In this document: positions 1 to 64,000 of the stretch, in pieces
Numbering within the stretch: the first letter of the stretch is position 1
Layout: each line of letters starts with the position of its first letter
From: a virus
Virus record (IMG/VR): IMGVR_UViG_3300046370_000603
Length of the DNA stretch: 64,000 nt
Direction: 5' to 3' (one strand)
Made by a program: the position numbers and the translations under genes
The notes under the pieces: model-generated
What the model was told of the DNA's origin: nothing
The model's database searches: none
What the model saw: only the letters and a program-made list of their open reading frames with translations

Positions 1-1
1 A

Positions 2-3000
2 CTTACTCCAACTGAAACACCTTCGTATACTGTAACAGAAACTCCAACTTTAACTCCAACTGAAACACCTTCGTATACTGTAACACCTTCGTATACTGTA
101 ACAGAAACTCCAACTTTATCTCCAACTGAAACACCTTCGTATACTGTAACAGAAACTCCAACTTTATCTCCAACTGAAACACCTTCGTATACTGTAACAG
201 AAACTCCAACTTTATCTCCAACAACTAGCCCGACTTTCTCTCCAACTGAAACACCTTCGTATACTGTAACAGAAACTCCAACTTTAACTCCAACTGAAAC
301 ACCTTCGTATACTGTAACAGAAACTCCAACTTTAACTCCAACTGAAACACCTTCGTATACTGTAACAGAAACTCCAACTTTATCTCCAACTGAAACACCT
401 TCGGAAACTGGAACACAAACTCCATCTCCAACCCCAACAACTAGCCCGACTCCCTCTCCATCTCCAACTACAACAACTTCTCCAACTGAAACACCTTCGT
501 ATACTGGAACTAGAACGTCAACGCCAACGCCAACTTCATCATTCACAGAAACTCCTGTCACAGAAACTCCTCCGCCTAGCGAAACATATAATGTACCCAC
601 TGTAACCCCACCACCAACTCCAACAGTATATTGTTTATCAAAAACAAGTTGCATCGATGAAAAAGATATTGAGTACGGTTATTATGAAGGTGGCGATTTA
701 TCAGATGTTTATAAATTATGCGGGCATAATCAAAATAAACATTGTTTTCTTTTTGAAGAAGTTGATCCAATAGAATGTGACGGAGAAGGATTTCATAGTT
801 TAGAAAATTGCAGTCAAGATACTATCAAAGATTGTGAAGATGAACTATGCCAAAAACCAACTCCTACTCCCAGCCCTACACCAACTGTCAATTGTTATCG
901 CTTTAAAGGTTGTGATGGCAGTTTTACTTTATACAATGCAATAACTGGCTTTGCTAATTGGGACTTCCAAGGTTCCGCCTTGCAAAAATTTAGATGTCCA
1001 GGTGAAGAACTGTGCGGTGATTTTGCAGATCACATTTTTGATTGTCCAGACAAAAAAGATATTGATGTGTCAGACTGTGAGCCAATCGAGGATTGCAACC
1101 ATTGTAATCCTACACCAACTCCAGAACCTACTCCTACTTGCGTTTGTTATAGCCGTTTAGACTGTGGAGAAGAAGACCCTAAGTACGGATTTGTCTGTAG
1201 TTACGAACCTGAGGTAGAAGGTCTTAGAAAATGTGGTGAAGGACAAGAACTTCAATGCACTGAATTAGCGGTTGAAGATTATAGTCTTTGCTCCTCGCAA
1301 TTGGGACTTGCCTTGAATGGTTGTCACCCAGTTAGCGATTGTGACGCTATAGCCTGCATAAAACCTACCCCTACCCCTACTCCCACTCCTACTTGCAAAT
1401 GTTACAAAGAAACTTATTGTGAAGTTTCTGGCGGAGGCACTGAAATGGTTGTGGTTTGTGATGATAGCACCCCTCCACGTTCGGAAGTCTTTTCTGTTGG
1501 TGAAAAAGAAAATTTAAGTTGCATTTCTGATGTTGAAGAATTTCCATGCGTAAATGGTCTAACTAGTCGAAGTTACGGCGATGCTGTAAAAGTGAACAGT
1601 TGTGACGATTTGGACTGCCTCAGACCAACTCCAACCCCCACTCCAACCCCAAGCTGTAAATGCTGGGAAAGAAAACAATGTATTTGGAACAGCCAGTCTG
1701 GAGATGGTCGCTTACCAATTCCTGCAGATCCTGAGTATAACGATCATTGCTGTGAACACTTTTTTGTTTGTGATGGATCAGAACCACCTTCTGATGTTTA
1801 TTTTTGGTCTGGTAAATGCTATAGTAGTACCGAAGTAGGTAATGCATCTTGCGAGCAAGCTGGCGCTCAACCAGGAGCTAGCTTTGATGTCGATGGTCTA
1901 GAAGCTGTTGACAATTGTAGCGACCTAAAATGCAAACAATCTACACCAACCCCAACTTGTTTAAATTGTAAAAACAGTACTGAAATATGCAAGCGAGATG
2001 GTTGCGATTCAACCTTTAACGTAAAGTTATCCAACTCTGGATCTGTTAGTGTATCTGGTTCAGGGTCTATCAAGGTATTAACAAAGGACGTTTCGTTTAA
2101 CCCTGATGATGAATGTTGCAGTCGAAGCATTAGTCAACAACAAACTTGGTGCGATGCAGTTGGTGACCCCGACAGTCCTTTTCATAATCCTCCTAGTGGC
2201 GTCTGTCGATCCTACGGAGAGAGCCAAGAAAGTAGTGAAACTTTATTTCCACAAATACAAGAAGTTGAAGGTTGCATTGCAAATCCTGGAACTTCCCCAG
2301 AGGATAATAACTGGGGGCGCTGCAATGCTGGATCCGACGAGAGCATAGTTTCTTGGACGGTTCGAGAACAACAAGATGAACTTGAACTCACTGAAGATCA
2401 GATCAAGAACTGTGATTTTGATGGCATATGCGATCAGTTAGATAACTTAGGCATAACTTTGTGCGCTCAAAGTGGCGATAAAGATGCAATTAAATTTATT
2501 GGTCAAAATTGTCAATCAACTCAAGATAACGAGTTTGAGCAGCCTGTTTCTTTTTCTACAAGTTTGACTGGAAGCGGCAGGATATGCAGCATACTCTCAG
2601 AACTTACAGTGGCAGGAACCTATAACCCCTGCGAACAAAGATTAACAATTCCTAATTACACTGTAAAGATTTCAAACGGAAGGTCAGTCGTGCATCAAGC
2701 AAATTTAACAGTTGGCTTTCCAGGGTCGATAATTTTAAGTATCCCTAACGCAGATAGGACAACTCCTTTCATTCAAGTCCCAGTTGATTTTGAAAAAGAT
2801 AAGTGCCAAGTCACGATGTCGGCAAGCTTAACTTATAACCGTAACGCTCCTTTCTTAAGCACTTCTCAAACTTTGGGTCAGCTAAACGAGGGAATGCAAA
2901 ATTTAGTGAATAGTGGTGTATGTAGCGCACTCAATATGTCTTGTGTTAATTTTGATCCGACAACAAGTTTATATGATATATATAACACCTCCGATAGCTG

Positions 3001-3283
3001 TGCATCTATGAGTGATGAAGAAAAGCAGAAAGCTCATCCTAGCATTGGAAACGCTACAATTCAACAGGTGTGCGAATGTAATCAGGAAATAATAGATAAC
3101 ATACAACATTTTCAAGATACATGCGGGGAGCAATCAACATGTTCTGGAACTAGTCAGCCCGTGAGTCTTGATAATATAGCAAATAATTTTACAGGTTTTA
3201 ACGGCAAGTGTAAAATTCACGAGCTTCTATCTCCAGGTAGTTGTGGAGTTATAGATGGACATACCGCTGTTATTGTCAGTTAA
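2..3283 (+). CDS. Large Pro/Thr/Ser-repeat plus Cys-rich modular protein, 5'-truncated by the window (probable virion fibre/adhesin)
   Basis: Frame +2 is open from base 2 to the TAA at 3283, so the track's 980 start is internal. It encodes PTETPSYTVTETPTL(T/S) repeats, then Cys-rich modules separated by PTPTPTPT linkers. Confidence 0.8.
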   Translation, partial: LTPTETPSYTVTETPTLTPTETPSYTVTPSYTVTETPTLSPTETPSYTVTETPTLSPTETPSYTVTETPTLSPTTSPTFSPTETPSYTVTETPTLTPTETPSYTVTETPTLTPTETPSYTVTETPTLSPTETPSETGTQTPSPTPTTSPTPSPSPTTTTSPTETPSYTGTRTSTPTPTSSFTETPVTETPPPSETYNVPTVTPPPTPTVYCLSKTSCIDEKDIEYGYYEGGDLSDVYKLCGHNQNKHCFLFEEVDPIECDGEGFHSLENCSQDTIKDCEDELCQKPTPTPSPTPTVNCYRFKGCDGSFTLYNAITGFANWDFQGSALQKFRCPGEELCGDFADHIFDCPDKKDIDVSDCEPIEDCNHCNPTPTPEPTPTCVCYSRLDCGEEDPKYGFVCSYEPEVEGLRKCGEGQELQCTELAVEDYSLCSSQLGLALNGCHPVSDCDAIACIKPTPTPTPTPTCKCYKETYCEVSGGGTEMVVVCDDSTPPRSEVFSVGEKENLSCISDVEEFPCVNGLTSRSYGDAVKVNSCDDLDCLRPTPTPTPTPSCKCWERKQCIWNSQSGDGRLPIPADPEYNDHCCEHFFVCDGSEPPSDVYFWSGKCYSSTEVGNASCEQAGAQPGASFDVDGLEAVDNCSDLKCKQSTPTPTCLNCKNSTEICKRDGCDSTFNVKLSNSGSVSVSGSGSIKVLTKDVSFNPDDECCSRSISQQQTWCDAVGDPDSPFHNPPSGVCRSYGESQESSETLFPQIQEVEGCIANPGTSPEDNNWGRCNAGSDESIVSWTVREQQDELELTEDQIKNCDFDGICDQLDNLGITLCAQSGDKDAIKFIGQNCQSTQDNEFEQPVSFSTSLTGSGRICSILSELTVAGTYNPCEQRLTIPNYTVKISNGRSVVHQANLTVGFPGSIILSIPNADRTTPFIQVPVDFEKDKCQVTMSASLTYNRNAPFLSTSQTLGQLNEGMQNLVNSGVCSALNMSCVNFDPTTSLYDIYNTSDSCASMSDEEKQKAHPSIGNATIQQVCECNQEIIDNIQHFQDTCGEQSTCSGTSQPVSLDNIANNFTGFNGKCKIHELLSPGSCGVIDGHTAVIVS
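8..403 (+). repeat. 48-bp coding tandem repeat, about 8 units (16 aa, PTETPSYTVTETPTLT/S)
   Basis: Unit ccaactgaaacaccttcgtatactgtaacagaaactccaacttta(a/t)ct starts at 8, 56, 122, 170, 242, 290, 338 and 386 (partial), with one 18-bp internal duplication and one 24-bp insert. Confidence 0.95.
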
Positions 3284-3302
3284 TATTTTTTAAATTTAAT
3301 AT

Positions 3303-3331
3303 TTGACTTTTAATTTATTATTGTTTATAAT
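3303..3331 (+). promoter_or_regulatory. sigma70-type promoter upstream of the recA/glycosyltransferase block
   Basis: TTGACT(3303)-17 nt-TATAAT(3326). Confidence 0.75.
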
Positions 3332-3344
3332 ATTGTAAAATATT

Positions 3345-3719
3345 TTGAACTTTAATTACAAAGATGTCATATCTAAAATTCTTATTTGTCCAGAAGATAA
3401 TCGCGCAAAGTCTGCTATCAACTTTTGGAAGAAAGAAACCGTACTTTTTAAAAAACTCTTTCGTAAATTCCCAAGTGAAAAGTTTTGGTCTTCCCTACAT
3501 CTACATGATGCTCCTTGCAAAAACGGAAGAGTACCTTCTTTAGCTTTATTCTTGGATAAGAAAAATCGTCTTTGGTCTAAAATTTTATATAAAAAATGGA
3601 AAATTTTTCACTGGTCGCCTCCCAAATATCAATCTTATAAATTTAAAAAAGATATATTTGAATCAACGAACTATTCTATCAATAAAAAAACTTTAAGAAG
3701 TTTCCTGAGAAAAAAATAA
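3345..3719 (+). CDS. Hypothetical basic protein
   Basis: ORF between the promoter and recA; no recognised motif. Confidence 0.6.
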   Translation: MNFNYKDVISKILICPEDNRAKSAINFWKKETVLFKKLFRKFPSEKFWSSLHLHDAPCKNGRVPSLALFLDKKNRLWSKILYKKWKIFHWSPPKYQSYKFKKDIFESTNYSINKKTLRSFLRKK

Positions 3720-3720
3720 T

Positions 3721-4815
3721 ATGAAAGAAAATACAACAGAACAAATACAAAAATTCTTAAAAGATAAAGATAATGCGAAATATCATTATAATGATTATGA
3801 AGAATTAAACTATAAAATTCCAACAGGAAGTCTAAACCTTGACCTTGCATTGAATGGAGGTTTTTGTTCTGGCGCGCATAGGTTTACTGGCGTCAACGAA
3901 GGTGGAAAAACAAGTTGCGCTTTAACTGTTGCTAAAAATTTTCAAAAACATTTTGAAAAAGATGGTATGGTTATTTATGTTAAAAGCGAGGGTAGGTTAA
4001 GCCCTGAACTCTTGCAGCGATGCGGAATAGATCAGTCTCCTGACAAATTTTTTAAATTTGATTGTAATGTTTATGAAAAAGTTTTTGAATTACTGAGAGA
4101 ATTAATTTCTAATAACTCTGATAACAAAAAATATTTATTTATTATTGATAGTGTAGATGCTTTATGCAGACTCGCTGACTACAATAAGGCTTTTGAGGAC
4201 AGTGAGCAAGTTGCTGGCGGAGCACTAATTACTTCTGTATTTTTAAAGAAAGTGATATTACCATTAACTAAAATGGGGCATATGCTTATTTTAACATCTC
4301 AAGTGAGAGTTGAAGTTTCTACAAATCCGTATGCTTCTAGAGGAGGACCTAAAGTTAAACAGGCTGGAGGTAATGCAATCAAGCATTATGCAAATTATAT
4401 ATGTGAATTTCAGGAGCGTTATAGTACTGATATAATGTTTACCAACCCTTCAGCTACCAGAATAGAGGATAAAGGTGACCCAATAGGTCATTATTGCAAG
4501 ATAGTTTTTCGAAAAAGCGTGAATGAAAAAACAGGGGCTCAAGTTCGATACCCCATTAAATATGGTCGTAGCGACGGAAATTCAATCTGGATAGAAAAAG
4601 AAATTATTGACCTCTTAAAAAATTGGGGTTTCTTAGAGCAAAAAGGAGCTTGGATTTCTGTCGATGAAGAGCTTTTAAACAATCTAAAAAAAGAAGGTTT
4701 TGACTTCCCAGAGAAAGTTCAAGGCGAGCAAAAACTATTAGATTTTCTAGAATCTGATTTAAAAATTAGAAATTATCTTTATAATATGTTAACAGAAGAA
4801 ATATTAAATTTATAA
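3721..4815 (+). CDS. recA: RecA/UvsX-like recombinase
   Basis: IPTGSLNLDLALNGG, Walker A GVNEGGKT, Walker B FIIDSVDAL, SQVR, GGNAIKHYA. Confidence 0.9.
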   Translation: MKENTTEQIQKFLKDKDNAKYHYNDYEELNYKIPTGSLNLDLALNGGFCSGAHRFTGVNEGGKTSCALTVAKNFQKHFEKDGMVIYVKSEGRLSPELLQRCGIDQSPDKFFKFDCNVYEKVFELLRELISNNSDNKKYLFIIDSVDALCRLADYNKAFEDSEQVAGGALITSVFLKKVILPLTKMGHMLILTSQVRVEVSTNPYASRGGPKVKQAGGNAIKHYANYICEFQERYSTDIMFTNPSATRIEDKGDPIGHYCKIVFRKSVNEKTGAQVRYPIKYGRSDGNSIWIEKEIIDLLKNWGFLEQKGAWISVDEELLNNLKKEGFDFPEKVQGEQKLLDFLESDLKIRNYLYNMLTEEILNL

Positions 4816-4817
4816 TT

Positions 4818-6287
4818 ATGACAACTAAAACAAAAAAGAAAAAAGAAACTTTAAATAAAAAAAATAAAAACGATCTTATTGCTATGTTGACAAGCGGTGA
4901 AGAACAAAAAGATTCATCTACAAAAAAAACTTCTGATAAATCTGATTCAACAAAAGATAAAAGATCTGAATTAATTAAACTACTCTCAGGGGAAAGTGAA
5001 GAATCTTTAAAAATTCAAAAAGAAAGTAAAGAAGTTGTTGCTGAAAAAGACGTGCCAAAAGAAAATGAATCTGTGCAGTCAACAACAAACAACGAGTTTA
5101 ATCCTAAAAAATCTTTAGATCGTATTATAGATTTAGTATTTGAAATTACAAATGACATTGATCACATCAACGAATTTATATCGGAGGTTAAAAATAAGTC
5201 TTTGCACATTACTGAATTCAAAAAATCAGTTATATCTTCAGAGAGAAAACAATTAAATATTCCAAAAAAGAAAACTAATGATGTATTCTTAATACACTGG
5301 AATGGAAGATTTGGCAATAGAATGCATACCTATGCTTATTTGCACAATCGCGCTAAAAAATTAAATGGAGAATTATTTTTACCCTCAAATTGGGAAGGCG
5401 ATCACTTGTTTAAAAATTTAGATTATAAAATAATTGAAGATGATGAGCTTAGAAATCGCATAAACCAAACAATGCCTGAATTTGATAATTTTGAACAGCG
5501 ATTGGAAGCTACATTGGATTACAGCGCTCGCTCTGAATATGATATAAAATATATTAGTCCTGATAACCCTCAAGAAACTTATACAAAATACAATCAAGCA
5601 GTTGCAATCGATAGTGTCTCAGCGTATCATACAGAGATTTTTAAACACATGAAACTTGCTGATGTGCTAAAACTTTATGAGTTTAATGATGAAGTTAAAA
5701 ATTTAGATGTTTATAAAAGACTAGAGGACATTCAAGGCACTTATGATATTGCGCATTTGCGAAGAGATGACATCTCAGACGTAAATTACTCTTCTAATGG
5801 AGGTTATTCAACCATCAGTAAAAAATCTTATGAAAAATGTTTTGAAAAGTACGGATTTGATCCTAAAGAAATTCAGTGGACGTCTGACGATTGGTCCAAC
5901 AAATGGGGAGTTGGTAATGCAATTACTCAAGGGTTAATTTCAAGTGATCAGAGGAGCAGTTGGCGATACCCAGAGGGAACTAGCTATACAAAAGGAGTAA
6001 TTTTTGACTGGTTACCTGATTTTCTACGCATTTATTTTGCTCGTACAATTTTTAGAGCTAATTCATCCTTCAGCTTCTGGGCTTGTACCTTAGCAAAAGG
6101 TAGAGAAACACCTCCTAGAATTTTTGCCCCAAGGTTAAATAAGAGAGTGCTTTATGCTGAAACTAAAAAAGAAACAGAGTTTAATTTCGAAGAGGGCAAT
6201 CACCCTCACTGGTTATGCATTACAGGGAAAGATAGCTGCGATAATATTATATTCTCTGACGAGAAAAAACCAAAGTCTAGAAAATGA
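4818..6287 (+). CDS. GT11-like (alpha-1,2-fucosyltransferase-like) glycosyltransferase with a Lys/Glu-rich N-terminal extension
   Basis: GRFGNRMHTYA, AHLRRDD and NSSFSFWA match GT11 motifs GxLGNQ, HxRRGD, NSTFSWW. Confidence 0.7.
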   Translation: MTTKTKKKKETLNKKNKNDLIAMLTSGEEQKDSSTKKTSDKSDSTKDKRSELIKLLSGESEESLKIQKESKEVVAEKDVPKENESVQSTTNNEFNPKKSLDRIIDLVFEITNDIDHINEFISEVKNKSLHITEFKKSVISSERKQLNIPKKKTNDVFLIHWNGRFGNRMHTYAYLHNRAKKLNGELFLPSNWEGDHLFKNLDYKIIEDDELRNRINQTMPEFDNFEQRLEATLDYSARSEYDIKYISPDNPQETYTKYNQAVAIDSVSAYHTEIFKHMKLADVLKLYEFNDEVKNLDVYKRLEDIQGTYDIAHLRRDDISDVNYSSNGGYSTISKKSYEKCFEKYGFDPKEIQWTSDDWSNKWGVGNAITQGLISSDQRSSWRYPEGTSYTKGVIFDWLPDFLRIYFARTIFRANSSFSFWACTLAKGRETPPRIFAPRLNKRVLYAETKKETEFNFEEGNHPHWLCITGKDSCDNIIFSDEKKPKSRK

Positions 6288-8275
6288 TGAATAAAAAATC
6301 CCTCATAGATTTTCTTATTGGCAGCAACAAAGAAGTTGAAAAAAATACTCAAGAAAACACTGTTGCTACAGCTAATGATATTTTTTTTAAAACTCTTTAT
6401 GAAAAGAAATTGCCTCTTATCAATAAAAAAGTTATTAGTTTTTCTGTTTACGGACAAAAAAATGTTTATACTTTAGGAGCAATTAAAAACATTGAAGTAG
6501 CAAAAGAAGTTTATCCTGATTGGATTTGCAGATTCTACTGTTCTAAAGATATTCCTAATTTAAATGAATTAAAAAGCTTAGCTGAAGCGGGGAAATGTGA
6601 AGTAATTGTACTAGATTCAAAGATTTTTCCTATGTACTGGCGGTATTTTGCCAGCGACGACCCTTCCATTTCGCATGTTATATTTAGAGATACAGATTCT
6701 TTGGTGAATTTCAGAGAGCAAGCAGCTGTCTATCAGTGGTTAGCATCTGATTTTATTTTGCATAGTATGCACGATAATGATGCGGGTCATTGGTCTCCCA
6801 TCATGGGGGGCATGTGTGGATTAAAACTGCCAATTGACATAAACATGACTTCATCAATCAATGATTGGGCAAAAGCTAAAAATTACAACTTTAATTATAG
6901 TGATGACCAAAGTTTTTTATCCCAAGTGATTTTAACTAAATATATTGACAGCTGCATAGATCATCACAATAACCCTCAGTCGAGTAAATTTAAAAATTCA
7001 GTCCCATTCCCTCCTCATGCACCTTCAAAGTATGCAGACTTTGTGGGAGCTCGCACATCTGCTTTTCATTTGCGATCTCAAAATCCTAATTTAGAAAATT
7101 CTTCTAAAATATTTGTGGTCCCTCATTTAGGTCCTGGAGATCATTTTGTAGTTCGCGACTGCCTACAAGCTTTAATTGATAAGTATGAGTCTGTTGTACT
7201 ACCAGTAAAATCTCAAAACCATTTAATAGTTAGATACATGTTCGGGGGTTACTCAAATGTTACTATTGAAACAATTAATGATGACGAAGAATGTTTTGTT
7301 GTTTATCAATCAAAATATTCTCAAAGTCATAAGTTTGTCGGCTTAGGTATTAACGGAAAACATGTTGAAGAAGGCTCTTGGGGAGCTAAACCTGCATTTT
7401 TTCAAGCGGGCTTGCCGTATCAAGAAAATATTTTTAGGCCCTTGCCATGTCCCAGCACCAATTTTTCAGCTTTCAACCATCCTTTAAGACAACAAATAGA
7501 ATCTTTACTTAATCAAGTTGAAATCTCAGTTAAAGAAGAGCCTTTGGTCTCAGCAATAGTCTCTACGTATAATAGGTTTGATTATTTAATGAATACCATT
7601 AATTCAATAAAATCTCAAACTTATAAAAATTTAGAAATTATTGTTATCAATGATAAATCGACTGACGAGCAATACTATTCTTTTGATTGGAAAAAGTTCG
7701 GGGTTGATATTATCATGCACTTAGATCCAAGCAGTAAAGAAGCAATAGGATACCCTGTTCCAGGAGGTTTTCAAAGAAATTTTGGCATGAAAGCTGGCTC
7801 TGGTAGCTTATTTGCTTTTTGCGATGATGATGACATTTGGTTGCCAGATAAAATATCTGAGCAAGTCAAAGCAATGGAAACTTCAAACTGCAAAATGAGT
7901 TGTACTGATGGGCTTAGAGGTTCTGGAGTTTATGACTCAGATCAGTCTTATAAATTATACAATAAAGAAGTTTTCTTTGAAACTTTAAAAAATAAATATG
8001 CTAACACACCTTATGATTTTTCATTACATGAAAATTCTTTTCCAAAAATTTGGGATGAAGGTTTTTTTAGAATACATAATTCTGCAATCTGTAGCAGTGT
8101 TGTTATCGAGAAATCTATGTTTGAAACAGTGGGAGATTTTACACCAATGAAAGCTGCAGATGACTACGAGTACTGGAAGCGCATTATAAAACATACAAAC
8201 TGTGTATATATCGATAAACCTTTAGTTTATTATGATTCTGGGCATGGAGGTGGAATTAATTATTCTTGGTCTTAA
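6284..8275 (+). CDS. Multidomain glycosyltransferase (N-terminal GT-A-like, central HLGxGD module, C-terminal GT2)
   Basis: KVISFSVYG...FRDTDS; PHLGPGDH; VSAIVSTYNR...INDKSTD...AFCDDDDIWLPDK. Confidence 0.8.
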   Translation: MMNKKSLIDFLIGSNKEVEKNTQENTVATANDIFFKTLYEKKLPLINKKVISFSVYGQKNVYTLGAIKNIEVAKEVYPDWICRFYCSKDIPNLNELKSLAEAGKCEVIVLDSKIFPMYWRYFASDDPSISHVIFRDTDSLVNFREQAAVYQWLASDFILHSMHDNDAGHWSPIMGGMCGLKLPIDINMTSSINDWAKAKNYNFNYSDDQSFLSQVILTKYIDSCIDHHNNPQSSKFKNSVPFPPHAPSKYADFVGARTSAFHLRSQNPNLENSSKIFVVPHLGPGDHFVVRDCLQALIDKYESVVLPVKSQNHLIVRYMFGGYSNVTIETINDDEECFVVYQSKYSQSHKFVGLGINGKHVEEGSWGAKPAFFQAGLPYQENIFRPLPCPSTNFSAFNHPLRQQIESLLNQVEISVKEEPLVSAIVSTYNRFDYLMNTINSIKSQTYKNLEIIVINDKSTDEQYYSFDWKKFGVDIIMHLDPSSKEAIGYPVPGGFQRNFGMKAGSGSLFAFCDDDDIWLPDKISEQVKAMETSNCKMSCTDGLRGSGVYDSDQSYKLYNKEVFFETLKNKYANTPYDFSLHENSFPKIWDEGFFRIHNSAICSSVVIEKSMFETVGDFTPMKAADDYEYWKRIIKHTNCVYIDKPLVYYDSGHGGGINYSWS

Positions 8276-8278
8276 TTT

Positions 8279-8689
8279 GTGAAATTTAAAACTTTATCTG
8301 GAGCAACCAGAGGCATTTCTAATCTTAAAAAACATTTAATTAAATGGGATAAGCCTAGCAGAAGTAAGTTTCAATTTGAAGTTAAAAGTTTCCTAGAACC
8401 TTATTGGTGCAATCACGTAGTTTTTGAAGAGTTTCCCATCCCTGGTACAAAGTTATCTATTGATCTTTATAATGCTAATAAAAAAATAGCTATTGAAGTT
8501 CAGGGAGCTCAGCACACTCGTTATGTGCCATTTTTTCATGGGCAATATAAAAACAATTATTTAAATCAATTAAGCAGAGATAATCAAAAATTTGAATTTT
8601 GCAAAATAAACAACTTAAAACTTGTAGAAGTGTTTCCTGAAGACAAAGTATCAATTAATTTTTTCAAAAAACTAGATATTGATTTATAA
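8279..8689 (+). CDS. DUF559/Vsr-like PD-(D/E)xK endonuclease
   Basis: EEFPI...IDLY...IAIEVQGAQH...RDNQK. Confidence 0.7.
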   Translation: MKFKTLSGATRGISNLKKHLIKWDKPSRSKFQFEVKSFLEPYWCNHVVFEEFPIPGTKLSIDLYNANKKIAIEVQGAQHTRYVPFFHGQYKNNYLNQLSRDNQKFEFCKINNLKLVEVFPEDKVSINFFKKLDIDL

Positions 8690-8693
8690 CTTA

Positions 8694-8707
8694 GTGTAAT
8701 ATATATT
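8694..8707 (+). promoter_or_regulatory. GTGTA-class motif, 14 nt before the start codon
   Basis: gtgtaatatatatt-GTG(8708); the motif recurs at fixed spacing across the window. Confidence 0.6.
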
Positions 8708-8959
8708 GTGTCAAAAAATAACGAAAAAGATTTTGAAGATTTTTTTATCCCAGAAAGTTTCTTAAAGGAACTTTATGATTTAACGGGTAATTTTGATTCA
8801 AATAGGGGATTTTTATTAGCTTGCGTTGGTCAAGACGGCAGGCCCTTCATTTATCAAAAATCTGCTAATGAAATCGTTGAGCTTGGGATTCGAAAAGCTT
8901 TAGAAGATTATTTAATTGAGATTAATGAAGGCAACTCTTTAGATTTTTTAGATAATTAA
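8708..8959 (+). CDS. Hypothetical acidic protein
   Basis: ORF preceded by a GTGTA motif. Confidence 0.6.
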   Translation: MSKNNEKDFEDFFIPESFLKELYDLTGNFDSNRGFLLACVGQDGRPFIYQKSANEIVELGIRKALEDYLIEINEGNSLDFLDN

Positions 8960-8963
8960 ACTA

Positions 8964-8992
8964 TTGACAGTCTATCTTTTTTATGTTACTAT
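8964..8992 (+). promoter_or_regulatory. sigma70-type promoter of dnaB (near-leaderless)
   Basis: TTGACA(8964)-17-TACTAT(8987)-9 nt-ATG(9002). Confidence 0.75.
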
Positions 8993-9001
8993 GTTTCACT
9001 C

Positions 9002-10540
9002 ATGAAATTATTTGATTTCGAGCAGGAGAGAATTTTTTTAGCAGGAATGTTAAGTTACAGCGACTTATTTGTTTCTGAAATTTCTCATTTCGTAAGCGCT
9101 GAAGATTTTTATAGTAAAGATTCTGTAGTTCATAAAACAATTTTTTTAAAAATAAAAGCCCTACTAGATGAACAAAAAGTCGTAGACATATCATTGCTTT
9201 CGCACCATTTGTCTTGCCTAAATATATCTTTTCAGGACAATATTAAAATCCCCGACTATCTTGAATCTATAGATTTGCTTTCTTCAAACCTGTCTGAAGA
9301 TATTTTCAAGAATGCAGCTGAAGTTATAAAATTATTAAGCGTTAGAAGAGAACTAAAGGTTACTGGCGAGAAAATCTCTAAGTCTATGTCTTCCCTAGAT
9401 TCAACTGTTTCTTATGATGAAATTATTGAAACTTGTGATTCAATTTATAATGAAAAAATTGAATTATATGAAAACTCCTCTGGAAAAGCTGTAAATCTAT
9501 TTAATATTTTACCTGATTTAGTTTATGAACGAGCTAATGACAGGTCCATCTTTAAAGATACTGGTCCTGAAGGACCACACCCTAGTTTAAATAAATTATG
9601 TGGATCATTAAATAAAGGTGGTCACATAACAATTGTCTGTGCGGGCTCTGGAGTAGGTAAAACTCAATTCACTACGCATTACTGCATGTGTTTAGCTGGA
9701 AAACATAAGATTCCAGTACTGCATTTAGATAATGGTGAAATGAGCGAAGAAGAAATTGCATTTAGAATGTTAGCCTCTTATTCAAATGTCCCTCTTTATT
9801 TAATTGAAAGTGGCGACTGGGCAGATGATTCAAATTTAAAACCACGCGTAGAATCTGCCTTAACTAAGATTAGTAATGGAGATATTATATATGATTATTA
9901 TAACGTTGGTGGAAAATGCACGGATGAAATTATCTCTTATATAAAAAGATATTATTATTCTCAAATAGGCAGGGGTAACCAATTAATTATTAATTTTGAT
10001 TATATTAAATCAAGTTTTGAGTCTACTAGTAAATTTAAAACTGAGTATCAAATTGTAGGGGAAATGGTAGACAAATTCAAAAAATTAATTCAAAGAGATC
10101 TTGTTTTTGAAGGAAGACCTATGGTTTCTTTAATGACCAGTGTGCAAGCCAATAGAATTGGAACAGTTGGCAACAGAAATTCAGATGCAGTAGTAGATGA
10201 CGAAAGCGTAATATCTTTAAGTCACAGAATAAAACAATTTTGTTCTCACATGCTGATCTTACGCAATAAAACTATTGATGAATTACAGTCTGATCCAGTT
10301 TTTTGCGGTAGGCATATTATGAAAATTGAAAAAGCTAGAAATCATGGCTCTGATACTGCTCGTTTGCAAAATTTAGTAGAAATGCCTGATGGGTCAATGA
10401 AAAAAAACTATATCAACCTTGATTTTAATAACTTTAAAATAAAAGATTGTGGTGATTTGGTAGACTTGCTTGAGCAAGGTCAAACTATTAATACTTTAGA
10501 CACTTCCCCAAATTCTCAAGATGGAGAGCTGCCAATTTAA
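9002..10540 (+). CDS. dnaB: Replicative DNA helicase, DnaB family
   Basis: N-terminal AEDFY...HKTIF domain, Walker A AGSGVGKT, NGEMSEEE, FDYI, QANR, KARN. Confidence 0.9.
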   Translation: MKLFDFEQERIFLAGMLSYSDLFVSEISHFVSAEDFYSKDSVVHKTIFLKIKALLDEQKVVDISLLSHHLSCLNISFQDNIKIPDYLESIDLLSSNLSEDIFKNAAEVIKLLSVRRELKVTGEKISKSMSSLDSTVSYDEIIETCDSIYNEKIELYENSSGKAVNLFNILPDLVYERANDRSIFKDTGPEGPHPSLNKLCGSLNKGGHITIVCAGSGVGKTQFTTHYCMCLAGKHKIPVLHLDNGEMSEEEIAFRMLASYSNVPLYLIESGDWADDSNLKPRVESALTKISNGDIIYDYYNVGGKCTDEIISYIKRYYYSQIGRGNQLIINFDYIKSSFESTSKFKTEYQIVGEMVDKFKKLIQRDLVFEGRPMVSLMTSVQANRIGTVGNRNSDAVVDDESVISLSHRIKQFCSHMLILRNKTIDELQSDPVFCGRHIMKIEKARNHGSDTARLQNLVEMPDGSMKKNYINLDFNNFKIKDCGDLVDLLEQGQTINTLDTSPNSQDGELPI

Positions 10541-11602
10541 ATGAACAATCCTCAACAAATTGAAAGTGTTTTAAGAGACTTAGAGTATCCGCTTCTTGAT
10601 CGCGGGGAATACTGGCAATCAACAGCTGTTTACCGAGGTGGCGACAACCCTCAGGCTGTTCAAATTTTTAAAGGTAGTGGAGTTTGGAAAGATTATGTCA
10701 CGGGTGACTCTTACATGCCTTTCTCAGTTTTAATCGAGAAAACTGTTGGAAGTTCTGCGGCTAAAGAAATTTTATCCAATACTAATCTCAGTGATAGAAT
10801 TGAAAATAATAAAATATCTTCGCATTTAAAATCTGAGACTACTTTTAATTCTAAAGAGTTTGAGAATCTACTTCCTCATTATAAATTCTACAACAACAAA
10901 GGTATCAGCGATGAAACTTTAAATTTTTTTAATTCAGGAATGTGTACTGCGGGTGCAATGTACCAAAGATATGTTTTTCCTATTTTTAATAAATTTCAAA
11001 AAATTCATGGGGTTGCTGGTAGAGACATGTCGCAATCTAGCAATAGACCAAAATGGAAGCACATGGGAAAGAAAAGTTCATGGGCTTATCCATTATATAA
11101 TTTTGATCGCCTTACTAATTCTTTTCCGATTTTAAATAGCATTCAAGAATCCAAAGAAATTATTTTAGTGGAGAGTGTTGGCGACATGCTTTCTCTATAC
11201 GAGCGAGGTTTTAAAAATTGCTTGGTGACGTTTGGAACTTCTTTGTCCCCTCATTTATGCTCTATTATCATGGGGTTAAATCCTAAAAACATATGCATCT
11301 CATTGAACAACGACAATCAGAAATCTAGAAATATCGGAAAAGAGTCTGCGATTAAATTATTTTTAAAGCTTTTAAGCTATTTCTCTGCTGAAAAAATAAG
11401 AATATGCTTACCTACTAAAAATGATTTTGGAGATATGAATGCTGCAGATTTTGATAATTGGTTAATTAAAAAAGAAATTAATTACGCTTCTCATAAAAAA
11501 ATATGCAATCAAGTTTTGAACTATTCTAAAAAACTTTTTTCTAATAAGATTTTATCGAAAAATTTATTTAATAATATAAAATATTTGTCTGAATATGAGT
11601 AA
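10541..11602 (+). CDS. DNA primase (TOPRIM)
   Basis: RYVFPI...GVAGR...PKW, IILVESVGDMLSL, LNND, NDFGDM; directly follows dnaB. Confidence 0.85.
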   Translation: MNNPQQIESVLRDLEYPLLDRGEYWQSTAVYRGGDNPQAVQIFKGSGVWKDYVTGDSYMPFSVLIEKTVGSSAAKEILSNTNLSDRIENNKISSHLKSETTFNSKEFENLLPHYKFYNNKGISDETLNFFNSGMCTAGAMYQRYVFPIFNKFQKIHGVAGRDMSQSSNRPKWKHMGKKSSWAYPLYNFDRLTNSFPILNSIQESKEIILVESVGDMLSLYERGFKNCLVTFGTSLSPHLCSIIMGLNPKNICISLNNDNQKSRNIGKESAIKLFLKLLSYFSAEKIRICLPTKNDFGDMNAADFDNWLIKKEINYASHKKICNQVLNYSKKLFSNKILSKNLFNNIKYLSEYE

Positions 11603-12659
11603 GAAAGTTAGATTATCAGCGAGTAGAATTTCCACGGTAGAAAAGTGCTCGTGGGTTTATTGGTGCAAATATATCAATCAAATCCCAGATTCATCTAATT
11701 CAGGAGCTTCTAAAGGTAGTGTGTGTCATAATATATTTGAATACCTAGGTAAAGATAGACATAAAAAGCATTATAATAATATTATAAAACAAAATTCTAT
11801 CTCGGGCTCAAAAGCAGTATTAAAATTAGTTGAGACTCAAGCTCGACTACAAGATCCTCCAGTTAATTCTGCGGAAGATTTAGATATGATCGACGCTTTC
11901 ATTGTGAATGGCTTAAATCATGATTTTTACGGAGATTCAAACGAAAAACCTTTTGAAGCTTTATCGGAAAAAACTTTTGACATCGAGATCGATGATGGTG
12001 ACAAACATTATTATATATATGGTTTTATAGATAAGTTATTTTTGTACGATAAAGGTAAGAGAGCTGTTATTAGGGATTTTAAAACTAGTAAAAAAGTTTA
12101 TGTTGGAAAAGAAATTACTAATAATTTACAAAATTTAATTTATTGTTTGGCAGTTAAAAAAATGTACCCCAACTGCGAAGAGCTTCAAACAGAATTCCTT
12201 TTTTTAAAATTTGATTTAGAATCTGATTTATTAGGTTTAGACGGAGAGGGTGTACTAAAAATGGAACCCATGTCACTTAATGAGCTTGATGGATTTGAGT
12301 ATCACTTAACAGAAATTCAATCTTATCTAGATAACTTTAATTATAACACTGCTTGCTCTAATTTTGCTGCAGACCAGCCATACCCCGAAGACAAGAGTTT
12401 CTCTGGTCCGCTATCTTGCGGATTTGCTAAACAGCCAGGTCAACTTAAAAAAGATGGAACACCTATGTGGCATTGTAATTATAAGTTTCCTTTTGATTTT
12501 TTTGCCCTGAAAGATTCGGATGGTAATATAATTAAAACCGCCAAAGAAGGTGAAGAGCATAAATTATCACCAGATGACAGTGTGGGGGAATATTTAGAAA
12601 AAATGCATTACGAAGGTTGTCCAAAATTTAATACTCAAAAAGATAGTTTTGATTTATAG
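11595..12659 (+). CDS. PD-(D/E)xK exonuclease (RecB/AddB/Cas4-like)
   Basis: LSASRI...C, GSVCHNIFE, GFIDKL...IRDFKTSK. Confidence 0.8.
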   Translation: MSKKVRLSASRISTVEKCSWVYWCKYINQIPDSSNSGASKGSVCHNIFEYLGKDRHKKHYNNIIKQNSISGSKAVLKLVETQARLQDPPVNSAEDLDMIDAFIVNGLNHDFYGDSNEKPFEALSEKTFDIEIDDGDKHYYIYGFIDKLFLYDKGKRAVIRDFKTSKKVYVGKEITNNLQNLIYCLAVKKMYPNCEELQTEFLFLKFDLESDLLGLDGEGVLKMEPMSLNELDGFEYHLTEIQSYLDNFNYNTACSNFAADQPYPEDKSFSGPLSCGFAKQPGQLKKDGTPMWHCNYKFPFDFFALKDSDGNIIKTAKEGEEHKLSPDDSVGEYLEKMHYEGCPKFNTQKDSFDL

Positions 12660-12677
12660 TTTGTGTATACATTCTAT

Positions 12678-12986
12678 GTGAAACTCATTATTGAATCTAA
12701 TTTATGTGAGCCGCCTAGTCAAATTTATCCTTTTAGAGATGTTACTCTATACGCAAAGACGTATATTTTTGACGATGTTTTATTAAAATGCAAGCAAGGA
12801 ACTAGAACTATGTACTGGAATTGGTTAAAGCAATACGGGGCTCATGATTTCATATCATACTTGATACGAGATTTTGAAAATGAAGATGGGTTTTTAATCG
12901 GTCAATCAAGATCAAATCTTAATGTTGAAAAAATTTCTTATGATAATATTGAATATATTATCTCAGTTCTAAAATCTCTTAGATAA
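12678..12986 (+). CDS. Hypothetical protein (start reassigned to GTG 12678)
   Basis: The track's start at 12663 is itself the GTGTA motif; an in-frame GTG lies 15 nt later. Confidence 0.55.
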   Translation: MKLIIESNLCEPPSQIYPFRDVTLYAKTYIFDDVLLKCKQGTRTMYWNWLKQYGAHDFISYLIRDFENEDGFLIGQSRSNLNVEKISYDNIEYIISVLKSLR

Positions 12987-12989
12987 AGC

Positions 12990-13018
12990 TTGACTTTTAA
13001 TTGGTTTTTTGGTAAACT
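12990..13018 (+). promoter_or_regulatory. sigma70-type promoter of the split Pol III operon
   Basis: TTGACT(12990)-17-TAAACT(13013). Confidence 0.65.
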
Positions 13019-13029
13019 AAACAGATTAT

Positions 13030-13785
13030 ATGTTACCTTTATTTAAGTCTCATTATAGTATAGGCAAAAGTATTTTAACCCTAAATCCTCCAGGCTCTCC
13101 TAACTCTTCAGGCTCTGATTCGATTTTTGATATTTTATTAGAAAATGATTTAAAGCAGTTCGTTCTTATAGAGGATGCTCCAACTGGTTTTCTTCAGGCA
13201 AGAAAAATATCTTTAGAAGAAAATATTCATTTGGTATTCGGGTTAAGGCTTATGATTAAATGTGATTCGGAAACCGAGTCTCCCTCTGTTCATAAAGTTA
13301 TTGTTTTAGCTAAAAATGATGAGGGTTGCAAGAAACTAAATTTGATATATAGCTCAATTCATTGCGATTTTGATGGCGTTGGAACCTTTAAATGTCTCAA
13401 AAAGTTTTGGAATAATGATGATTTAATTCTAGCTATTCCTTTTTATGATTCTTTTTTATATCAAAATAGTTTTTTGTTCTCAAACTGCTTGCCAAATTTT
13501 TCTTTTACTGATCCTATCTTTTTTTTAGAGAATAACAATTTACCTACTGACCTTATTTTAAATAAAATTGTTAATAAATTTTGCAAAGATAATGGTTTTA
13601 AAACCGAATTAACTAAAAGCATTTTCTACAAAAATCGAGAAGATGCAGATGCCTTGCAGACTTATAAATGCATTTGCAATCGAGGTTTCTTAAAAAAAAG
13701 CTCTCTATCTAAGCCTAACCTTGAAGGCTTTGGAAGTCGTGAGTTTTGTTTTGAAAGTTGGAAGGAAAATTACAATGAACTCTAA
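13030..13785 (+). CDS. Stand-alone, degenerate PHP domain of DNA polymerase III alpha
   Basis: KSHYSIGKS, VFGLRL and HKVIVLAKNDEGCKKL resemble the DnaE PHP (H-x-H-x-x-YS, HLxLLAKNxxGYxNL). Confidence 0.8.
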   Translation: MLPLFKSHYSIGKSILTLNPPGSPNSSGSDSIFDILLENDLKQFVLIEDAPTGFLQARKISLEENIHLVFGLRLMIKCDSETESPSVHKVIVLAKNDEGCKKLNLIYSSIHCDFDGVGTFKCLKKFWNNDDLILAIPFYDSFLYQNSFLFSNCLPNFSFTDPIFFLENNNLPTDLILNKIVNKFCKDNGFKTELTKSIFYKNREDADALQTYKCICNRGFLKKSSLSKPNLEGFGSREFCFESWKENYNEL

Positions 13786-14413
13786 TTTATTAAGATTTAA
13801 AAAAAATAAGAAATTTATAGTTTTTGACTATGAAACTTGCAGCTTAAATTTAGCATCCTTAGATAATAAACCTTGGCAATTAGCTTTTTTAATTTGCAGT
13901 CACGATAAAATCGAAAAAAAATATGATTTTTATTTACGCTGGAATGATTTAAAAATTTCTGATGGAGCAAAGCAAGTAACTGGATTCAAAGAGTCTGTTT
14001 ATCAAAAACGAGCTACAGACCCTTTGGAAGTTTTAAATTTATTTGAAAGTTATATTTATAATCCTGACTATTATATAGTCGGTCATAACATTATAGGTTT
14101 TGATATTTTCATTCACAACATTCATCGATTATTATGCGGAAAACGCTCTGATTATTCTTATGTAGATAGATTAATAGATACGAATTGTATAGCTAAAGCT
14201 AACGCTCTTGACATTGAGTATGATGAAACTGATCTAACGCTGTGGCAATTTAAACTTCAAAAAATAAAGAAGAGAGGTTTAAAAACTAATTTAAAATCTC
14301 TTTGTGAGAAATTTAAAATAGATTTTGACGAAAACAAACTTCATGATGCGCTTTACGATATTGAGCAAAACTTCAAAGTATTTAAATCAATGATTTGGAA
14401 ATCAAACATATAA
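13775..14413 (+). CDS. DEDDh 3'-5' exonuclease (DnaQ/epsilon-like)
   Basis: ExoI FDYET, ExoII HNIIGFD, ExoIII HDALYD; ATG at 13775. Confidence 0.9.
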   Translation: MNSNLLRFKKNKKFIVFDYETCSLNLASLDNKPWQLAFLICSHDKIEKKYDFYLRWNDLKISDGAKQVTGFKESVYQKRATDPLEVLNLFESYIYNPDYYIVGHNIIGFDIFIHNIHRLLCGKRSDYSYVDRLIDTNCIAKANALDIEYDETDLTLWQFKLQKIKKRGLKTNLKSLCEKFKIDFDENKLHDALYDIEQNFKVFKSMIWKSNI

Positions 14414-16953
14414 TGAAAAATTTTTTTAATAATTTTACTGAATATAAAAATTGTGTACCCCCTGGAGTTCGCCTACCCCAAATCGAAATAGATAAAAAAT
14501 ACTACGAACGCCTAAATTTAAAAGATGATGTTGATAATTTTACTTTTTTAAAGAATTTGTGTGATAAAAAATTAAAAGAAAATAGTTTAGGTAAAAATTA
14601 TTCTGCCAGATTATCTTCAGAACTCGAAATTTTAAACAAACTTGGTTTCACAGATTATATTCTTTTGAATTGGGATATTATTAACTTTTGTCATGAAAAT
14701 AATATTCCCGTCGGACCTGGTCGAGGGTCAGCTGCAGGATCATTAGTCTTATTTTTAATCGGTGTTACCAGCATTGACCCCGTAAAGTATGAACTATTTT
14801 TCGAACGATTTGTTTCAGAAAGTCGAGCAAAAAAAATTGAAGTAGATGGAATAACATATCTTGACGGAAGCTTATTAGCTGACGTTGATAATGATATTGC
14901 TTACGAGCATAGGCAAAAAGTTATTGATTACATTGAAGCGAAAAACCCCTCAAGAACTTCAAAAATTTTAACCTTAAACAGTTTAAGCAGCAAGCTATGC
15001 ATTAAAGAATGCGGAAAAATTGTCAGTGAGTTTTCTGAAAAAGATGTTAATGCTGTGAGTGACCTAATACCCAAGAAATTTGGTAAAGTTTTTTCTTTGG
15101 AAAAAGCTACTGAAGAAAGTGAAAGGTTTTTATCTTGGTCAAAAGAAAATCCTGAGTGCTTTAAAATAGCTCGAAAACTCGAAGGCTTATATAAAAATAC
15201 AGGAGTCCACCCTTCTGGCATTGCAATATCATTCTTTAAAATCTCTGAAATTTGCCCTCTTCAATCCACCAATGATGGCTCAATTATTACTGGTTACGAC
15301 ATGAATTGGGTCTCTGAACTCATGGTAAAGTTCGATATTCTTGGGTTAAGAACATTGAGTGTTATTTACGATGTGTGTAATAATATTAACGTAGATATTA
15401 AAAAAGTTAATTTAGACGATCCTTCAATTTACTTACCTCTTCAAGAAAGCTTAAGATCTCCACATGGTCTTTTTCAAATTGAAGCTGATACTAATTTTCG
15501 CGTATGCAAAACCGTGAAACCCAAAAGTTTAGAGCAGCTTAGCGCGGTTATAGCGATTGCTCGTCCAGGGGCTTTGGAGTTTACAGAACTTTATGCTGAA
15601 TACGTAAAAACAAATGACTCTAATGTTATTCATGATTTTTTTGCTGAAGAATTAAGCTACACAGGAGGCATACCTTTATACCAAGAGCAGTTAATGAAAA
15701 TGGCTGTTAGGATTGGGTTCTCCCTTGACGAATCCGAACAATTAAGGAGAATCGTTGGAAAGAAAAAAGTTGATCAAATGTCTTTATGGCAAGATAAAAT
15801 TAAAGAAAAAGTTTCTTTAAATAATCTGCCACCTGAAGTTGGTGAAATATTATGGAAGGTCGCTGAAGATAGCGCAAATTATTCTTTTAATAAGAGTCAC
15901 TCTATAGCCTATTCTACGCTAGCAGCATGGACTACATTTTTAAAATTCAATTATACTCAAGAGTTTTTTCTAAGTTTGCTAAAAATGACAAAGTTTGAAC
16001 CAGCTCCTCAAGAAGAAATTAGTCAAATCAGCAAAGAATTATCCTTTTTTAATATAAAATTATTACCTCCAGATTTAGAGAGATCTGAAATGGATTTCTC
16101 TAAAGAAAACTCGGACATTAGATTTGGATTAAATAGCATCAAAGGTGTAAGTGAAAAATCTTTGCAATCTTTGAGTAAGTTTCGATCTAAAAAACAGCCT
16201 AATAAATTTAAAACTTTTGTTCAAGCAAAAGAGTCTGGTCTTAATATTGGTATACTTTCATCTTTGATTCAAGCTGGCTGCTTACCTAGTTATTCTTGCA
16301 GTCGATCCCTGCTTGCTCTAGAAGCGCAGTCCTTTAATCTTTTGACTGATCGCGAAAAAAAATTAACGATTGACCTAGCTCCCAAATATAATTATATGTT
16401 GCTAGATATTATCGCTGCCGCAAAAGAAGGTTTAATTGCTAAAGATGGCAAGCCTTTAATGAAGGAGTCTAGATTTAATACTTTTAAATCAAAATATGAA
16501 AAATATAAATCTATTTATTTACAAAATAAGCAGTATGAAAAATTTGCTAATTGGTATTTTGAAAGTAAGCTTTTGGGTTATAGTTATAGTAGTGACTTAA
16601 AATCTGTATTCAATGATTCTGAAATTATATATAATTCAAATGATTTTTATAATAATGATTCTTGCAGAGGGAAATTTATTGGAATTGTTTTTGATTATTA
16701 TAAAGGCACTAGCAGAAATGGTAATAAATATGTAAAACTTATATTACATGATGAATATGGTAAATACCCAGTAATGTTCATGGATAATTCAAGAGGCGCT
16801 AAATACAGTGAATATTTAGATTCTGGAAAAAAACTTCCAGAAAAAGATGATATAATAGGTGTAATTGGTTCTAAGTTTTCGGACATTATTTTCGCTGACA
16901 ATATTTTACCTTTGCAAGAAAAAATTTACATGAAATTAGGAGACATCAGATAA
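14413..16953 (+). CDS. dnaE: DNA polymerase III alpha catalytic core lacking the PHP domain
   Basis: GPGRGSAAGSL, FFERF, DVDND, GVHPSG, KFDILGLRTL, YQEQLM, YSFNKSH, IRFGLNSIKGV, C-terminal OB fold; TAATG-coupled to the exonuclease. Confidence 0.93.
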   Translation: MKNFFNNFTEYKNCVPPGVRLPQIEIDKKYYERLNLKDDVDNFTFLKNLCDKKLKENSLGKNYSARLSSELEILNKLGFTDYILLNWDIINFCHENNIPVGPGRGSAAGSLVLFLIGVTSIDPVKYELFFERFVSESRAKKIEVDGITYLDGSLLADVDNDIAYEHRQKVIDYIEAKNPSRTSKILTLNSLSSKLCIKECGKIVSEFSEKDVNAVSDLIPKKFGKVFSLEKATEESERFLSWSKENPECFKIARKLEGLYKNTGVHPSGIAISFFKISEICPLQSTNDGSIITGYDMNWVSELMVKFDILGLRTLSVIYDVCNNINVDIKKVNLDDPSIYLPLQESLRSPHGLFQIEADTNFRVCKTVKPKSLEQLSAVIAIARPGALEFTELYAEYVKTNDSNVIHDFFAEELSYTGGIPLYQEQLMKMAVRIGFSLDESEQLRRIVGKKKVDQMSLWQDKIKEKVSLNNLPPEVGEILWKVAEDSANYSFNKSHSIAYSTLAAWTTFLKFNYTQEFFLSLLKMTKFEPAPQEEISQISKELSFFNIKLLPPDLERSEMDFSKENSDIRFGLNSIKGVSEKSLQSLSKFRSKKQPNKFKTFVQAKESGLNIGILSSLIQAGCLPSYSCSRSLLALEAQSFNLLTDREKKLTIDLAPKYNYMLLDIIAAAKEGLIAKDGKPLMKESRFNTFKSKYEKYKSIYLQNKQYEKFANWYFESKLLGYSYSSDLKSVFNDSEIIYNSNDFYNNDSCRGKFIGIVFDYYKGTSRNGNKYVKLILHDEYGKYPVMFMDNSRGAKYSEYLDSGKKLPEKDDIIGVIGSKFSDIIFADNILPLQEKIYMKLGDIR

Positions 16954-19409
16954 TGGATATACTTCCAAACTTTACCCCTCGCGTTCAACAAGCAATTAAA
17001 ATTGCCAAAAATTTGTGTGTTGATTCTAGGATTAATTTAGTTGAACCAATACATTTAGTGTATGGAATTTTTAAAGTTCAAGATAGTTTGTTTTATTCTA
17101 TGGGCGGAGAGTCTGCGTTTTCCATGCAAGATTTAAAAAATAAAACCCTAGAGTTCCCTGCTTCTTTTTTGCCCAACGATCAAAGAGTTGATATCTCTTA
17201 TTCAAAAAGCTTTAAAATTTTATTAAGAGAGTCTTCTAAATTAGCCATGACTTATGGACATGATTACGTTGGGGTTGAGCATATCTTTTTATCTTTACGA
17301 TCTAACCCTAACGTTCAAAATCTATTTTTAAGTTTTAATTTGGAACCTAATTCTATTTTTGATGCTGTTCAATTGTCTCTTGAAGGCGACGTCGAAGAAA
17401 AGCGTAAAGATTTAAAGAAATTTTTAAACAAAACTAAGGATCGCAAATCAAATCCTTCTCCAAAAAAAGATCTTGAGCCAAGCTCTTTAGATCAGTTTTC
17501 TATTAATTATTCCGCATTAGCCAGTGAAGGTAAATTTGATCAAGTCGTAAATCGAGAAGAAGAAATCGACCAAGTAATTGAAATTTTATGTCGCCGTGTA
17601 AAAAATAATCCAATCATTTTAGGCGAAGCGGGGGTGGGAAAAACAGCCTTAATAGAAGGTTTGGCTCAAAGAATAGTATCGAAGCAAGTGCCTGATATAC
17701 TTTTAAACTCTCAAGTTCTTGGGTTAAATCTAAATAGTGTTATTGCAGGAACTAAATATCGAGGTCAGTTCGAAGAACGTTTGAAAGAAATTTTAAAACA
17801 AGTTCAATCTTCTGATTATAATATTTTATTTATTGATGAAATTCATACTTTAATGGGAGCTGGAAATTCCGAAGGGGGAATGGATGCCGCAAATATTTTA
17901 AAACCTTTACTAGCTCGTGGAAATTTAAAATGCATTGGAGCTACCACGTTAAAAGAATTCAAGAACTCTATAGAAAAAGATTCGGCATTATCCAGGAGAT
18001 TCCAAACAGTTTTAGTTTCAGAACCTTCAAAAAAAGACTGTTTTAATATTTTGCAAAGCTTAGCGCCAGAATATGAATCTTTTCATCAAGTTAAATTTAG
18101 AAGAAATGCTCTAGAAGCTGCGGTAGAGCTTAGCTCTAGATATATCAATGATCGTTTTTTACCTGACAAGGCTATAGACATTATAGATGAAGCTGCCGCA
18201 AAAGCAAAAGTTAAAAATTTTAATCGCCCTCAAGAAATTTTAAATCTAGAATCTTCTTTGGAGTCTTTAATTGACCAAGAAGAATCAACTTCCGACAAAG
18301 ATAGGAAGCAAGTTTTAGGAGAATGCATTGATGATCTCTTTGAAAAATATCAAAAAATATTAGATGAGTGGCAAAAGACAATAGCTAAGAAAAAAATATA
18401 TATCACGAAGAATAATATAGAAGAAATTATTTCTCAAAAAGTTAAAATCCCACTTTCAATTATCTCTTCGACTTCAGATGATAAGTATCTAAAATTAGAA
18501 GGTAATCTTAAAAAAGAAATTATAGGACAAAATACTGCTGTTCAAAAAATTTGTCAATCCATTCAGAGAGCCGCTTGCGGATTGAATAACCCGAACAAAC
18601 CAGCGGGTGTTTTTCTTTTGTTGGGGAAAACTGGTACTGGTAAAACTTTAATGGCAAAAAAAATGTCTAAATTTATTTTTGGAGGAGAAGATAAAATTAT
18701 TAGAATTGATATGGGAGAGTTTTCAGATTCTGCCAGCTCTTCAAAAATTACAGGGTCATCACCTGGTTACGTCGGCTATGAAGAGGGTAGTAACTTAGTT
18801 GATCAAGTTCGCAAAAAGCCTTACAGCGTAGTTCTTTTTGATGAGATTGAAAAGGCTCATCCTGATGTATTAAAATCTCTTCTTTCAATATTAGATGAAG
18901 GAAAACTTTCTGATAACTATGGTAGAACAGCTGATTTTCAAAATTGCTTAATTATTTTAACTGGAAACTTGGGTAGTGACATCTTAGATAAACCTTCTCA
19001 ATCAGTCGGCTTCCTTTCTGCTGAAATAGATCAAGATATTGTCAACGAAAAAATTCATAAACTTGCTTGCAAACATTTCTCCCCTGAATTTGTTAATCGT
19101 ATAAGTGATATTATTATTTTTTCAAATTTTACCAATGATCACTATGAAGATATAATATCAATTTATATTAAAATGCTAAACAAAAGATTACAGGGTAAAA
19201 AGATTAAAATTAAAATTTCAAAAAACGTTTTAGATTTTTTACTTTTAAAGTTGCAAGAACTAAATTTGGGAGCAAGACCTATAGAAAGATTATTTAATCA
19301 ACATATAGAATCAGTCCTTTGTAAAAATATTTTGTCAAAAAAAATATCCGATAATGACTCTGTTGAGTTTGATTATAAAAATAATAAATTTATTTTCACA
19401 AAATTATAA
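16953..19409 (+). CDS. clpC: ClpC/ClpA-type AAA+ unfoldase
   Basis: Clp N-domain repeats, NBD1 GEAGVGKT and FIDEIH, coiled middle region, NBD2 GKTGTGKT and FDEIEKAH, ClpP-docking VGF loop (QSVGFL). Confidence 0.9.
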   Translation: MDILPNFTPRVQQAIKIAKNLCVDSRINLVEPIHLVYGIFKVQDSLFYSMGGESAFSMQDLKNKTLEFPASFLPNDQRVDISYSKSFKILLRESSKLAMTYGHDYVGVEHIFLSLRSNPNVQNLFLSFNLEPNSIFDAVQLSLEGDVEEKRKDLKKFLNKTKDRKSNPSPKKDLEPSSLDQFSINYSALASEGKFDQVVNREEEIDQVIEILCRRVKNNPIILGEAGVGKTALIEGLAQRIVSKQVPDILLNSQVLGLNLNSVIAGTKYRGQFEERLKEILKQVQSSDYNILFIDEIHTLMGAGNSEGGMDAANILKPLLARGNLKCIGATTLKEFKNSIEKDSALSRRFQTVLVSEPSKKDCFNILQSLAPEYESFHQVKFRRNALEAAVELSSRYINDRFLPDKAIDIIDEAAAKAKVKNFNRPQEILNLESSLESLIDQEESTSDKDRKQVLGECIDDLFEKYQKILDEWQKTIAKKKIYITKNNIEEIISQKVKIPLSIISSTSDDKYLKLEGNLKKEIIGQNTAVQKICQSIQRAACGLNNPNKPAGVFLLLGKTGTGKTLMAKKMSKFIFGGEDKIIRIDMGEFSDSASSSKITGSSPGYVGYEEGSNLVDQVRKKPYSVVLFDEIEKAHPDVLKSLLSILDEGKLSDNYGRTADFQNCLIILTGNLGSDILDKPSQSVGFLSAEIDQDIVNEKIHKLACKHFSPEFVNRISDIIIFSNFTNDHYEDIISIYIKMLNKRLQGKKIKIKISKNVLDFLLLKLQELNLGARPIERLFNQHIESVLCKNILSKKISDNDSVEFDYKNNKFIFTKL

Positions 19410-19475
19410 GCAACTTAAAATGATTACTATCGCTATCAAACTTAATATTTGTGGTGCAGAAACGTGATGTATCAT
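19404..19475 (-). CDS. Putative 23-aa hydrophobic micropeptide (MIHHVSAPQILSLIAIVIILSCL)
   Basis: Minus-strand ORF with a GTGTA motif exactly 14 nt upstream (19489). Confidence 0.35.
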   Translation of the reverse strand: MIHHVSAPQILSLIAIVIILSCL

Positions 19476-19562
19476 AATATGATATACACAAATATTTAAT
19501 TTATGTGTAATTAATTCAATTACTATGGTATATAGTATATAACTTGTTCTTTAAAATTTTAT

Positions 19563-19925
19563 GGGCGTGTACTGGATTCGATTTAAGTTGGATTAGTATA
19601 TTGCAAGTAGGAGTGCATCTGGCTCCTCAAAAAGATGCAAAAGTTTACATGGCAATAAGTCACGTATTCAAGCTTACTCGCCTCAAAGCGAGCAGCTTGC
19701 TTTAGCAGCTTAATTCTGCTACCTTACAACCTTTGACGCAGATAAAAGGATTGTGGGGTCATCTATCTGCAAAACAGATAAAAGTTTATCCATATCATAA
19801 ACTGCGAATAATTGAAATGGTTAGTTGGATGTTTATGTCATAACTTAAAAAAAAATAAACTAAACTTGTAGATGTATATTTTTGAAAATTTAAAGACGGG
19901 AGTTCGACTCTCCCCACGTCCACCA
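19563..19925 (+). ncRNA. ssrA: tmRNA; tag peptide (A)GNKSRIQAYSPQSEQLALAA at 19651-19713
   Basis: Acceptor stem GGGCGTG/CACGTCC-ACCA with G3:U wobble, GGATTCGA D-region, T-arm GGGAG-TTCGACT-CTCCC, pseudoknot GGAG/CTCC + TGCATCT/AGATGCA (19610-19639), tag ending LALAA-stop. Confidence 0.95.
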
Positions 19926-19932
19926 ATTTATT

Positions 19933-21213
19933 ATGAAAAATCACGAAATACACAGAAGAGAATTTATTGCTAGAGCTGCCAAATCTTATTTGGGAGTTGG
20001 CTTAATGCCATTGGTCGGATCATATATTCATGATAACGCTTACGCTTTAACACCAGGTTCTCGCCCCGCTAAAGCTCGCCATGTTATTTACTTAAACATG
20101 GCTGGAGCAATGTCGCATCTTGACACCTTTGACCCAAAGCCTCAAAGCCCTGATGTCCAAGGTCCAATTGAGTCTATCAAGACAACGGTTGATGATGTTT
20201 TTCTTTCTGAAAACTTGCCTACAGTTGCGAGGCATATGCATAATGCAGCCATTGTTCGCTCGGTGACAAGCAACCAAGGGGCTCATGAACAGGCTAGCTA
20301 TTTAATGCATACGAGTTATCAAAAGCGCGGAACAATTGTACACCCTACTTTTGGCAGCTGGGTTTCTAAGCTTTCTGGGTCAATAAATAGAAGTATTCCC
20401 ACTAATGTAAAGATTGGAGGAGGAGGAGGGGGAGCTGGCTTTTTAGAATCTCGTTACGGAGCTTTACCAATAAGAAATCCTAAGGCGGGGCTAGCAAACA
20501 GTTCAATGGCTGACTATTTAGATAGTTCACAATTTAACGATAGAATAAAAACAGCTGAGCAATTAAATTCTGTGTTTAGTGAGAGGTATAATCAAAAACA
20601 AATTCGTGCGTATACTGATTTATACAAAGACGCTGTAAAACTAATGCAAAGTGAAGATTTAAAAGCTTTCGATATTTCAGCTGAGCCACAAGCGATGACT
20701 GAGTTATATGGCGAAAGCAATTTCGGTCAGGGATGCTTACTAGCCAGAAGATTGATTGAAAATAAAGTGCGCTATGTAGAAGTTACTCGCGGAGGTTGGG
20801 ATACACATGATAATAACTTTGATCGCGTTGCGGCAAATTGCGTGGACATTGACAAGGCATTAGGAGCACTACTCTTTGATCTTGAACTCCGAGGTTTATT
20901 AAATGAGACGTTGGTAGTTTTAACATCTGAGTTTGGTCGCACACCAAAAATTAATCCAAGAGATGGTAGAGATCACTGGCCTAAAGCTTTCTCAGCTTTT
21001 TTTGCTGGGGGAGCTATCAAAGGCGGGACAATTTATGGTCAGAGCGACGACAAAGGAATGGAAGTTGACTTGAATCCAGTTAGACCTGAAGATTTAAATG
21101 CTACAATTGCATATGCCTTGGGTCTCTCTATAAATGACATTCATTATTCTCCATCTGGAAGACCGTTCCAAATAGCTCATAAAGGCACTCCTATTTTAGA
21201 AATTTTGTCTTAG
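19933..21213 (+). CDS. DUF1501-family protein with twin-arginine signal
   Basis: RREFI Tat motif, VIYLNMAGAMSHLDTFDPKP, FGQGCLLARRLIE, GWDTH, SEFGRTP, GRDHWP. Confidence 0.9.
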   Translation: MKNHEIHRREFIARAAKSYLGVGLMPLVGSYIHDNAYALTPGSRPAKARHVIYLNMAGAMSHLDTFDPKPQSPDVQGPIESIKTTVDDVFLSENLPTVARHMHNAAIVRSVTSNQGAHEQASYLMHTSYQKRGTIVHPTFGSWVSKLSGSINRSIPTNVKIGGGGGGAGFLESRYGALPIRNPKAGLANSSMADYLDSSQFNDRIKTAEQLNSVFSERYNQKQIRAYTDLYKDAVKLMQSEDLKAFDISAEPQAMTELYGESNFGQGCLLARRLIENKVRYVEVTRGGWDTHDNNFDRVAANCVDIDKALGALLFDLELRGLLNETLVVLTSEFGRTPKINPRDGRDHWPKAFSAFFAGGAIKGGTIYGQSDDKGMEVDLNPVRPEDLNATIAYALGLSINDIHYSPSGRPFQIAHKGTPILEILS

Positions 21214-21703
21214 GCATTAATTTATCTTTTAAATAAATTTTAGCCTCCTCAGCGTTTTTCCAATCTTCTACTATAACTTTCTGGTTGTCTAAATTTTTAT
21301 AATTTGCAAAAAAATCTTTAGTTTTTTCAAGAAATCTTGGGTAGATATCATCAATATCTTTAATACTTTTTTCTTTTACTGTAGTTGTGACAATTTTATT
21401 GTCAATGTATCCACAATCCATCATTCTTAACAAACCTAACGGTTTTAGTTTTACTAATGTTCCTGCCTCAATGTGAGGATCTGTATCTAGCATGACTATA
21501 TCTACAGGATCTCCATCTTCTGCTAAAGTAGAGGGGATAAATCCATAATTTGCGGGATATATCATAGAGTTACTAAGTTCTCTATCAAACTCTATCATAT
21601 TAAAATTTTCATTCAGCTCGCACTTAACATTAGATTCTTTTGGAATTTCTATTATTCCAAAAAAAGTTTCTGGATATTCTTTTGCCTGTAGATTTAATTT
21701 CAT
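21191..21703 (-). CDS. ppa: Family I inorganic pyrophosphatase
   Basis: IEIPK, YPANYGFIPST, DGDPVD, DNKIV, FFANYK. Confidence 0.93.
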   Translation of the reverse strand: MKLNLQAKEYPETFFGIIEIPKESNVKCELNENFNMIEFDRELSNSMIYPANYGFIPSTLAEDGDPVDIVMLDTDPHIEAGTLVKLKPLGLLRMMDCGYIDNKIVTTTVKEKSIKDIDDIYPRFLEKTKDFFANYKNLDNQKVIVEDWKNAEEAKIYLKDKLMPKTKFLK

Positions 21704-22086
21704 TAAAATATATTTGATTCAGGATCAAGTTTAACTGTGTCAAAAACCATCCCTTGATCCCTCTGCAAATTAATTCCAAGGGCTCTTGGAGTATTTAACT
21801 TAGGATCTTTATCATTAATTAAAATCCTTGCGCCCCTTTCAATACCCATTATGATCCTATCATATGGTATTTTATTTTTATTTAATTCATTAATTGTTAA
21901 GTCTCTAAGATCCTCAGGTCTAGCCGTTGTTAGAATGATCATGTGACCCTGATCCTTCCATGAGTTTAGTTTATTTAATACTCCTGGCAGCACTTCACAC
22001 TCTTCGGTTGTATAATTTGCAAATTGCCTATATTTGAATATAGTTCCATCTATATCACAAAAAATTGTATTATATTTTTTCATCAC
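21703..22086 (-). CDS. Small HAD-superfamily phosphatase
   Basis: CDIDGT motif I, ILTTAR motif II, LINDK. Confidence 0.8.
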   Translation of the reverse strand: MMKKYNTIFCDIDGTIFKYRQFANYTTEECEVLPGVLNKLNSWKDQGHMIILTTARPEDLRDLTINELNKNKIPYDRIIMGIERGARILINDKDPKLNTPRALGINLQRDQGMVFDTVKLDPESNIF

Positions 22087-22892
22087 TCAGGTCTTTTACC
22101 AGTAGGCTTTCCGTCTTGACCAATTTCCCCCGCTCTGATTTTTGTTGCGGATACAGCTTGTAGCTCTTTGCTTAATTCTAATTGTTCTATATTGTAACCT
22201 ACTCCTCTTCCATAAAATACATCAGTAATATTTGGAAGCTCTACTACTTTAATTTTATCTCCAAATTCTACGCATGCTGAGTATATCTCTTGCTTTACTT
22301 TCTCAAAATTATATGGATTTTTCTCATCAATACCTGCTACATCTCTTAAAGCTATACAACACTGTCCTGTACGCTCTACAGCTTCTTTTACTAAAGTTTT
22401 ATGACCAATATGAAAAGGTTGATACCTTCCTATGAGTAAAGCTGTGGGCGCTTGATTATCCCACTGCTCGGTTTCGTTTAATTTTTTAATGACTTGCTCA
22501 GCCCATTCTTCAGGACTGCCATCTATCAGCCTAATGTCGTATTCCAAAGGTTTTTCAAACATTTTATTTGTATCTTCATATCTACCTTCTTGAATTCTGT
22601 CAACCCATACCACAAAGTCTGCATTAAAAGCTTCGCGAGTTTCCTGAACAGGACATACAAAGTCTGCCACAACATAGTTCCCTCCGATTTTAGCCCAATC
22701 GCAGAGCTTCCCCATTCTAGTAGCATGTTTTATTCTATCTTCATAATCAAACCCTAATTCAGTATAAATGTCTTGCCTTACAGCATCTGCATTAAACCAT
22801 GCGGCGTTTAATTTGCTCACTAGAATTTCTGCCAAAGTTGTTTTTCCAGAACCTGGCAATCCCATTATTAATATTTTTCTTTTTGTTTTCAT
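22083..22892 (-). CDS. Adenylylsulfate-kinase-like domain fused to a HIGH-motif nucleotidyltransferase
   Basis: GLPGSGKTT, ADAVR, LGFxxEDR, FVCP (CysC-like); GRYQPFHIGH and SATKIR (HIGH superfamily). Confidence 0.8.
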   Translation of the reverse strand: MKTKRKILIMGLPGSGKTTLAEILVSKLNAAWFNADAVRQDIYTELGFDYEDRIKHATRMGKLCDWAKIGGNYVVADFVCPVQETREAFNADFVVWVDRIQEGRYEDTNKMFEKPLEYDIRLIDGSPEEWAEQVIKKLNETEQWDNQAPTALLIGRYQPFHIGHKTLVKEAVERTGQCCIALRDVAGIDEKNPYNFEKVKQEIYSACVEFGDKIKVVELPNITDVFYGRGVGYNIEQLELSKELQAVSATKIRAGEIGQDGKPTGKRPE

Positions 22893-22896
22893 TTAT

Positions 22897-22937
22897 GTGT
22901 AATAATTTATTATAAAAATAATCCCTCAAAATTACAC
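22897..22937. promoter_or_regulatory. Face-to-face pair of GTGTAAT motifs at a strand switch
   Basis: gtgtaat at 22897-22903 (+) and attacac at 22931-22937 (-) lie between divergent genes. Confidence 0.5.
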
Positions 22938-22955
22938 CTTTTATTTTATTATAGA

Positions 22956-23123
22956 ATGAAAAATTCAAAACCACTGTGTAAAAAACAATATAAAACAACA
23001 GAAGCTCAGCGAAAAGCTCAAAAAAAATATGATGAGTCAGATTTAGCTCGGCGCAGAGCGCAAAAAAGAGACTATATGCGCCGAAAGAGATCTGAAAATC
23101 CAAACTATTGCAAATGGAAATGA
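22956..23123 (+). CDS. 55-aa basic protein, not in the ORF track
   Basis: MKNSKPLCKKQYKTTEAQRKAQKKYDESDLARRRAQKRDYMRRKRSENPNYCKWK. Confidence 0.55.
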   Translation: MKNSKPLCKKQYKTTEAQRKAQKKYDESDLARRRAQKRDYMRRKRSENPNYCKWK

Positions 23124-23162
23124 CTTGACTTCTTTATATTTTCGTGATAAACTGTGTTTATT

Positions 23163-24230
23163 ATGAAAAAACGCGGAAGAAAAGCAACGAATTGCCAAAA
23201 AGCTTTTAGGAAAAAAACTTTTTCTTTTTCTCAGTATTGGCTTATGTATTATACAGAGCGCTACGAAGATGGTACTGAAAAAGATTATGCAACTTTTATC
23301 AAGGCCCGTTCTTATCTTATAGCTAAAACTATTCTTATTGAGAAAAGTAAAGAAGACTCTTTAAATGTAAAAGTGAAAGCGGTATTAGGATACATGCTTC
23401 ATAAACAATACAAACATACAAATACCAACAAACTATTATCTGTTTCTGACTGGGAAAATATCCGCCGATCAGCTTTCCCAAACGTTAATAATTTTTTATT
23501 TAAAAAAAATCTACCTCGACCTGAGGGTTACACAAATAGATTCAATAAATCTAGCGCAAAAGACTGCGAGAATATAGGTTTTAAAAGAGGTGCTCAAAAT
23601 TGGGCTCGACAAAATCGCAAAGGAGTTTGCAAAAAACTTAATGAAAGAAAAGGTCTTGTTTGGAATGGTGGCGAATGGGTTAAATGGGACAAGGAAGAAA
23701 TGCGTCGAACAAAAAATCAAATTATTAACGCTTTAGTTGTAAATAATAATAGCCGCAAGAAAGCTGCTGAACACCTTAAGATTGGTCGATCAACTTTATA
23801 TAAGTTAATGGCTAGATGCGAAACCAGAGACTGGTGGAACACTGAATACCCATTTGAAAAACCTACACCGCCCAGAGTGTCTAAAGAGCAGCGTTCGGCA
23901 GCGCAAAAAAAAGTCATGGAACAAAGGAGGCAAAACGGAGTTCCTTTTTTTGATAAAAGTCTAGAAGCTGAAGCTAAAAGGATTAAAAATTTAAGGAAAG
24001 CCAAAGCTGAATCTAGAGATATTTATAGAAAATCTTTAATCCCTAAAATTAAAAAAGCTCTTCTGGCAAACGGTAATGTTCGAACCAAAGCTGCTGCAAG
24101 CTTAGGCGTAAAAGATGCTACATTCAAACGATGGATGGACAGAACTAAATCTTTTGTAAATTGGTCGAAAGAATATCCAAGTTCATATAATAATGACGGT
24201 AAATTAACATGGAAAACAGTAAACAAGTAA
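23163..24230 (+). CDS. Basic protein with two Fis-type HTH domains
   Basis: NSRKKAAEHLKIGRSTLYKLM and NVRTKAAASLGVKDATFKRWM; promoter TTGACT(23125)-17-TAAACT(23148) favours ATG 23163. Confidence 0.7.
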   Translation: MKKRGRKATNCQKAFRKKTFSFSQYWLMYYTERYEDGTEKDYATFIKARSYLIAKTILIEKSKEDSLNVKVKAVLGYMLHKQYKHTNTNKLLSVSDWENIRRSAFPNVNNFLFKKNLPRPEGYTNRFNKSSAKDCENIGFKRGAQNWARQNRKGVCKKLNERKGLVWNGGEWVKWDKEEMRRTKNQIINALVVNNNSRKKAAEHLKIGRSTLYKLMARCETRDWWNTEYPFEKPTPPRVSKEQRSAAQKKVMEQRRQNGVPFFDKSLEAEAKRIKNLRKAKAESRDIYRKSLIPKIKKALLANGNVRTKAAASLGVKDATFKRWMDRTKSFVNWSKEYPSSYNNDGKLTWKTVNK

Positions 24231-25255
24231 ATTGTAAAAACTCAGATTTGTTTGATCAATATCTCATTGAGTTTCAAGAAGATATTAAAAGAATAGTTGG
24301 GAAGTTTAAAAAAAGTTTTCACGCTCTTTCTGACGAAGAAATTTACAGTGAATGCAACTTACATTTATTAAAAAATAAAGAGAAGATATTAAATTCTTTT
24401 CCTAGTGACCAAGATTTTAACCAATCAGAGTTTAAGAAAATAGCTTATCATTATGTAAAAAATGAAGCTGTCTGGGCGCATTATAGATTCACTAATAAAT
24501 CATACAACCGTCGCAAACTTGATGGATACACAGAGACCGAAGATGGAACTAAAACTGTTTTTGAAGCAGCTATTGAAACTCAAGGTGAAGAGAATAAAGA
24601 ACTTGATAATGATGAAATTTATTTTCAATCGAATTCAAAACAATTTTTTCATGTGCTCACTAAATACTGTTACCTTTTAACAGAAAAAGAGTGCAAGCTT
24701 TTATCTTTTTATCAAAAAGGTCTTAGTCAAGTGAAAATCTCTGAAGAGCTTGAAGTAACCCATCAAGCAATCTCAACAATGTTTCTTGGGATACAAGAAA
24801 AACTAAATCATTTTTTTGATGCCAAAGAAGTTCTTCAAGGAGGTAATTCCAATGACATTTCCAAAGGGAAGCAATCTATGAATAGTTTTTTTGATCAAGG
24901 CTTAGATAATCCTGTGATACATAGCTCTGATAAAAAAAAGATTAAAAAATTTATATTAAAAAACCCTAGAACTTATTCGGGGCAAGAAATTAATAAAATA
25001 TTATTTAATAATAAATATAGCATGCCAAAAATTAGCGGGGCGATAAGAAGTTTGAAACTAACACCTTTAGTTACTTCTATCAATCGCCCTTTTACTGAAG
25101 CTCAAAAGCTTCTCATGCTTAAATTATTTAAAAAAGGGAACTCTATACTTTCTGTTTCAAAAAAAATTGGAGCGCCATTAAATTCTTGCCAAAGAATGCG
25201 TGGAGAATTTGTTAAGAAAGGCCTTTTAACTCCTCTCAGAAAATCAAAATCTTAA
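24209..25255 (+). CDS. sigma70-family factor-like protein with an extra C-terminal HTH
   Basis: Region-2-like N-terminus; region 4 LTEKECKLL...GLSQVKISEELEVTHQAIS; further HTH FTEAQK...GNSILSVSKKIG. Confidence 0.65.
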   Translation: MENSKQVNCKNSDLFDQYLIEFQEDIKRIVGKFKKSFHALSDEEIYSECNLHLLKNKEKILNSFPSDQDFNQSEFKKIAYHYVKNEAVWAHYRFTNKSYNRRKLDGYTETEDGTKTVFEAAIETQGEENKELDNDEIYFQSNSKQFFHVLTKYCYLLTEKECKLLSFYQKGLSQVKISEELEVTHQAISTMFLGIQEKLNHFFDAKEVLQGGNSNDISKGKQSMNSFFDQGLDNPVIHSSDKKKIKKFILKNPRTYSGQEINKILFNNKYSMPKISGAIRSLKLTPLVTSINRPFTEAQKLLMLKLFKKGNSILSVSKKIGAPLNSCQRMRGEFVKKGLLTPLRKSKS

Positions 25256-25297
25256 AAAAAAATATTCAGCAAACCTGAATACAGTGGACTATACTTT

Positions 25298-25837
25298 ATG
25301 AAAAATCTTTTATATAAAACTCGCACCTACTTAGTCGGTCATATGCAATATCTTAGCGGCAGAGATTGGAGAAAAGAAGTTACCGATAAACTTTCGTCGT
25401 TAAATATTACTTGCTTTAATCCTTACGAAAAGCCTTTCATGAAAGACGTTGAAGAAGATGAAACTTCCCGTCGAGAGATGGAAACTTGGATGAAAACAAA
25501 ACAATATGACAGAGTTACAGATAAAATGAAAATGGTTCGAGCTTATGACTTAAACTTGGTAGATAGGAGCGATTTTATTATTGCGCATCTTGTTCCTGAT
25601 GTAGCTAGCTGGGGAAGTGCTGAAGAAATTGTTACAGCCGTTAGAGAAAAAAAACCAATCTTCATAAGCATGGAAGGGGGTAAAGCTAAAACACCCTTGT
25701 GGATGCTCGGTATGCTACCTCATAAATATATTTATAATAGTCTTGACGAAGTTGTTGAAATGTTGTATGCTATAGATAATGGCAGCAAACCAATTGATTC
25801 AGATAGATGGAGATTATTGAGAAAGGAATATAGATAA
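25298..25837 (+). CDS. Nucleoside 2-deoxyribosyltransferase/N-hydrolase-like protein
   Basis: YLVGHM...DWR...FNPY...DLNLVDRSDFII...WGSAEE. Confidence 0.75.
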   Translation: MKNLLYKTRTYLVGHMQYLSGRDWRKEVTDKLSSLNITCFNPYEKPFMKDVEEDETSRREMETWMKTKQYDRVTDKMKMVRAYDLNLVDRSDFIIAHLVPDVASWGSAEEIVTAVREKKPIFISMEGGKAKTPLWMLGMLPHKYIYNSLDEVVEMLYAIDNGSKPIDSDRWRLLRKEYR

Positions 25838-25905
25838 TGGAAATTTTACAACTAATTGTTTATTTTATTTTTTGTTACGGATTTTACGCTAATTTCATGT
25901 CATGA
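25837..25905 (+). CDS. 22-aa hydrophobic micropeptide (MEILQLIVYFIFCYGFYANFMS)
   Basis: TAATG-coupled to the upstream gene and ATGA-coupled to the downstream gene. Confidence 0.55.
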   Translation: MEILQLIVYFIFCYGFYANFMS

Positions 25906-26150
25906 TTATTATTGATAAAACTGATAATTACAACTTTCGCTTTGGTTTTAATCAAACTCAAGACTATATTATTAATTCTTTAGAAGTTTTATTTATTGAA
26001 GCTCATGGTCAATCTTTATATAATAAATGTAGTTTAATTATCTTGGTTCAAAATGAAAATTTTTATCACGTCATTAGAAACAAACATAAAGTCAGAATTA
26101 GCGGTGAATTACTTTCTAATCTTTGTTCTGATGTAGAATCTCATTTATAA
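25902..26150 (+). CDS. Hypothetical protein
   Basis: ORF track. Confidence 0.5.
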   Translation: MIIIDKTDNYNFRFGFNQTQDYIINSLEVLFIEAHGQSLYNKCSLIILVQNENFYHVIRNKHKVRISGELLSNLCSDVESHL

Positions 26151-26203
26151 ATTTTGAAAATTTCGTTATAATATATAATATATAGATTATAGCATCTTCA
26201 CAC

Positions 26204-26368
26204 ATGAACAAATCTAAATTAAAACAAATAAAAGATATAATGGGCTACCAAGGTCTACCAGAGCAAAAAAGACTGCTTCGACGGTTTAAAAAATCCTACG
26301 CTGCTCTTAGCGCGGAAGATAAAATTAAAATAATTTCTGAACTTAAACAAAAGTTTAATAGAATATAG
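26204..26368 (+). CDS. 54-aa basic hypothetical protein, not in the ORF track
   Basis: MNKSKLKQIKDIMGYQGLPEQKRLLRRFKKSY...FNRI fills the gap. Confidence 0.55.
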   Translation: MNKSKLKQIKDIMGYQGLPEQKRLLRRFKKSYAALSAEDKIKIISELKQKFNRI

Positions 26369-26424
26369 CCAGCATTTATTTATTATAAAATAAATCATCA
26401 ATATAACACAAAAAATATAATATC

Positions 26425-26787
26425 ATGGAAGAGACAAATAAAACTCAAGAGTCTAACAACGAATGGAAAGAGCGCGAATTAGGAGCTCTTTGGAAAAAAT
26501 CTGGAAAAACTCAAAATTATTTTTCAGGTAAAATAAATATCTCAAAACTTGCAGACGAAGATGGTTTTGTCAATATTGTTGGATTTTCAAATAAAAGAAA
26601 AAGTGAAAACCCTAATGCTCCTGATGTAATAATTTATTTTTCTCCATCAGTTTCTGACGGACTATCTCTAGATGACAATAAAGTTGTTGCTAAAGAAAAT
26701 TCTTCTAATAATGTAAATGCGGTTGAAAGCTCTACCACTGAACAGACTTCAGAACCTGCAGGGATTGATGATGAAACCCCATTTTAA
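26425..26787 (+). CDS. DUF736-like protein, candidate single-stranded DNA-binding protein
   Basis: LGALWKK...YFSGKI...NKRK..NPNAPD core, disordered linker, acidic tip DDETPF. Confidence 0.6.
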   Translation: MEETNKTQESNNEWKERELGALWKKSGKTQNYFSGKINISKLADEDGFVNIVGFSNKRKSENPNAPDVIIYFSPSVSDGLSLDDNKVVAKENSSNNVNAVESSTTEQTSEPAGIDDETPF

Positions 26788-26792
26788 TTTCT

Positions 26793-26975
26793 ATGGAGCA
26801 AGCCGTTTATATTATCCTGCGAAATGGTAGGAAAGCTGAACCTAATTTTTATTTAAGTAAGGACACCGCGCTCTCAAACATTCGAAAAATGCAAGAAGCT
26901 TTTTCTACTTGGGACAGCAACTCTAAAAACAATTTTACTTTAGTAAAAACTAAAAAACCTCATCAGTTTCTTTAA
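26793..26975 (+). CDS. Hypothetical protein
   Basis: ORF track. Confidence 0.55.
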   Translation: MEQAVYIILRNGRKAEPNFYLSKDTALSNIRKMQEAFSTWDSNSKNNFTLVKTKKPHQFL

Positions 26976-27455
26976 TTGAATAAATCCTCATCAAAGTCTT
27001 TAGATAAATTTAAAACTTTTGCTAAGAGCAAAGGTTTTAAAATAAAACTTCCAACTAAAAATCAATATTCAAGTTTTATTGATTTATTTTTGTTGGGCAA
27101 ATCGCCTGATTCGAGCCCAAGCTCTAGATCGCTATGCTTTAAGGCTTTTTCTGGAAAAAAAAGCAATAAATGGGTTTGGGTTGAAATTAAAAATTTTAAA
27201 GGTAAACCAGGTTGGCTTTACGGCTCGGCTGATTTTATTGTTTTTGAGTCTCCCACTCAGTACATTTTTTGTCCAAGAAAAAAGCTTGTTGATTTTGTTC
27301 ACTCTAAAATAGATTTCTCAAAATCCATTGTAGCTAATCCTTGGGAAGCAAAATACCAATTATTTCAAAGGGAAAATCATTTTGATGAAATAACTCAAGT
27401 TAATTTAGTAGATCTAATAGTGTTGCCCGAAACAACCACATGGAATAAATCATGA
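26976..27455 (+). CDS. PD-(D/E)xK-like protein, paralog of 44974-45426
   Basis: WVEIKNFKGKPGWLYGSADFIVFE. Confidence 0.6.
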   Translation: MNKSSSKSLDKFKTFAKSKGFKIKLPTKNQYSSFIDLFLLGKSPDSSPSSRSLCFKAFSGKKSNKWVWVEIKNFKGKPGWLYGSADFIVFESPTQYIFCPRKKLVDFVHSKIDFSKSIVANPWEAKYQLFQRENHFDEITQVNLVDLIVLPETTTWNKS

Positions 27456-27787
27456 ATCAAAAACAGATAGACTTTGCATTAATAACTAGCAACTCTTTAA
27501 TGGGTAAAATTCCTTCTTGGGAATCGTATCAGTCAATGAGTGAAGATCAGTACCTTGATTTAATAGATTACTCAAAAGAATTAATTGCTTCCGATGCAGA
27601 TCATCGCATTACTTTTTTAGTAATTGCTGAAGGTGTTGATGCTGTAGAAGAGCAAGAGGAAGAAGAGAAGACTGAACTTGTTAGCCAGAAAGAGCAACTA
27701 GAAAACGAAAAATTAGAACAGTCAAAACTTAAAGAGTCATTGAGGAATAAATCCAGGTCTATATTAAACTCGATCTACGGTATTTAA
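27452..27787 (+). CDS. Hypothetical protein
   Basis: ATGA-coupled ORF. Confidence 0.6.
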   Translation: MNQKQIDFALITSNSLMGKIPSWESYQSMSEDQYLDLIDYSKELIASDADHRITFLVIAEGVDAVEEQEEEEKTELVSQKEQLENEKLEQSKLKESLRNKSRSILNSIYGI

Positions 27788-27825
27788 AACTTGACAAACT
27801 CTCTTTTTTAAAATAATATAATATC

Positions 27826-28041
27826 ATGTCAGAGAATAAAAAAGTCAGTTCAGCGATTGATGGTTTTCGCAAGCATCAATGCAAGCAGGGTGGAAGCTGC
27901 AAAACAGATTCAATTTTTAACTCAGTCAATTCTCATGGAAAGGGCGATTCGCCAAGAAAAGTAACGAAAAACTTTGAAAAAAACTTTGAAGATATTTTTC
28001 CTAACTCATTTAAACCTAGCTGGTCAAAACATTCAAAATGA
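27826..28041 (+). CDS. Hypothetical protein, leaderless
   Basis: TTGACA(27791)-17-TAATAT-6 nt-ATG; GKGDSPR motif. Confidence 0.6.
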   Translation: MSENKKVSSAIDGFRKHQCKQGGSCKTDSIFNSVNSHGKGDSPRKVTKNFEKNFEDIFPNSFKPSWSKHSK

Positions 28042-28358
28042 AAGATCTTATCGCTCAATACTCACTTGTACTTTCTTCGAACTCTAAAGAAGTTTTATAC
28101 AAAGCTCATCAAGATTTACTCAATTCCGATTTTTTAGTTTCATCAAATTTTAAACCTAAATTTCACAAAGATATCTTATTGCACTCTTGCGAGGTTCTTG
28201 TTTCTATTTCTGAGACTAAAAATTATGTTTTTAGTGATTTCTTAGATAATTTTTTAGATAATCATGATAGCCTTACATTGAGTTCTGCGTTCACTGATTC
28301 TCATGGCAAGGGCGTTTTAGAGCCAGACCTGACAAAAACATATATAACCACTTATTAA
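28038..28358 (+). CDS. Hypothetical protein
   Basis: ATGA-coupled ORF. Confidence 0.55.
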   Translation: MKDLIAQYSLVLSSNSKEVLYKAHQDLLNSDFLVSSNFKPKFHKDILLHSCEVLVSISETKNYVFSDFLDNFLDNHDSLTLSSAFTDSHGKGVLEPDLTKTYITTY

Positions 28359-28360
28359 TT

Positions 28361-28561
28361 ATGATGATATTAAATTTTTCTTTAAATAAATTTTTGCCTT
28401 TTATTATACTAACATGTTTATCTTTTCACAGTTTAGGCTTTGAAAGATTTGAGCCTTATATTATTATCGCGCTATCGATTTTCATTGGACACTTTAACTT
28501 CAAAGCTGGTTACGCTGTTGCTTATTGTGAAAAAAATAATATAGATTTAAATGTTGAATAA
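28361..28561 (+). CDS. Small membrane protein
   Basis: Two hydrophobic segments. Confidence 0.55.
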   Translation: MMILNFSLNKFLPFIILTCLSFHSLGFERFEPYIIIALSIFIGHFNFKAGYAVAYCEKNNIDLNVE

Positions 28562-28787
28562 AATCAAGCTCCTCTTTCAAAAATTTTTTGGGCCAAAATA
28601 TTATATTGTATATAAAAACGAAAATGGCAAAACAAAAACATATCAAATTGGTTCAATTAATTTGTATAATTCTTTTGGCAACAAAGAATCTCAAAGAAAC
28701 AACATTGGATTTAAAGCTTATTGTTTCGGAAGAAAGCAAATTCGATCCTTTCGCCATGATCGCATAATTTCAATTACAAAAAAATGA
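28551..28787 (+). CDS. Minimal WYL-like domain protein
   Basis: IVYKNENG...KAYCFGRKQIRSFRHDRI matches the WYL pattern AYC..R...R.FR.DRI. Confidence 0.65.
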   Translation: MLNKIKLLFQKFFGPKYYIVYKNENGKTKTYQIGSINLYNSFGNKESQRNNIGFKAYCFGRKQIRSFRHDRIISITKK

Positions 28788-29389
28788 GCACTCAAAATAT
28801 GACAACAGCCAATGATTCTTTTAGTATTGATTCTAATGGAATTTGGCACGGACTTAATAAAAAAAACGTAATGGATCATCATGTCCATGATTTTTATCTT
28901 TGCAACTCAATCATAGAATTGTTAACAAACGAAAACCCAGAAACTGTTGGAGACTTTGGCTGTGGATTAGGTTTTTATACGCATCAACTCAAAAAGAGCG
29001 GAATAAACAGCTTTGGCTACGATGGTAGCCCCAACACTTACGAGCTTACCAATGGATCTTGCTCTGTATTAGAGCTTCATAAACCCTTTCGCTTTCCCAA
29101 GCCTTTTGATTGGGTACTTTGTCTTGAAGTTGGCGAACATATTCCAAAGCAATTTGAATCTATTTTTATTGATAATCTTCACCACAACTCATCAAAAGGT
29201 ATTATATTAAGCTGGGCCATCAAGGGTCAAGGTGGAGATGGTCATGTAAACTGCCAAAACAATGATTATGTAGAGTCTCAATTTCAGTCATTAGGTTACG
29301 CTTTAGATCTAGACGCTCAAACCAAACTCAGAAATGATGCATTTGCTCCTTATTTTAAGAGGACTATAATGGTGTTTAGGAAATTGTAA
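28784..29389 (+). CDS. Class I SAM-dependent methyltransferase
   Basis: DFGCGLG, FDWVLCLEVGEHIP, GQGGDGHVNCQ. Confidence 0.85.
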   Translation: MSTQNMTTANDSFSIDSNGIWHGLNKKNVMDHHVHDFYLCNSIIELLTNENPETVGDFGCGLGFYTHQLKKSGINSFGYDGSPNTYELTNGSCSVLELHKPFRFPKPFDWVLCLEVGEHIPKQFESIFIDNLHHNSSKGIILSWAIKGQGGDGHVNCQNNDYVESQFQSLGYALDLDAQTKLRNDAFAPYFKRTIMVFRKL

Positions 29390-29962
29390 ATGTTTTTTTC
29401 TATTGAATTTTACATATTATTGTGTATTATACTTGTACTAGTAAATTTATTTCTTTATCAGAAATTTCGCAAATCCAAATCTAATTTAAAATATGAATCT
29501 AACTCTAGTTTTAACGCCGATCTACGCACGGAAAATACATTCTTAAAAGATCAATTAAATCAACTTCAAAAATCTTTTCAATCCGAGCAAGATCTCATCA
29601 AGCTCCAAAGAAAAGAACTTAACGAAAAAGAAAAAATACTAACAGAAACTAATCTTAACTTAGAAAATCGCCTCCTAGAAGAGACTGAAAGCCGAAGAAA
29701 AGTTTTAAGTCAAAAGAAAAGTAGTGAAGTTCGCCTGGGTCAAATTGCAGAAACTCTAGCTCCCTTCTTAGATCAATTTGATTTTGAGCCAGAAAATTGC
29801 ATTTTTTTAGGTAGACCTATTGACTACATATCTTTTGGAGATGATGAAATAACATTTATTGAAATTAAAAGTGGCAAGAGTCAACTAAATCAAAAACAAA
29901 GACACATTAGAGATCTAATAAAAAATAAATTTATTAACTGGAAAGAAATAAGAATAAAATGA
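29390..29962 (+). CDS. Holliday-junction-resolvase-like endonuclease with N-terminal TM helix and coiled coil
   Basis: GQIAETLAPF...FLGRPIDYISF...FIEIKSGKSQL. Confidence 0.8.
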   Translation: MFFSIEFYILLCIILVLVNLFLYQKFRKSKSNLKYESNSSFNADLRTENTFLKDQLNQLQKSFQSEQDLIKLQRKELNEKEKILTETNLNLENRLLEETESRRKVLSQKKSSEVRLGQIAETLAPFLDQFDFEPENCIFLGRPIDYISFGDDEITFIEIKSGKSQLNQKQRHIRDLIKNKFINWKEIRIK

Positions 29963-30633
29963 AAGAACGTTTAAAAGAAAATATTAAGAATTTAAATCAA
30001 CCCTCTTACAAAGGTAAATATATAGAAATGGGTGCAGTTGACGGTCATTTTCAATCTAATACCAATTGGCTTCAAAGCGAATATGATTGGACTGGAATTT
30101 TAATTGAACCTGCTCCAATTCAATTCGAAAAGTTAAAAACTACACGACCTAATAACTTTTATTTTAATTGCGCTTGTGTTTCTTTTGATTATCAAGACTC
30201 TACTGCAGATGGAGATTTTGACGGTAGGGCAATGTCTTCGATTGGAGGATTAAGAACTCGCAGACCTGCGACGCACACAGTACAAGCTAGAACATTGCAA
30301 TCTATATTAGATGAAACTAATATTGGAGACATAGACTTCTTCTCTCTTGATGTCGAAGGTTATGAATTAGAAGTTTTAAAAGGTATTAATTTTGAAAAAC
30401 AAAAAATTCATCAAGTTTTAATTGAAGTTACTGAAAAAGATTATTCACAAAGAGATTCAGGGCTAGAAATTATTTCTAGTTTCATGTTTTCTAAAAATTA
30501 TTCTCTAGCTCCTGTAGATTATGGCGCTGGACTTGGTTGCATCAGTGCTTTCACCTCTGAACCAAATCCTAAAAACGAAACTGGTCAAGTTTATAATGGG
30601 CACAATGATTATCTTTTTAATTTAAACATTTAA
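29959..30633 (+). CDS. FkbM-family methyltransferase
   Basis: IEMGAVDG..SNT, WTGILIEP, IDFFSLDVEGYE. Confidence 0.85.
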   Translation: MKERLKENIKNLNQPSYKGKYIEMGAVDGHFQSNTNWLQSEYDWTGILIEPAPIQFEKLKTTRPNNFYFNCACVSFDYQDSTADGDFDGRAMSSIGGLRTRRPATHTVQARTLQSILDETNIGDIDFFSLDVEGYELEVLKGINFEKQKIHQVLIEVTEKDYSQRDSGLEIISSFMFSKNYSLAPVDYGAGLGCISAFTSEPNPKNETGQVYNGHNDYLFNLNI

Positions 30634-30646
30634 CAAATAAATATAT

Positions 30647-31291
30647 ATGAAAAATAAAATCGTATCATTATTACTAGCCTTCGGGCTTTCTCACGTCGCC
30701 TTAGCTAACTCCGCTAAGATTGGATATGCTTCCGATTTCTTTTATCGGGGCGAGCAAAAGGCTCTTGAATCAGTTCAAGCTTCTATCGATCTTGAGCAAT
30801 CTGTAGCTAGTTTAAATGCTAGTTTTCATCTATGCACTAATCAATCTATTGACACTGGAGTTGATAGCTATGGTATTGCTTTTGGAATTAGTGAATCATT
30901 TGCTGATGAGCTTTTTTCTCTCTACGGAGGTTTTAATCATTTTGAAGATGTCGCTGGCGATGCGCTCTCTGAAATTGCAGTAAAAGCTTCTCTTAATATT
31001 GTGGGCAGCCCCACTTTATCTGTTTATCGCAATGTAGATGATAAGCTCTATACATTTGAAGGTTCTTTAAAGCATCAATTTGATCTTGAAGTTGTAGACC
31101 TTTGCGTACATGCTTCCGCTGGAAATACTGACACTACGGAATCTACTGATCGTTCTTATTATGGATTAGGAGCTAATTTATCTCGTTCTGTAGGCGAAGG
31201 AGCAATCTTATCAGCTTCTGCTGATTTGGTAGACGCTGATGACATTGATAGAGAATTTGTCTTTGGAACAGCCTTAACTTTTAATTTCTAA
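30647..31291 (+). CDS. Outer-membrane beta-barrel protein (TorF/Gcw_chp-like porin)
   Basis: Sec signal ending ALA, SDFFYRG motif, alternating beta-strand pattern, C-terminal Phe (LTFNF). Confidence 0.7.
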   Translation: MKNKIVSLLLAFGLSHVALANSAKIGYASDFFYRGEQKALESVQASIDLEQSVASLNASFHLCTNQSIDTGVDSYGIAFGISESFADELFSLYGGFNHFEDVAGDALSEIAVKASLNIVGSPTLSVYRNVDDKLYTFEGSLKHQFDLEVVDLCVHASAGNTDTTESTDRSYYGLGANLSRSVGEGAILSASADLVDADDIDREFVFGTALTFNF

Positions 31292-31305
31292 TATAAAATA
31301 CAATT

Positions 31306-31569
31306 ATGAAAAACACACTAGATACAATAAGCTGCGCTGTAAAAGGCATTGCAGCAACATTACTTAGCGTTCTTGGACTACTTATTATCGTTCAAGCTGT
31401 CTTCGGTACATCGGCTCCTGTTGATGTTATAGGAAATCTTCAAGGTTTAGTTGGAGGATTTGTGGGTCCAGAAACTGGCTTCACTTCTTTCCTAACATTA
31501 ATTCTTGTCGTAGCTTTGCTGGCAAAAAACAGCTCTTGCTCGCGCAGTAAATGTGATTCAGAAGGTTAA
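31306..31569 (+). CDS. Small two-TM membrane protein, operon partner of the porin
   Basis: Two hydrophobic helices around DVIGNL. Confidence 0.65.
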   Translation: MKNTLDTISCAVKGIAATLLSVLGLLIIVQAVFGTSAPVDVIGNLQGLVGGFVGPETGFTSFLTLILVVALLAKNSSCSRSKCDSEG

Positions 31570-31591
31570 TCTTACTTTAACCGCTTTAAAC

Positions 31592-31618
31592 AAGGGGGGC
31601 TTTGCCCCCCTTTTTTTT
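31592..31618 (+). terminator. Rho-independent terminator
   Basis: aaggggggc-ttt-gcccccc followed by T8. Confidence 0.9.
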
Positions 31619-31650
31619 GAATTTCAAACTTTAATTAATATAATATTATT

Positions 31651-32487
31651 ATGCGCATTCTTATAACAGGGCATAAAGGCTTCATTGGTAAAAATCTCCA
31701 CAATTATTTATCGAACTTTAAAGCTTTAAATTATACAGTTGAAGGATTTGATCAAGATTTAAATGAAGATCTTAAGTTTCCCGACTGCTCTCAATATGAA
31801 TGGGTAATACATTTAGGCGCTATTAGTACTACTACTGAAAAAAATGTAGAAAAAATTCTTAAGTATAATTTAGAATACAGTATAGAGCTTCTGTCTCTTT
31901 GTGAAAAAAATCAATGCAACTTTCAATATGCTAGTTCTGCCAGTGTATATGGCAATAATAAAAGTTTTAATGAAAACGATTCTGTTTACCCCTTAAATCC
32001 TTATGCTTGGAGCAAATATCTCTTTGATCGACATGTAAAAAAACATTACCGCGATTCAAATATTTGGATTCAAGGTTTTAGGTACTTTAATGTCTATGGC
32101 AATCATGAAGAACATAAAAAAAATCAGGCTTCGCCTATTACAAAGTTTTCCATTCAAGCTCAGCGCGAAAAATCTATAAAACTTTTTGAAAACAGCAATG
32201 AATATCTTAGAGATTTTATTTGCGTAAATGATATTTGTAAAATTCACGAAAAAATGCTCCACCAAAATGTTTCTGAAATTTTCAATGTTGGAACTGGCAG
32301 CCCAATCTCTTTTGAGCAAGTTGCCAATTTAATTTGTGAAAAATATAATGTCAGTAAAAGTTATATATCTATGCCTGATGACCTCAAAACTCAGTATCAA
32401 TCTTACACAAAGGCTGACATCAGTAAACTTTTAAAATATGTTGATATAGAATTTCAAACAGTAGAAGATTACTTAACTCATGGATGA
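31651..32487 (+). CDS. hldD: ADP-L-glycero-D-manno-heptose 6-epimerase-like SDR
   Basis: TGHKGFIG, HLGAISTTTE, YASSASVYG, PLNPYAWSK, RYFNVYG..E.HK, YQSYTKAD; leaderless promoter TTGAAT-16-TATAAT-6-ATG. Confidence 0.85.
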   Translation: MRILITGHKGFIGKNLHNYLSNFKALNYTVEGFDQDLNEDLKFPDCSQYEWVIHLGAISTTTEKNVEKILKYNLEYSIELLSLCEKNQCNFQYASSASVYGNNKSFNENDSVYPLNPYAWSKYLFDRHVKKHYRDSNIWIQGFRYFNVYGNHEEHKKNQASPITKFSIQAQREKSIKLFENSNEYLRDFICVNDICKIHEKMLHQNVSEIFNVGTGSPISFEQVANLICEKYNVSKSYISMPDDLKTQYQSYTKADISKLLKYVDIEFQTVEDYLTHG

Positions 32488-32689
32488 TGACTTTTATATT
32501 GGTGGTCCACGAGATTATGATGAGCAAACAGATTCGTTTCGCATTGATCTTGAGAATTTAATTTATAGATATATTGACGAGTATGATATTAATACAATTA
32601 CCATGATAGGAGCACTGCAAGAAAAAATAATAGAACTATCAAATGAGGGCAATATCGAATTTGAATCTGATGAAGATTTACTAGAATAA
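32480..32689 (+). CDS. Acidic hypothetical protein
   Basis: ORF track. Confidence 0.6.
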   Translation: MDDDFYIGGPRDYDEQTDSFRIDLENLIYRYIDEYDINTITMIGALQEKIIELSNEGNIEFESDEDLLE

Positions 32690-32715
32690 TTAAAAGTTTT
32701 TTTTATCATATAATT

Positions 32716-33117
32716 ATGAAAACTATATGGTGTAATGGAACTTTTGATGTCTTACATTCTTCTCACATAAAACTTCTAAAATCAGCTAGGCATTTATCTT
32801 GTGGTGGACACGTTATAGTTGGCCTAGATTCTGATTCAAGAGTTTCGGATAAAAAAGGTTCAAAGAGACCTTTTAAAAATTATCATGAGCGTAAAACCAT
32901 CCTGGAATCCATCAAATATGTAGATATGGTTTTTGAATTTTACACCGATCTTCAGTTAGAGAATTTAGTTAAAATGGTTTCTCCAGACATCATGCTGCTC
33001 GGAAGTGATTATGAAAATCAAAAAATCATTGGTGCTGATTTTGCTAAAGAAGTTCGTTTTCTAGAGCGAATTGACGATCTTTCAACATCTGCCATCATCA
33101 ATAAAATTAAATCATGA
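32716..33117 (+). CDS. HldE domain II-like adenylyl/cytidylyltransferase
   Basis: NGTFDVLHSSH, VGLDSDSRV..KKG..RP, GSDY, STSAII. Confidence 0.85.
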   Translation: MKTIWCNGTFDVLHSSHIKLLKSARHLSCGGHVIVGLDSDSRVSDKKGSKRPFKNYHERKTILESIKYVDMVFEFYTDLQLENLVKMVSPDIMLLGSDYENQKIIGADFAKEVRFLERIDDLSTSAIINKIKS

Positions 33118-34319
33118 GTGAACAACAAGCATTTGATTTTTGTATAATTGGAGCTGGTATAGTAGGACTTTCTACCGCTTACAACATTCGCAAAAAATTC
33201 CCCAATGCTAAAATTGCTATTATAGAAAAAGAAAAAACTTTTGCCCTACATCAAACGGGTAGAAATTCTGGTGTTATCCATTCTGGAATTTATTACAAGC
33301 CAAACTCTCAAAAAGCTTTAAATTGTAGGTCTGGTAAAAAAATTCTAGAAAAATTTTGTTTAGATCATGATATTAATTTTGAACTTTGCGGAAAAGTTAT
33401 TGTAGCTACAGATAAGAAAGAGTTACCAAAACTAAAAGAGTTATATTCCAGAGGATTGTCTAATGGAGTTGACTGCGAATTAATCTCTAAAAATAGATTA
33501 CTAGAAATTGAACCCCATGCAAAAGGTGTAGAAGCTATTCACGTTAAAGAATGCGGAATTATTGACTATACAGCTGTTTGCAAAAAGTTAACTTCTTTAA
33601 TAAAAAATTCTGAATACGATCAATTTTTTTATAATTTTGAGGTCACAAAAATTAAAAAATTAAAAAACAAACAGATCCTGATTCAGTCCAAAGATTCAGA
33701 AATTCTATCTCAAACAGTCGTCAACTGCGCAGGGCTTTATTCTGACAAAATTGCTAAAATTTCTGGAGCGAATCCTTCTTTAAAAATAATACCATTTAAA
33801 GGTGAATATTTTAAACTTAAAAAATCCTCTCAACATCTTTGCAAAAATTTAATTTACCCAGTACCTGATCCTAAATTCCCTTTTCTTGGTGTGCATTTTA
33901 CCAGAGGTATAGATGGCTCTGTCGAGTGTGGTCCTAATGCCGTTTTTTCTTTTGGAAAAGAATCTTATAAAAAATTTGATGTCAATCTTTTTGAAGCTTT
34001 GGATTCAATCTGTTATCCAGGGTTCTTGAAAATGGCTTCGCAACATTGGAAAATGGGCTTGGGAGAAATCTATAGATCTTTTAATAAATTAGCTTTTACA
34101 AAAGCTTTACAAAGACTTGTGCCAGAAATTCAATCTAAAGATATGATATCTTCTCCATCAGGCATAAGAGCTCAAGCAATTGACTCCTCTGGGAATTTAA
34201 TTGATGATTTTGTGATTGAAACTGAAGGTTCAATAGTTAATGTTTGCAATGCGCCTTCGCCAGCAGCAACATCTTGTTTTGGAATAGCTGACACCATCGT
34301 CTCAAAACTGTATTTATAA
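33114..34319 (+). CDS. lhgO: L-2-hydroxyglutarate oxidase-family FAD oxidoreductase
   Basis: IIGAGIVG, HQTGRNSGVIHSGIYY, IYPVPDPKFPFLGVHFT, GIRAQA, NAPSPAAT. Confidence 0.9.
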   Translation: MSEQQAFDFCIIGAGIVGLSTAYNIRKKFPNAKIAIIEKEKTFALHQTGRNSGVIHSGIYYKPNSQKALNCRSGKKILEKFCLDHDINFELCGKVIVATDKKELPKLKELYSRGLSNGVDCELISKNRLLEIEPHAKGVEAIHVKECGIIDYTAVCKKLTSLIKNSEYDQFFYNFEVTKIKKLKNKQILIQSKDSEILSQTVVNCAGLYSDKIAKISGANPSLKIIPFKGEYFKLKKSSQHLCKNLIYPVPDPKFPFLGVHFTRGIDGSVECGPNAVFSFGKESYKKFDVNLFEALDSICYPGFLKMASQHWKMGLGEIYRSFNKLAFTKALQRLVPEIQSKDMISSPSGIRAQAIDSSGNLIDDFVIETEGSIVNVCNAPSPAATSCFGIADTIVSKLYL

Positions 34320-34362
34320 AAAAAATTACAACGCAAAAAAAATAAAGTGGACTATAATATTT

Positions 34363-35274
34363 ATGAAAAATAATAAAATTAAAAAATGCTTAGTTACAGG
34401 TGGGGCTGGATTCATTGGCTCACATATAGTTGAACAATTACTTGACTTAAATTATCAAGTTGTTGTTGTAGATAACGAATCTTCTGATGCTAATGAAGTA
34501 TTTAATTGGCGCGATGATACAGAAAATTATAAAGTAGATATTTGCGACTTTGAACATTTTTCACCTTTATGTAAAGATGTTGATGTTATTTTTCATCTTG
34601 CTGCAGAAGCTAGGATTCAACCAACATTAAAAGACCCCATTTTAGCTACAAAAACAAATGTTTTAGGTACTTGTTCCGTTCTTCAAGCGGCTAGGGATAA
34701 TAATGTAAAAAGAGTCATTTACAGCTCTACTTCAGCCGCATATGGCTTAAAAAATGAATGCCCATTGAACGAAGACATGCCAAAAGATTGTTTAAATCCG
34801 TATTCTGTAACAAAAACTGCTGGTGAAGAATTATGTAAAATGTATACAGATTTATTTGGCCTCGAAACAGTTTCATTTCGTTATTTTAATGTCTACGGAG
34901 AGCGACAGCCTCTTAAAGGTCAATACGCTCCAGTAATTGGAATCTTTCTTCGTCAAAAAAATGCTGGAGAACCGATGACTGTAGTAGGAGACGGAACTCA
35001 AAAACGAGATTTTACATACGTGGGAGATATAGCTAGAGCTAATGTTCTAGCTTCCAACCTTGAGAACAAGGAAGTCGTTGGTCAACTAATAAATTTAGGC
35101 ACAGGTTTAAATCATTCTGTTCTAGAAATAAAAGATTTAATTGGAGGTGACTTTATTCATATTGAAGCTCGACTGGGCGAATCAAAAGAGACCTTAGCTG
35201 ATAATAGTAAAGCTAAAAATATTTTACACTGGGAACCAACTCAAAAGCTAGAAGATTGGATAGATAAACAATAG
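34363..35274 (+). CDS. NAD-dependent nucleotide-sugar epimerase/dehydratase
   Basis: TGGAGFIGSH, YSVTK, RYFNVYG, GDGTQKRDFTYV. Confidence 0.9.
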   Translation: MKNNKIKKCLVTGGAGFIGSHIVEQLLDLNYQVVVVDNESSDANEVFNWRDDTENYKVDICDFEHFSPLCKDVDVIFHLAAEARIQPTLKDPILATKTNVLGTCSVLQAARDNNVKRVIYSSTSAAYGLKNECPLNEDMPKDCLNPYSVTKTAGEELCKMYTDLFGLETVSFRYFNVYGERQPLKGQYAPVIGIFLRQKNAGEPMTVVGDGTQKRDFTYVGDIARANVLASNLENKEVVGQLINLGTGLNHSVLEIKDLIGGDFIHIEARLGESKETLADNSKAKNILHWEPTQKLEDWIDKQ

Positions 35275-35305
35275 TTTTTTGTGTAATATTCTTTGTGGAC
35301 ATTAA

Positions 35306-36700
35306 ATGGAATTATTAAAAAACATTAATATTAAACTTAGGACCGCTAGATCTGGAGATCCAGCGTTAGAAGCGGGCGAGGTACTAACTCTAGAATTTAT
35401 TAAAAAATACTTATATAAAAACATTTTTATGGCGCCAAGAGCATGGGCCGAACGCAATGCTTGGTTTTTTAAAAATACTGAAAAGATACCAAGCGTTGGT
35501 AGACCTCCTTCCATAATAGAAATAGAAAGAGAAGGAAAAAAACTCTTTCTTTATGATTTGTTTTGTAGTGCAACTGAAGTTTTTGGTTGTTCTGATTCTG
35601 ATTTTAAGAACCATGGAATGAATCAACATATGTTTCCCCGTGATTACCCACATTACCAAAATTACACTGCTGATCATGCTTTTATATCTAATCCACCTAG
35701 AGCTGGAGTTCCAATAGATTCTACTTTTCGTGATTGGTTTCATTTTGTAGACCTTGAAACTTTATCTGAAGTTGATCCACCTGAAGAATCCTTAAGTTTT
35801 TTTGGGCCCTTGATCTCTGAGATATGGGATTGGTGCGCTACAGGTAATACGTTTCCAGGTTACGCAAGAGACATAAATGTAGAGCCAGAAGGGGTAATCT
35901 ATTATACCCATCTCGGCCTTGGAGATGAGATTATATGCTTTGGATTAATTAATCATTTATCAGAAATATACGATAAAGTCATAGTTGCCTCTCATAAACA
36001 TAATAAAGATCAACTCGATTATTTCTTCCAAGAAAATCCAAAAGTTGAATTCGCCTCCGTCTCTGGCTCTGGCAATCGCCATTGGAAACAGGGAGCCTTA
36101 CAACTTGTAAGAGATCATCCTAATTTTAAACCTGTAATCTCAGGAGATGTAAATAATTTGGTTCAGTTGGGGCAAAACTTCAGTTATGGATTTTATCATT
36201 TTCACCAATTGAGTTATTCATTATCTCTTTCAAAATTTAAACCCCCAGCTGAAGATGAGCGTCAAACAGCTCTTGCTGATCATTTAAAAAAATTATATAA
36301 TATTACTGGCGATTATGCAATTTGCAGCGCAGAATGGTCCAAAAATAAAAACCCTGTTAACTTATTAGATGTTGATTTAAAAGGGCACACTTGCGATTAC
36401 CCACTTATCTACATCAAACAAGAAGAAAACATTTTCAGCAATATGTTTTTGCTCAAAAAATTAGTGCTTGAAGCGAAGCAAGTTTTCTTTATTGACAGCG
36501 CTTTTGCTCATTTTTTAGAGCGCATTGGGTATACAGGAGAAGCTTATTTAGTTCGATCTTTAAAAGGAAAACCTTATAGCCTTTTAACTGAAGTGAAACG
36601 TCATGAATCATCTGAAAAAAGTGAAAATTGCTGCTTTTGCGGAGGTCGCTTTAAAGACTATTGGAATGATTTGGCTCTTTTAGATGTTACAGTAATCTAA
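35306..36700 (+). CDS. Putative glycosyltransferase (HLGLGD module) with an unknown N-terminal domain
   Basis: THLGLGDEIICFGLINHL...IDSAF. Confidence 0.55.
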   Translation: MELLKNINIKLRTARSGDPALEAGEVLTLEFIKKYLYKNIFMAPRAWAERNAWFFKNTEKIPSVGRPPSIIEIEREGKKLFLYDLFCSATEVFGCSDSDFKNHGMNQHMFPRDYPHYQNYTADHAFISNPPRAGVPIDSTFRDWFHFVDLETLSEVDPPEESLSFFGPLISEIWDWCATGNTFPGYARDINVEPEGVIYYTHLGLGDEIICFGLINHLSEIYDKVIVASHKHNKDQLDYFFQENPKVEFASVSGSGNRHWKQGALQLVRDHPNFKPVISGDVNNLVQLGQNFSYGFYHFHQLSYSLSLSKFKPPAEDERQTALADHLKKLYNITGDYAICSAEWSKNKNPVNLLDVDLKGHTCDYPLIYIKQEENIFSNMFLLKKLVLEAKQVFFIDSAFAHFLERIGYTGEAYLVRSLKGKPYSLLTEVKRHESSEKSENCCFCGGRFKDYWNDLALLDVTVI

Positions 36701-36719
36701 ATCCAGTGTATATATTTTT

Positions 36720-37070
36720 ATGAGCGATTTACACATACCGCATTTAAATTCTTCTGATTTAGCTGTTTTTTTCCTTTCTATTTATAAATATAAAAAAGTT
36801 GATACTTTAATTGATCTTTGCGCAGATAATATTATTTATAGAGACAATTTTCATAAATTGGGGGGGAAAAATAATTTTAAAACATTTTTAAAACATTTTT
36901 TTGAAGAAGAATTCGATTTTAATTTTACAAGCACAATTCACCAAGAAGAAGATTCTCTATCAGATTTTACTTTTAAGGTTGCAGGAAATACACATAAAGG
37001 TCAAGTTTTGCTGCATTTTAATGAAAACCGAAAAGTAACTCTGGCGTGGTTTCATTTCATTTTTGAATGA
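36720..37070 (+). CDS. SnoaL/NTF2-like protein
   Basis: DLCADNIIYRD...GKNNFKTFL; GTGTA motif 14 nt upstream. Confidence 0.55.
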   Translation: MSDLHIPHLNSSDLAVFFLSIYKYKKVDTLIDLCADNIIYRDNFHKLGGKNNFKTFLKHFFEEEFDFNFTSTIHQEEDSLSDFTFKVAGNTHKGQVLLHFNENRKVTLAWFHFIFE

Positions 37071-38275
37071 ACCCTATTTTTGAAAACTTTAAAATTCAAC
37101 ATCTTAAAGATGTGTTTTTTTATAAAGGAAATTATTACTCAAGTGAGAAACTCCTTGAAAATGTTTCGCTTCATCCACAAGACTATGTTCCATTTCACAC
37201 GCTTCCTATTTCAGATTTAACTAATTTAGTTGGAGCAGAAAAATTAAAAGAAGCTAAAACAGAGCCCAGACCAATTGTGTGTCTAAATAATTTTCATGGA
37301 AATCCTGGTCATAATTTATGGGATTGTATGTATTCTAGTTGGTATTCGCTTTTTTATTTTATGCCAGATTCCGCCAAGGAAGATGATTTTATTTGGCTAG
37401 TTTCTCCAAGCATGTGGAGTCATTATCGTAAGTGGCCCATGGAACTTTTAAAACGTTTTTGTGGAGATTCAGTGAAGTCTAGTTGGCATTTGGTAGAAAA
37501 TGACATCGCTCCTCATTCAGCTCAATCTGAAATTATTTTAAAAATCCCAAATTTAATTATAGGATGCGCTGTCGGCATTGGCTGCATAGAAAAAAACTTC
37601 TGCAGCCGAAAACAGCTAAAAGCACACACACAAGATCCTGTTGATATTTTTGTTGATAGACTTTATGATCGTTATAATATCACGCGCAATAAAGATGTTG
37701 GCAAAAACAATACAATATACTACATAGCTAATAAAAGACCCTATCATGGCGTAGAAAATTTATTTGCCGCTTTAAATAAAAAATATTTAAATAAATTTAA
37801 TTTTCAAATCATCGATTTATCTCAACATAACTTTGAAAGTCAACTAAATATAGCCAATTCTGCTAAAATTATAATTTGTGGCGTTGGAACCGCACGGGCC
37901 AACAGTCCATTTTTACCGCATGGAGGCTTAGAAATTCAAACTGGCACTTTTGGCGGGGGAAATATGATGGATGAACACATCGGAACACTATCTTCCTTCA
38001 TAAAAGTTCTGCATGTTCAAGACCTTACCTCTCGATATAACGATCAAGAAATTGTCTCTAAAAACGCTATTGAAAAACTTCAATCCTCAATTGAACAGTG
38101 CCTAAATTATACTTTTGAGTACCCTATTGAAAACCGTGAATCTAATTTGCCAGCTATCGTTCAAAAATATATTAACCATCCTTTGATTGAACAGTTTTAT
38201 GAAAATTTTGTTCGTGCAAAAAAAACCAACTCATACGTATTAATATCTAATATCATTAATAATGAAAAAGTTTAA
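37067..38275 (+). CDS. GT61/DUF563-like glycosyltransferase
   Basis: NPGHNLWD, FESQL..ANSAKIIICGVGTARANSPFLP. Confidence 0.6.
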   Translation: MNPIFENFKIQHLKDVFFYKGNYYSSEKLLENVSLHPQDYVPFHTLPISDLTNLVGAEKLKEAKTEPRPIVCLNNFHGNPGHNLWDCMYSSWYSLFYFMPDSAKEDDFIWLVSPSMWSHYRKWPMELLKRFCGDSVKSSWHLVENDIAPHSAQSEIILKIPNLIIGCAVGIGCIEKNFCSRKQLKAHTQDPVDIFVDRLYDRYNITRNKDVGKNNTIYYIANKRPYHGVENLFAALNKKYLNKFNFQIIDLSQHNFESQLNIANSAKIIICGVGTARANSPFLPHGGLEIQTGTFGGGNMMDEHIGTLSSFIKVLHVQDLTSRYNDQEIVSKNAIEKLQSSIEQCLNYTFEYPIENRESNLPAIVQKYINHPLIEQFYENFVRAKKTNSYVLISNIINNEKV

Positions 38276-38993
38276 AATATTAAATCCTATTCTTGGAGCG
38301 AAAAGCTTAAAATATCAACAAGCTAAAGAAATCTGCCAGCGAACTTGGTTAAAAAAAACTGACGACGATGTTTTTTCTTTTTTTTATGAGGGTGACTACT
38401 CCGAAGATAACTTTTTCATTGATACGCTCCAACTTGAAACGGCAGATGCCTTAAGCTCTTCAATTTTTAAAACTCTAGATTGTTTTAAATATTGTTTAGC
38501 TAATTTTGATTTTGATTATATTTATCGTTCGTGTTTAAGCACTTATATAAATCTTCCCGCTCTTAAAAATTTTGCCGAGACTTTACCTATTTCTAATTTT
38601 TATGGAGGCTTCGTCGGCAGACATCGCGTAGCTGATTTTGCCGCTGGATATGGATACTGGATCTCCAAAGATTTGGTTAAACTTTTAGTTGCTCTGTACG
38701 AAGAAAAAATTATTGACAAACAATTAGTTATAGATGATGTTGATGTAGGTTTTCATTTGCGCGAGCAAGGAATTTTACCTCAACCTACCATTCAACAAAA
38801 TAAAGGTGGAAGTATTCCTTGGAATATATATAAAAGTTATCTTGCTGGTGACATTTCTTTAGAAGTTTTTTTGCAAAATGTGCCTGACTGTTATTGTCAC
38901 CGCTTAAAACCCGCTGACATACCGAATCCTCCAGAAAATTATTATATCACTCATTTAGAAAAATTAATGGAATCAATTAATCAAAAATATTGA
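38262..38993 (+). CDS. GT-A glycosyltransferase (GT31-like)
   Basis: TW...KT...FDYIYR, FAAGYGYWISKDLV, DDVDVG. Confidence 0.65.
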   Translation: MKKFKILNPILGAKSLKYQQAKEICQRTWLKKTDDDVFSFFYEGDYSEDNFFIDTLQLETADALSSSIFKTLDCFKYCLANFDFDYIYRSCLSTYINLPALKNFAETLPISNFYGGFVGRHRVADFAAGYGYWISKDLVKLLVALYEEKIIDKQLVIDDVDVGFHLREQGILPQPTIQQNKGGSIPWNIYKSYLAGDISLEVFLQNVPDCYCHRLKPADIPNPPENYYITHLEKLMESINQKY

Positions 38994-39027
38994 CCTTGAT
39001 TTTAATAATGGGTGTATATAACATCAT

Positions 39028-39690
39028 ATGTTAAGCTACACTTCAAATAGTCAAGCAGGTCAAGAAAAATTTGTTTTAAATACTTTAAATCATCCGTTTA
39101 ACGGTTATTTTCTTGAATTCGGAGCTTTAGATCCGCGTGTGTTAAGCAACACTTATTGCCTAGATACAGTATTTAATTGGAAAGGTTTATCCTTTGACTG
39201 CTCAAATCTTCATCTAAAATGGCTAAACGATAGAAAAAATTCCACCTTTATTCATGGTTCCGCTCATAATCACGACTATAAAAATTTATTCTCAGAACAT
39301 TCTGTTCCAAACATAGTGGATTATCTACAAATTGACATAGATCCAGCGATGGGCAATCTTCATTTATTAAAGCAATTAAAGGAAGAAGTGTTTCATGATT
39401 TTAAATTTAAAGTTATAACATATGAACACGATTTTAAAGGTGATACATCTTTGATACCTGCAGTTGAAGAATCTAGAGAAATTTTTAAAAACGCTGGTTA
39501 TGTCCCTGCTTTTCTTAATGTTCATAACCTTGGACCTGGCGATGTTTTCGAAGATTGGTATGTGCATCCCGATTTAGTGAATATGAGTCGAATAAAACAT
39601 TTTCAAACTTTCAATATCAATCAATACGTAAAAAATCCTTACCCTTTCATAGGTAAGAGCATAAAAGGAGCTGAAATAATTTATACTTAA
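39028..39690 (+). CDS. FkbM-like methyltransferase
   Basis: SQAGQEKFV, FLEFG..P...SNTY, DYLQIDIDP, ITYEHD, FEDWYVHP. Confidence 0.75.
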   Translation: MLSYTSNSQAGQEKFVLNTLNHPFNGYFLEFGALDPRVLSNTYCLDTVFNWKGLSFDCSNLHLKWLNDRKNSTFIHGSAHNHDYKNLFSEHSVPNIVDYLQIDIDPAMGNLHLLKQLKEEVFHDFKFKVITYEHDFKGDTSLIPAVEESREIFKNAGYVPAFLNVHNLGPGDVFEDWYVHPDLVNMSRIKHFQTFNINQYVKNPYPFIGKSIKGAEIIYT

Positions 39691-39731
39691 TTTTTATTGA
39701 CTTTTGTTTTATATAATGCTATGATTATATC

Positions 39732-41369
39732 ATGCATTACCCAAACACTAAGAACAATGTAAGTAAAATCCTAAACAGAAGAAATGATGGATACAATACC
39801 ATTATATGCAATGCGCCATGCCAAAGCGGTAAAACAGACATTGTTCCATGCCTACAAACAGAGTTTAAAGATAGCGGACTTTTCATTCCTATTGTTAGCG
39901 ACAATCACTTGTATGATGAAAATGAACGAGCGATTAGAGAACAAAATATTCAAGTTAGATGTGAAAAACTAAAAGATACGCTTGATATTTTAGAAAACGG
40001 AGGCTCGATACCCTATTCACCATTTATTGCTTGTGATGAAGTTCATGTTGGGCAAAAAGAATATTCCAGGTTTAACGACTTAATTATTGGTTTAAACAAA
40101 TATTATAAGCAAAAAAATTGGGGACGACCATTTTATATTCTTTTAGGAGCTACGAATTGGCAATTAATGTACGCTCACAATCATGGCACTTTGAGTAAAG
40201 AACTCTTTGGCAGAATTGATGCTTTAGATTTAGAAGTGGGGGAAAATTATTTTGGCGCACAAGAATTTTTAGATCATAAAAATATTATTTTTAAAAATCC
40301 TATTGATGGCATAAATAAACTAGAAAACAATGAGCTTCATCCATTTTTATTAGAAGAGTTAAGCCGCCTAGATTCTGAAGATTTAAAGCAAACTTTCACA
40401 AAAGAAGGTCTCTCAGGATACCCAATAGGTCTTATCAGAGTTGCTAGTTCCGCAGATGATGGCGAGCAATTGGCTCAAAAAATAAATCTTCATTTTAAAG
40501 ATAAAATTCATGCTCTTGCAGTTAACTCCACCGATGGCAAAAAAATTCAAAGCTCTTTCACTAATGCTCTTCGTGAATCATACAATAAACCTACGATTAT
40601 AATAGCCTGTCAAGGCATATCTATGGGAATTAGATTCCCTCTCAAAGAAAAACTCAGAATAGCTTTTGCTATTGAAGACAGAAAAGTTATTTCTTCAGTT
40701 GCTCAATCTTTTCTTGGTAGATTAATGGGGTACAGAGATCCAGAAAACCCTTTTCCAATACCTTGCAATATGTATAATATTGATGAAAATCTTGTTCAAT
40801 TTTTGGCGAATTTTGACATAGATTCTGCTTCCTTAAATGACAAAGCCATAGAAGATCTCCCGTTTATTCAAGAATCAGTAGCTATAGCTACTCATATGAA
40901 CGCTAAATTTTCTAGAAAATATACTAGAAGTGTTTTACATTATGATATTATTCCTAACAATATTAAGTTAGATGAAGAAATTAGAAAATACTATGAAGAA
41001 AAATATAAAGACAAATTATTAATGGCAACGAGTCCTACTTTTTCTCATGAAAAATACGAAAATTCATATCAAAATGATATACAAAAAGTCCTTCGAGAGG
41101 AAGGTGAAAAAGGCGGGGGGAATCGTTTAACTCGCTTTCATAATCCAAACGCTCAAAATAAAAACTTTCCTGAAAGCAAAAAAGAATTAAGGAATGCACT
41201 AGAAAGCCCAAACCATAGTTTGACAAGAAAAATTTTAGAAGATTTAGATGTTACCCCCGAACAACTTTTGGCAGCTTTTGACGAAGGCAGGTTAATTAGG
41301 ATTAAAATTACATATCCTGATGATAGAGTCGATGTAGAGATTAACAATAATGTTTTTTGCGAACAATGA
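39732..41369 (+). CDS. SF2 helicase/ATPase-like protein
   Basis: Motif I APCQSGKT, II DEVH, III GAT, VI QSFLGRLMGY; promoter TTGACT(39697)-17-TATGAT-6-ATG. Confidence 0.7.
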   Translation: MHYPNTKNNVSKILNRRNDGYNTIICNAPCQSGKTDIVPCLQTEFKDSGLFIPIVSDNHLYDENERAIREQNIQVRCEKLKDTLDILENGGSIPYSPFIACDEVHVGQKEYSRFNDLIIGLNKYYKQKNWGRPFYILLGATNWQLMYAHNHGTLSKELFGRIDALDLEVGENYFGAQEFLDHKNIIFKNPIDGINKLENNELHPFLLEELSRLDSEDLKQTFTKEGLSGYPIGLIRVASSADDGEQLAQKINLHFKDKIHALAVNSTDGKKIQSSFTNALRESYNKPTIIIACQGISMGIRFPLKEKLRIAFAIEDRKVISSVAQSFLGRLMGYRDPENPFPIPCNMYNIDENLVQFLANFDIDSASLNDKAIEDLPFIQESVAIATHMNAKFSRKYTRSVLHYDIIPNNIKLDEEIRKYYEEKYKDKLLMATSPTFSHEKYENSYQNDIQKVLREEGEKGGGNRLTRFHNPNAQNKNFPESKKELRNALESPNHSLTRKILEDLDVTPEQLLAAFDEGRLIRIKITYPDDRVDVEINNNVFCEQ

Positions 41370-41611
41370 AAATAAATAAAAAACTAAAAAACGTAGAGTT
41401 TGAATACGATGAAGAAACAAAAACTTTTACAATTATGGAAGCTGATGGATTCAATGGTTACATCCAATTAAATAAGGTTTACGCTTTTGCATTTATGCGT
41501 TTCGTTGTTCGCATGGCTCAAAGAAATTGGCTTCGGCAAAAAAAACTTTCTCCAAGCGAGACTAAAACTTCCCTTCCCGCTAATAATCAACTGGAAATGT
41601 TTGAGGGATAA
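41366..41611 (+). CDS. Hypothetical protein
   Basis: ATGA-coupled start at 41366. Confidence 0.6.
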   Translation: MKINKKLKNVEFEYDEETKTFTIMEADGFNGYIQLNKVYAFAFMRFVVRMAQRNWLRQKKLSPSETKTSLPANNQLEMFEG

Positions 41612-41625
41612 TTTACAATATAATC

Positions 41626-41832
41626 ATGAGAAATAATAAAATAAAAAGTTCAAATTTAATTTATGCAAGCGAAGATGAAGAATTCTTCTGGGAAAAAGAC
41701 GATAGCGTAGTTGAAGAAGGTATTGCTGTCGGATATGAAGTAGAGAGAGAAGAAACTCTTTTTGATGCTCATACTATTGACTTAGTTTTATTTGAAGATA
41801 TTTATCATGAATTCAAAGAAGAAATATTCTGA
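41626..41832 (+). CDS. Acidic hypothetical protein, paralog of 42051-42281
   Basis: KSSNLIY...EGIAVGYEV...LFEDI. Confidence 0.65.
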   Translation: MRNNKIKSSNLIYASEDEEFFWEKDDSVVEEGIAVGYEVEREETLFDAHTIDLVLFEDIYHEFKEEIF

Positions 41833-42061
41833 TCCTCAATTATTTGAATATAGAGTTAAATACAATGCTGGAGCAGGGCACTCAGCCTTAGATAGCTTCC
41901 ATTATTACACTGCTGAATCTGCTGAGCAAGCTTTAAGCTATCATAATGCTATGATGAAAAAAAATAACTTTAGAAGTCAAACTATTTCAATTGAGAAAAA
42001 AAATCCTTATGCTAATCGCTGGGAAGATGAGAGTAATTGCATAAACAGCGATGAAGTCTAG
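41807..42061 (+). CDS. Hypothetical protein
   Basis: ATG at 41807. Confidence 0.6.
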   Translation: MNSKKKYSDPQLFEYRVKYNAGAGHSALDSFHYYTAESAEQALSYHNAMMKKNNFRSQTISIEKKNPYANRWEDESNCINSDEV

Positions 42062-42281
42062 TCAAATAATTTATTCTGAACATGATTACGATGAATGCTT
42101 TGAATTTATCGATGGCAGTGGTAGAGTTCCCGAAGGAACAGCTGTGGGCTACGAAGTTAAATCTAATTCTCCAAAACAAATCCTTATATTATTTGATGAT
42201 ATAAAATACAGTAAATACAACCACGATTATTGGAATAATTTAGAATTAGAAAATGATTCCGATAGACTAATTTTACCATGA
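42051..42281 (+). CDS. Acidic hypothetical protein, paralog of 41626-41832
   Basis: KSSQIIY...EGTAVGYEV...LFDDI. Confidence 0.65.
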   Translation: MKSSQIIYSEHDYDECFEFIDGSGRVPEGTAVGYEVKSNSPKQILILFDDIKYSKYNHDYWNNLELENDSDRLILP

Positions 42282-42535
42282 TAGCTTTTAATAAAGACCT
42301 TAACAATGATTCTGATCCCCTTAAAAAATTAGAAGATATATTATATAAGATATATAAAGAACTTGATTCTGAAGAAGTTTGTGAAGAAGATGTTGATTTT
42401 GAAAATACTAATCTATCTGAATTACTTGAGATAGTTTATTTTCATTTGTTTACCGAACATTACTCGGAAATTGATTTATCAATTAAAAAAGAAAATAATA
42501 ACTCTTTAAGTATAAAAATAAATGATTTAAAATGA
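42278..42535 (+). CDS. Acidic hypothetical protein
   Basis: Coupled on both sides; directly upstream of the ECF sigma factor. Confidence 0.55.
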   Translation: MIAFNKDLNNDSDPLKKLEDILYKIYKELDSEEVCEEDVDFENTNLSELLEIVYFHLFTEHYSEIDLSIKKENNNSLSIKINDLK

Positions 42536-43071
42536 AGTTGGTGATAGATAAAGAAAAGTGTTATGATCGAAAAATTGAAATTATCAAACCTTTATTATTG
42601 CATTTTATAAGATCTAGAATTTACAATCATCAAGATTGTCAAGATATATTGCAAAATACTTTATTTATTTTAATTAAAAAGCGCGACACCTATATCCCAA
42701 GTAAAAGTTTTTATAGTTGGAGCTTTACAATATGCAGGTTTCAAATAAAAAGATATTTAAGTGAATCGTCTAGATCTAGAGAGTTCTGTTCCTCGGATCA
42801 TCTAGATAATACAGCTTGCTCAATTTTTGATCCATTTTTAGTTTTAGACAATAAAGAATCTTTATCTAAAAAGCAAGAGTTAACCAAAACAATAGAAAAT
42901 AAACATTTAAGCTGCAGAGAAACAGAGTTCTTTAAACTTCTTAAAGAGGGTAAAAGCCGCTCTGAAATTATGAACGCAATGAATATTAAACAAGTTAGCT
43001 ATTATCAATATAGAATTAGAGTCGCTCAGCGTTTCGCTAAACATTTTTCTGCGTATGAACAGGAAGTATAA
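42532..43071 (+). CDS. ECF-type sigma factor
   Basis: Region 2 DCQDILQNTL...SFYSWSFTICR; region 4 LSCRETEFF..LKEGKSRSEIM. Confidence 0.8.
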   Translation: MKLVIDKEKCYDRKIEIIKPLLLHFIRSRIYNHQDCQDILQNTLFILIKKRDTYIPSKSFYSWSFTICRFQIKRYLSESSRSREFCSSDHLDNTACSIFDPFLVLDNKESLSKKQELTKTIENKHLSCRETEFFKLLKEGKSRSEIMNAMNIKQVSYYQYRIRVAQRFAKHFSAYEQEV

Positions 43072-43630
43072 TAACCAACCTAGGAAAGATATCATACTCA
43101 AGCTTCGATCTAAAGGTTTGAGCTATAAACAAATTCAAAAAAAAATAGGATGTTCTCTTTCGACTATTTCGTACCATTGCGGTTCTGGTTCTGAAAAAGC
43201 TAGGGTCAAAAAACAAGTGAAAAACAGGAAGCCAATATGCAAAAAAGTCTCAAATTTTAAAGCTCGATGCACAAGAGCTAATTATCAGACTTTAAGAGCT
43301 AAAGTTAAAACTTTCAAGAAAAGACCTCCGTCATCAAATAAAGGTAATGCAATCGTTAATAATATTTCAAAAAATTACTCATGCAAAGATGTGATTAATC
43401 ATATAGGTGAAAAGCCCATTTGTTATTTAACGGGACTACCAATTAATTTAAATAAACCCGAAACTTATCACCTTGATCATATTATACCCACATCAAAAGG
43501 TGGAACTAATGATCTTAGTAACCTCGGTATCTGCTTAAAGGAAGCTAATTATGCAAAAGGCGAACTATCTCTTTTGGAACTATATGATTTATGCGAAAAG
43601 ATTTTGTCTTTTAAAAGTAAAAAAAAATAG
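43055..43630 (+). CDS. HNH endonuclease with N-terminal HTH
   Basis: LRSKGLSYKQIQKKIGCSLSTISYH; CYLTG...HLDHIIPTSKGGTNDLSNL...ANYAK. Confidence 0.85.
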   Translation: MNRKYNNQPRKDIILKLRSKGLSYKQIQKKIGCSLSTISYHCGSGSEKARVKKQVKNRKPICKKVSNFKARCTRANYQTLRAKVKTFKKRPPSSNKGNAIVNNISKNYSCKDVINHIGEKPICYLTGLPINLNKPETYHLDHIIPTSKGGTNDLSNLGICLKEANYAKGELSLLELYDLCEKILSFKSKKK

Positions 43631-43677
43631 AATTTTCTAAATAATAAATTATTATTTAATTAAATACATCCTATATT

Positions 43678-44007
43678 ATGAATGAAGAACAGCAAAATAT
43701 TTTAAAAAATTTCACAACTCTCGAAGAAGATTTGCACGATACTGAGTATAAATCAGATTTTGAAATCCTTAGAGAAGCCTGGAACATAGAGATTAGCAAG
43801 CCTGGATGCACTCAGTGCATTAAAAATGGGGCTATGTCTAAGTATAGTCAAATTGCATCAAATATGATTCTACATGGCTTATCAATAGAACAATCCAAGC
43901 AAGTCCTAGATCTTCGTAATGATTTAAATAAGAAGCATCAAGAAGTTGCGAAAGAAATCAATGGTGAAGTAGAAGCTGAAATCGCAAAAATCAAGGCTCA
44001 AAGTTAA
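43678..44007 (+). CDS. Hypothetical protein with a CxxC motif
   Basis: GCTQC; adjacent to thioredoxin. Confidence 0.6.
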   Translation: MNEEQQNILKNFTTLEEDLHDTEYKSDFEILREAWNIEISKPGCTQCIKNGAMSKYSQIASNMILHGLSIEQSKQVLDLRNDLNKKHQEVAKEINGEVEAEIAKIKAQS

Positions 44008-44010
44008 AAC

Positions 44011-44268
44011 GTGAATAAATTAAAATATTTCACTGCCTCCTGGTGCGGACCTTGTAAATTTTTTAAACCAACCATTGAAGAGTTGAAAGAAGAAGGGCGA
44101 AATATAGATATTATAGACATTGATGAAAATCGGTCTATAGCTTCCGAATATCAAGTTATGTCTGTACCTACTTTAATTTTTGAAAGAGATGGCTCTGCTT
44201 ACGCTCGAACAACTGGTGCCCTGCCAAAATCTGAAGTTGAAAGAGCTTTAGATTGGTCTCCTGAATAA
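44011..44268 (+). CDS. trxA: Thioredoxin
   Basis: FTASWCGPCK, VMSVPTL. Confidence 0.92.
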   Translation: MNKLKYFTASWCGPCKFFKPTIEELKEEGRNIDIIDIDENRSIASEYQVMSVPTLIFERDGSAYARTTGALPKSEVERALDWSPE

Positions 44269-44311
44269 TTTTTATTGACTTTTTATTCATATTGTATATG
44301 ATTTAAATCAT

Positions 44312-44485
44312 ATGAATAAAAAATACTTAAAACTTACAGACCTTTGGTTTGATGGCAAATATACTCAAGTTGGAAACGAAATTAAAAAAAATAATTGGAC
44401 AAATAAGCAAGTCATTGAATTTAGTTCTTATTTCGCTAAATATTGCGGTCTTAAAGAGCTTGCTATTCTCCATAAATTTCTTTAA
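44312..44485 (+). CDS. 57-aa hypothetical protein, not in the ORF track
   Basis: MNKKYLKLTDLWFDGKY...LHKFL; promoter TTGACT(44275)-16-TATGAT. Confidence 0.6.
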   Translation: MNKKYLKLTDLWFDGKYTQVGNEIKKNNWTNKQVIEFSSYFAKYCGLKELAILHKFL

Positions 44486-44504
44486 TTTTTTAATTATAAA
44501 GTTC

Positions 44505-44580
<76 letters not shown>

Positions 44581-44584
44581 CTTT

Positions 44585-44971
44585 ATGAATTCCCTAGATT
44601 TGGCTTGGAAGTCTTTTGAATTTTATTCCCATAAAATAGAAGAGTCTGAATCTATTTATCAGACTTATCATTTTGTCTTAGATTCTCATATAGATGAAAT
44701 GATTCAATTAGATGATAGAGAAAAAAAAGATCTTAAAAATAATTTACTAGATACCATCAATTCACTTCACAACCTTTATCGTAAACAAATGCAGTCTTTA
44801 GATGATATATTAAATAATACGCCCAATAATACATCTCACGCTGACCACAAAAAGTTAGGTGACTATCATCTTGCCAGCCCTGATTCAATCAACACCCTCA
44901 AAAGTCTTACCCTAGATTTAATATCTCAACTAGAAATAGATAAAAACAATATCAAAGAATATTTACGTTAA
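44585..44971 (+). CDS. Hypothetical protein
   Basis: Starts 4 nt after the tRNA CCA. Confidence 0.6.
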   Translation: MNSLDLAWKSFEFYSHKIEESESIYQTYHFVLDSHIDEMIQLDDREKKDLKNNLLDTINSLHNLYRKQMQSLDDILNNTPNNTSHADHKKLGDYHLASPDSINTLKSLTLDLISQLEIDKNNIKEYLR

Positions 44972-44973
44972 TT

Positions 44974-45426
44974 ATGAACGCTAGTGAAATTAGGTTCAAA
45001 AATATCTGCGCAAAAAAAAATTTTAAAATTTCTAAATCTACAAAAAATCAAGATATTCACGAACATTGGGATTTTAAAGTTAACAATTCTCTAGTAGATG
45101 TAAAAGGTCTTAAAAAAATTTCTCGTTCCGATGGTGAATATAGTAATGATATAACTTGGCTTGAGATACAAAACGTTCGCGGTAATGTTGGCTGGTTAAA
45201 AGGTAAAGCTGACTTCATCGCTTTCGAGCAAGAAGATTGTTTTTTAATTTTTCGAAGAAAAGATTTGCTTGATTGGTTGAGAAAAAAAATCACCAATTAT
45301 CGTTTTGTTAATTCGTCCAAAGAAGCTCTATACAGGTTATATCAAAGAAGAGGGCGCAAAGATATTATTTGTATGGCAAAAATTTCAGACTTTAAAAAAG
45401 AAATTAAATATTGGAAATTGTTTTAG
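44974..45426 (+). CDS. PD-(D/E)xK-like nuclease
   Basis: HWD...VDVK; WLEIQNVRGNVGWLKGKADFIAFE. Confidence 0.6.
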   Translation: MNASEIRFKNICAKKNFKISKSTKNQDIHEHWDFKVNNSLVDVKGLKKISRSDGEYSNDITWLEIQNVRGNVGWLKGKADFIAFEQEDCFLIFRRKDLLDWLRKKITNYRFVNSSKEALYRLYQRRGRKDIICMAKISDFKKEIKYWKLF

Positions 45427-45439
45427 TGTATACATAAAT

Positions 45440-45820
45440 ATGGATCACAAACATTTAATGGTAAATTCAACTTTTGAATCAACCCCTTTTACATCTACTA
45501 TTTTCACAAGCGATTGGATTCGTCATTTAGTTGACCTGATAGATATGAAAATCCTTTATGCTCCGCGATCAGTTAGGTGCGATAAAGAAGGAAATGAAGG
45601 TATCAGTTCTTTTTGTTTAATTACTACCAGTCATATTGCTCTGCATTCTTGGGAAGAAACTGACCCCAATCTTGTTCAGTTAGATATATATAGTTGCAAA
45701 CCTTTTGATTACCAAATTGTTTTAGAAGAGTTTAGAAAATTCTCCCCGATGACACTTGGTTGTAAATTCTTAGACCGATCTATCCCTTCAACAAAAGGAT
45801 GGATTATGGGAGAATCATGA
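45440..45820 (+). CDS. speD: Pyruvoyl-dependent S-adenosylmethionine decarboxylase-family proenzyme
   Basis: GISSFCLITTSHIALHSWEE...QLDIYSCK; ATG 45440 lies 14 nt after a GTGTA motif. Confidence 0.85.
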   Translation: MDHKHLMVNSTFESTPFTSTIFTSDWIRHLVDLIDMKILYAPRSVRCDKEGNEGISSFCLITTSHIALHSWEETDPNLVQLDIYSCKPFDYQIVLEEFRKFSPMTLGCKFLDRSIPSTKGWIMGES

Positions 45821-46104
45821 GTGTAAATTGGGACGAATATAGCGACCTCCGAGCTCCTATTCTTGTTACTGACGATAAAGGCTTAGAAGTAATTGTCAAA
45901 AAAGTACAAAACTCTCGATGGAATGGCATGTGCATACATCCTAATGGGGTTTTTTCATTAATTGATTTTGGTATTTCAATAATAGGTGATGAGACGACTT
46001 CTGACCAAATTTACAAAAGGAATTGTGTTTACGACGATTACGATCAATACATCAAAATGTTCAAACAGACTACTTATGCTATTCTTCGTCAATTTAACTC
46101 GTGA
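45817..46104 (+). CDS. Hypothetical protein
   Basis: ATGA-coupled ORF. Confidence 0.6.
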   Translation: MSVNWDEYSDLRAPILVTDDKGLEVIVKKVQNSRWNGMCIHPNGVFSLIDFGISIIGDETTSDQIYKRNCVYDDYDQYIKMFKQTTYAILRQFNS

Positions 46105-46122
46105 TTACTTTGTTTAATTAAT

Positions 46123-46902
46123 ATGAAAATTTACTTTAAACATTATTCAGGCGCTATTGCCGAATATGATTATATGTTCTTTGATTGCATGGCTAAAGTT
46201 TCATTCAGCGAAGAAGATTCAGCATTGCAACAGGGCTGGCTTCCAGACGACTACTTTCTACCAAAAAATGAAGATAGGAGTCATTGGTATCAAGCTCGAC
46301 AAACAAGAATCAATCTTAAAAAATTTCAGGAAACAAAAAGCACAAAAAAAACTAGAAAAAAATGCAGTCAAATTCAAATAAAGAAATATGAATGCGAAGA
46401 AATTGACCTTAATATATTAAATAATATCTTTTTAAAATATTTTGAATACAAGCAGTTTAAGCCTTGGAAGCTAGAACCCTTAGTTGAGCTAGAAAAAGAT
46501 CGAAAATTTTTCTTAGTTTACCATGCTCCATCCGAAAGTGGCGGCTGGCATAATCCCGTAGCCTTTACTTACATGAGAGATGTTGGGAGTAATAGTGTGT
46601 TTTCAACTCAATTTGCTTGGGATTATTCAAATCCGAAATTATATTTGGGCAAATATGCAAATCTTGCCGAAATAGATTATTGCATTAAAAATAATAAAGA
46701 CTATATGTACACTGGTATGGGTTACGAAAATTGCTGCATTTATAAGTCAAGCTATAAAGGATTTGAATTTTGGACGGGGGAAGAATGGTCTGATGACATT
46801 GACCATTATAAATTTTTATGCGAAAGAGATTCTAGAATTATAAATACCAAAGAATTAGATAAAATTAAAAAACATGATGATCAAAACTTTTTCAAAAAAT
46901 AG
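46123..46902 (+). CDS. ATE1/Bpt-like aminoacyl-tRNA-protein transferase
   Basis: LxxGW, RINL..F; C-terminal WDY..PKLYLGKYANLAEI...YMYTGMGY...YKSSYKGFE resembles ATE_C (LG...L.EI...YYYLGY...YK..Y). Confidence 0.65.
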   Translation: MKIYFKHYSGAIAEYDYMFFDCMAKVSFSEEDSALQQGWLPDDYFLPKNEDRSHWYQARQTRINLKKFQETKSTKKTRKKCSQIQIKKYECEEIDLNILNNIFLKYFEYKQFKPWKLEPLVELEKDRKFFLVYHAPSESGGWHNPVAFTYMRDVGSNSVFSTQFAWDYSNPKLYLGKYANLAEIDYCIKNNKDYMYTGMGYENCCIYKSSYKGFEFWTGEEWSDDIDHYKFLCERDSRIINTKELDKIKKHDDQNFFKK

Positions 46903-46934
46903 AATTAAATATAAATAATATTATAATATTATTA

Positions 46935-47804
46935 ATGAAAGAGTATGTTCAACGAGCTGGAAACTATATTGAGACTAATAAATTTTCTTACATTATTAAA
47001 GATTCCCCTACGGTCACCATAATTTTTTGCAAAACAGATTTTCTTTTTCAAGAATTTGAAAATCTTAAAAATTTAAATAAAAAGATAATTTTGTTAACGG
47101 GTAATTCTGATTTCCCAATTACAGAAGATCATGTAACAAAAGCTCCTCCAAATTTATTGAGGCTTTATGGTCAAAATGTATTATGCAATGATGATCGCTT
47201 TGTTCCTGTTCCAATGGGGTTGGAAAGTAGCGTAATATGTCGCAGAGGATTTGATCATGGAGTATATTATGATCGATCAAAAGATTTGCAAGATTTATTA
47301 ATCTCGTACACAGACGAAGAAAAAAGTGTTAGTCGAGCAGAAAAATTCATATATTCTAATTTTAGCATTCGCACAAATCCCCCTCACAGACAAGCTGTCT
47401 TTGATTTTGTGCAAGATATTGACTTTATAACTTCTGGTGCAAGGAAACCTGTTCCTGATTTTCATCAAGAAATTTTAAATCATAAAATTACTTTGTGTCC
47501 TGCGGGTAATGGTTTAGATACTCATAGATTGTGGGAAATTTTGTATCTAAATAGAATCCCCTTAACAATTTTCACTAATCAAAAAGCAGCTCAAGGTTCA
47601 ATTTCCCCCAATTACAAAGAATACTCTATATATAAAAAATTATACTCCAAACTACCAATTATAATTCTTGATAAAATAGAAGATCTTAAAAATAAAAATC
47701 TTATTGAAGATTTGTATAATGAAGTTAAAGACCGACCTAATGATTTAGCTTACTTTTCAAATTGGGTTAAAATTATTCATGACGACCTTAACGATCATAC
47801 ATAA
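46935..47804 (+). CDS. Exostosin/GT47-like glycosyltransferase
   Basis: LCPAGNGLDTHRLWEILYL..IP. Confidence 0.7.
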   Translation: MKEYVQRAGNYIETNKFSYIIKDSPTVTIIFCKTDFLFQEFENLKNLNKKIILLTGNSDFPITEDHVTKAPPNLLRLYGQNVLCNDDRFVPVPMGLESSVICRRGFDHGVYYDRSKDLQDLLISYTDEEKSVSRAEKFIYSNFSIRTNPPHRQAVFDFVQDIDFITSGARKPVPDFHQEILNHKITLCPAGNGLDTHRLWEILYLNRIPLTIFTNQKAAQGSISPNYKEYSIYKKLYSKLPIIILDKIEDLKNKNLIEDLYNEVKDRPNDLAYFSNWVKIIHDDLNDHT

Positions 47805-47813
47805 TTTAAAATT

Positions 47814-48266
47814 GTGATAGAAGATTATATTGATTACATCTCTTTACAGAGAAAAGAATTAGGGGGTCATGCCATCTGCCCTTTTGCTAAAAGTTTTTTA
47901 AATAAAGTCGAAATAATTGAATCTACTAATTTTATGGCAGATGCATTTGATTGCATACAAAATAAAAATCATCCAATGTTGTATTTAATTTATGGTGACT
48001 CAAAACAATTTGATAAAAAATGGCTAGAAGAATTTTGCAATGATCACCAGCAGTTTGCAAAAATAAATGATCTGTGGTTAATATGGGATCACCCCGATCA
48101 AATAAATAAAATAAATGGAATTAAAACAAATAATAAAGAATATGCTATATTAATGATACAAAAATTAAGTGAGTTAAATAAATATTCAAATAAGTTGCAT
48201 AAAACAAATTATTATAGTTTTTGGGATAATAATTATTATAATAAAATTGTAAAGAGTAGGATGTGA
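47814..48266 (+). CDS. DUF1415-like protein
   Basis: ICPFAK, DHPD. Confidence 0.45.
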   Translation: MIEDYIDYISLQRKELGGHAICPFAKSFLNKVEIIESTNFMADAFDCIQNKNHPMLYLIYGDSKQFDKKWLEEFCNDHQQFAKINDLWLIWDHPDQINKINGIKTNNKEYAILMIQKLSELNKYSNKLHKTNYYSFWDNNYYNKIVKSRM

Positions 48267-48324
48267 AATTTTTTAGAACATTTAACTTAAATTGTTATAA
48301 TAATGGTAAAATCATTTCTTAAAT

Positions 48325-48750
48325 ATGAAAAAATATGATGAAATTAATCAAGATCTTTTAAAATCTTTACCTAATCCAAGTGTTAACGCTTATGAAATAA
48401 AAGTAAAAATCCCCGAATTTACTTTTCTTGGAGTTAAAAATCAACCCGATTTTGCAAATGCTTATATTAGTTTTTATCCCAAAGATAAGATTATTGAGTT
48501 AAAAAGCTTGAAGCAGTACGTTTTCAGTTTAAGGGATATTGTGGTTTCATACGAAAGATTAATTAATATATTTTTTGATCATTTAAACTCAGCGTATGAT
48601 CCCGACAGATTACGCTTGACGATGATTTTTAATCCTCGTGGAGGAATTTCTTCAAAATTAACTATTGACTCTGACTGGTATATTCGCGGAGGTGACGAAA
48701 AATATAAGGATTGGACAAGTCATTCTGAAGAGTGGAGCGTCAATATGTGA
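48325..48750 (+). CDS. QueF (type I, T-fold) homolog lacking the catalytic Cys
   Basis: PEFTFLGVKNQPDFA, ELKSLK.Y, RGGIS. Confidence 0.8.
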   Translation: MKKYDEINQDLLKSLPNPSVNAYEIKVKIPEFTFLGVKNQPDFANAYISFYPKDKIIELKSLKQYVFSLRDIVVSYERLINIFFDHLNSAYDPDRLRLTMIFNPRGGISSKLTIDSDWYIRGGDEKYKDWTSHSEEWSVNM

Positions 48751-48792
48751 ACCAAATAATACAAAAATATCAACTTATTTATATATAAAATT

Positions 48793-49368
48793 ATGAGAGG
48801 TCAAATTCAATTAGATTCAAATGCAGGTAAATTTATTACTGAAACTTGTTCGAGAAATGATGTTTCTACAATCGTAGAAATAGGAACTTGGGAAGGAGGT
48901 GGGTCTACTCAATGCGTGTTGCAGGGAATTCAAAATACTAATAAATCTTTTTTTACTATTGAATGCTGTTTAGAGAAATACAAAATTGCTATTGAAGGCA
49001 AACCAAATTTTAAAAATATTCATTATTTATTTGGTAAAATTATTGAGGAAGAAGATCTTGACCGAGATAATCTTAGCGGTAAAGAACAAGAATGGCTTCG
49101 CATAGATACTGAAGCCATGAATCAGTGCCCTAATGTTTTAGGTTTATTGCCTAATCAGATTGATTTTCTAATTTTAGATGGGGGAGAGTTTTCAACTAGA
49201 CCTGAATTTTTAAAATTAAAAGATAGGGCAAAAACTGTCTTACTCGACGATACTCGTTCTCGAAAGAATAGATTAAATTTTGCTGAACTTTCTGAGGATG
49301 TTAATTACAAAACAATAATTGATTCTCCTGAGAGACATGGATGGGCGGTTTTTGAAAAAATATCATGA
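48793..49368 (+). CDS. SAM-dependent methyltransferase-like protein
   Basis: VEIGTWEGGGST, LILDGGEF, LLDD. Confidence 0.7.
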   Translation: MRGQIQLDSNAGKFITETCSRNDVSTIVEIGTWEGGGSTQCVLQGIQNTNKSFFTIECCLEKYKIAIEGKPNFKNIHYLFGKIIEEEDLDRDNLSGKEQEWLRIDTEAMNQCPNVLGLLPNQIDFLILDGGEFSTRPEFLKLKDRAKTVLLDDTRSRKNRLNFAELSEDVNYKTIIDSPERHGWAVFEKIS

Positions 49369-49718
49369 ATACTGAAACTAAATTTGTAGAAAAAAGATGG
49401 GGGCATGAAATATGGTTCGCAAATAATAAAGAAGAAAATTATTGTGGTAAAGAATTATTCATTAAAGAAGATTGCCATACATCTATGCACTTTCATCTAA
49501 AAAAACATGAAGTATTTTATATACTAGAGGGGCAACTTTATCTTGAATTAATTGATACAAAAACGGGGGATACGAGTTATATTATTTTAAATAAAGGTGA
49601 TAAATACGAAATAGAACAAGGTAAACCTCATCAACTTCACGCTCATCATGGATCAGTTAGATTAATTGAAGCAAGTACATTTCATAAAAATTCTGACTCT
49701 TACAGGGTATACGATTGA
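49365..49718 (+). CDS. Cupin (mannose-6-phosphate isomerase-like)
   Basis: KRWGHE, SMHFH..KHE.FY..G, PH, EAST..DSYR. Confidence 0.85.
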   Translation: MNTETKFVEKRWGHEIWFANNKEENYCGKELFIKEDCHTSMHFHLKKHEVFYILEGQLYLELIDTKTGDTSYIILNKGDKYEIEQGKPHQLHAHHGSVRLIEASTFHKNSDSYRVYD

Positions 49719-49751
49719 TTTAGATATTTTTTATGTGTAACACGCATAATA

Positions 49752-49943
49752 ATGAAAAAATTTTGGTTAATTTGGGCTAGAACTTTAGATCATCGAGTCG
49801 GCAAAACGGACAAAGATCAACCTGATATACCAATTCTTTCTTTGCGGGAAGCTAGATTTAGTTTAATCCTAAGAACAATTATTGTCGTTCTAAATATGGT
49901 GACTTGTTTATTTATAATAGCAAATATAATTAAAAATTGGTAA
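49752..49943 (+). CDS. Small membrane protein
   Basis: C-terminal TM helix; GTGTA motif upstream. Confidence 0.6.
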   Translation: MKKFWLIWARTLDHRVGKTDKDQPDIPILSLREARFSLILRTIIVVLNMVTCLFIIANIIKNW

Positions 49944-50341
49944 TGAGTAAAAAAGAATTACCAGACAATTATGTTCCAAATGCTTATGCCTTGCCATATG
50001 CAAGTAATTTATCTGCCCCTGTCATCAAACCCGATCATAGTCTTGGTGGTTGGAAAATTGGTGCAGTACATTCAGCAAATAAGCATTACGAAGAATTATT
50101 TAATAAATTAAAAAAAGAATTTGAGGAGCTTGCTGAAAATGTGCAATGGAATGAAATCATTTTTAATGCAGAGATGAGAATGAAACCTGTCATTGGAAAT
50201 ATATATCATTTGTACAAAAAAGATAATCAAAAATATTTCATGAGTTTATTTGCCCCAAATGAGTGTTCTTGGGGAGAAAAATACGCAGGTAGTTTTAGAT
50301 TAAATTATGATAATAGATGGGATAAAATAAATTACTCTTGA
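49943..50341 (+). CDS. DUF2452-like protein
   Basis: LPYASNLSAP, KPVIGNIYHLY, SLFAP.E, F.L..D..W. Confidence 0.65.
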   Translation: MSKKELPDNYVPNAYALPYASNLSAPVIKPDHSLGGWKIGAVHSANKHYEELFNKLKKEFEELAENVQWNEIIFNAEMRMKPVIGNIYHLYKKDNQKYFMSLFAPNECSWGEKYAGSFRLNYDNRWDKINYS

Positions 50342-50375
50342 CAATGCTTTATGAGTATAATATACTAGCATCACT

Positions 50376-50978
50376 ATCAATAAAATCGAATACAAAAAAT
50401 ATTTAAAATCTTCCGAATGGAAGACTAAAAGAGAGCGTGTTAAAAAAAGAGACGGATGTCGTTGCGTTATTTGTGGTACAAGCTCAGAACTTCATGTTCA
50501 CCATCGCACTTATGAAAACATTGGTAATGAAAAATTGAGTGACTTAATTACGCTTTGCGGAAGTTGCCATACTCTTTATCATGCCAAAATGCCAAGTTAT
50601 GAGCCTGTTGAAAATTTACCATCGAAACCGATTAATCCAAATAATGGAAAAAAAATATGGAATAAAAAAAAGTGGCTAAAGCAACGATCCTATGCAGAAG
50701 ACGCTATAGATGATCGCACCTTGATACTTCGTGACTGCAATATTAATAATCCAATTAGAATTACAAAAAAAATCTTAACGCTTTGTCTAACTTTCGGATG
50801 TGGCTTACATAAAGAAGCTCACTATACTTTGCTTACAAAAAATAATTTAAGACAAAAATCGGGTTGGCAATCAAAAGTTCGTAGAAAATTTATATCATAT
50901 AAAGACTTGGAGTCCTTATTTCAATTCACTCAACAAAGAGAAGCTTCTCAAATCAGAGAAAATACAAAACACTATTGA
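50376..50978 (+). CDS. HNH endonuclease whose apparent start is ATC (non-canonical or mutated ATG)
   Basis: Frame is open from 50361. YLKSSEW...RDGCRCVICG...LHVHHRTY lies upstream of the track's TTG start, which begins just before LITLCGSCH. Confidence 0.7.
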   Translation: MNKIEYKKYLKSSEWKTKRERVKKRDGCRCVICGTSSELHVHHRTYENIGNEKLSDLITLCGSCHTLYHAKMPSYEPVENLPSKPINPNNGKKIWNKKKWLKQRSYAEDAIDDRTLILRDCNINNPIRITKKILTLCLTFGCGLHKEAHYTLLTKNNLRQKSGWQSKVRRKFISYKDLESLFQFTQQREASQIRENTKHY

Positions 50979-51012
50979 CATTCTTAATTTCTTATTATAA
51001 TATTAATTTATT

Positions 51013-51246
51013 ATGAAAAGAGGAAGACCAAAAGGACATAGCCCTTATACAGAAATTAGTTATGAAGACCTAAGCGATTGGGTTGGATGCAAAACCAAAA
51101 TCCCTGTTTCTAAAAAGTGGTTGCAGGTTTTAATGGGAAATGAAACGGAAGATGATATTTCTGTTGACAATTCGCCAAAAGAAGTGGATACTAAAGACAT
51201 TGACTCTAAAATTGAATATACTTTAACCAAATTTGATAATGAATAA
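51013..51246 (+). CDS. Small protein with AT-hook-like KRGRPKG
   Basis: N-terminal RGRP; TTGACA promoter at 50975. Confidence 0.6.
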   Translation: MKRGRPKGHSPYTEISYEDLSDWVGCKTKIPVSKKWLQVLMGNETEDDISVDNSPKEVDTKDIDSKIEYTLTKFDNE

Positions 51247-52165
51247 TTACTTTTCTCATCTTGTAGGTCAGAATGCAGTTAAGAAAAAGCTATCTTTCTA
51301 TCTTGATGCTTTTCACAAAACCTCTCAATGCCCATTTCTATTAATGTCGGGTGCTAAAGGTTTGGGTAAAACTGAATTCGCCAAATCTTTCGCCAAGAAT
51401 CTTTATAATAGAGATGGCGACAGAAGATCGTTTCTTGAATTAAATTGCTCTACCATTAAAAATAATGAACAATTTTTTGAGCAAATTTTTCTACCTCTTA
51501 TTGCTGATAATGAAATTACAATTTTATTTGATGAGTGTCATGCCTTGCCTCATGATCTTACAATGGCTTTTTTAACAATTTTTAACGCCGAAACTAATAG
51601 TAGAAAAACTTTCGAGTGGAATGAAATGACATTTGAATTTAATTTTAAGCAACAAACTTTTATTTTTGCAACAACTGAAACTGACAAAATTTTCCCCCCA
51701 TTAAAAGATAGAATGACTGCTGTAGATTTTGAGCCTTATTCACAAGACGATTTATCTGCCATCGTTCAGCTTTGTATTCCCGAAATTCAGTTCGTGGATG
51801 GTGTTGAGGATAGGGTTGCTTCGACCATTAGAGGTAATGCTCGTAGTGCAGTAAAACGCTCTAAAGAAATACAATTATATTGCGGTGCAAAAGAAAGTTC
51901 CTACTTCAGTAATGAAGATTTTGATGATTTGTGCGACAAAGTTGGAATTCTTCCCTTTGGCATTACTCATACTGAAAAACAAATTCTTCAAGCTCTAAAT
52001 AATTGTGGTTCAGCAACTCTCACAGGACTTGCGGCTAAGATTGGTATGAGTAAAACTGCCCTACAGAGAGATCATGAACTTTATTTATTAAATAAAAATT
52101 TAATTGAGATAGATGGAAAGAGAAAAATAACAGGTCAAGGCATTGACCTTTGCAAAACTTTTTAA
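51239..52165 (+). CDS. ruvB: RuvB-like Holliday junction branch-migration ATPase
   Basis: LVGQ..VK, GAKGLGKT, FDECH, ATTE...PLKDR, RGNAR, E.YL winged-helix tail. Confidence 0.8.
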   Translation: MNNYFSHLVGQNAVKKKLSFYLDAFHKTSQCPFLLMSGAKGLGKTEFAKSFAKNLYNRDGDRRSFLELNCSTIKNNEQFFEQIFLPLIADNEITILFDECHALPHDLTMAFLTIFNAETNSRKTFEWNEMTFEFNFKQQTFIFATTETDKIFPPLKDRMTAVDFEPYSQDDLSAIVQLCIPEIQFVDGVEDRVASTIRGNARSAVKRSKEIQLYCGAKESSYFSNEDFDDLCDKVGILPFGITHTEKQILQALNNCGSATLTGLAAKIGMSKTALQRDHELYLLNKNLIEIDGKRKITGQGIDLCKTF

Positions 52166-52167
52166 AT

Positions 52168-52356
52168 ATGAAACTAAACTCGGAAACTCAACATAATTTT
52201 CTAAAATTAGTGGAAGAACTCAATGAATTATCTCTTGAATTAATTCATGCGGTAAATAAAGTTAATAAAAATAATTTAGATAAAATATCCAATGAAATTA
52301 AAGATGTTGAAAAGTATTTAAATATTTTAAAAAAATATCTTGACTCACAATCCTAA
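52168..52356 (+). CDS. Small coiled-coil protein
   Basis: ATG at 52168. Confidence 0.5.
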   Translation: MKLNSETQHNFLKLVEELNELSLELIHAVNKVNKNNLDKISNEIKDVEKYLNILKKYLDSQS

Positions 52357-52374
52357 ATATACTATATTTCAGAC

Positions 52375-53379
52375 ATGGATACTATACTAGGTTTAACTTG
52401 CATTAGTGAAGAGTTAAAAGATAAGGACAAGAAAAAATATTCTTTTCGCACAATGACTCGCAAACGCTTCAATGATTTGTGTAACCAAGAAGGTAGAGAT
52501 GAAGCGGTCAATCAATTATCTGAAAGAATTTTGCACAATGTTGTTGTTACTGAATATATTGTCAATCATTGCAATTCCTCAAATATTGGGCATTATCGTC
52601 TTAGTTCTGCTCTTTTTCCTCTCCTTACCGACCAAACTTTGGACATTTCTCTTGGAGATTTGCCTCACAAAGCAAGAATAGAAAAAGGCTTAGAGCTAGT
52701 AGGTTTAATTGCTAAAAAGTTTGATATATCAATTGGTTCTCACCCCGATCAATTTAATGTTCTCGCATCTCCCGATAGAGAAAAAGTTAATCGCACGATA
52801 AATGAACTTAATTTTCAAGCAAGTGTCCTTGATATGGTCGGCTTACCTCAAGATCATACTGCTCCGATGAATATTCATGTCAACTATACTCCAAAAATAG
52901 ATGAAACCTTAGAGATAGTTGCTACTAGATTTTTTCGTAATCTTTCTATGTGTGATGCAGGTGTTTACAAACGATTAACTATCGAAAACGAAGATAAAGG
53001 CTTCTTCAATGTAGATAACTGCATTAAATTTAGTGATTATTTATTTAATATGTGGGGAGTAAGCATTCCTGTTTGTTACGATAATTTACATGATTTTTGC
53101 AACCCCTCAGAGGTTGAAAGTATAAATTATCAAGCAGAAAGATGTGCTTATACATGGGTCAATCAGAAGCAAAGTGAAGATATTGTTTCTAATTTCATTG
53201 CTCCTGTCTTCCATTGGTCGGAAGGTAACCCAAGTAAACCTCGCTCTCATGCAGATTACTTTGCCCTCGGTCATATTCCACCTATTATTGCCATTGACCC
53301 CGATGAGCAAGTTAAATGGGAGTGTGAAGTTAAACAAAAAGATAAAGCAATTAAACTTTTACAAGAACAAATGGCATGA
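52375..53379 (+). CDS. uvsE: UV-damage endonuclease
   Basis: YRLSSALFP, HPDQFNVL.S, NIHV, RLTIENED, YDNLH, HWSE...HAD, EVKQKD.A. Confidence 0.92.
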   Translation: MDTILGLTCISEELKDKDKKKYSFRTMTRKRFNDLCNQEGRDEAVNQLSERILHNVVVTEYIVNHCNSSNIGHYRLSSALFPLLTDQTLDISLGDLPHKARIEKGLELVGLIAKKFDISIGSHPDQFNVLASPDREKVNRTINELNFQASVLDMVGLPQDHTAPMNIHVNYTPKIDETLEIVATRFFRNLSMCDAGVYKRLTIENEDKGFFNVDNCIKFSDYLFNMWGVSIPVCYDNLHDFCNPSEVESINYQAERCAYTWVNQKQSEDIVSNFIAPVFHWSEGNPSKPRSHADYFALGHIPPIIAIDPDEQVKWECEVKQKDKAIKLLQEQMA

Positions 53380-53927
53380 AAAAAAATTTAAATAAATTAG
53401 AAGTTGGCGATCACATTAAAGAGAGAGCTTTAAAAATAAAAAGGCGAGTTGGTCAGATAGTAACTATTCTTGACGATAGCAAAACAAATCCAACCCTTGA
53501 ATGTATTTTAGTTCATCCTAGAACTCTTCTACCGATAGAGAATCTTTTTGGTCAGCATAAAGTATTTAAAATTAAAAGGGATAATACTAAGTATTATGTC
53601 CCGCGTCAAAAACTTTTTGAGAAGAAATCTTTTGAAATAGGCAACTATATATCTTATAAAAGTAAAGCTCGATTAAAATATGGAAGAATTATTTGCTACT
53701 TAAATCAAGAAGAAGGATTATACCCAAAATCTTATGATCTACACAAGCATAATGGCAAAGATTTGTTAGAGTGTGTTGAAATAAATCCAAATAATCTAAA
53801 AAGAATACTTAATGCAGATGACCATCCGAATATCTTTGTTGCTGATTCAAACAAAGCAAAGATTGTGAGAGTGCTAGATAAAGATGAAAATGGCAAGCCA
53901 ATCATACCTTTAAGGCTTGACATTTAA
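53376..53927 (+). CDS. Protein with two internally duplicated SH3/KOW-like modules
   Basis: LEVGDHI...GQIV...LECILVHP versus FEIGNYI...GRII...LECVEINP. Confidence 0.55.
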   Translation: MKKNLNKLEVGDHIKERALKIKRRVGQIVTILDDSKTNPTLECILVHPRTLLPIENLFGQHKVFKIKRDNTKYYVPRQKLFEKKSFEIGNYISYKSKARLKYGRIICYLNQEEGLYPKSYDLHKHNGKDLLECVEINPNNLKRILNADDHPNIFVADSNKAKIVRVLDKDENGKPIIPLRLDI

Positions 53928-53951
53928 TTTTTTTTGATTTAAGTTGATACC

Positions 53952-54374
53952 ATGATGAAAAATATACTAAACATAGTTTTGCTTATTAGTTTCAGTTTTT
54001 GCTTTGGCAACCACAAAGATGAAAAATTTGGCTTTGTCGAAGGTGAAGTTTACAATCCTTGTAAAGTTACCAAGGATACTTTTGGGGCTATTAAAAATGA
54101 ATACGGACAATGGGTATTGCCTATCGGTCATCCAATGCTTGATTTAATTAAAGAGGGATATATGATTCATCCCAAAAAACCAAATGTTGTTATACCTAAC
54201 CCTTATAGCACAGCAGGAAGAAAATTAATAGCCTCATTAAAGCCTAAATACGCTCCTTCAAGAGGATTTAAAACTGAAACAAAACACTATCCTAGCGATA
54301 GCAACTCGCATTATAAAGAGCAAGGAATTGCTTCAGATTTTCTTAGAGAAAAAAGAGCTAATGCAAAAAAGTAA
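53952..54374 (+). CDS. Putative exported protein
   Basis: Signal-peptide-like N-terminus; leaderless promoter TTGACA(53917)-17-TAAGTT-6-ATG. Confidence 0.55.
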   Translation: MMKNILNIVLLISFSFCFGNHKDEKFGFVEGEVYNPCKVTKDTFGAIKNEYGQWVLPIGHPMLDLIKEGYMIHPKKPNVVIPNPYSTAGRKLIASLKPKYAPSRGFKTETKHYPSDSNSHYKEQGIASDFLREKRANAKK

Positions 54375-54852
54375 TATAAAAATAATAGAAGGTAATCTTC
54401 TTGACTTTCCTAATGATATAAATTTCATAGCCCATTCGTGCAACACGCAAAATATCATGGGTGCAGGTATCGCTAGGCAAATAAAAGACCGATACCCTAT
54501 GGCATATGAAGCTGATCGTCATGCAATGTACGAAGACCAAGTAGGCTTGGGGAGCTTTAGTTTTGCTTGGACTGATGCTACCCAAAGTAAAGGTATATAC
54601 AATATGTACACTCAAGACAGAATAGGTGGACAAAGAGCAGTTGATTATGAAGGTTTTTACTTAACTTTAGAGAATGTCGCAAATCATATTGAATGGCAAG
54701 ATGAACACGATGGTACAACTTCTACTTTTGGTTTACCTTGGATGATTTCTTGTGGACTTGCGGGAGGCAGTTGGGGAATTATTTTCTCAATGTTAAATTA
54801 TATTTTAGTTGACAGACGCTTTCAAACATATATAGTTAGATACCATGAATAA
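54361..54852 (+). CDS. Macrodomain (ADP-ribose-processing) protein
   Basis: IEGNLL, AHSCN...MGAGIARQI, NMYTQ, ISCGLAGGSW. Confidence 0.88.
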   Translation: MQKSNIKIIEGNLLDFPNDINFIAHSCNTQNIMGAGIARQIKDRYPMAYEADRHAMYEDQVGLGSFSFAWTDATQSKGIYNMYTQDRIGGQRAVDYEGFYLTLENVANHIEWQDEHDGTTSTFGLPWMISCGLAGGSWGIIFSMLNYILVDRRFQTYIVRYHE

Positions 54853-55102
54853 ATTAGAAGAAGCAATGGGCAATATGTCCAACATTCAAGATGACATTGA
54901 TGCACTCATCTATGCTATCGGAGATGCACCTCGAAAATATACAGAAGATGAATTATTAAATATGCTCATTGGCATGAATCAGCTACATAAAACTCGTTGT
55001 GAAATGATGTGGCAAGAATATGAAGCCAATAGAAACAAATGCAATACAAATAATGACCCTATAGTCCAAAGTCTGTACGGAGATGGAACATTAAAAAAAT
55101 AA
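54845..55102 (+). CDS. Hypothetical protein
   Basis: EDELLNMLIGM; TTGACA promoter inside the upstream gene. Confidence 0.65.
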   Translation: MNKLEEAMGNMSNIQDDIDALIYAIGDAPRKYTEDELLNMLIGMNQLHKTRCEMMWQEYEANRNKCNTNNDPIVQSLYGDGTLKK

Positions 55103-55107
55103 AAATA

Positions 55108-55497
55108 ATGATTGAATTAGAAAAACCTTGGCAAGCTCCTAGAGAAGTTGCGTTAGCAATTATTGACCTAGCGATGACTCATATTAAAAAAGTCGAACTT
55201 AATCCCGAAGTTGAAACTGAAGGAGATAACTTTGACTATTGGAATAGTTACAAATTAGAAGATGGCACTTTTGTAGACTACAACATTTATTGTGGTGATG
55301 ATGTTGGAGAATTTACCGAGGATGGTGAGTTTAAATATGGTGACCCAAGTGAATGGTCATGGGACATTGCTTGCTATGCGGTTGATCCACCAACTAAAGA
55401 CAATCCTTATCATCAAATAGATACAGATAGAACACAATATTTATTTAATTATAATAAAGATGGAAAAAGAGAAATAGTTTTTCAAGATTTTGTGTAA
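55108..55497 (+). CDS. Acidic hypothetical protein
   Basis: ORF track. Confidence 0.65.
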   Translation: MIELEKPWQAPREVALAIIDLAMTHIKKVELNPEVETEGDNFDYWNSYKLEDGTFVDYNIYCGDDVGEFTEDGEFKYGDPSEWSWDIACYAVDPPTKDNPYHQIDTDRTQYLFNYNKDGKREIVFQDFV

Positions 55498-55505
55498 TAT
55501 ATTTT

Positions 55506-55637
55506 GTGCAATTTTTTTGGAAATTAATAAATAATGCGTATAACAGATTGGCTAATATTATTACTTATAATGATTATCTTATTATTGAGCTTTCAATTCT
55601 TTTTTTTATAATTTATTTTTTAATATATTCATTTTAA
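55506..55637 (+). CDS. 43-aa membrane micropeptide, not in the ORF track
   Basis: GTG 14 nt after a GTGTA motif (55492); hydrophobic tail LIIELSILFFIIYFLIYSF. Confidence 0.45.
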   Translation: MQFFWKLINNAYNRLANIITYNDYLIIELSILFFIIYFLIYSF

Positions 55638-55638
55638 T

Positions 55639-55941
55639 ATGCAAAATACAATAGATAAAATAATACAATGGCACAAAGATCGTAACCTCATTGATGGGTC
55701 TGACGATAAAACTCAAACTTTAAAGTTATTACAAGAACTTGGGGAACTTTCAGATTCTGTATGCAAAGAAAAACCTATTCTTGACGACATTGGAGATATG
55801 CTAGTAGTAATGATCAACATTTGTGAAAGAAATCAAGTCTCCCTTGAAGATTGTCTCAAGGTTGCTTATGAGGATATAAAAGATCGTAAAGGCAAGATGG
55901 TTGATGGTGTTTTCGTAAAAGAATCTGATTTAATAGCTTGA
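55639..55941 (+). CDS. MazG-like NTP pyrophosphohydrolase
   Basis: KLLQELGEL...DDIGD...AYEDIKDRKG. Confidence 0.85.
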   Translation: MQNTIDKIIQWHKDRNLIDGSDDKTQTLKLLQELGELSDSVCKEKPILDDIGDMLVVMINICERNQVSLEDCLKVAYEDIKDRKGKMVDGVFVKESDLIA

Positions 55942-55975
55942 CATAATTGTTTGCTTGCTTTAATCTGTTGTTATT

Positions 55976-56569
55976 ATGAGCGGAGAAGGTTTATCAGTTA
56001 GTTTTAGAAGAACGCCCCTTACGGACAAGTCTAATGCGGAACTCCTTGAAGAGTTTCAAAAGATCATCTACAATAGTAGAGTCATGAGACACATGAAATG
56101 GTATGGCAAAGCTCATACTCTCGACATATTAGAACATGGTGACGACAATCGACAAAAGTTTGAGCAAGAATATGTTGCAATTATAGATACTTTTCAATTT
56201 GAGATTAGTGTTTATGATTCTTGGTATGAAGATGCTGATCTTTATGAGTCGCATGAAGTAGAAGATAGTTTTGTATCTCTTGCTCTTGAGTTCGCTAAAG
56301 ACAATAATTTAATGTATTTCTCCCAAGGTTTTCCTGCTGAATGGATAGAGACAGAAACTGCTGATGGAGAAAGATGTTGGAATCATTATAGTGTAAAACC
56401 CGATGATAAAAATATTGACAAAATATGCAAGGTATGGCATGATTATGGCATGAAAATGATTCAAGCAGAGCAATATGGTCAAACCGATGAGATGAAAAGT
56501 TTTTATTGGGCAAATGCAAGAGATCAAATTAAAGAATTAATGGAACATGAATATGAATACGCAAAATAG
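55976..56569 (+). CDS. Hypothetical protein
   Basis: Promoter TTGACA(55938)-17-TAATCT-9-ATG. Confidence 0.65.
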   Translation: MSGEGLSVSFRRTPLTDKSNAELLEEFQKIIYNSRVMRHMKWYGKAHTLDILEHGDDNRQKFEQEYVAIIDTFQFEISVYDSWYEDADLYESHEVEDSFVSLALEFAKDNNLMYFSQGFPAEWIETETADGERCWNHYSVKPDDKNIDKICKVWHDYGMKMIQAEQYGQTDEMKSFYWANARDQIKELMEHEYEYAK

Positions 56570-56924
56570 GTCAGAAAGTTGGTTGGTAGAGCAATATAAT
56601 CGAAATCGTTTGCCATCAAAACATATTTCAAATACAAATGAAATCTCAAATGCTTATTCAGAAAGTTGGTTGACGATCAGGCAAGAAGATGATACAGACA
56701 ATTGGTCTACCCCGATTATGTGGTTAGATGACAGATCAGAATATGATCTCTTTGCGTCTAACGATCTCAATATAGATTGGGTAGAAGAGATGGATAAAGA
56801 AGGCTCTCCAATCTTAGAAGATGATCATCTTTGCAGAGATATTTGCATTGAAGTAACTTGTCCATCGAAAAAACTTGACAAGCGTAGAGCGGTGGGTTAT
56901 AATATAGACTTTGATTGGAACTAA
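56547..56924 (+). CDS. Hypothetical protein containing a 15-bp direct repeat
   Basis: tcagaaagttggttg at 56571 and 56658 (SESWL twice). Confidence 0.55.
   Translation: MNMNTQNRSESWLVEQYNRNRLPSKHISNTNEISNAYSESWLTIRQEDDTDNWSTPIMWLDDRSEYDLFASNDLNIDWVEEMDKEGSPILEDDHLCRDICIEVTCPSKKLDKRRAVGYNIDFDWN
56875..56903 (+). promoter_or_regulatory. Perfect-consensus sigma70 promoter inside a gene 3' end
   Basis: TTGACA(56875)-17-TATAAT(56898). Confidence 0.85.
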
Positions 56925-56926
56925 TT

Positions 56927-57244
56927 ATGAAACTATCACTTACATTGCACAAAAAAACTTATAGTATTGATTCGGACGAATCATTTGACGGCACAAATCT
57001 TAATGAATTAGTAGAACAATTTAAAGGTTTGCTCGTCAATGCAGGATTTCACCCAAGCAATGTAGATGATATGTTCAATACAGACTATCAATGGTTTACT
57101 GAAGAAGAAAGAAATGATAATACGCAAGGTCATTTAAAAGATAGCAGATACAATGATGGTTACACCAAAGGTTGGGATGAAGCGTTACACCATCGCAAAG
57201 TTCAAGATTTTCAAGATAATTTATATAAAAATATGACTGAATAA
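56927..57244 (+). CDS. Hypothetical protein
   Basis: ATG at 56927. Confidence 0.6.
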   Translation: MKLSLTLHKKTYSIDSDESFDGTNLNELVEQFKGLLVNAGFHPSNVDDMFNTDYQWFTEEERNDNTQGHLKDSRYNDGYTKGWDEALHHRKVQDFQDNLYKNMTE

Positions 57245-57248
57245 AATT

Positions 57249-57440
57249 ATGATTCAAATAGAAGACGCTAATCAAGAAAAATATCATATAAATCCTAAGC
57301 AAGTTGTTTATGTAAAAGAAAGAATGCACATGGGTAAAATGATGTATAAAATTATGCTTACGAATGGCGAGGCATTAATGACAGAAAACGAGCATGGTGC
57401 AAAATGTATCATCTCTTCAATAAGATCGAGATCACAATGA
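57249..57440 (+). CDS. Small beta-rich protein (weakly FlbD-like)
   Basis: YHINPKQV...IMLTNGE. Confidence 0.5.
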   Translation: MIQIEDANQEKYHINPKQVVYVKERMHMGKMMYKIMLTNGEALMTENEHGAKCIISSIRSRSQ

Positions 57441-57727
57441 TTGAAAAAGAAGTGATATTAAAAGAAACCTCTGATGGTGATTTGTTTTTTACTATCCCTA
57501 ACGATGTTCTTGAAAGATTGGGTTGGAAGGAAGGTGATGATTTAAAATTTGAAGAGAAAAATGGTTCGGTTTTAATTCGTAAAGTCAAATATGAAAGCGT
57601 GGAGCTAGAATTTGATGACGAACAATTGCTCAAATATATGATGGTTGCACACGAAAAAGGTATTACATTTAATGAACTTTGCGAGGAAGCAATCAAAGCT
57701 AAATTTAATGAGGTTGATCCTAAGTAA
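57437..57727 (+). CDS. AbrB/MazE/SpoVT-like DNA-binding protein
   Basis: FTIPNDVLERLGWKEGDDLKF. Confidence 0.75.
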   Translation: MIEKEVILKETSDGDLFFTIPNDVLERLGWKEGDDLKFEEKNGSVLIRKVKYESVELEFDDEQLLKYMMVAHEKGITFNELCEEAIKAKFNEVDPK

Positions 57728-57875
57728 AATATTATATCACATTGGAGACTTAATTAGTAAATTATTTTATTATAATTGCTTTGCTTGGCTATATCCTCTA
57801 TACAATAGAATAATGGGTTTGAGTTGCAATCTTGACAAAGACGCAAAAGTATGGAAATATAAAAAATATGAATGA
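57708..57875 (+). CDS. Hypothetical protein
   Basis: ATG at 57708, MRLILSKILYHIGDLIS. Confidence 0.55.
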   Translation: MRLILSKILYHIGDLISKLFYYNCFAWLYPLYNRIMGLSCNLDKDAKVWKYKKYE

Positions 57876-58344
57876 AATAGGAAAACAGAAAAATAAATTC
57901 AAAGAAGAATTATCTAAACATATCCTCTTTTTATTAGATGATCCTTGGTTTCAAGAACTTTACTTTAGTGCTAGTGATGAAACTTTAGAGCTTAATAATG
58001 CAATTGAAGATACTCTTTTTAAATATGAGTCTTGTTTTAATAATTCGCTTAGTGATTTATTTAATTTTAAGCAAGTGGGAATTATAATCGCTCACAATAT
58101 TTATCGAGGAATTATTGAAGAACTTAATGAATTATTAAATAATGGTGATATGAAGTTTGAAAATGGATCATGGGTTTTCTCTAAAAAAACTTATACAAAA
58201 AAATCTATTTGTAAAAAAATTGTGGAAAATGTTTTAGATTCCAAATTCTCCAAGAAAGATGAACCAATTTCCATACCTTATTTCCATAATGAATTTCATG
58301 ATTACGATAAAGAGGATAATAGTCGTATAATTCATTTTGCGTAA
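57868..58344 (+). CDS. Hypothetical protein
   Basis: ATG at 57868. Confidence 0.55.
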   Translation: MNEIGKQKNKFKEELSKHILFLLDDPWFQELYFSASDETLELNNAIEDTLFKYESCFNNSLSDLFNFKQVGIIIAHNIYRGIIEELNELLNNGDMKFENGSWVFSKKTYTKKSICKKIVENVLDSKFSKKDEPISIPYFHNEFHDYDKEDNSRIIHFA

Positions 58345-58358
58345 ATCAAAGGCATGAT

Positions 58359-58598
58359 GTGAATAGTCTTTTTCCAAATAATAAAGAACCCGAAATACCC
58401 CCCGATACTTGTCCGTATATTAATTTTATTCAAGAAGTTTTAGATCAAATAAAAAATCAAAACAAATCGCAAACATTAGACGCACAAGTACAATTAATCA
58501 ATGATACATTAGAATATATTAGAGATGCAAATTCTCAATTAAGAGATTGTGGAAAATATTGGAAGAGAAAATTTGAAAACAAAGGTAAACGAAAATGA
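58359..58598 (+). CDS. Hypothetical coiled-coil protein
   Basis: DTCPYI...LEYIRDANSQLR. Confidence 0.6.
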   Translation: MNSLFPNNKEPEIPPDTCPYINFIQEVLDQIKNQNKSQTLDAQVQLINDTLEYIRDANSQLRDCGKYWKRKFENKGKRK

Positions 58599-58837
58599 AT
58601 GATGAAATAACAGAATCAATCTCTTATCAAAGGGGTTATGATAAAGGTTTTGCTGATGCACAAGAATATCTTTCTCAAAAATTTGAAAAAATATTAAGTA
58701 AAAATGCAAATAAATCTTACGACAAGGGTTATCAAGATGGAGCAAATCAAAAAGATAATAAACCTTGCGTGTGTGGGTTTTGGGGTTCAAATAAATATGT
58801 AGCCGAATGGCATAAAGATTGCGAAAATGGCAAATAA
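58595..58837 (+). CDS. Hypothetical protein with YxxGYxxG repeats
   Basis: YQRGYDKGF and YDKGYQDG. Confidence 0.6.
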   Translation: MNDEITESISYQRGYDKGFADAQEYLSQKFEKILSKNANKSYDKGYQDGANQKDNKPCVCGFWGSNKYVAEWHKDCENGK

Positions 58838-58849
58838 ATATATTAAATC

Positions 58850-59131
58850 ATGAAACCAATACATAATACTAAAAACTGCAATTACAGAAGATTCTTGCAT
58901 AAAAAACTAAAGCACGGCAAAATAAGTGGCAAGTTTTATAAGTTTCTTTATAGAAACTTCCCCTATCGAGTTACCGCAAGAGAAGTGCAAGTTTGCGTTC
59001 AAAAAGTTCTTTATGGTGACATGAATGAAAACAAAGCTATTGCAATATTAAAAAATCAAGGCAATGAACTTAGAAGGCAAAGAGAAATGGTAAAATCAAA
59101 TTGGGAGTGTAGAAATAAAATTGAAAAATAA
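58850..59131 (+). CDS. Basic hypothetical protein
   Basis: ORF track. Confidence 0.6.
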   Translation: MKPIHNTKNCNYRRFLHKKLKHGKISGKFYKFLYRNFPYRVTAREVQVCVQKVLYGDMNENKAIAILKNQGNELRRQREMVKSNWECRNKIEK

Positions 59132-59140
59132 AATAATGAA

Positions 59141-59386
59141 ATGAATAAAGAATTATATAATATGTTAAAAACTTCAGCGGAAGCTGATATAGCTAAAGCA
59201 AAATTAAGCTTGAAATTATTAGGGGAAATACCAATTGGTATCGGAGATCATTCAACTACTGATTTTTATAAAAATGCGGAAGAATCTCTATCATTATTAG
59301 ATGATGCCGAAAGCAGGTTAGAGACATTGAATCAATTTGTTAAATCCCTTGAAATATCTATAAACAATGAAAGAGATAATACTTAA
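59141..59386 (+). CDS. Hypothetical protein
   Basis: PIGIGDHS motif flanked by helices. Confidence 0.65.
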   Translation: MNKELYNMLKTSAEADIAKAKLSLKLLGEIPIGIGDHSTTDFYKNAEESLSLLDDAESRLETLNQFVKSLEISINNERDNT

Positions 59387-59576
59387 TACTTTAAAGGAAA
59401 TAGCTTGTGCCAACACAGGTACTTGTCAAATTAATTTGCAATCTGAATCTGCTCAAGAAATGATTGCTAATAAATTGCTTGACAAGTTAGAACCTTTCAT
59501 GCAAAATGAAACCATGCAATTAGTTGAAGACATTATTTTATCAAGCGGAGATTATGTAGGTGAAACCCATGAATGA
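59367..59576 (+). CDS. Hypothetical protein
   Basis: QINLQSESAQ. Confidence 0.55.
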   Translation: MKEIILNTLKEIACANTGTCQINLQSESAQEMIANKLLDKLEPFMQNETMQLVEDIILSSGDYVGETHE

Positions 59577-59790
59577 AAAACAAATAGAAGCACTCGTAAC
59601 TGCAAATAAACTTATTCTTGAAGATATTATTAACAATAGTAACTTTTCTATTGAAGAGTTACAAAGAGTTTCAGATCAGACAGGTGATTTAATTGAGAAT
59701 TTATCGTTTTGGTTTAAACAAGATAATTCTGAAAGATTTTTTTATGAACTTAAAAATTACATGAATTGGTTGCTAGATAATTATTCGTAA
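59569..59790 (+). CDS. Hypothetical protein
   Basis: ATG at 59569. Confidence 0.55.
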   Translation: MNEKQIEALVTANKLILEDIINNSNFSIEELQRVSDQTGDLIENLSFWFKQDNSERFFYELKNYMNWLLDNYS

Positions 59791-59791
59791 T

Positions 59792-60118
59792 ATGGCTTGC
59801 AGAGATAAAAATTGCGTCTGCAACGACAACAAAAACATGGATACAATAGATAAAATTAGAAAAATTCGATCTGAACGAGTCGAACAATTAAAGGAAACGA
59901 TTGCTGAATATAATCCCGAAGCATTATTCGCTGATGGTCACGATCATGCTATCATGGGTTATTCTAGTGACGGCAGAGTTGTTTACTCTGCCGACCAAAT
60001 AATTGGTGGACTAATGAACGAAGGCATGACGAATGAAGAGGCGATAGAGTATTTTCATTTTAATATTGAGGGTGCTTATGTCGGTGAATTTACTCCAATT
60101 TATATGTACGAGGAATAA
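59792..60118 (+). CDS. Phage-type hypothetical protein
   Basis: ADGHDHAIMG...VVYS...EEAIEYF.FNI.GAYVGE.TP. Confidence 0.7.
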   Translation: MACRDKNCVCNDNKNMDTIDKIRKIRSERVEQLKETIAEYNPEALFADGHDHAIMGYSSDGRVVYSADQIIGGLMNEGMTNEEAIEYFHFNIEGAYVGEFTPIYMYEE

Positions 60119-60121
60119 TCA

Positions 60122-60418
60122 ATGTGGAATTATAGAATAATTAAAGACAAAAATACTTATGGTCTTTACGAAGTTATGTATAATGATGATGGAGAAATTT
60201 TCGCTCATAGCGAAGAACCCGAAATTGTTGGTGAAGACCCAAAAGATTTACTTGATACTTTAGAGTTAATGATTCACGATGTAAATAAACACATTATTGA
60301 TGGCAAAGAAATATTAGAAATAGATAAAATAAAATTCGCAAAACCATGCGAAGATTTTGAAAAAAGCGAAGCTATAACTTATGAAGAGTTTAAAAAAACG
60401 CTTGACAAGCTAGAGTAG
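60122..60418 (+). CDS. Phage-type hypothetical protein
   Basis: MWNYRI...EVMY.DDG. Confidence 0.7.
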   Translation: MWNYRIIKDKNTYGLYEVMYNDDGEIFAHSEEPEIVGEDPKDLLDTLELMIHDVNKHIIDGKEILEIDKIKFAKPCEDFEKSEAITYEEFKKTLDKLE

Positions 60419-60437
60419 CTATATTACTATTTTAGCC

Positions 60438-60668
60438 ATGACAAAGAAAATATACGAAGTAGAAATGAGCAGTACGACATATCGTACTTTTGAGATAGTA
60501 GCAGATTCGCCCGAAGATGCCCAAAATAAGGCTTTCTCTCAATTAGATAGTGATTGGGAAATTAGTAAGGCATGGAAAGAGAACGCGGATATTGTTTCTT
60601 GCAATCCTCTTGGTGGAACATCGCATATGGATGATGATGAATTTGGTGCATATATCAGAGGAGAATAA
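60438..60668 (+). CDS. Small protein, DpnD/PcfM-like pattern
   Basis: KIYEV...FEIVADSPEDA; leaderless promoter TTGACA(60402)-17-TACTAT-7-ATG. Confidence 0.65.
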   Translation: MTKKIYEVEMSSTTYRTFEIVADSPEDAQNKAFSQLDSDWEISKAWKENADIVSCNPLGGTSHMDDDEFGAYIRGE

Positions 60669-60670
60669 GC

Positions 60671-60826
60671 ATGAAAATAATTCGCACAATAATTAATTGG
60701 TTTTATCGCAAACAAAATATGCGTTCATCCAAAAAACAAATGAACAAAATAATGAGTGAAATTAATGCTGACTCTATGGATTACGATGGCATGGGGAACT
60801 ATGGTAGATTTCCACCCGAAAAATAA
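60671..60826 (+). CDS. 51-aa hypothetical protein, not in the ORF track
   Basis: SD gaggag; ends DYDGMGNYGRFPPEK. Confidence 0.6.
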   Translation: MKIIRTIINWFYRKQNMRSSKKQMNKIMSEINADSMDYDGMGNYGRFPPEK

Positions 60827-60865
60827 ATGCTTGACAATAATAAATAACTTATATAAGGTAAAGGC

Positions 60866-61405
60866 ATGAAAGAAATTATAGGAGACGATTATCCAACTTA
60901 CGAAGATTCAGTAAACATGACTCTTGCGGAGAGAGCCAAAAAAGGACATTATGTTTGCAACATCCCTGCTAGACATTTTTGCGATGACGAAGAAAAAATG
61001 GTAGATTTTAATAGATTAACTAAACAAGAATTTTTAGATAGTTATTCTTACCTAACGGAAGAGGAATATAAATTGACAATGGATCACATGAAACTATTGC
61101 AAGAAGAAAAAAGTATATCTAAAAATAATATAGATAGATTGCTTCAAGAGAATTTTGAACTTAGGCATCGTCTAGCTTGTATTGCTGATGACATATTAAT
61201 TATTTCCAATCATATAGAAGATAATTGTAATAAAAAATTTAAAAAACCAAGTCGAAATCCCGATGGTAGTGTTAATGCAGATGAAGCATGGCATAATGTT
61301 AGCAATATAGAAATCGCTTGTGATTTATCTGATAAATCTGTTGATGAATGGGGTAGTGAATTTAAACATGAAGCACAACTTGATAACTTAAATAGAGACT
61401 TATGA
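60866..61405 (+). CDS. Hypothetical protein
   Basis: Leaderless promoter TTGACA(60831)-17-TAAGGT-6-ATG. Confidence 0.65.
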   Translation: MKEIIGDDYPTYEDSVNMTLAERAKKGHYVCNIPARHFCDDEEKMVDFNRLTKQEFLDSYSYLTEEEYKLTMDHMKLLQEEKSISKNNIDRLLQENFELRHRLACIADDILIISNHIEDNCNKKFKKPSRNPDGSVNADEAWHNVSNIEIACDLSDKSVDEWGSEFKHEAQLDNLNRDL

Positions 61406-61590
61406 ACATTGATTATCAGTTACTAGAAAAACAAAGGGATCACTTGTTATCTATTTTATGGCATGACTTTAAACCCGCTGAAGAAAAAGAAGGTCAACCT
61501 GTTCCATTAGACAGAGAGTTAGGTTGGGGCATCGTTCATTTATTAGATGATTTGTTAGATCAAGAATATTATAAAAATAAAAAAGCATGA
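61402..61590 (+). CDS. Hypothetical protein
   Basis: ATGA-coupled ORF. Confidence 0.6.
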   Translation: MNIDYQLLEKQRDHLLSILWHDFKPAEEKEGQPVPLDRELGWGIVHLLDDLLDQEYYKNKKA

Positions 61591-61832
61591 GTAAAAAAAG
61601 AGAATATTGTGTTGGTATTAAAATAATTAATGCCTTTTATGTCGAAGCAGAAAGTCGAGATGAAGCAGAGCAAATAGTAAGAGAGTATGATCCCTACAAA
61701 ACTCTTGATGATTGTGATTTTAATATTGAATATGCTGATCCTACAAATGGAGATATTGCATGGAAAATAAAAGCTGATGAAGTGGATTGGAAAGAGCTTG
61801 AGCCTAAAAATTTTGACAGAAAATATGAATAA
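61587..61832 (+). CDS. Small protein related to 60438-60668
   Basis: REYCV...FYVEAESRDEA. Confidence 0.6.
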   Translation: MSKKREYCVGIKIINAFYVEAESRDEAEQIVREYDPYKTLDDCDFNIEYADPTNGDIAWKIKADEVDWKELEPKNFDRKYE

Positions 61833-61986
61833 TAAAGAATTAAAAACAGAAATTCGTAAATTAGAAATTGAATTAGATTATATTGAAGCTAAAGAACCTC
61901 ATAATATAAAATATATAATGGAATTAGAAAAAAATATAGATAATTTATATAAACAATTAGAAGAATTAGAAGATGAAACTAACTAA
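61825..61986 (+). CDS. Small coiled-coil protein
   Basis: ATG at 61825. Confidence 0.55.
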   Translation: MNNKELKTEIRKLEIELDYIEAKEPHNIKYIMELEKNIDNLYKQLEELEDETN

Positions 61987-62176
61987 ATATCAAAAAGCTA
62001 GACTACTTGAACATGAGTGGGATATAGTTACAACAAAAAATGGGCAAAATTGTGCATGGATTAGTGTTGCTCCCGAAGATGGAGAAATTTTTCAAGCCTG
62101 TATTGATATTTTTGGGTTGACAGGAGATGGAGAAGATGTCAAACTATTGGTAGTAGCAACCAACGAAGGAGATTAA
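61973..62176 (+). CDS. Hypothetical protein
   Basis: ORF track. Confidence 0.6.
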   Translation: MKLTKYQKARLLEHEWDIVTTKNGQNCAWISVAPEDGEIFQACIDIFGLTGDGEDVKLLVVATNEGD

Positions 62177-62179
62177 AAT

Positions 62180-62395
62180 ATGAGAAACACACAAAGAGAA
62201 TCAAGAGAAGGTAATCCCGATTATGACGAAATGAGATATGATCTTGCAGAATATGAGGCAATGAACATGAATGTTTCTGACATAATTGATATGTTAATAT
62301 ACGGAGTTGAACCACTTGACGAATGCTCTAACATTCAAATAAAAGAAGAGTGGGAACAAACTTTTGGCAAATTAAAAAATTGGGAGACAAAATAA
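62180..62395 (+). CDS. Hypothetical protein
   Basis: SD aggag upstream. Confidence 0.6.
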   Translation: MRNTQRESREGNPDYDEMRYDLAEYEAMNMNVSDIIDMLIYGVEPLDECSNIQIKEEWEQTFGKLKNWETK

Positions 62396-62565
62396 TGAAA
62401 TTGGAAAAAGCGATAGAATTAGTTTTAAATGAAGCAGAAACCTCTGCTCTTGGTGATAATAGTAACGATGTGCTTGATGCAGTTGAAGTTGTTCAAGCGT
62501 TTTACGATGAGCATGGACATCATTTTGCAAATTTTTCTGTTGACAATGTTGAAAAAGTTTCTTAG
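62395..62565 (+). CDS. Hypothetical protein
   Basis: TAATG-coupled, SD gggag. Confidence 0.6.
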   Translation: MKLEKAIELVLNEAETSALGDNSNDVLDAVEVVQAFYDEHGHHFANFSVDNVEKVS

Positions 62566-62599
62566 GATTTAGTTTTAATAATTAAACAAAGGAGACGAA

Positions 62600-63217
62600 A
62601 TGAATTATTTTGCAAATACAAATGTCCGTTGGAAAACATGGTCACCCGAAAATGTTATCTTTAAAAGCAATCAATTAGTCAAGAAGGTTTTACCCTCTGA
62701 ACATATTTTATCATGGAAGAGCAAAAGTGATCGTGATCGAAAAATGTGCGAGAAAACAGGTTGCAAAGCAACTCAAACAAATCAATTTGGTGGGCAACCA
62801 TATACATATTATACCAAAGAAAACTACAAAGGAATTATGGTTCAATTAACCGATGTTAAATCAGATTTTCCATCTGCTAATATTGACTTTATTGATTGGA
62901 CAGAAAAAAAAGATAGTGTTGGCAACCCAAAGGGTGCTTTAGATATTTTGGTTTACCTTAACTCTTTTCATCAGCCTTGGCAATATGTTAAATGCCCTCA
63001 AACAGGAAATTGGGTCAGAAAAAGCACAGGTAAAACTGCACCATTACGAGAAGGTTATCGTATGTCTTATGGTGGACAAGGTGATGCTCACGCTTTAGAC
63101 TTTGACGAATTCCACGAATTGGTTCAAATAACAGAAATGATCAGAGATTTCCTTGTAGATGTTGTTATCCCTACAAAGAATGGCGAATTAATTGAAGAAG
63201 ATTTATTAGTAGCATAA
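62600..63217 (+). CDS. Hypothetical protein
   Basis: TTGACA(62540)-17-TAGGAT promoter and AGGAG SD. Confidence 0.7.
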   Translation: MNYFANTNVRWKTWSPENVIFKSNQLVKKVLPSEHILSWKSKSDRDRKMCEKTGCKATQTNQFGGQPYTYYTKENYKGIMVQLTDVKSDFPSANIDFIDWTEKKDSVGNPKGALDILVYLNSFHQPWQYVKCPQTGNWVRKSTGKTAPLREGYRMSYGGQGDAHALDFDEFHELVQITEMIRDFLVDVVIPTKNGELIEEDLLVA

Positions 63218-63522
63218 TGCCAATTTATTGTAACCATGATACTTTATTAATGATTCCAAACATAAAAGGTTATGAACCATATATAAAAAACGCAGAATTA
63301 AAAGAAATGAAAGAAGAAGCAAATGCAGAAGACATAAGTAAAGAAGAATATTATTTGTATGATATTATTAGTGCTTGTGAGAATATACTTGACGATCTTG
63401 AGAATGGGGCAAACATTGAACAAGCAGACTTTAACAATCTTGGATATGTAGATGGCATTATGCTTCGTATGCAACATAATGTAAATAAACAATTAAATCC
63501 AACAAATATCAAAGATGACTAA
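63217..63522 (+). CDS. Hypothetical protein
   Basis: TAATG-coupled ORF. Confidence 0.55.
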   Translation: MPIYCNHDTLLMIPNIKGYEPYIKNAELKEMKEEANAEDISKEEYYLYDIISACENILDDLENGANIEQADFNNLGYVDGIMLRMQHNVNKQLNPTNIKDD

Positions 63523-63628
63523 ATTGTTGCAAAATTTACCCGATGTTTTTTATGCGGTTAATGTTTTTATTGGTTGCACCTTAATTTTGCTATTTGTTTT
63601 AATTATTTTAAGCATAGATTCTGATTAA
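63515..63628 (+). CDS. 37-aa membrane micropeptide, not in the ORF track
   Basis: MTKLLQNLPDVFYAVNVFIGCTLILLFVLIILSIDSD. Confidence 0.5.
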   Translation: MTKLLQNLPDVFYAVNVFIGCTLILLFVLIILSIDSD

Positions 63629-63667
63629 ATCCTTGACATCTGTTAATTTTTACTTTATTGTTTTAGC

Positions 63668-63850
63668 ATGAAGAATCAAGAAATTATAGTAAAAGAAAAA
63701 AAATACAAGAACAGAAAAGATAGTTTATGGGTCGTTAAGTCTAATCATGCAGAAAATCTTAACTTATTAACTCGCAGAAAAAGTCTTGACAGAGTTGATC
63801 TTTTGTGCTTAACTGATCTTGGTTTTAAAATTAAATATGAAAATAAATAA
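63668..63850 (+). CDS. Hypothetical protein
   Basis: Leaderless promoter TTGACA(63633)-17-TATTGT-6-ATG. Confidence 0.6.
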   Translation: MKNQEIIVKEKKYKNRKDSLWVVKSNHAENLNLLTRRKSLDRVDLLCLTDLGFKIKYENK

Positions 63851-63862
63851 GGAGAAAATATT

Positions 63863-64000
63863 ATGGGATTAGATATGTTTGCTTTTGCTCGTCCACCTCG
63901 CAAGAGAAATAGTGACGATGATATTGGAATTTGCGATTGGAGAAAACATAATCGTTTACAAGGTTGGATGGAAGACTTATGGGAAGCTAAGGGCAGACCA
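63863..64000 (+). CDS. Phage-type hypothetical protein, 3'-truncated
   Basis: SD aggag; MGLDMF...WRKHNRLQGWM. Confidence 0.7.
   Translation, partial: MGLDMFAFARPPRKRNSDDDIGICDWRKHNRLQGWMEDLWEAKGRP

Follow-up and report, generated by a model that had tools for sequence, protein, structure and literature searches.

In B. subtilis, ssrA-tagged proteins are mainly substrates of ClpXP, while in E. coli an N-terminal arginine is extended by Aat with Leu or Phe, which yields a degron readable by ClpS. We know of no ClpB-type disaggregase with a [VI]GF loop for ClpP docking. The catalytic lysine is K304 in the ATE1 of K. lactis (klAte1) and K305 in FemX, a basic helix binds the tRNA, and R80 of klAte1, the first arginine of the GFRRSG motif, is essential to the recognition of Asp/Glu (PMC9351520). 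AglA is a thiolate-haem hydroxylase of arginine guanidine groups with Cys44 as haem ligand (PMC12866846), and huge phages have been reported to carry tmRNAs (Al-Shayeb et al. 2020, PMC7162821). Although annotated, the tmRNAs and Clp-like ATPases of phages are so far unexplained, and in the literature on phage ATE/Bpt proteins, or on ClpC together with tmRNA in phages, nothing relevant was found.

The stretch analysed here (the window, 64,000 nucleotides) comes from a viral contig of IMG/VR (73.9 kb), of which it represents the minus strand and which CheckV estimates to be about 55% complete. Its source is an uncultured marine phage with a genome of about 200 kb. It was compared with the related phage contigs G000-G003, G028, G032, G035, L016, L121-L124 and C4, among which G001 is complete (205.9 kb) and C4 has 210.8 kb. 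No cultured relative was found with the ATE-like protein (tblastn, 50,697 phage records) and no close one with DnaE; the ClpC matches among GenBank phage records did not exceed 43% identity, and the majority look like bacterial sequence under a phage label. The candidate host lineage is a low-GC gammaproteobacterial MAG, binned together with a related phage contig, and in its chromosome clpS-clpA adjoins bpt and aat; ClpP and its own tmRNA are also present.

An earlier note on this DNA had proposed a three-part tagging and degradation system composed of ClpC, a tmRNA and an ATE1/Bpt-like transferase. The parts are real and clpC and the tmRNA form a module, but the link of the transferase to them turned out to be optional and its arginine for acidic acceptors is absent. 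The joint best explanation, to which we assign a probability of roughly 0.55, is that the region holds two modules rather than one proven three-part machine.

The dnaQ-dnaE-clpC-tmRNA block

The first module is an operon-like block on the plus strand. It begins with a gene for a DnaQ/RNase_T-like proofreading exonuclease (13721..14413, +; NCBIfam epsilon-subunit and polC matches), and an RNase_T gene occupies the same position in the relatives. The next gene encodes a DnaE-type DNA polymerase III alpha core (14395..16953, +; Pfam DNA_pol3_alpha with E 8e-60, finger and HHH_6 domains). The coupling of clpC to dnaE described in the earlier note was confirmed, the dnaE stop and the clpC start overlapping in TAATG with AGGAG 10 nt upstream. 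Since the order dnaQ-dnaE-clpC-tmRNA recurs in 7 of the 10 contigs of the phage clade, clpC and the tmRNA form a conserved module. The gap between them is 50-170 nt in the window, G001, G002 and L121-L124, and the ClpC proteins of these six relatives are 45-80% identical to that of the window. Upstream of clpC, dnaQ-dnaE was present in the window and in every relative in which the flank was read (G028, G032, L016, L121-L124); two relatives have an Hsp20 gene upstream. The distance from clpC to the tmRNA grows to 14.5 kb in G028 and to 20 kb in C4, and in the G032 fragment no tmRNA was found.

The clpC gene (16953..19409, +) encodes a ClpC-type two-ring AAA+ unfoldase of 818 aa, which matches PHROG 4871 'ATP-dependent protease' with E 1e-222 and aligns through residues 6-815 with residues 5-803 of B. 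subtilis ClpC in one continuous stretch (E 5e-175). Its Pfam domains are Clp_N, AAA, AAA_lid_9, AAA_2 and ClpB_D2-small, and the Walker motifs (GEAGVGKT and GKTGTGKT) as well as the pore loops (KYRG and GYVGY) are all aligned with those of ClpC chains. The M-domain is short, of ClpC and not of ClpB length: ClpC chains align in one stretch, ClpB/Hsp104 chains in two. The protein scores under every NCBIfam equivalog cut-off, and its N-domain is weakly conserved (Clp_N 21.8 bits, single repeat). The intact ClpP-docking loop claimed before was found again as V685-G686-F687 (19005..19013, +), aligned with the 'YVGF' loop of B. subtilis ClpC, and [VI]GF is kept in 9 of 9 divergent phage Clp ATPases examined, including a D1-only single-ring form with IGF at its C-terminus. 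At the level of sequence the docking loop is shown to be under selection, and the phage ClpC looks ClpP-competent.

The coupling of clpC to dnaE could alternatively point to a replication role. In such a scheme ClpC would be a ClpP-free chaperone that remodels the phage replisome or serves in assembly, its adjacency to the tmRNA being a by-product of shared early expression, and the conserved dnaQ-dnaE-clpC order and the Hsp20 gene of two relatives agree with it. However, the [VI]GF of all nine homologues, retained at the very C-terminus of the truncated single-ring form, is hard to explain without ClpP docking, and we consider a purely chaperone function improbable.

The tmRNA is of the one-piece type (19563..19925, +) and its 5' end lies 154 nt past the clpC stop; it matches RF00023 with 128.5 bits (cut-off 47) over the full model, positions 1-374. 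The earlier description, a complete tmRNA about 150 nt after clpC with a tag ending in LALAA, was thus correct. ARAGORN made no call for this tmRNA, and it overlooks 4 of the 6 window-clade tmRNAs tested. The acceptor stem has the alanine-identity pair G3:U70, and the 5' GGGCGUG pairs with the 3' CACGUCC, which is followed by ACCA, the CCA being encoded. Compensatory changes were seen among the relatives in the acceptor and T stems, such as the replacement of C4-G by G4-C in G035. The tag frame (19651..19713, +), whose resume codon GGC at 19651 was placed by the Rfam alignment, consists of 20 codons and a TAA (19711-19713) and reads GNKSRIQAYSPQSEQLALAA. When read from the homologous resume codon, this frame is likewise uninterrupted in ten related phage tmRNAs; members of the LALAA class show synonymous changes in it. 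At least four tag classes occur among the close relatives, and three of these phages (G002, G035, L122) have a 34-codon acidic tag ending in MVA, so that a universal LAA degron could not be upheld.

No match to SmpB (PF01668) was obtained in G000-G003, the complete G001 included. The wider search for ClpP, SmpB and ClpS, which the earlier note had asked for after missing them in the window, likewise returned none in the contig, two related fragments and the complete 205.9-kb genome. Since the phage encodes no ClpP, its ClpC would cap the ClpP of the host. The tmRNA, together with host SmpB, would free stalled ribosomes and add to the released proteins a C-terminal peptide, which in the window phage ends in LALAA, a Clp-type degron. 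Expression beside the replication genes may then provide a phage-owned ribosome rescue and protein clearance during replication. Because ssrA-tagged proteins of B. subtilis mainly go to ClpXP, ClpC is not the textbook reader of a tmRNA tag. The clpC-tmRNA unit sits in the replication operon of a whole marine phage clade with genomes of about 100-210 kb and without ClpP or SmpB. Its conservation suggests, as a concrete hypothesis, a way in which large phages may gain control of ribosome rescue and proteolysis in the host, and makes the phage tmRNAs and Clp-like ATPases testable.

The ATE-like transferase and its predicted active site

The second module, 26 kb from the first one, would be built around a putative aminoacyl-tRNA-dependent transferase of the ATE1/Bpt superfamily, a protein of 259 aa (46123..46902, +). 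When it was searched against the two ATE1 profiles as the earlier note had suggested, Pfam ATE_C gave 24.4 bits (E 5e-5) for the protein alone, just below the cut-off of 25 bits, and became clear at the family level with matches in 48 of 54 members, but ATE_N had no Pfam match in the protein or in its family and the Cys motifs are absent. The family profile matches yeast ATE1 with E 3.7e-10, and hhalign pairs it with canonical Bpt over residues 32-222 (probability 97.7%, E 2e-12). In a fold search with the AF2 model (pLDDT 93.9), human and K. lactis ATE1 were on top with Z 15.5-16.9, and these were the only matches spanning residues 1-259 (221-228 residues aligned). MprF, FemX and the tRNA-dependent peptide synthases reached Z 12.5-15.6 over 150-186 residues, corresponding to about 30-220 of the model; by sequence, the FemABX/MprF families were not found among the 54 members, with the exception of one LPG_synthase_C match. 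The N-terminal part superposes on ATE1 in the predicted fold, even though its sequence profile (115 columns) found no ATE1 in the PDB. The best score against the NCBIfam Bpt equivalog was 30.2 bits with a cut-off of 170, while the canonical Bpt comparison sequence reached 286 bits against a cut-off of 252. Judged by its profiles and modelled fold, the protein is a member of the ATE1/Bpt superfamily and not a generic GNAT, in agreement with the earlier assignment.

The lysine corresponding to klAte1 K304 is K208, invariant in 54 of 54 members and preceded by Tyr in 46, and a K/R-rich helix (residues 72-80) corresponds in the alignment to the basic helix of Bpt. E183 is equivalent to klAte1 E277, and Glu is found there in 42 of the 54. 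Since this one aligned Glu, together with Ser/Trp positions, points that way in a remote alignment, Arg would be a more likely donor than Leu. At the acceptor side, the position of R80, mapped through the Bpt-klAte1 alignment with a 4-residue tag offset allowed for, holds a hydrophobic or small residue, mainly L or I (others include A, C, T and Y), with no basic residue in any of the 54 members; opposite the CxxCxxC loop of Bpt the alignment has an 8-residue gap. With neither the Arg for acidic acceptors nor the Cys motifs present, the acceptor is probably not an Asp/Glu N-terminus, and the transfer to acidic N-termini assumed in the earlier note found no support. If active, the enzyme would be the first viral aminoacyl-tRNA-protein transferase, and the altered acceptor pocket suggests a specificity new to this enzyme family.

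Neighbourhood of the transferase and its possible link to Clp proteolysis

Members of the ATE-like family are present in at least 539 IMG/VR contigs; PHROGs and the GenBank phage records contain none. tRNA genes or arrays commonly flank the ATE-like genes; in the window a tRNA-Thr(UGU) gene (44505..44580, +) lies 1.5 kb upstream. An S-adenosylmethionine decarboxylase-like gene (AdoMetDC; 45305..45820, +; Pfam AdoMet_dc E 2e-9) precedes the transferase gene, and AdoMetDC was found within 5 kb of it in 28 of about 90 loci, in two different genome types. On the other side lies U169b (47814..48266, +), a DUF6875/DUF1415-like protein of 150 aa with an invariant Cys-Pro. Its pairing with the ATE-like gene is conserved here and in other lineages. 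The window clade keeps the arrangement AdoMetDC, ATE-like, U169b; about 75 of the 90 loci have U169b or a second uncharacterised protein, U168, next to the ATE-like gene, and a GNAT acetyltransferase adjoins it in another subgroup. U168 and U169b were considered as one family and found to be unrelated (hhalign probability 0.1%). The 101-aa ORF at 45799-46104 was rejected as a ClpS-like adaptor, its same-length counterparts elsewhere being not homologous and no Pfam or PHROG match being found.

The best structural match of U169b is AglA (Z 6.5, 140 of 150 residues; next match 4.6), and in the superposition its invariant Cys22 comes near the position of the haem ligand Cys44. Foldseek gave nothing for U169b at E <=0.001, and its sequence profile had no match in the PDB. 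The likeness to AglA is taken as a lead only.

These neighbours raise the possibility that the ATE-like gene works outside proteolysis, in an arginine/polyamine cassette with U169b and the AdoMetDC-like protein, where it would aminoacylate a small molecule or take part in a non-degradative modification of protein or nucleic acid. The constant gene order, the frequency of U169b/U168 and GNAT neighbours, the match to AglA and the close fold neighbourhood of MprF, FemX and the peptide synthases all fit, and the tRNA-dependent GNAT enzymes of natural-product and cell-wall pathways offer an analogy. Nevertheless, the fold matches over the whole protein only to ATE1 and the sequence profiles match only ATE1 and Bpt, the Z for AglA is middling and has no sequence support, and the proximity of AdoMetDC may merely reflect an auxiliary gene island. 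We hold such a cassette to be possible, though doubtful.

The integrated system of the earlier note, in which the transferase would write N-degrons and the tmRNA C-degrons, both read by the phage ClpC with host ClpP and ClpS and directed against host proteins, was weighed against the distribution of the genes. Among the close relatives with large enough contigs, the three genes occur together in G000, G001, G002 and G028, as the system would predict, but the 210.8-kb C4 carries ClpC and tmRNA without the ATE-like gene. In 11 loci the gene immediately upstream of the ATE-like one encodes ClpP, and in 3 a Clp ATPase (Clp_N-AAA, ending in IGF); these 14 are, however, only a small part of the roughly 90 loci. 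In most loci the nearest 10 kb are free of Clp genes and the neighbours are proteins of unknown function, AdoMetDC, GNAT or tRNAs, so Clp could not be kept as the usual partner, the constant ones being U168 or U169b. A tmRNA was detected in 8 of the 10 ATE-bearing contigs of at least 50% completeness, where RF00023 by itself undercounts since many such contigs have two-piece forms. The clpS-clpA genes beside bpt and aat in the candidate host lineage provide a cellular precedent, and with Arg as the donor, host Aat could add Leu/Phe to give a ClpS-readable degron. The missing acceptor motifs, the weakly conserved ClpC N-domain and the 26 kb between the genes in the window argue against the integrated system, which appears unlikely to us.

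A more specific version was also considered, namely that phage N-terminal arginylation and the clpC-tmRNA module together control degrons at both protein ends. The ATE-like enzyme would move Arg from Arg-tRNA onto selected proteins of host or phage whose N-termini are not acidic. In one route, a thiolate-haem U169b might modify the appended Arg, given the likeness of an N-terminal Arg to the AglA substrate; in the other, host Aat would extend it to a Leu/Phe N-degron, which would pass through ClpS to a ClpP capped by the phage ClpC. As a whole, this scheme is highly speculative. Returning to the two modules, clpC and the tmRNA are firmly linked to each other and the transferase is not firmly linked to them: it would act together with its conserved neighbour U169b, and its link to Clp proteolysis is recurrent across phages, yet optional.

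Comparison with known systems

Like ClpC of B. subtilis and Staphylococcus aureus (ClpCP), the phage ClpC has the N-domain, D1, short M-domain, D2 and D2-small in order, with Walker motifs, pore loops and VGF at the ClpP loop. Unlike them, it is only about 38% identical, has a weakly conserved N-domain, is encoded by a gene fused into a replication operon, and belongs to a phage without ClpP or a known adaptor (MecA, McsB, ClpS). The tmRNA shares with bacterial tmRNA/SmpB trans-translation and with the huge-phage tmRNAs the full RF00023 architecture, G3:U70, the encoded CCA and a tag ending in ALAA. It differs from the bacterial system in that the phage lacks SmpB, the tag has double the customary length and the tmRNA directly follows clpC; its identity with the counterpart in the candidate host lineage is only about 50%. 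U169b resembles the AglA / YqcI-YcgG thiolate-haem arginine N-hydroxylases in its predicted fold and invariant N-terminal Cys, but it has 150 aa instead of 243, no detected sequence similarity and a middling Z.

In the ATE-like family, GW(L/I)P stands in place of GFRRSG, and both the CxxCxxC loop and an N-terminal Cys motif are missing, in contrast to Bpt and ATE1; its scores of about 30 bits stand against equivalog cut-offs of at least 170, and it has no PHROGs or GenBank phage members. The putative donor pocket has Glu as in ATE1, where Bpt has Gln. In length the ATE-like protein is comparable to Bpt, with which it aligns collinearly, and its predicted fold matches that of ATE1 from end to end; with both it shares the LG...YLG...YK motifs, the catalytic Lys and the basic helix.

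ClpC and the clpC-tmRNA pair

The window (G+C about 32%) represents the minus strand of an IMG/VR viral contig of 73.9 kb, the completeness of which was estimated by CheckV at about 55%. Its close relatives include the 205.9-kb phage contig G001, rated 100% complete, and the fragments G002, G003, G028, G032 and G035. The clpC gene (16953-19409) codes for 818 amino acids, residues 6-815 of which were aligned with residues 5-803 of B. subtilis ClpC in a single stretch (E 5e-175). Since the ClpB and Hsp104 chains could be aligned with it in two pieces only, its middle domain has the length found in ClpC. The Walker motifs and the pore loops are intact, and V685-G686-F687 coincides in the alignment with the 'YVGF' ClpP loop of ClpC, thus the intact docking loop claimed in the earlier note was confirmed. 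This position was VGF or IGF in all nine phage Clp ATPases examined, some of them only about 40% identical; of the evidence available, this speaks most strongly for ClpP docking being of importance. The protein matched PHROG 4871 'ATP-dependent protease' at E 1e-222, which means that such Clp ATPases had been catalogued in phages before. A truncated, D1-only relative was also observed (L016:4742-6241, and the loci L017 and L018). This Clp ATPase has a single ring, its 499 amino acids comprising N-domain, D1 and M-domain but no D2 and ending in IGF, and it is encoded between dnaE and an ATE-like gene. It has the appearance of an unfoldase reduced to the minimum needed for docking on ClpP.

The genes for a RecA-like protein, DnaB helicase, Toprim primase, PD-(D/E)XK nuclease, DnaQ-like exonuclease and DnaE polymerase lie 5' of clpC and the tmRNA. 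The coupling of clpC to dnaE proposed earlier was borne out, the stop and start codons sharing TAATG behind an AGGAG. Pol III alpha is apparently split at 13030-16953 into three separate, overlapping ORFs: the first (13030-13785) is weakly PHP-like, the second (13721-14413) encodes the DnaQ-like exonuclease and the third (14395-16953) the DnaE core. Both dnaQ and dnaE precede clpC wherever the flank was read (the window, G028, G032, L016 and L121-L124, the last four being contigs found via ClpC relatives of 45-58% identity), and Hsp20 is located just 5' of this block in two relatives. The tmRNA lies 50-170 nt 3' of clpC in the window, G001, G002 and L121-L124, and the pairing of the two genes is real. 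Exceptions in distance were G028 (14.5 kb) and the contig C4 (about 20 kb), while no tmRNA was found in the fragment G032. In L099, a viral contig of 98.7 kb, a more distant ClpC without N-domain is followed by a tmRNA 2.6 kb downstream; a GOLLD RNA (314 bits, L099:11316-11722) adjoins them. Immediately 3' of the window tmRNA a full-length DUF1501 protein is encoded (19933-21213, Pfam E 3e-110), which is unusual in phage; this gene is kept in L121 and fragmented in L122.

The tmRNA and its exchangeable tag

The tmRNA (19563-19925) matched the full RF00023 model of Rfam with 128.5 bits (cut-off 47); ARAGORN gave no call. Its acceptor stem contains G3:U70 and CCA is encoded. The resume codon, according to the Rfam alignment, is GGC at 19651, from which a frame of 20 codons runs to TAA and ends in LALAA. 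The complete tmRNA with a LALAA-ending tag was therefore correctly recognised in the earlier note. When the homologous resume codon was used, the tag frame was open in all 10 related phage tmRNAs, and compensatory changes were seen in the acceptor and T stems. Since the frame is always open and the stems covary in this way, the tmRNA is real and under selection. The tag, however, can be exchanged, and a classic LAA degron is not present in every case. Five of the ten share the tag class of the window with only synonymous or conservative changes, two carry different, basic tags ending in ALAA, and in the remaining three (those of G002, G035 and L122, at L012, L101 and L122:7508-7914) a strongly acidic tag of 34 codons ends in MVA. 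The LAA-type ending is missing from these three, and tags appear to have been swapped between otherwise similar tmRNAs. A very basic tag of 31 codons was noticed in the L124 tmRNA.

When six tmRNAs of the window's clade were tested, ARAGORN missed four, in spite of Rfam scores of 118-132 bits, so phage surveys based on ARAGORN will undercount them. Two-piece (alpha-type, RF01849) tmRNAs, with proteobacterial-like tags ending in ALAA, were observed in many ATE-bearing phage contigs (G009, G011, G013, G016, G018, G023, G030, G046 and G049).

Partner proteins and a possible host

ClpP, SmpB and ClpS were supposed to be borrowed. In six-frame Pfam searches none of them was found in the window contig (G000) or in G001-G003, among which G001 (205.9 kb) is complete; the same was true of the near-complete G028 and the complete G030, both of which carry a Clp ATPase. 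Together, clpC and the tmRNA form a conserved phage module, which would rely on the ClpP and SmpB of the host.

A 22-nt stretch at the 5' end of the tmRNA was matched by a single cellular record, the 210.8-kb contig C4 (JAYQMT010000004.1, read as L106/L114), which belongs to a 1.7-Mb MAG of about 36% G+C labelled Cellvibrionales. The C4 tmRNA is 82-88% identical to the relatives with the LALAA tag and 70-74% to those of G002 and G035; its ClpC is 48% identical and contains internal stop codons that may be errors of the assembly. C4 resembles a phage relative that was placed in this bin; either the binning is at fault or the contig hints at the host. The MAG chromosome carries clpS-clpA beside bpt and aat, as well as ClpP and its own tmRNA (tag ANDDNYALAA). 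As evidence on the host the link is a weak hint; as this chromosome shows, however, a plausible host lineage possesses every borrowed part.

The ATE-like transferase

Alone, the product of 46123-46902 scored 24.4 bits against Pfam ATE_C, just below the cut-off of 25; at family level the HMM check succeeded, with 48 of 54 diverse members matching. The family comprises 77 clusters in a set of 5.8 billion proteins (211 representatives at E <= 0.001) and at least 539 IMG/VR contigs. Its profile matched yeast ATE1 with E 3.7e-10, and the NCBIfam Bpt models were collinear (residues 19-221 against 24-228 of 241), at about 30 bits with cut-offs of at least 170. Against a canonical Bpt from the Cellvibrionales-labelled MAG (286 bits, cut-off 252), hhalign gave 97.7% probability (E 2e-12, residues 32-222). 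The nearest solved structures to the AlphaFold model (pLDDT 93.9) are all aminoacyl-tRNA transferases. ATE1 was the top match and the only one covering the whole chain (human ATE1, Z 16.9, 221 residues aligned); MprF, FemX and the others gave Z 12.5-15.6 over 150-186 residues. We conclude from these comparisons that the product belongs to the ATE/Bpt line of aminoacyl-tRNA transferases. Thus all three genes are as originally observed.

Their union into a single tagging and degradation system is another matter. In about 90 neighbourhoods of ATE-like genes, ClpP (Pfam E 1e-32) is encoded immediately 5' of the transferase in 11 loci, in a non-structural context with nrdAB, and a Clp_N-AAA ATPase ending in IGF occupies this place in 3 loci. 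As raw counts, 8 of the 10 ATE-bearing contigs at least 50% complete have a one- or two-piece tmRNA and 6 a Clp ATPase, while in C4, which has ClpC and tmRNA, the ATE-like gene was not found. The links of the transferase to Clp and to tmRNA genes recur, yet they are optional; because of this the single three-part system is still hypothetical, with a chance of roughly one in five.

Other genes were more frequent neighbours. U168, a family of 168 amino acids, begins within about 5 nt of the end of the ATE-like gene in 50 loci (L020:4034-4564 and 49 others); it occurs in T4-like contexts (nrdAB, SegE) with conserved HExxEK and AHH motifs, and the protein atlas offers weak leads of metallopeptidase type for it. 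U169b, a DUF6875/DUF1415-like protein (PHROG 10325) with an invariant Cys-Pro, takes the place of U168 as flanking gene in 25 loci, the window copy being 47814-48266. Only one fold match stands out for the confident model of U169b (pLDDT 91.7): the thiolate-haem arginine N-hydroxylase AglA, with Z 6.5 and 140 of 150 residues aligned, the next match reaching 4.6; the invariant Cys lies near the haem-ligand position of AglA, and no sequence evidence was found for this match. AdoMetDC is within 5 kb in 28 loci of two unrelated genome layouts, GNAT adjoins in one subgroup, and tRNA genes, most frequently tRNA-Leu, are often nearby.

The active site was compared with that of klAte1, the K. lactis enzyme, using the residue roles described in PMC9351520 and counts over the 54 members. 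K208, aligned with the catalytic K304, is invariant; the K/R-rich helix 72-80 corresponds to the basic tRNA helix, and S161 and W166 to S255 and W260 of ATE1. The position equivalent to R80, the first R of GFRRSG, where R80E kills ATE1 (PMC9351520), is occupied in the phage family by hydrophobic or small residues and in no case by a basic one, the CxxCxxC loop is deleted and the N-terminal Cys motif is absent. Judging from these residues, an acidic N-terminus is probably not the acceptor, which argues against the transfer to acidic N-termini suggested before; within the ATE/Bpt superfamily the transferase thus forms a new branch, found in phages, whose acceptor site is altered. E183 is aligned with E277, the only charged residue in the Arg pocket of klAte1 (PMC9351520), and is Glu in 42 of the 54 members. 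The same comparison makes Arg a more likely donor than Leu, and at this position Bpt has Gln, whereas the phage family mostly has the Glu of ATE1.
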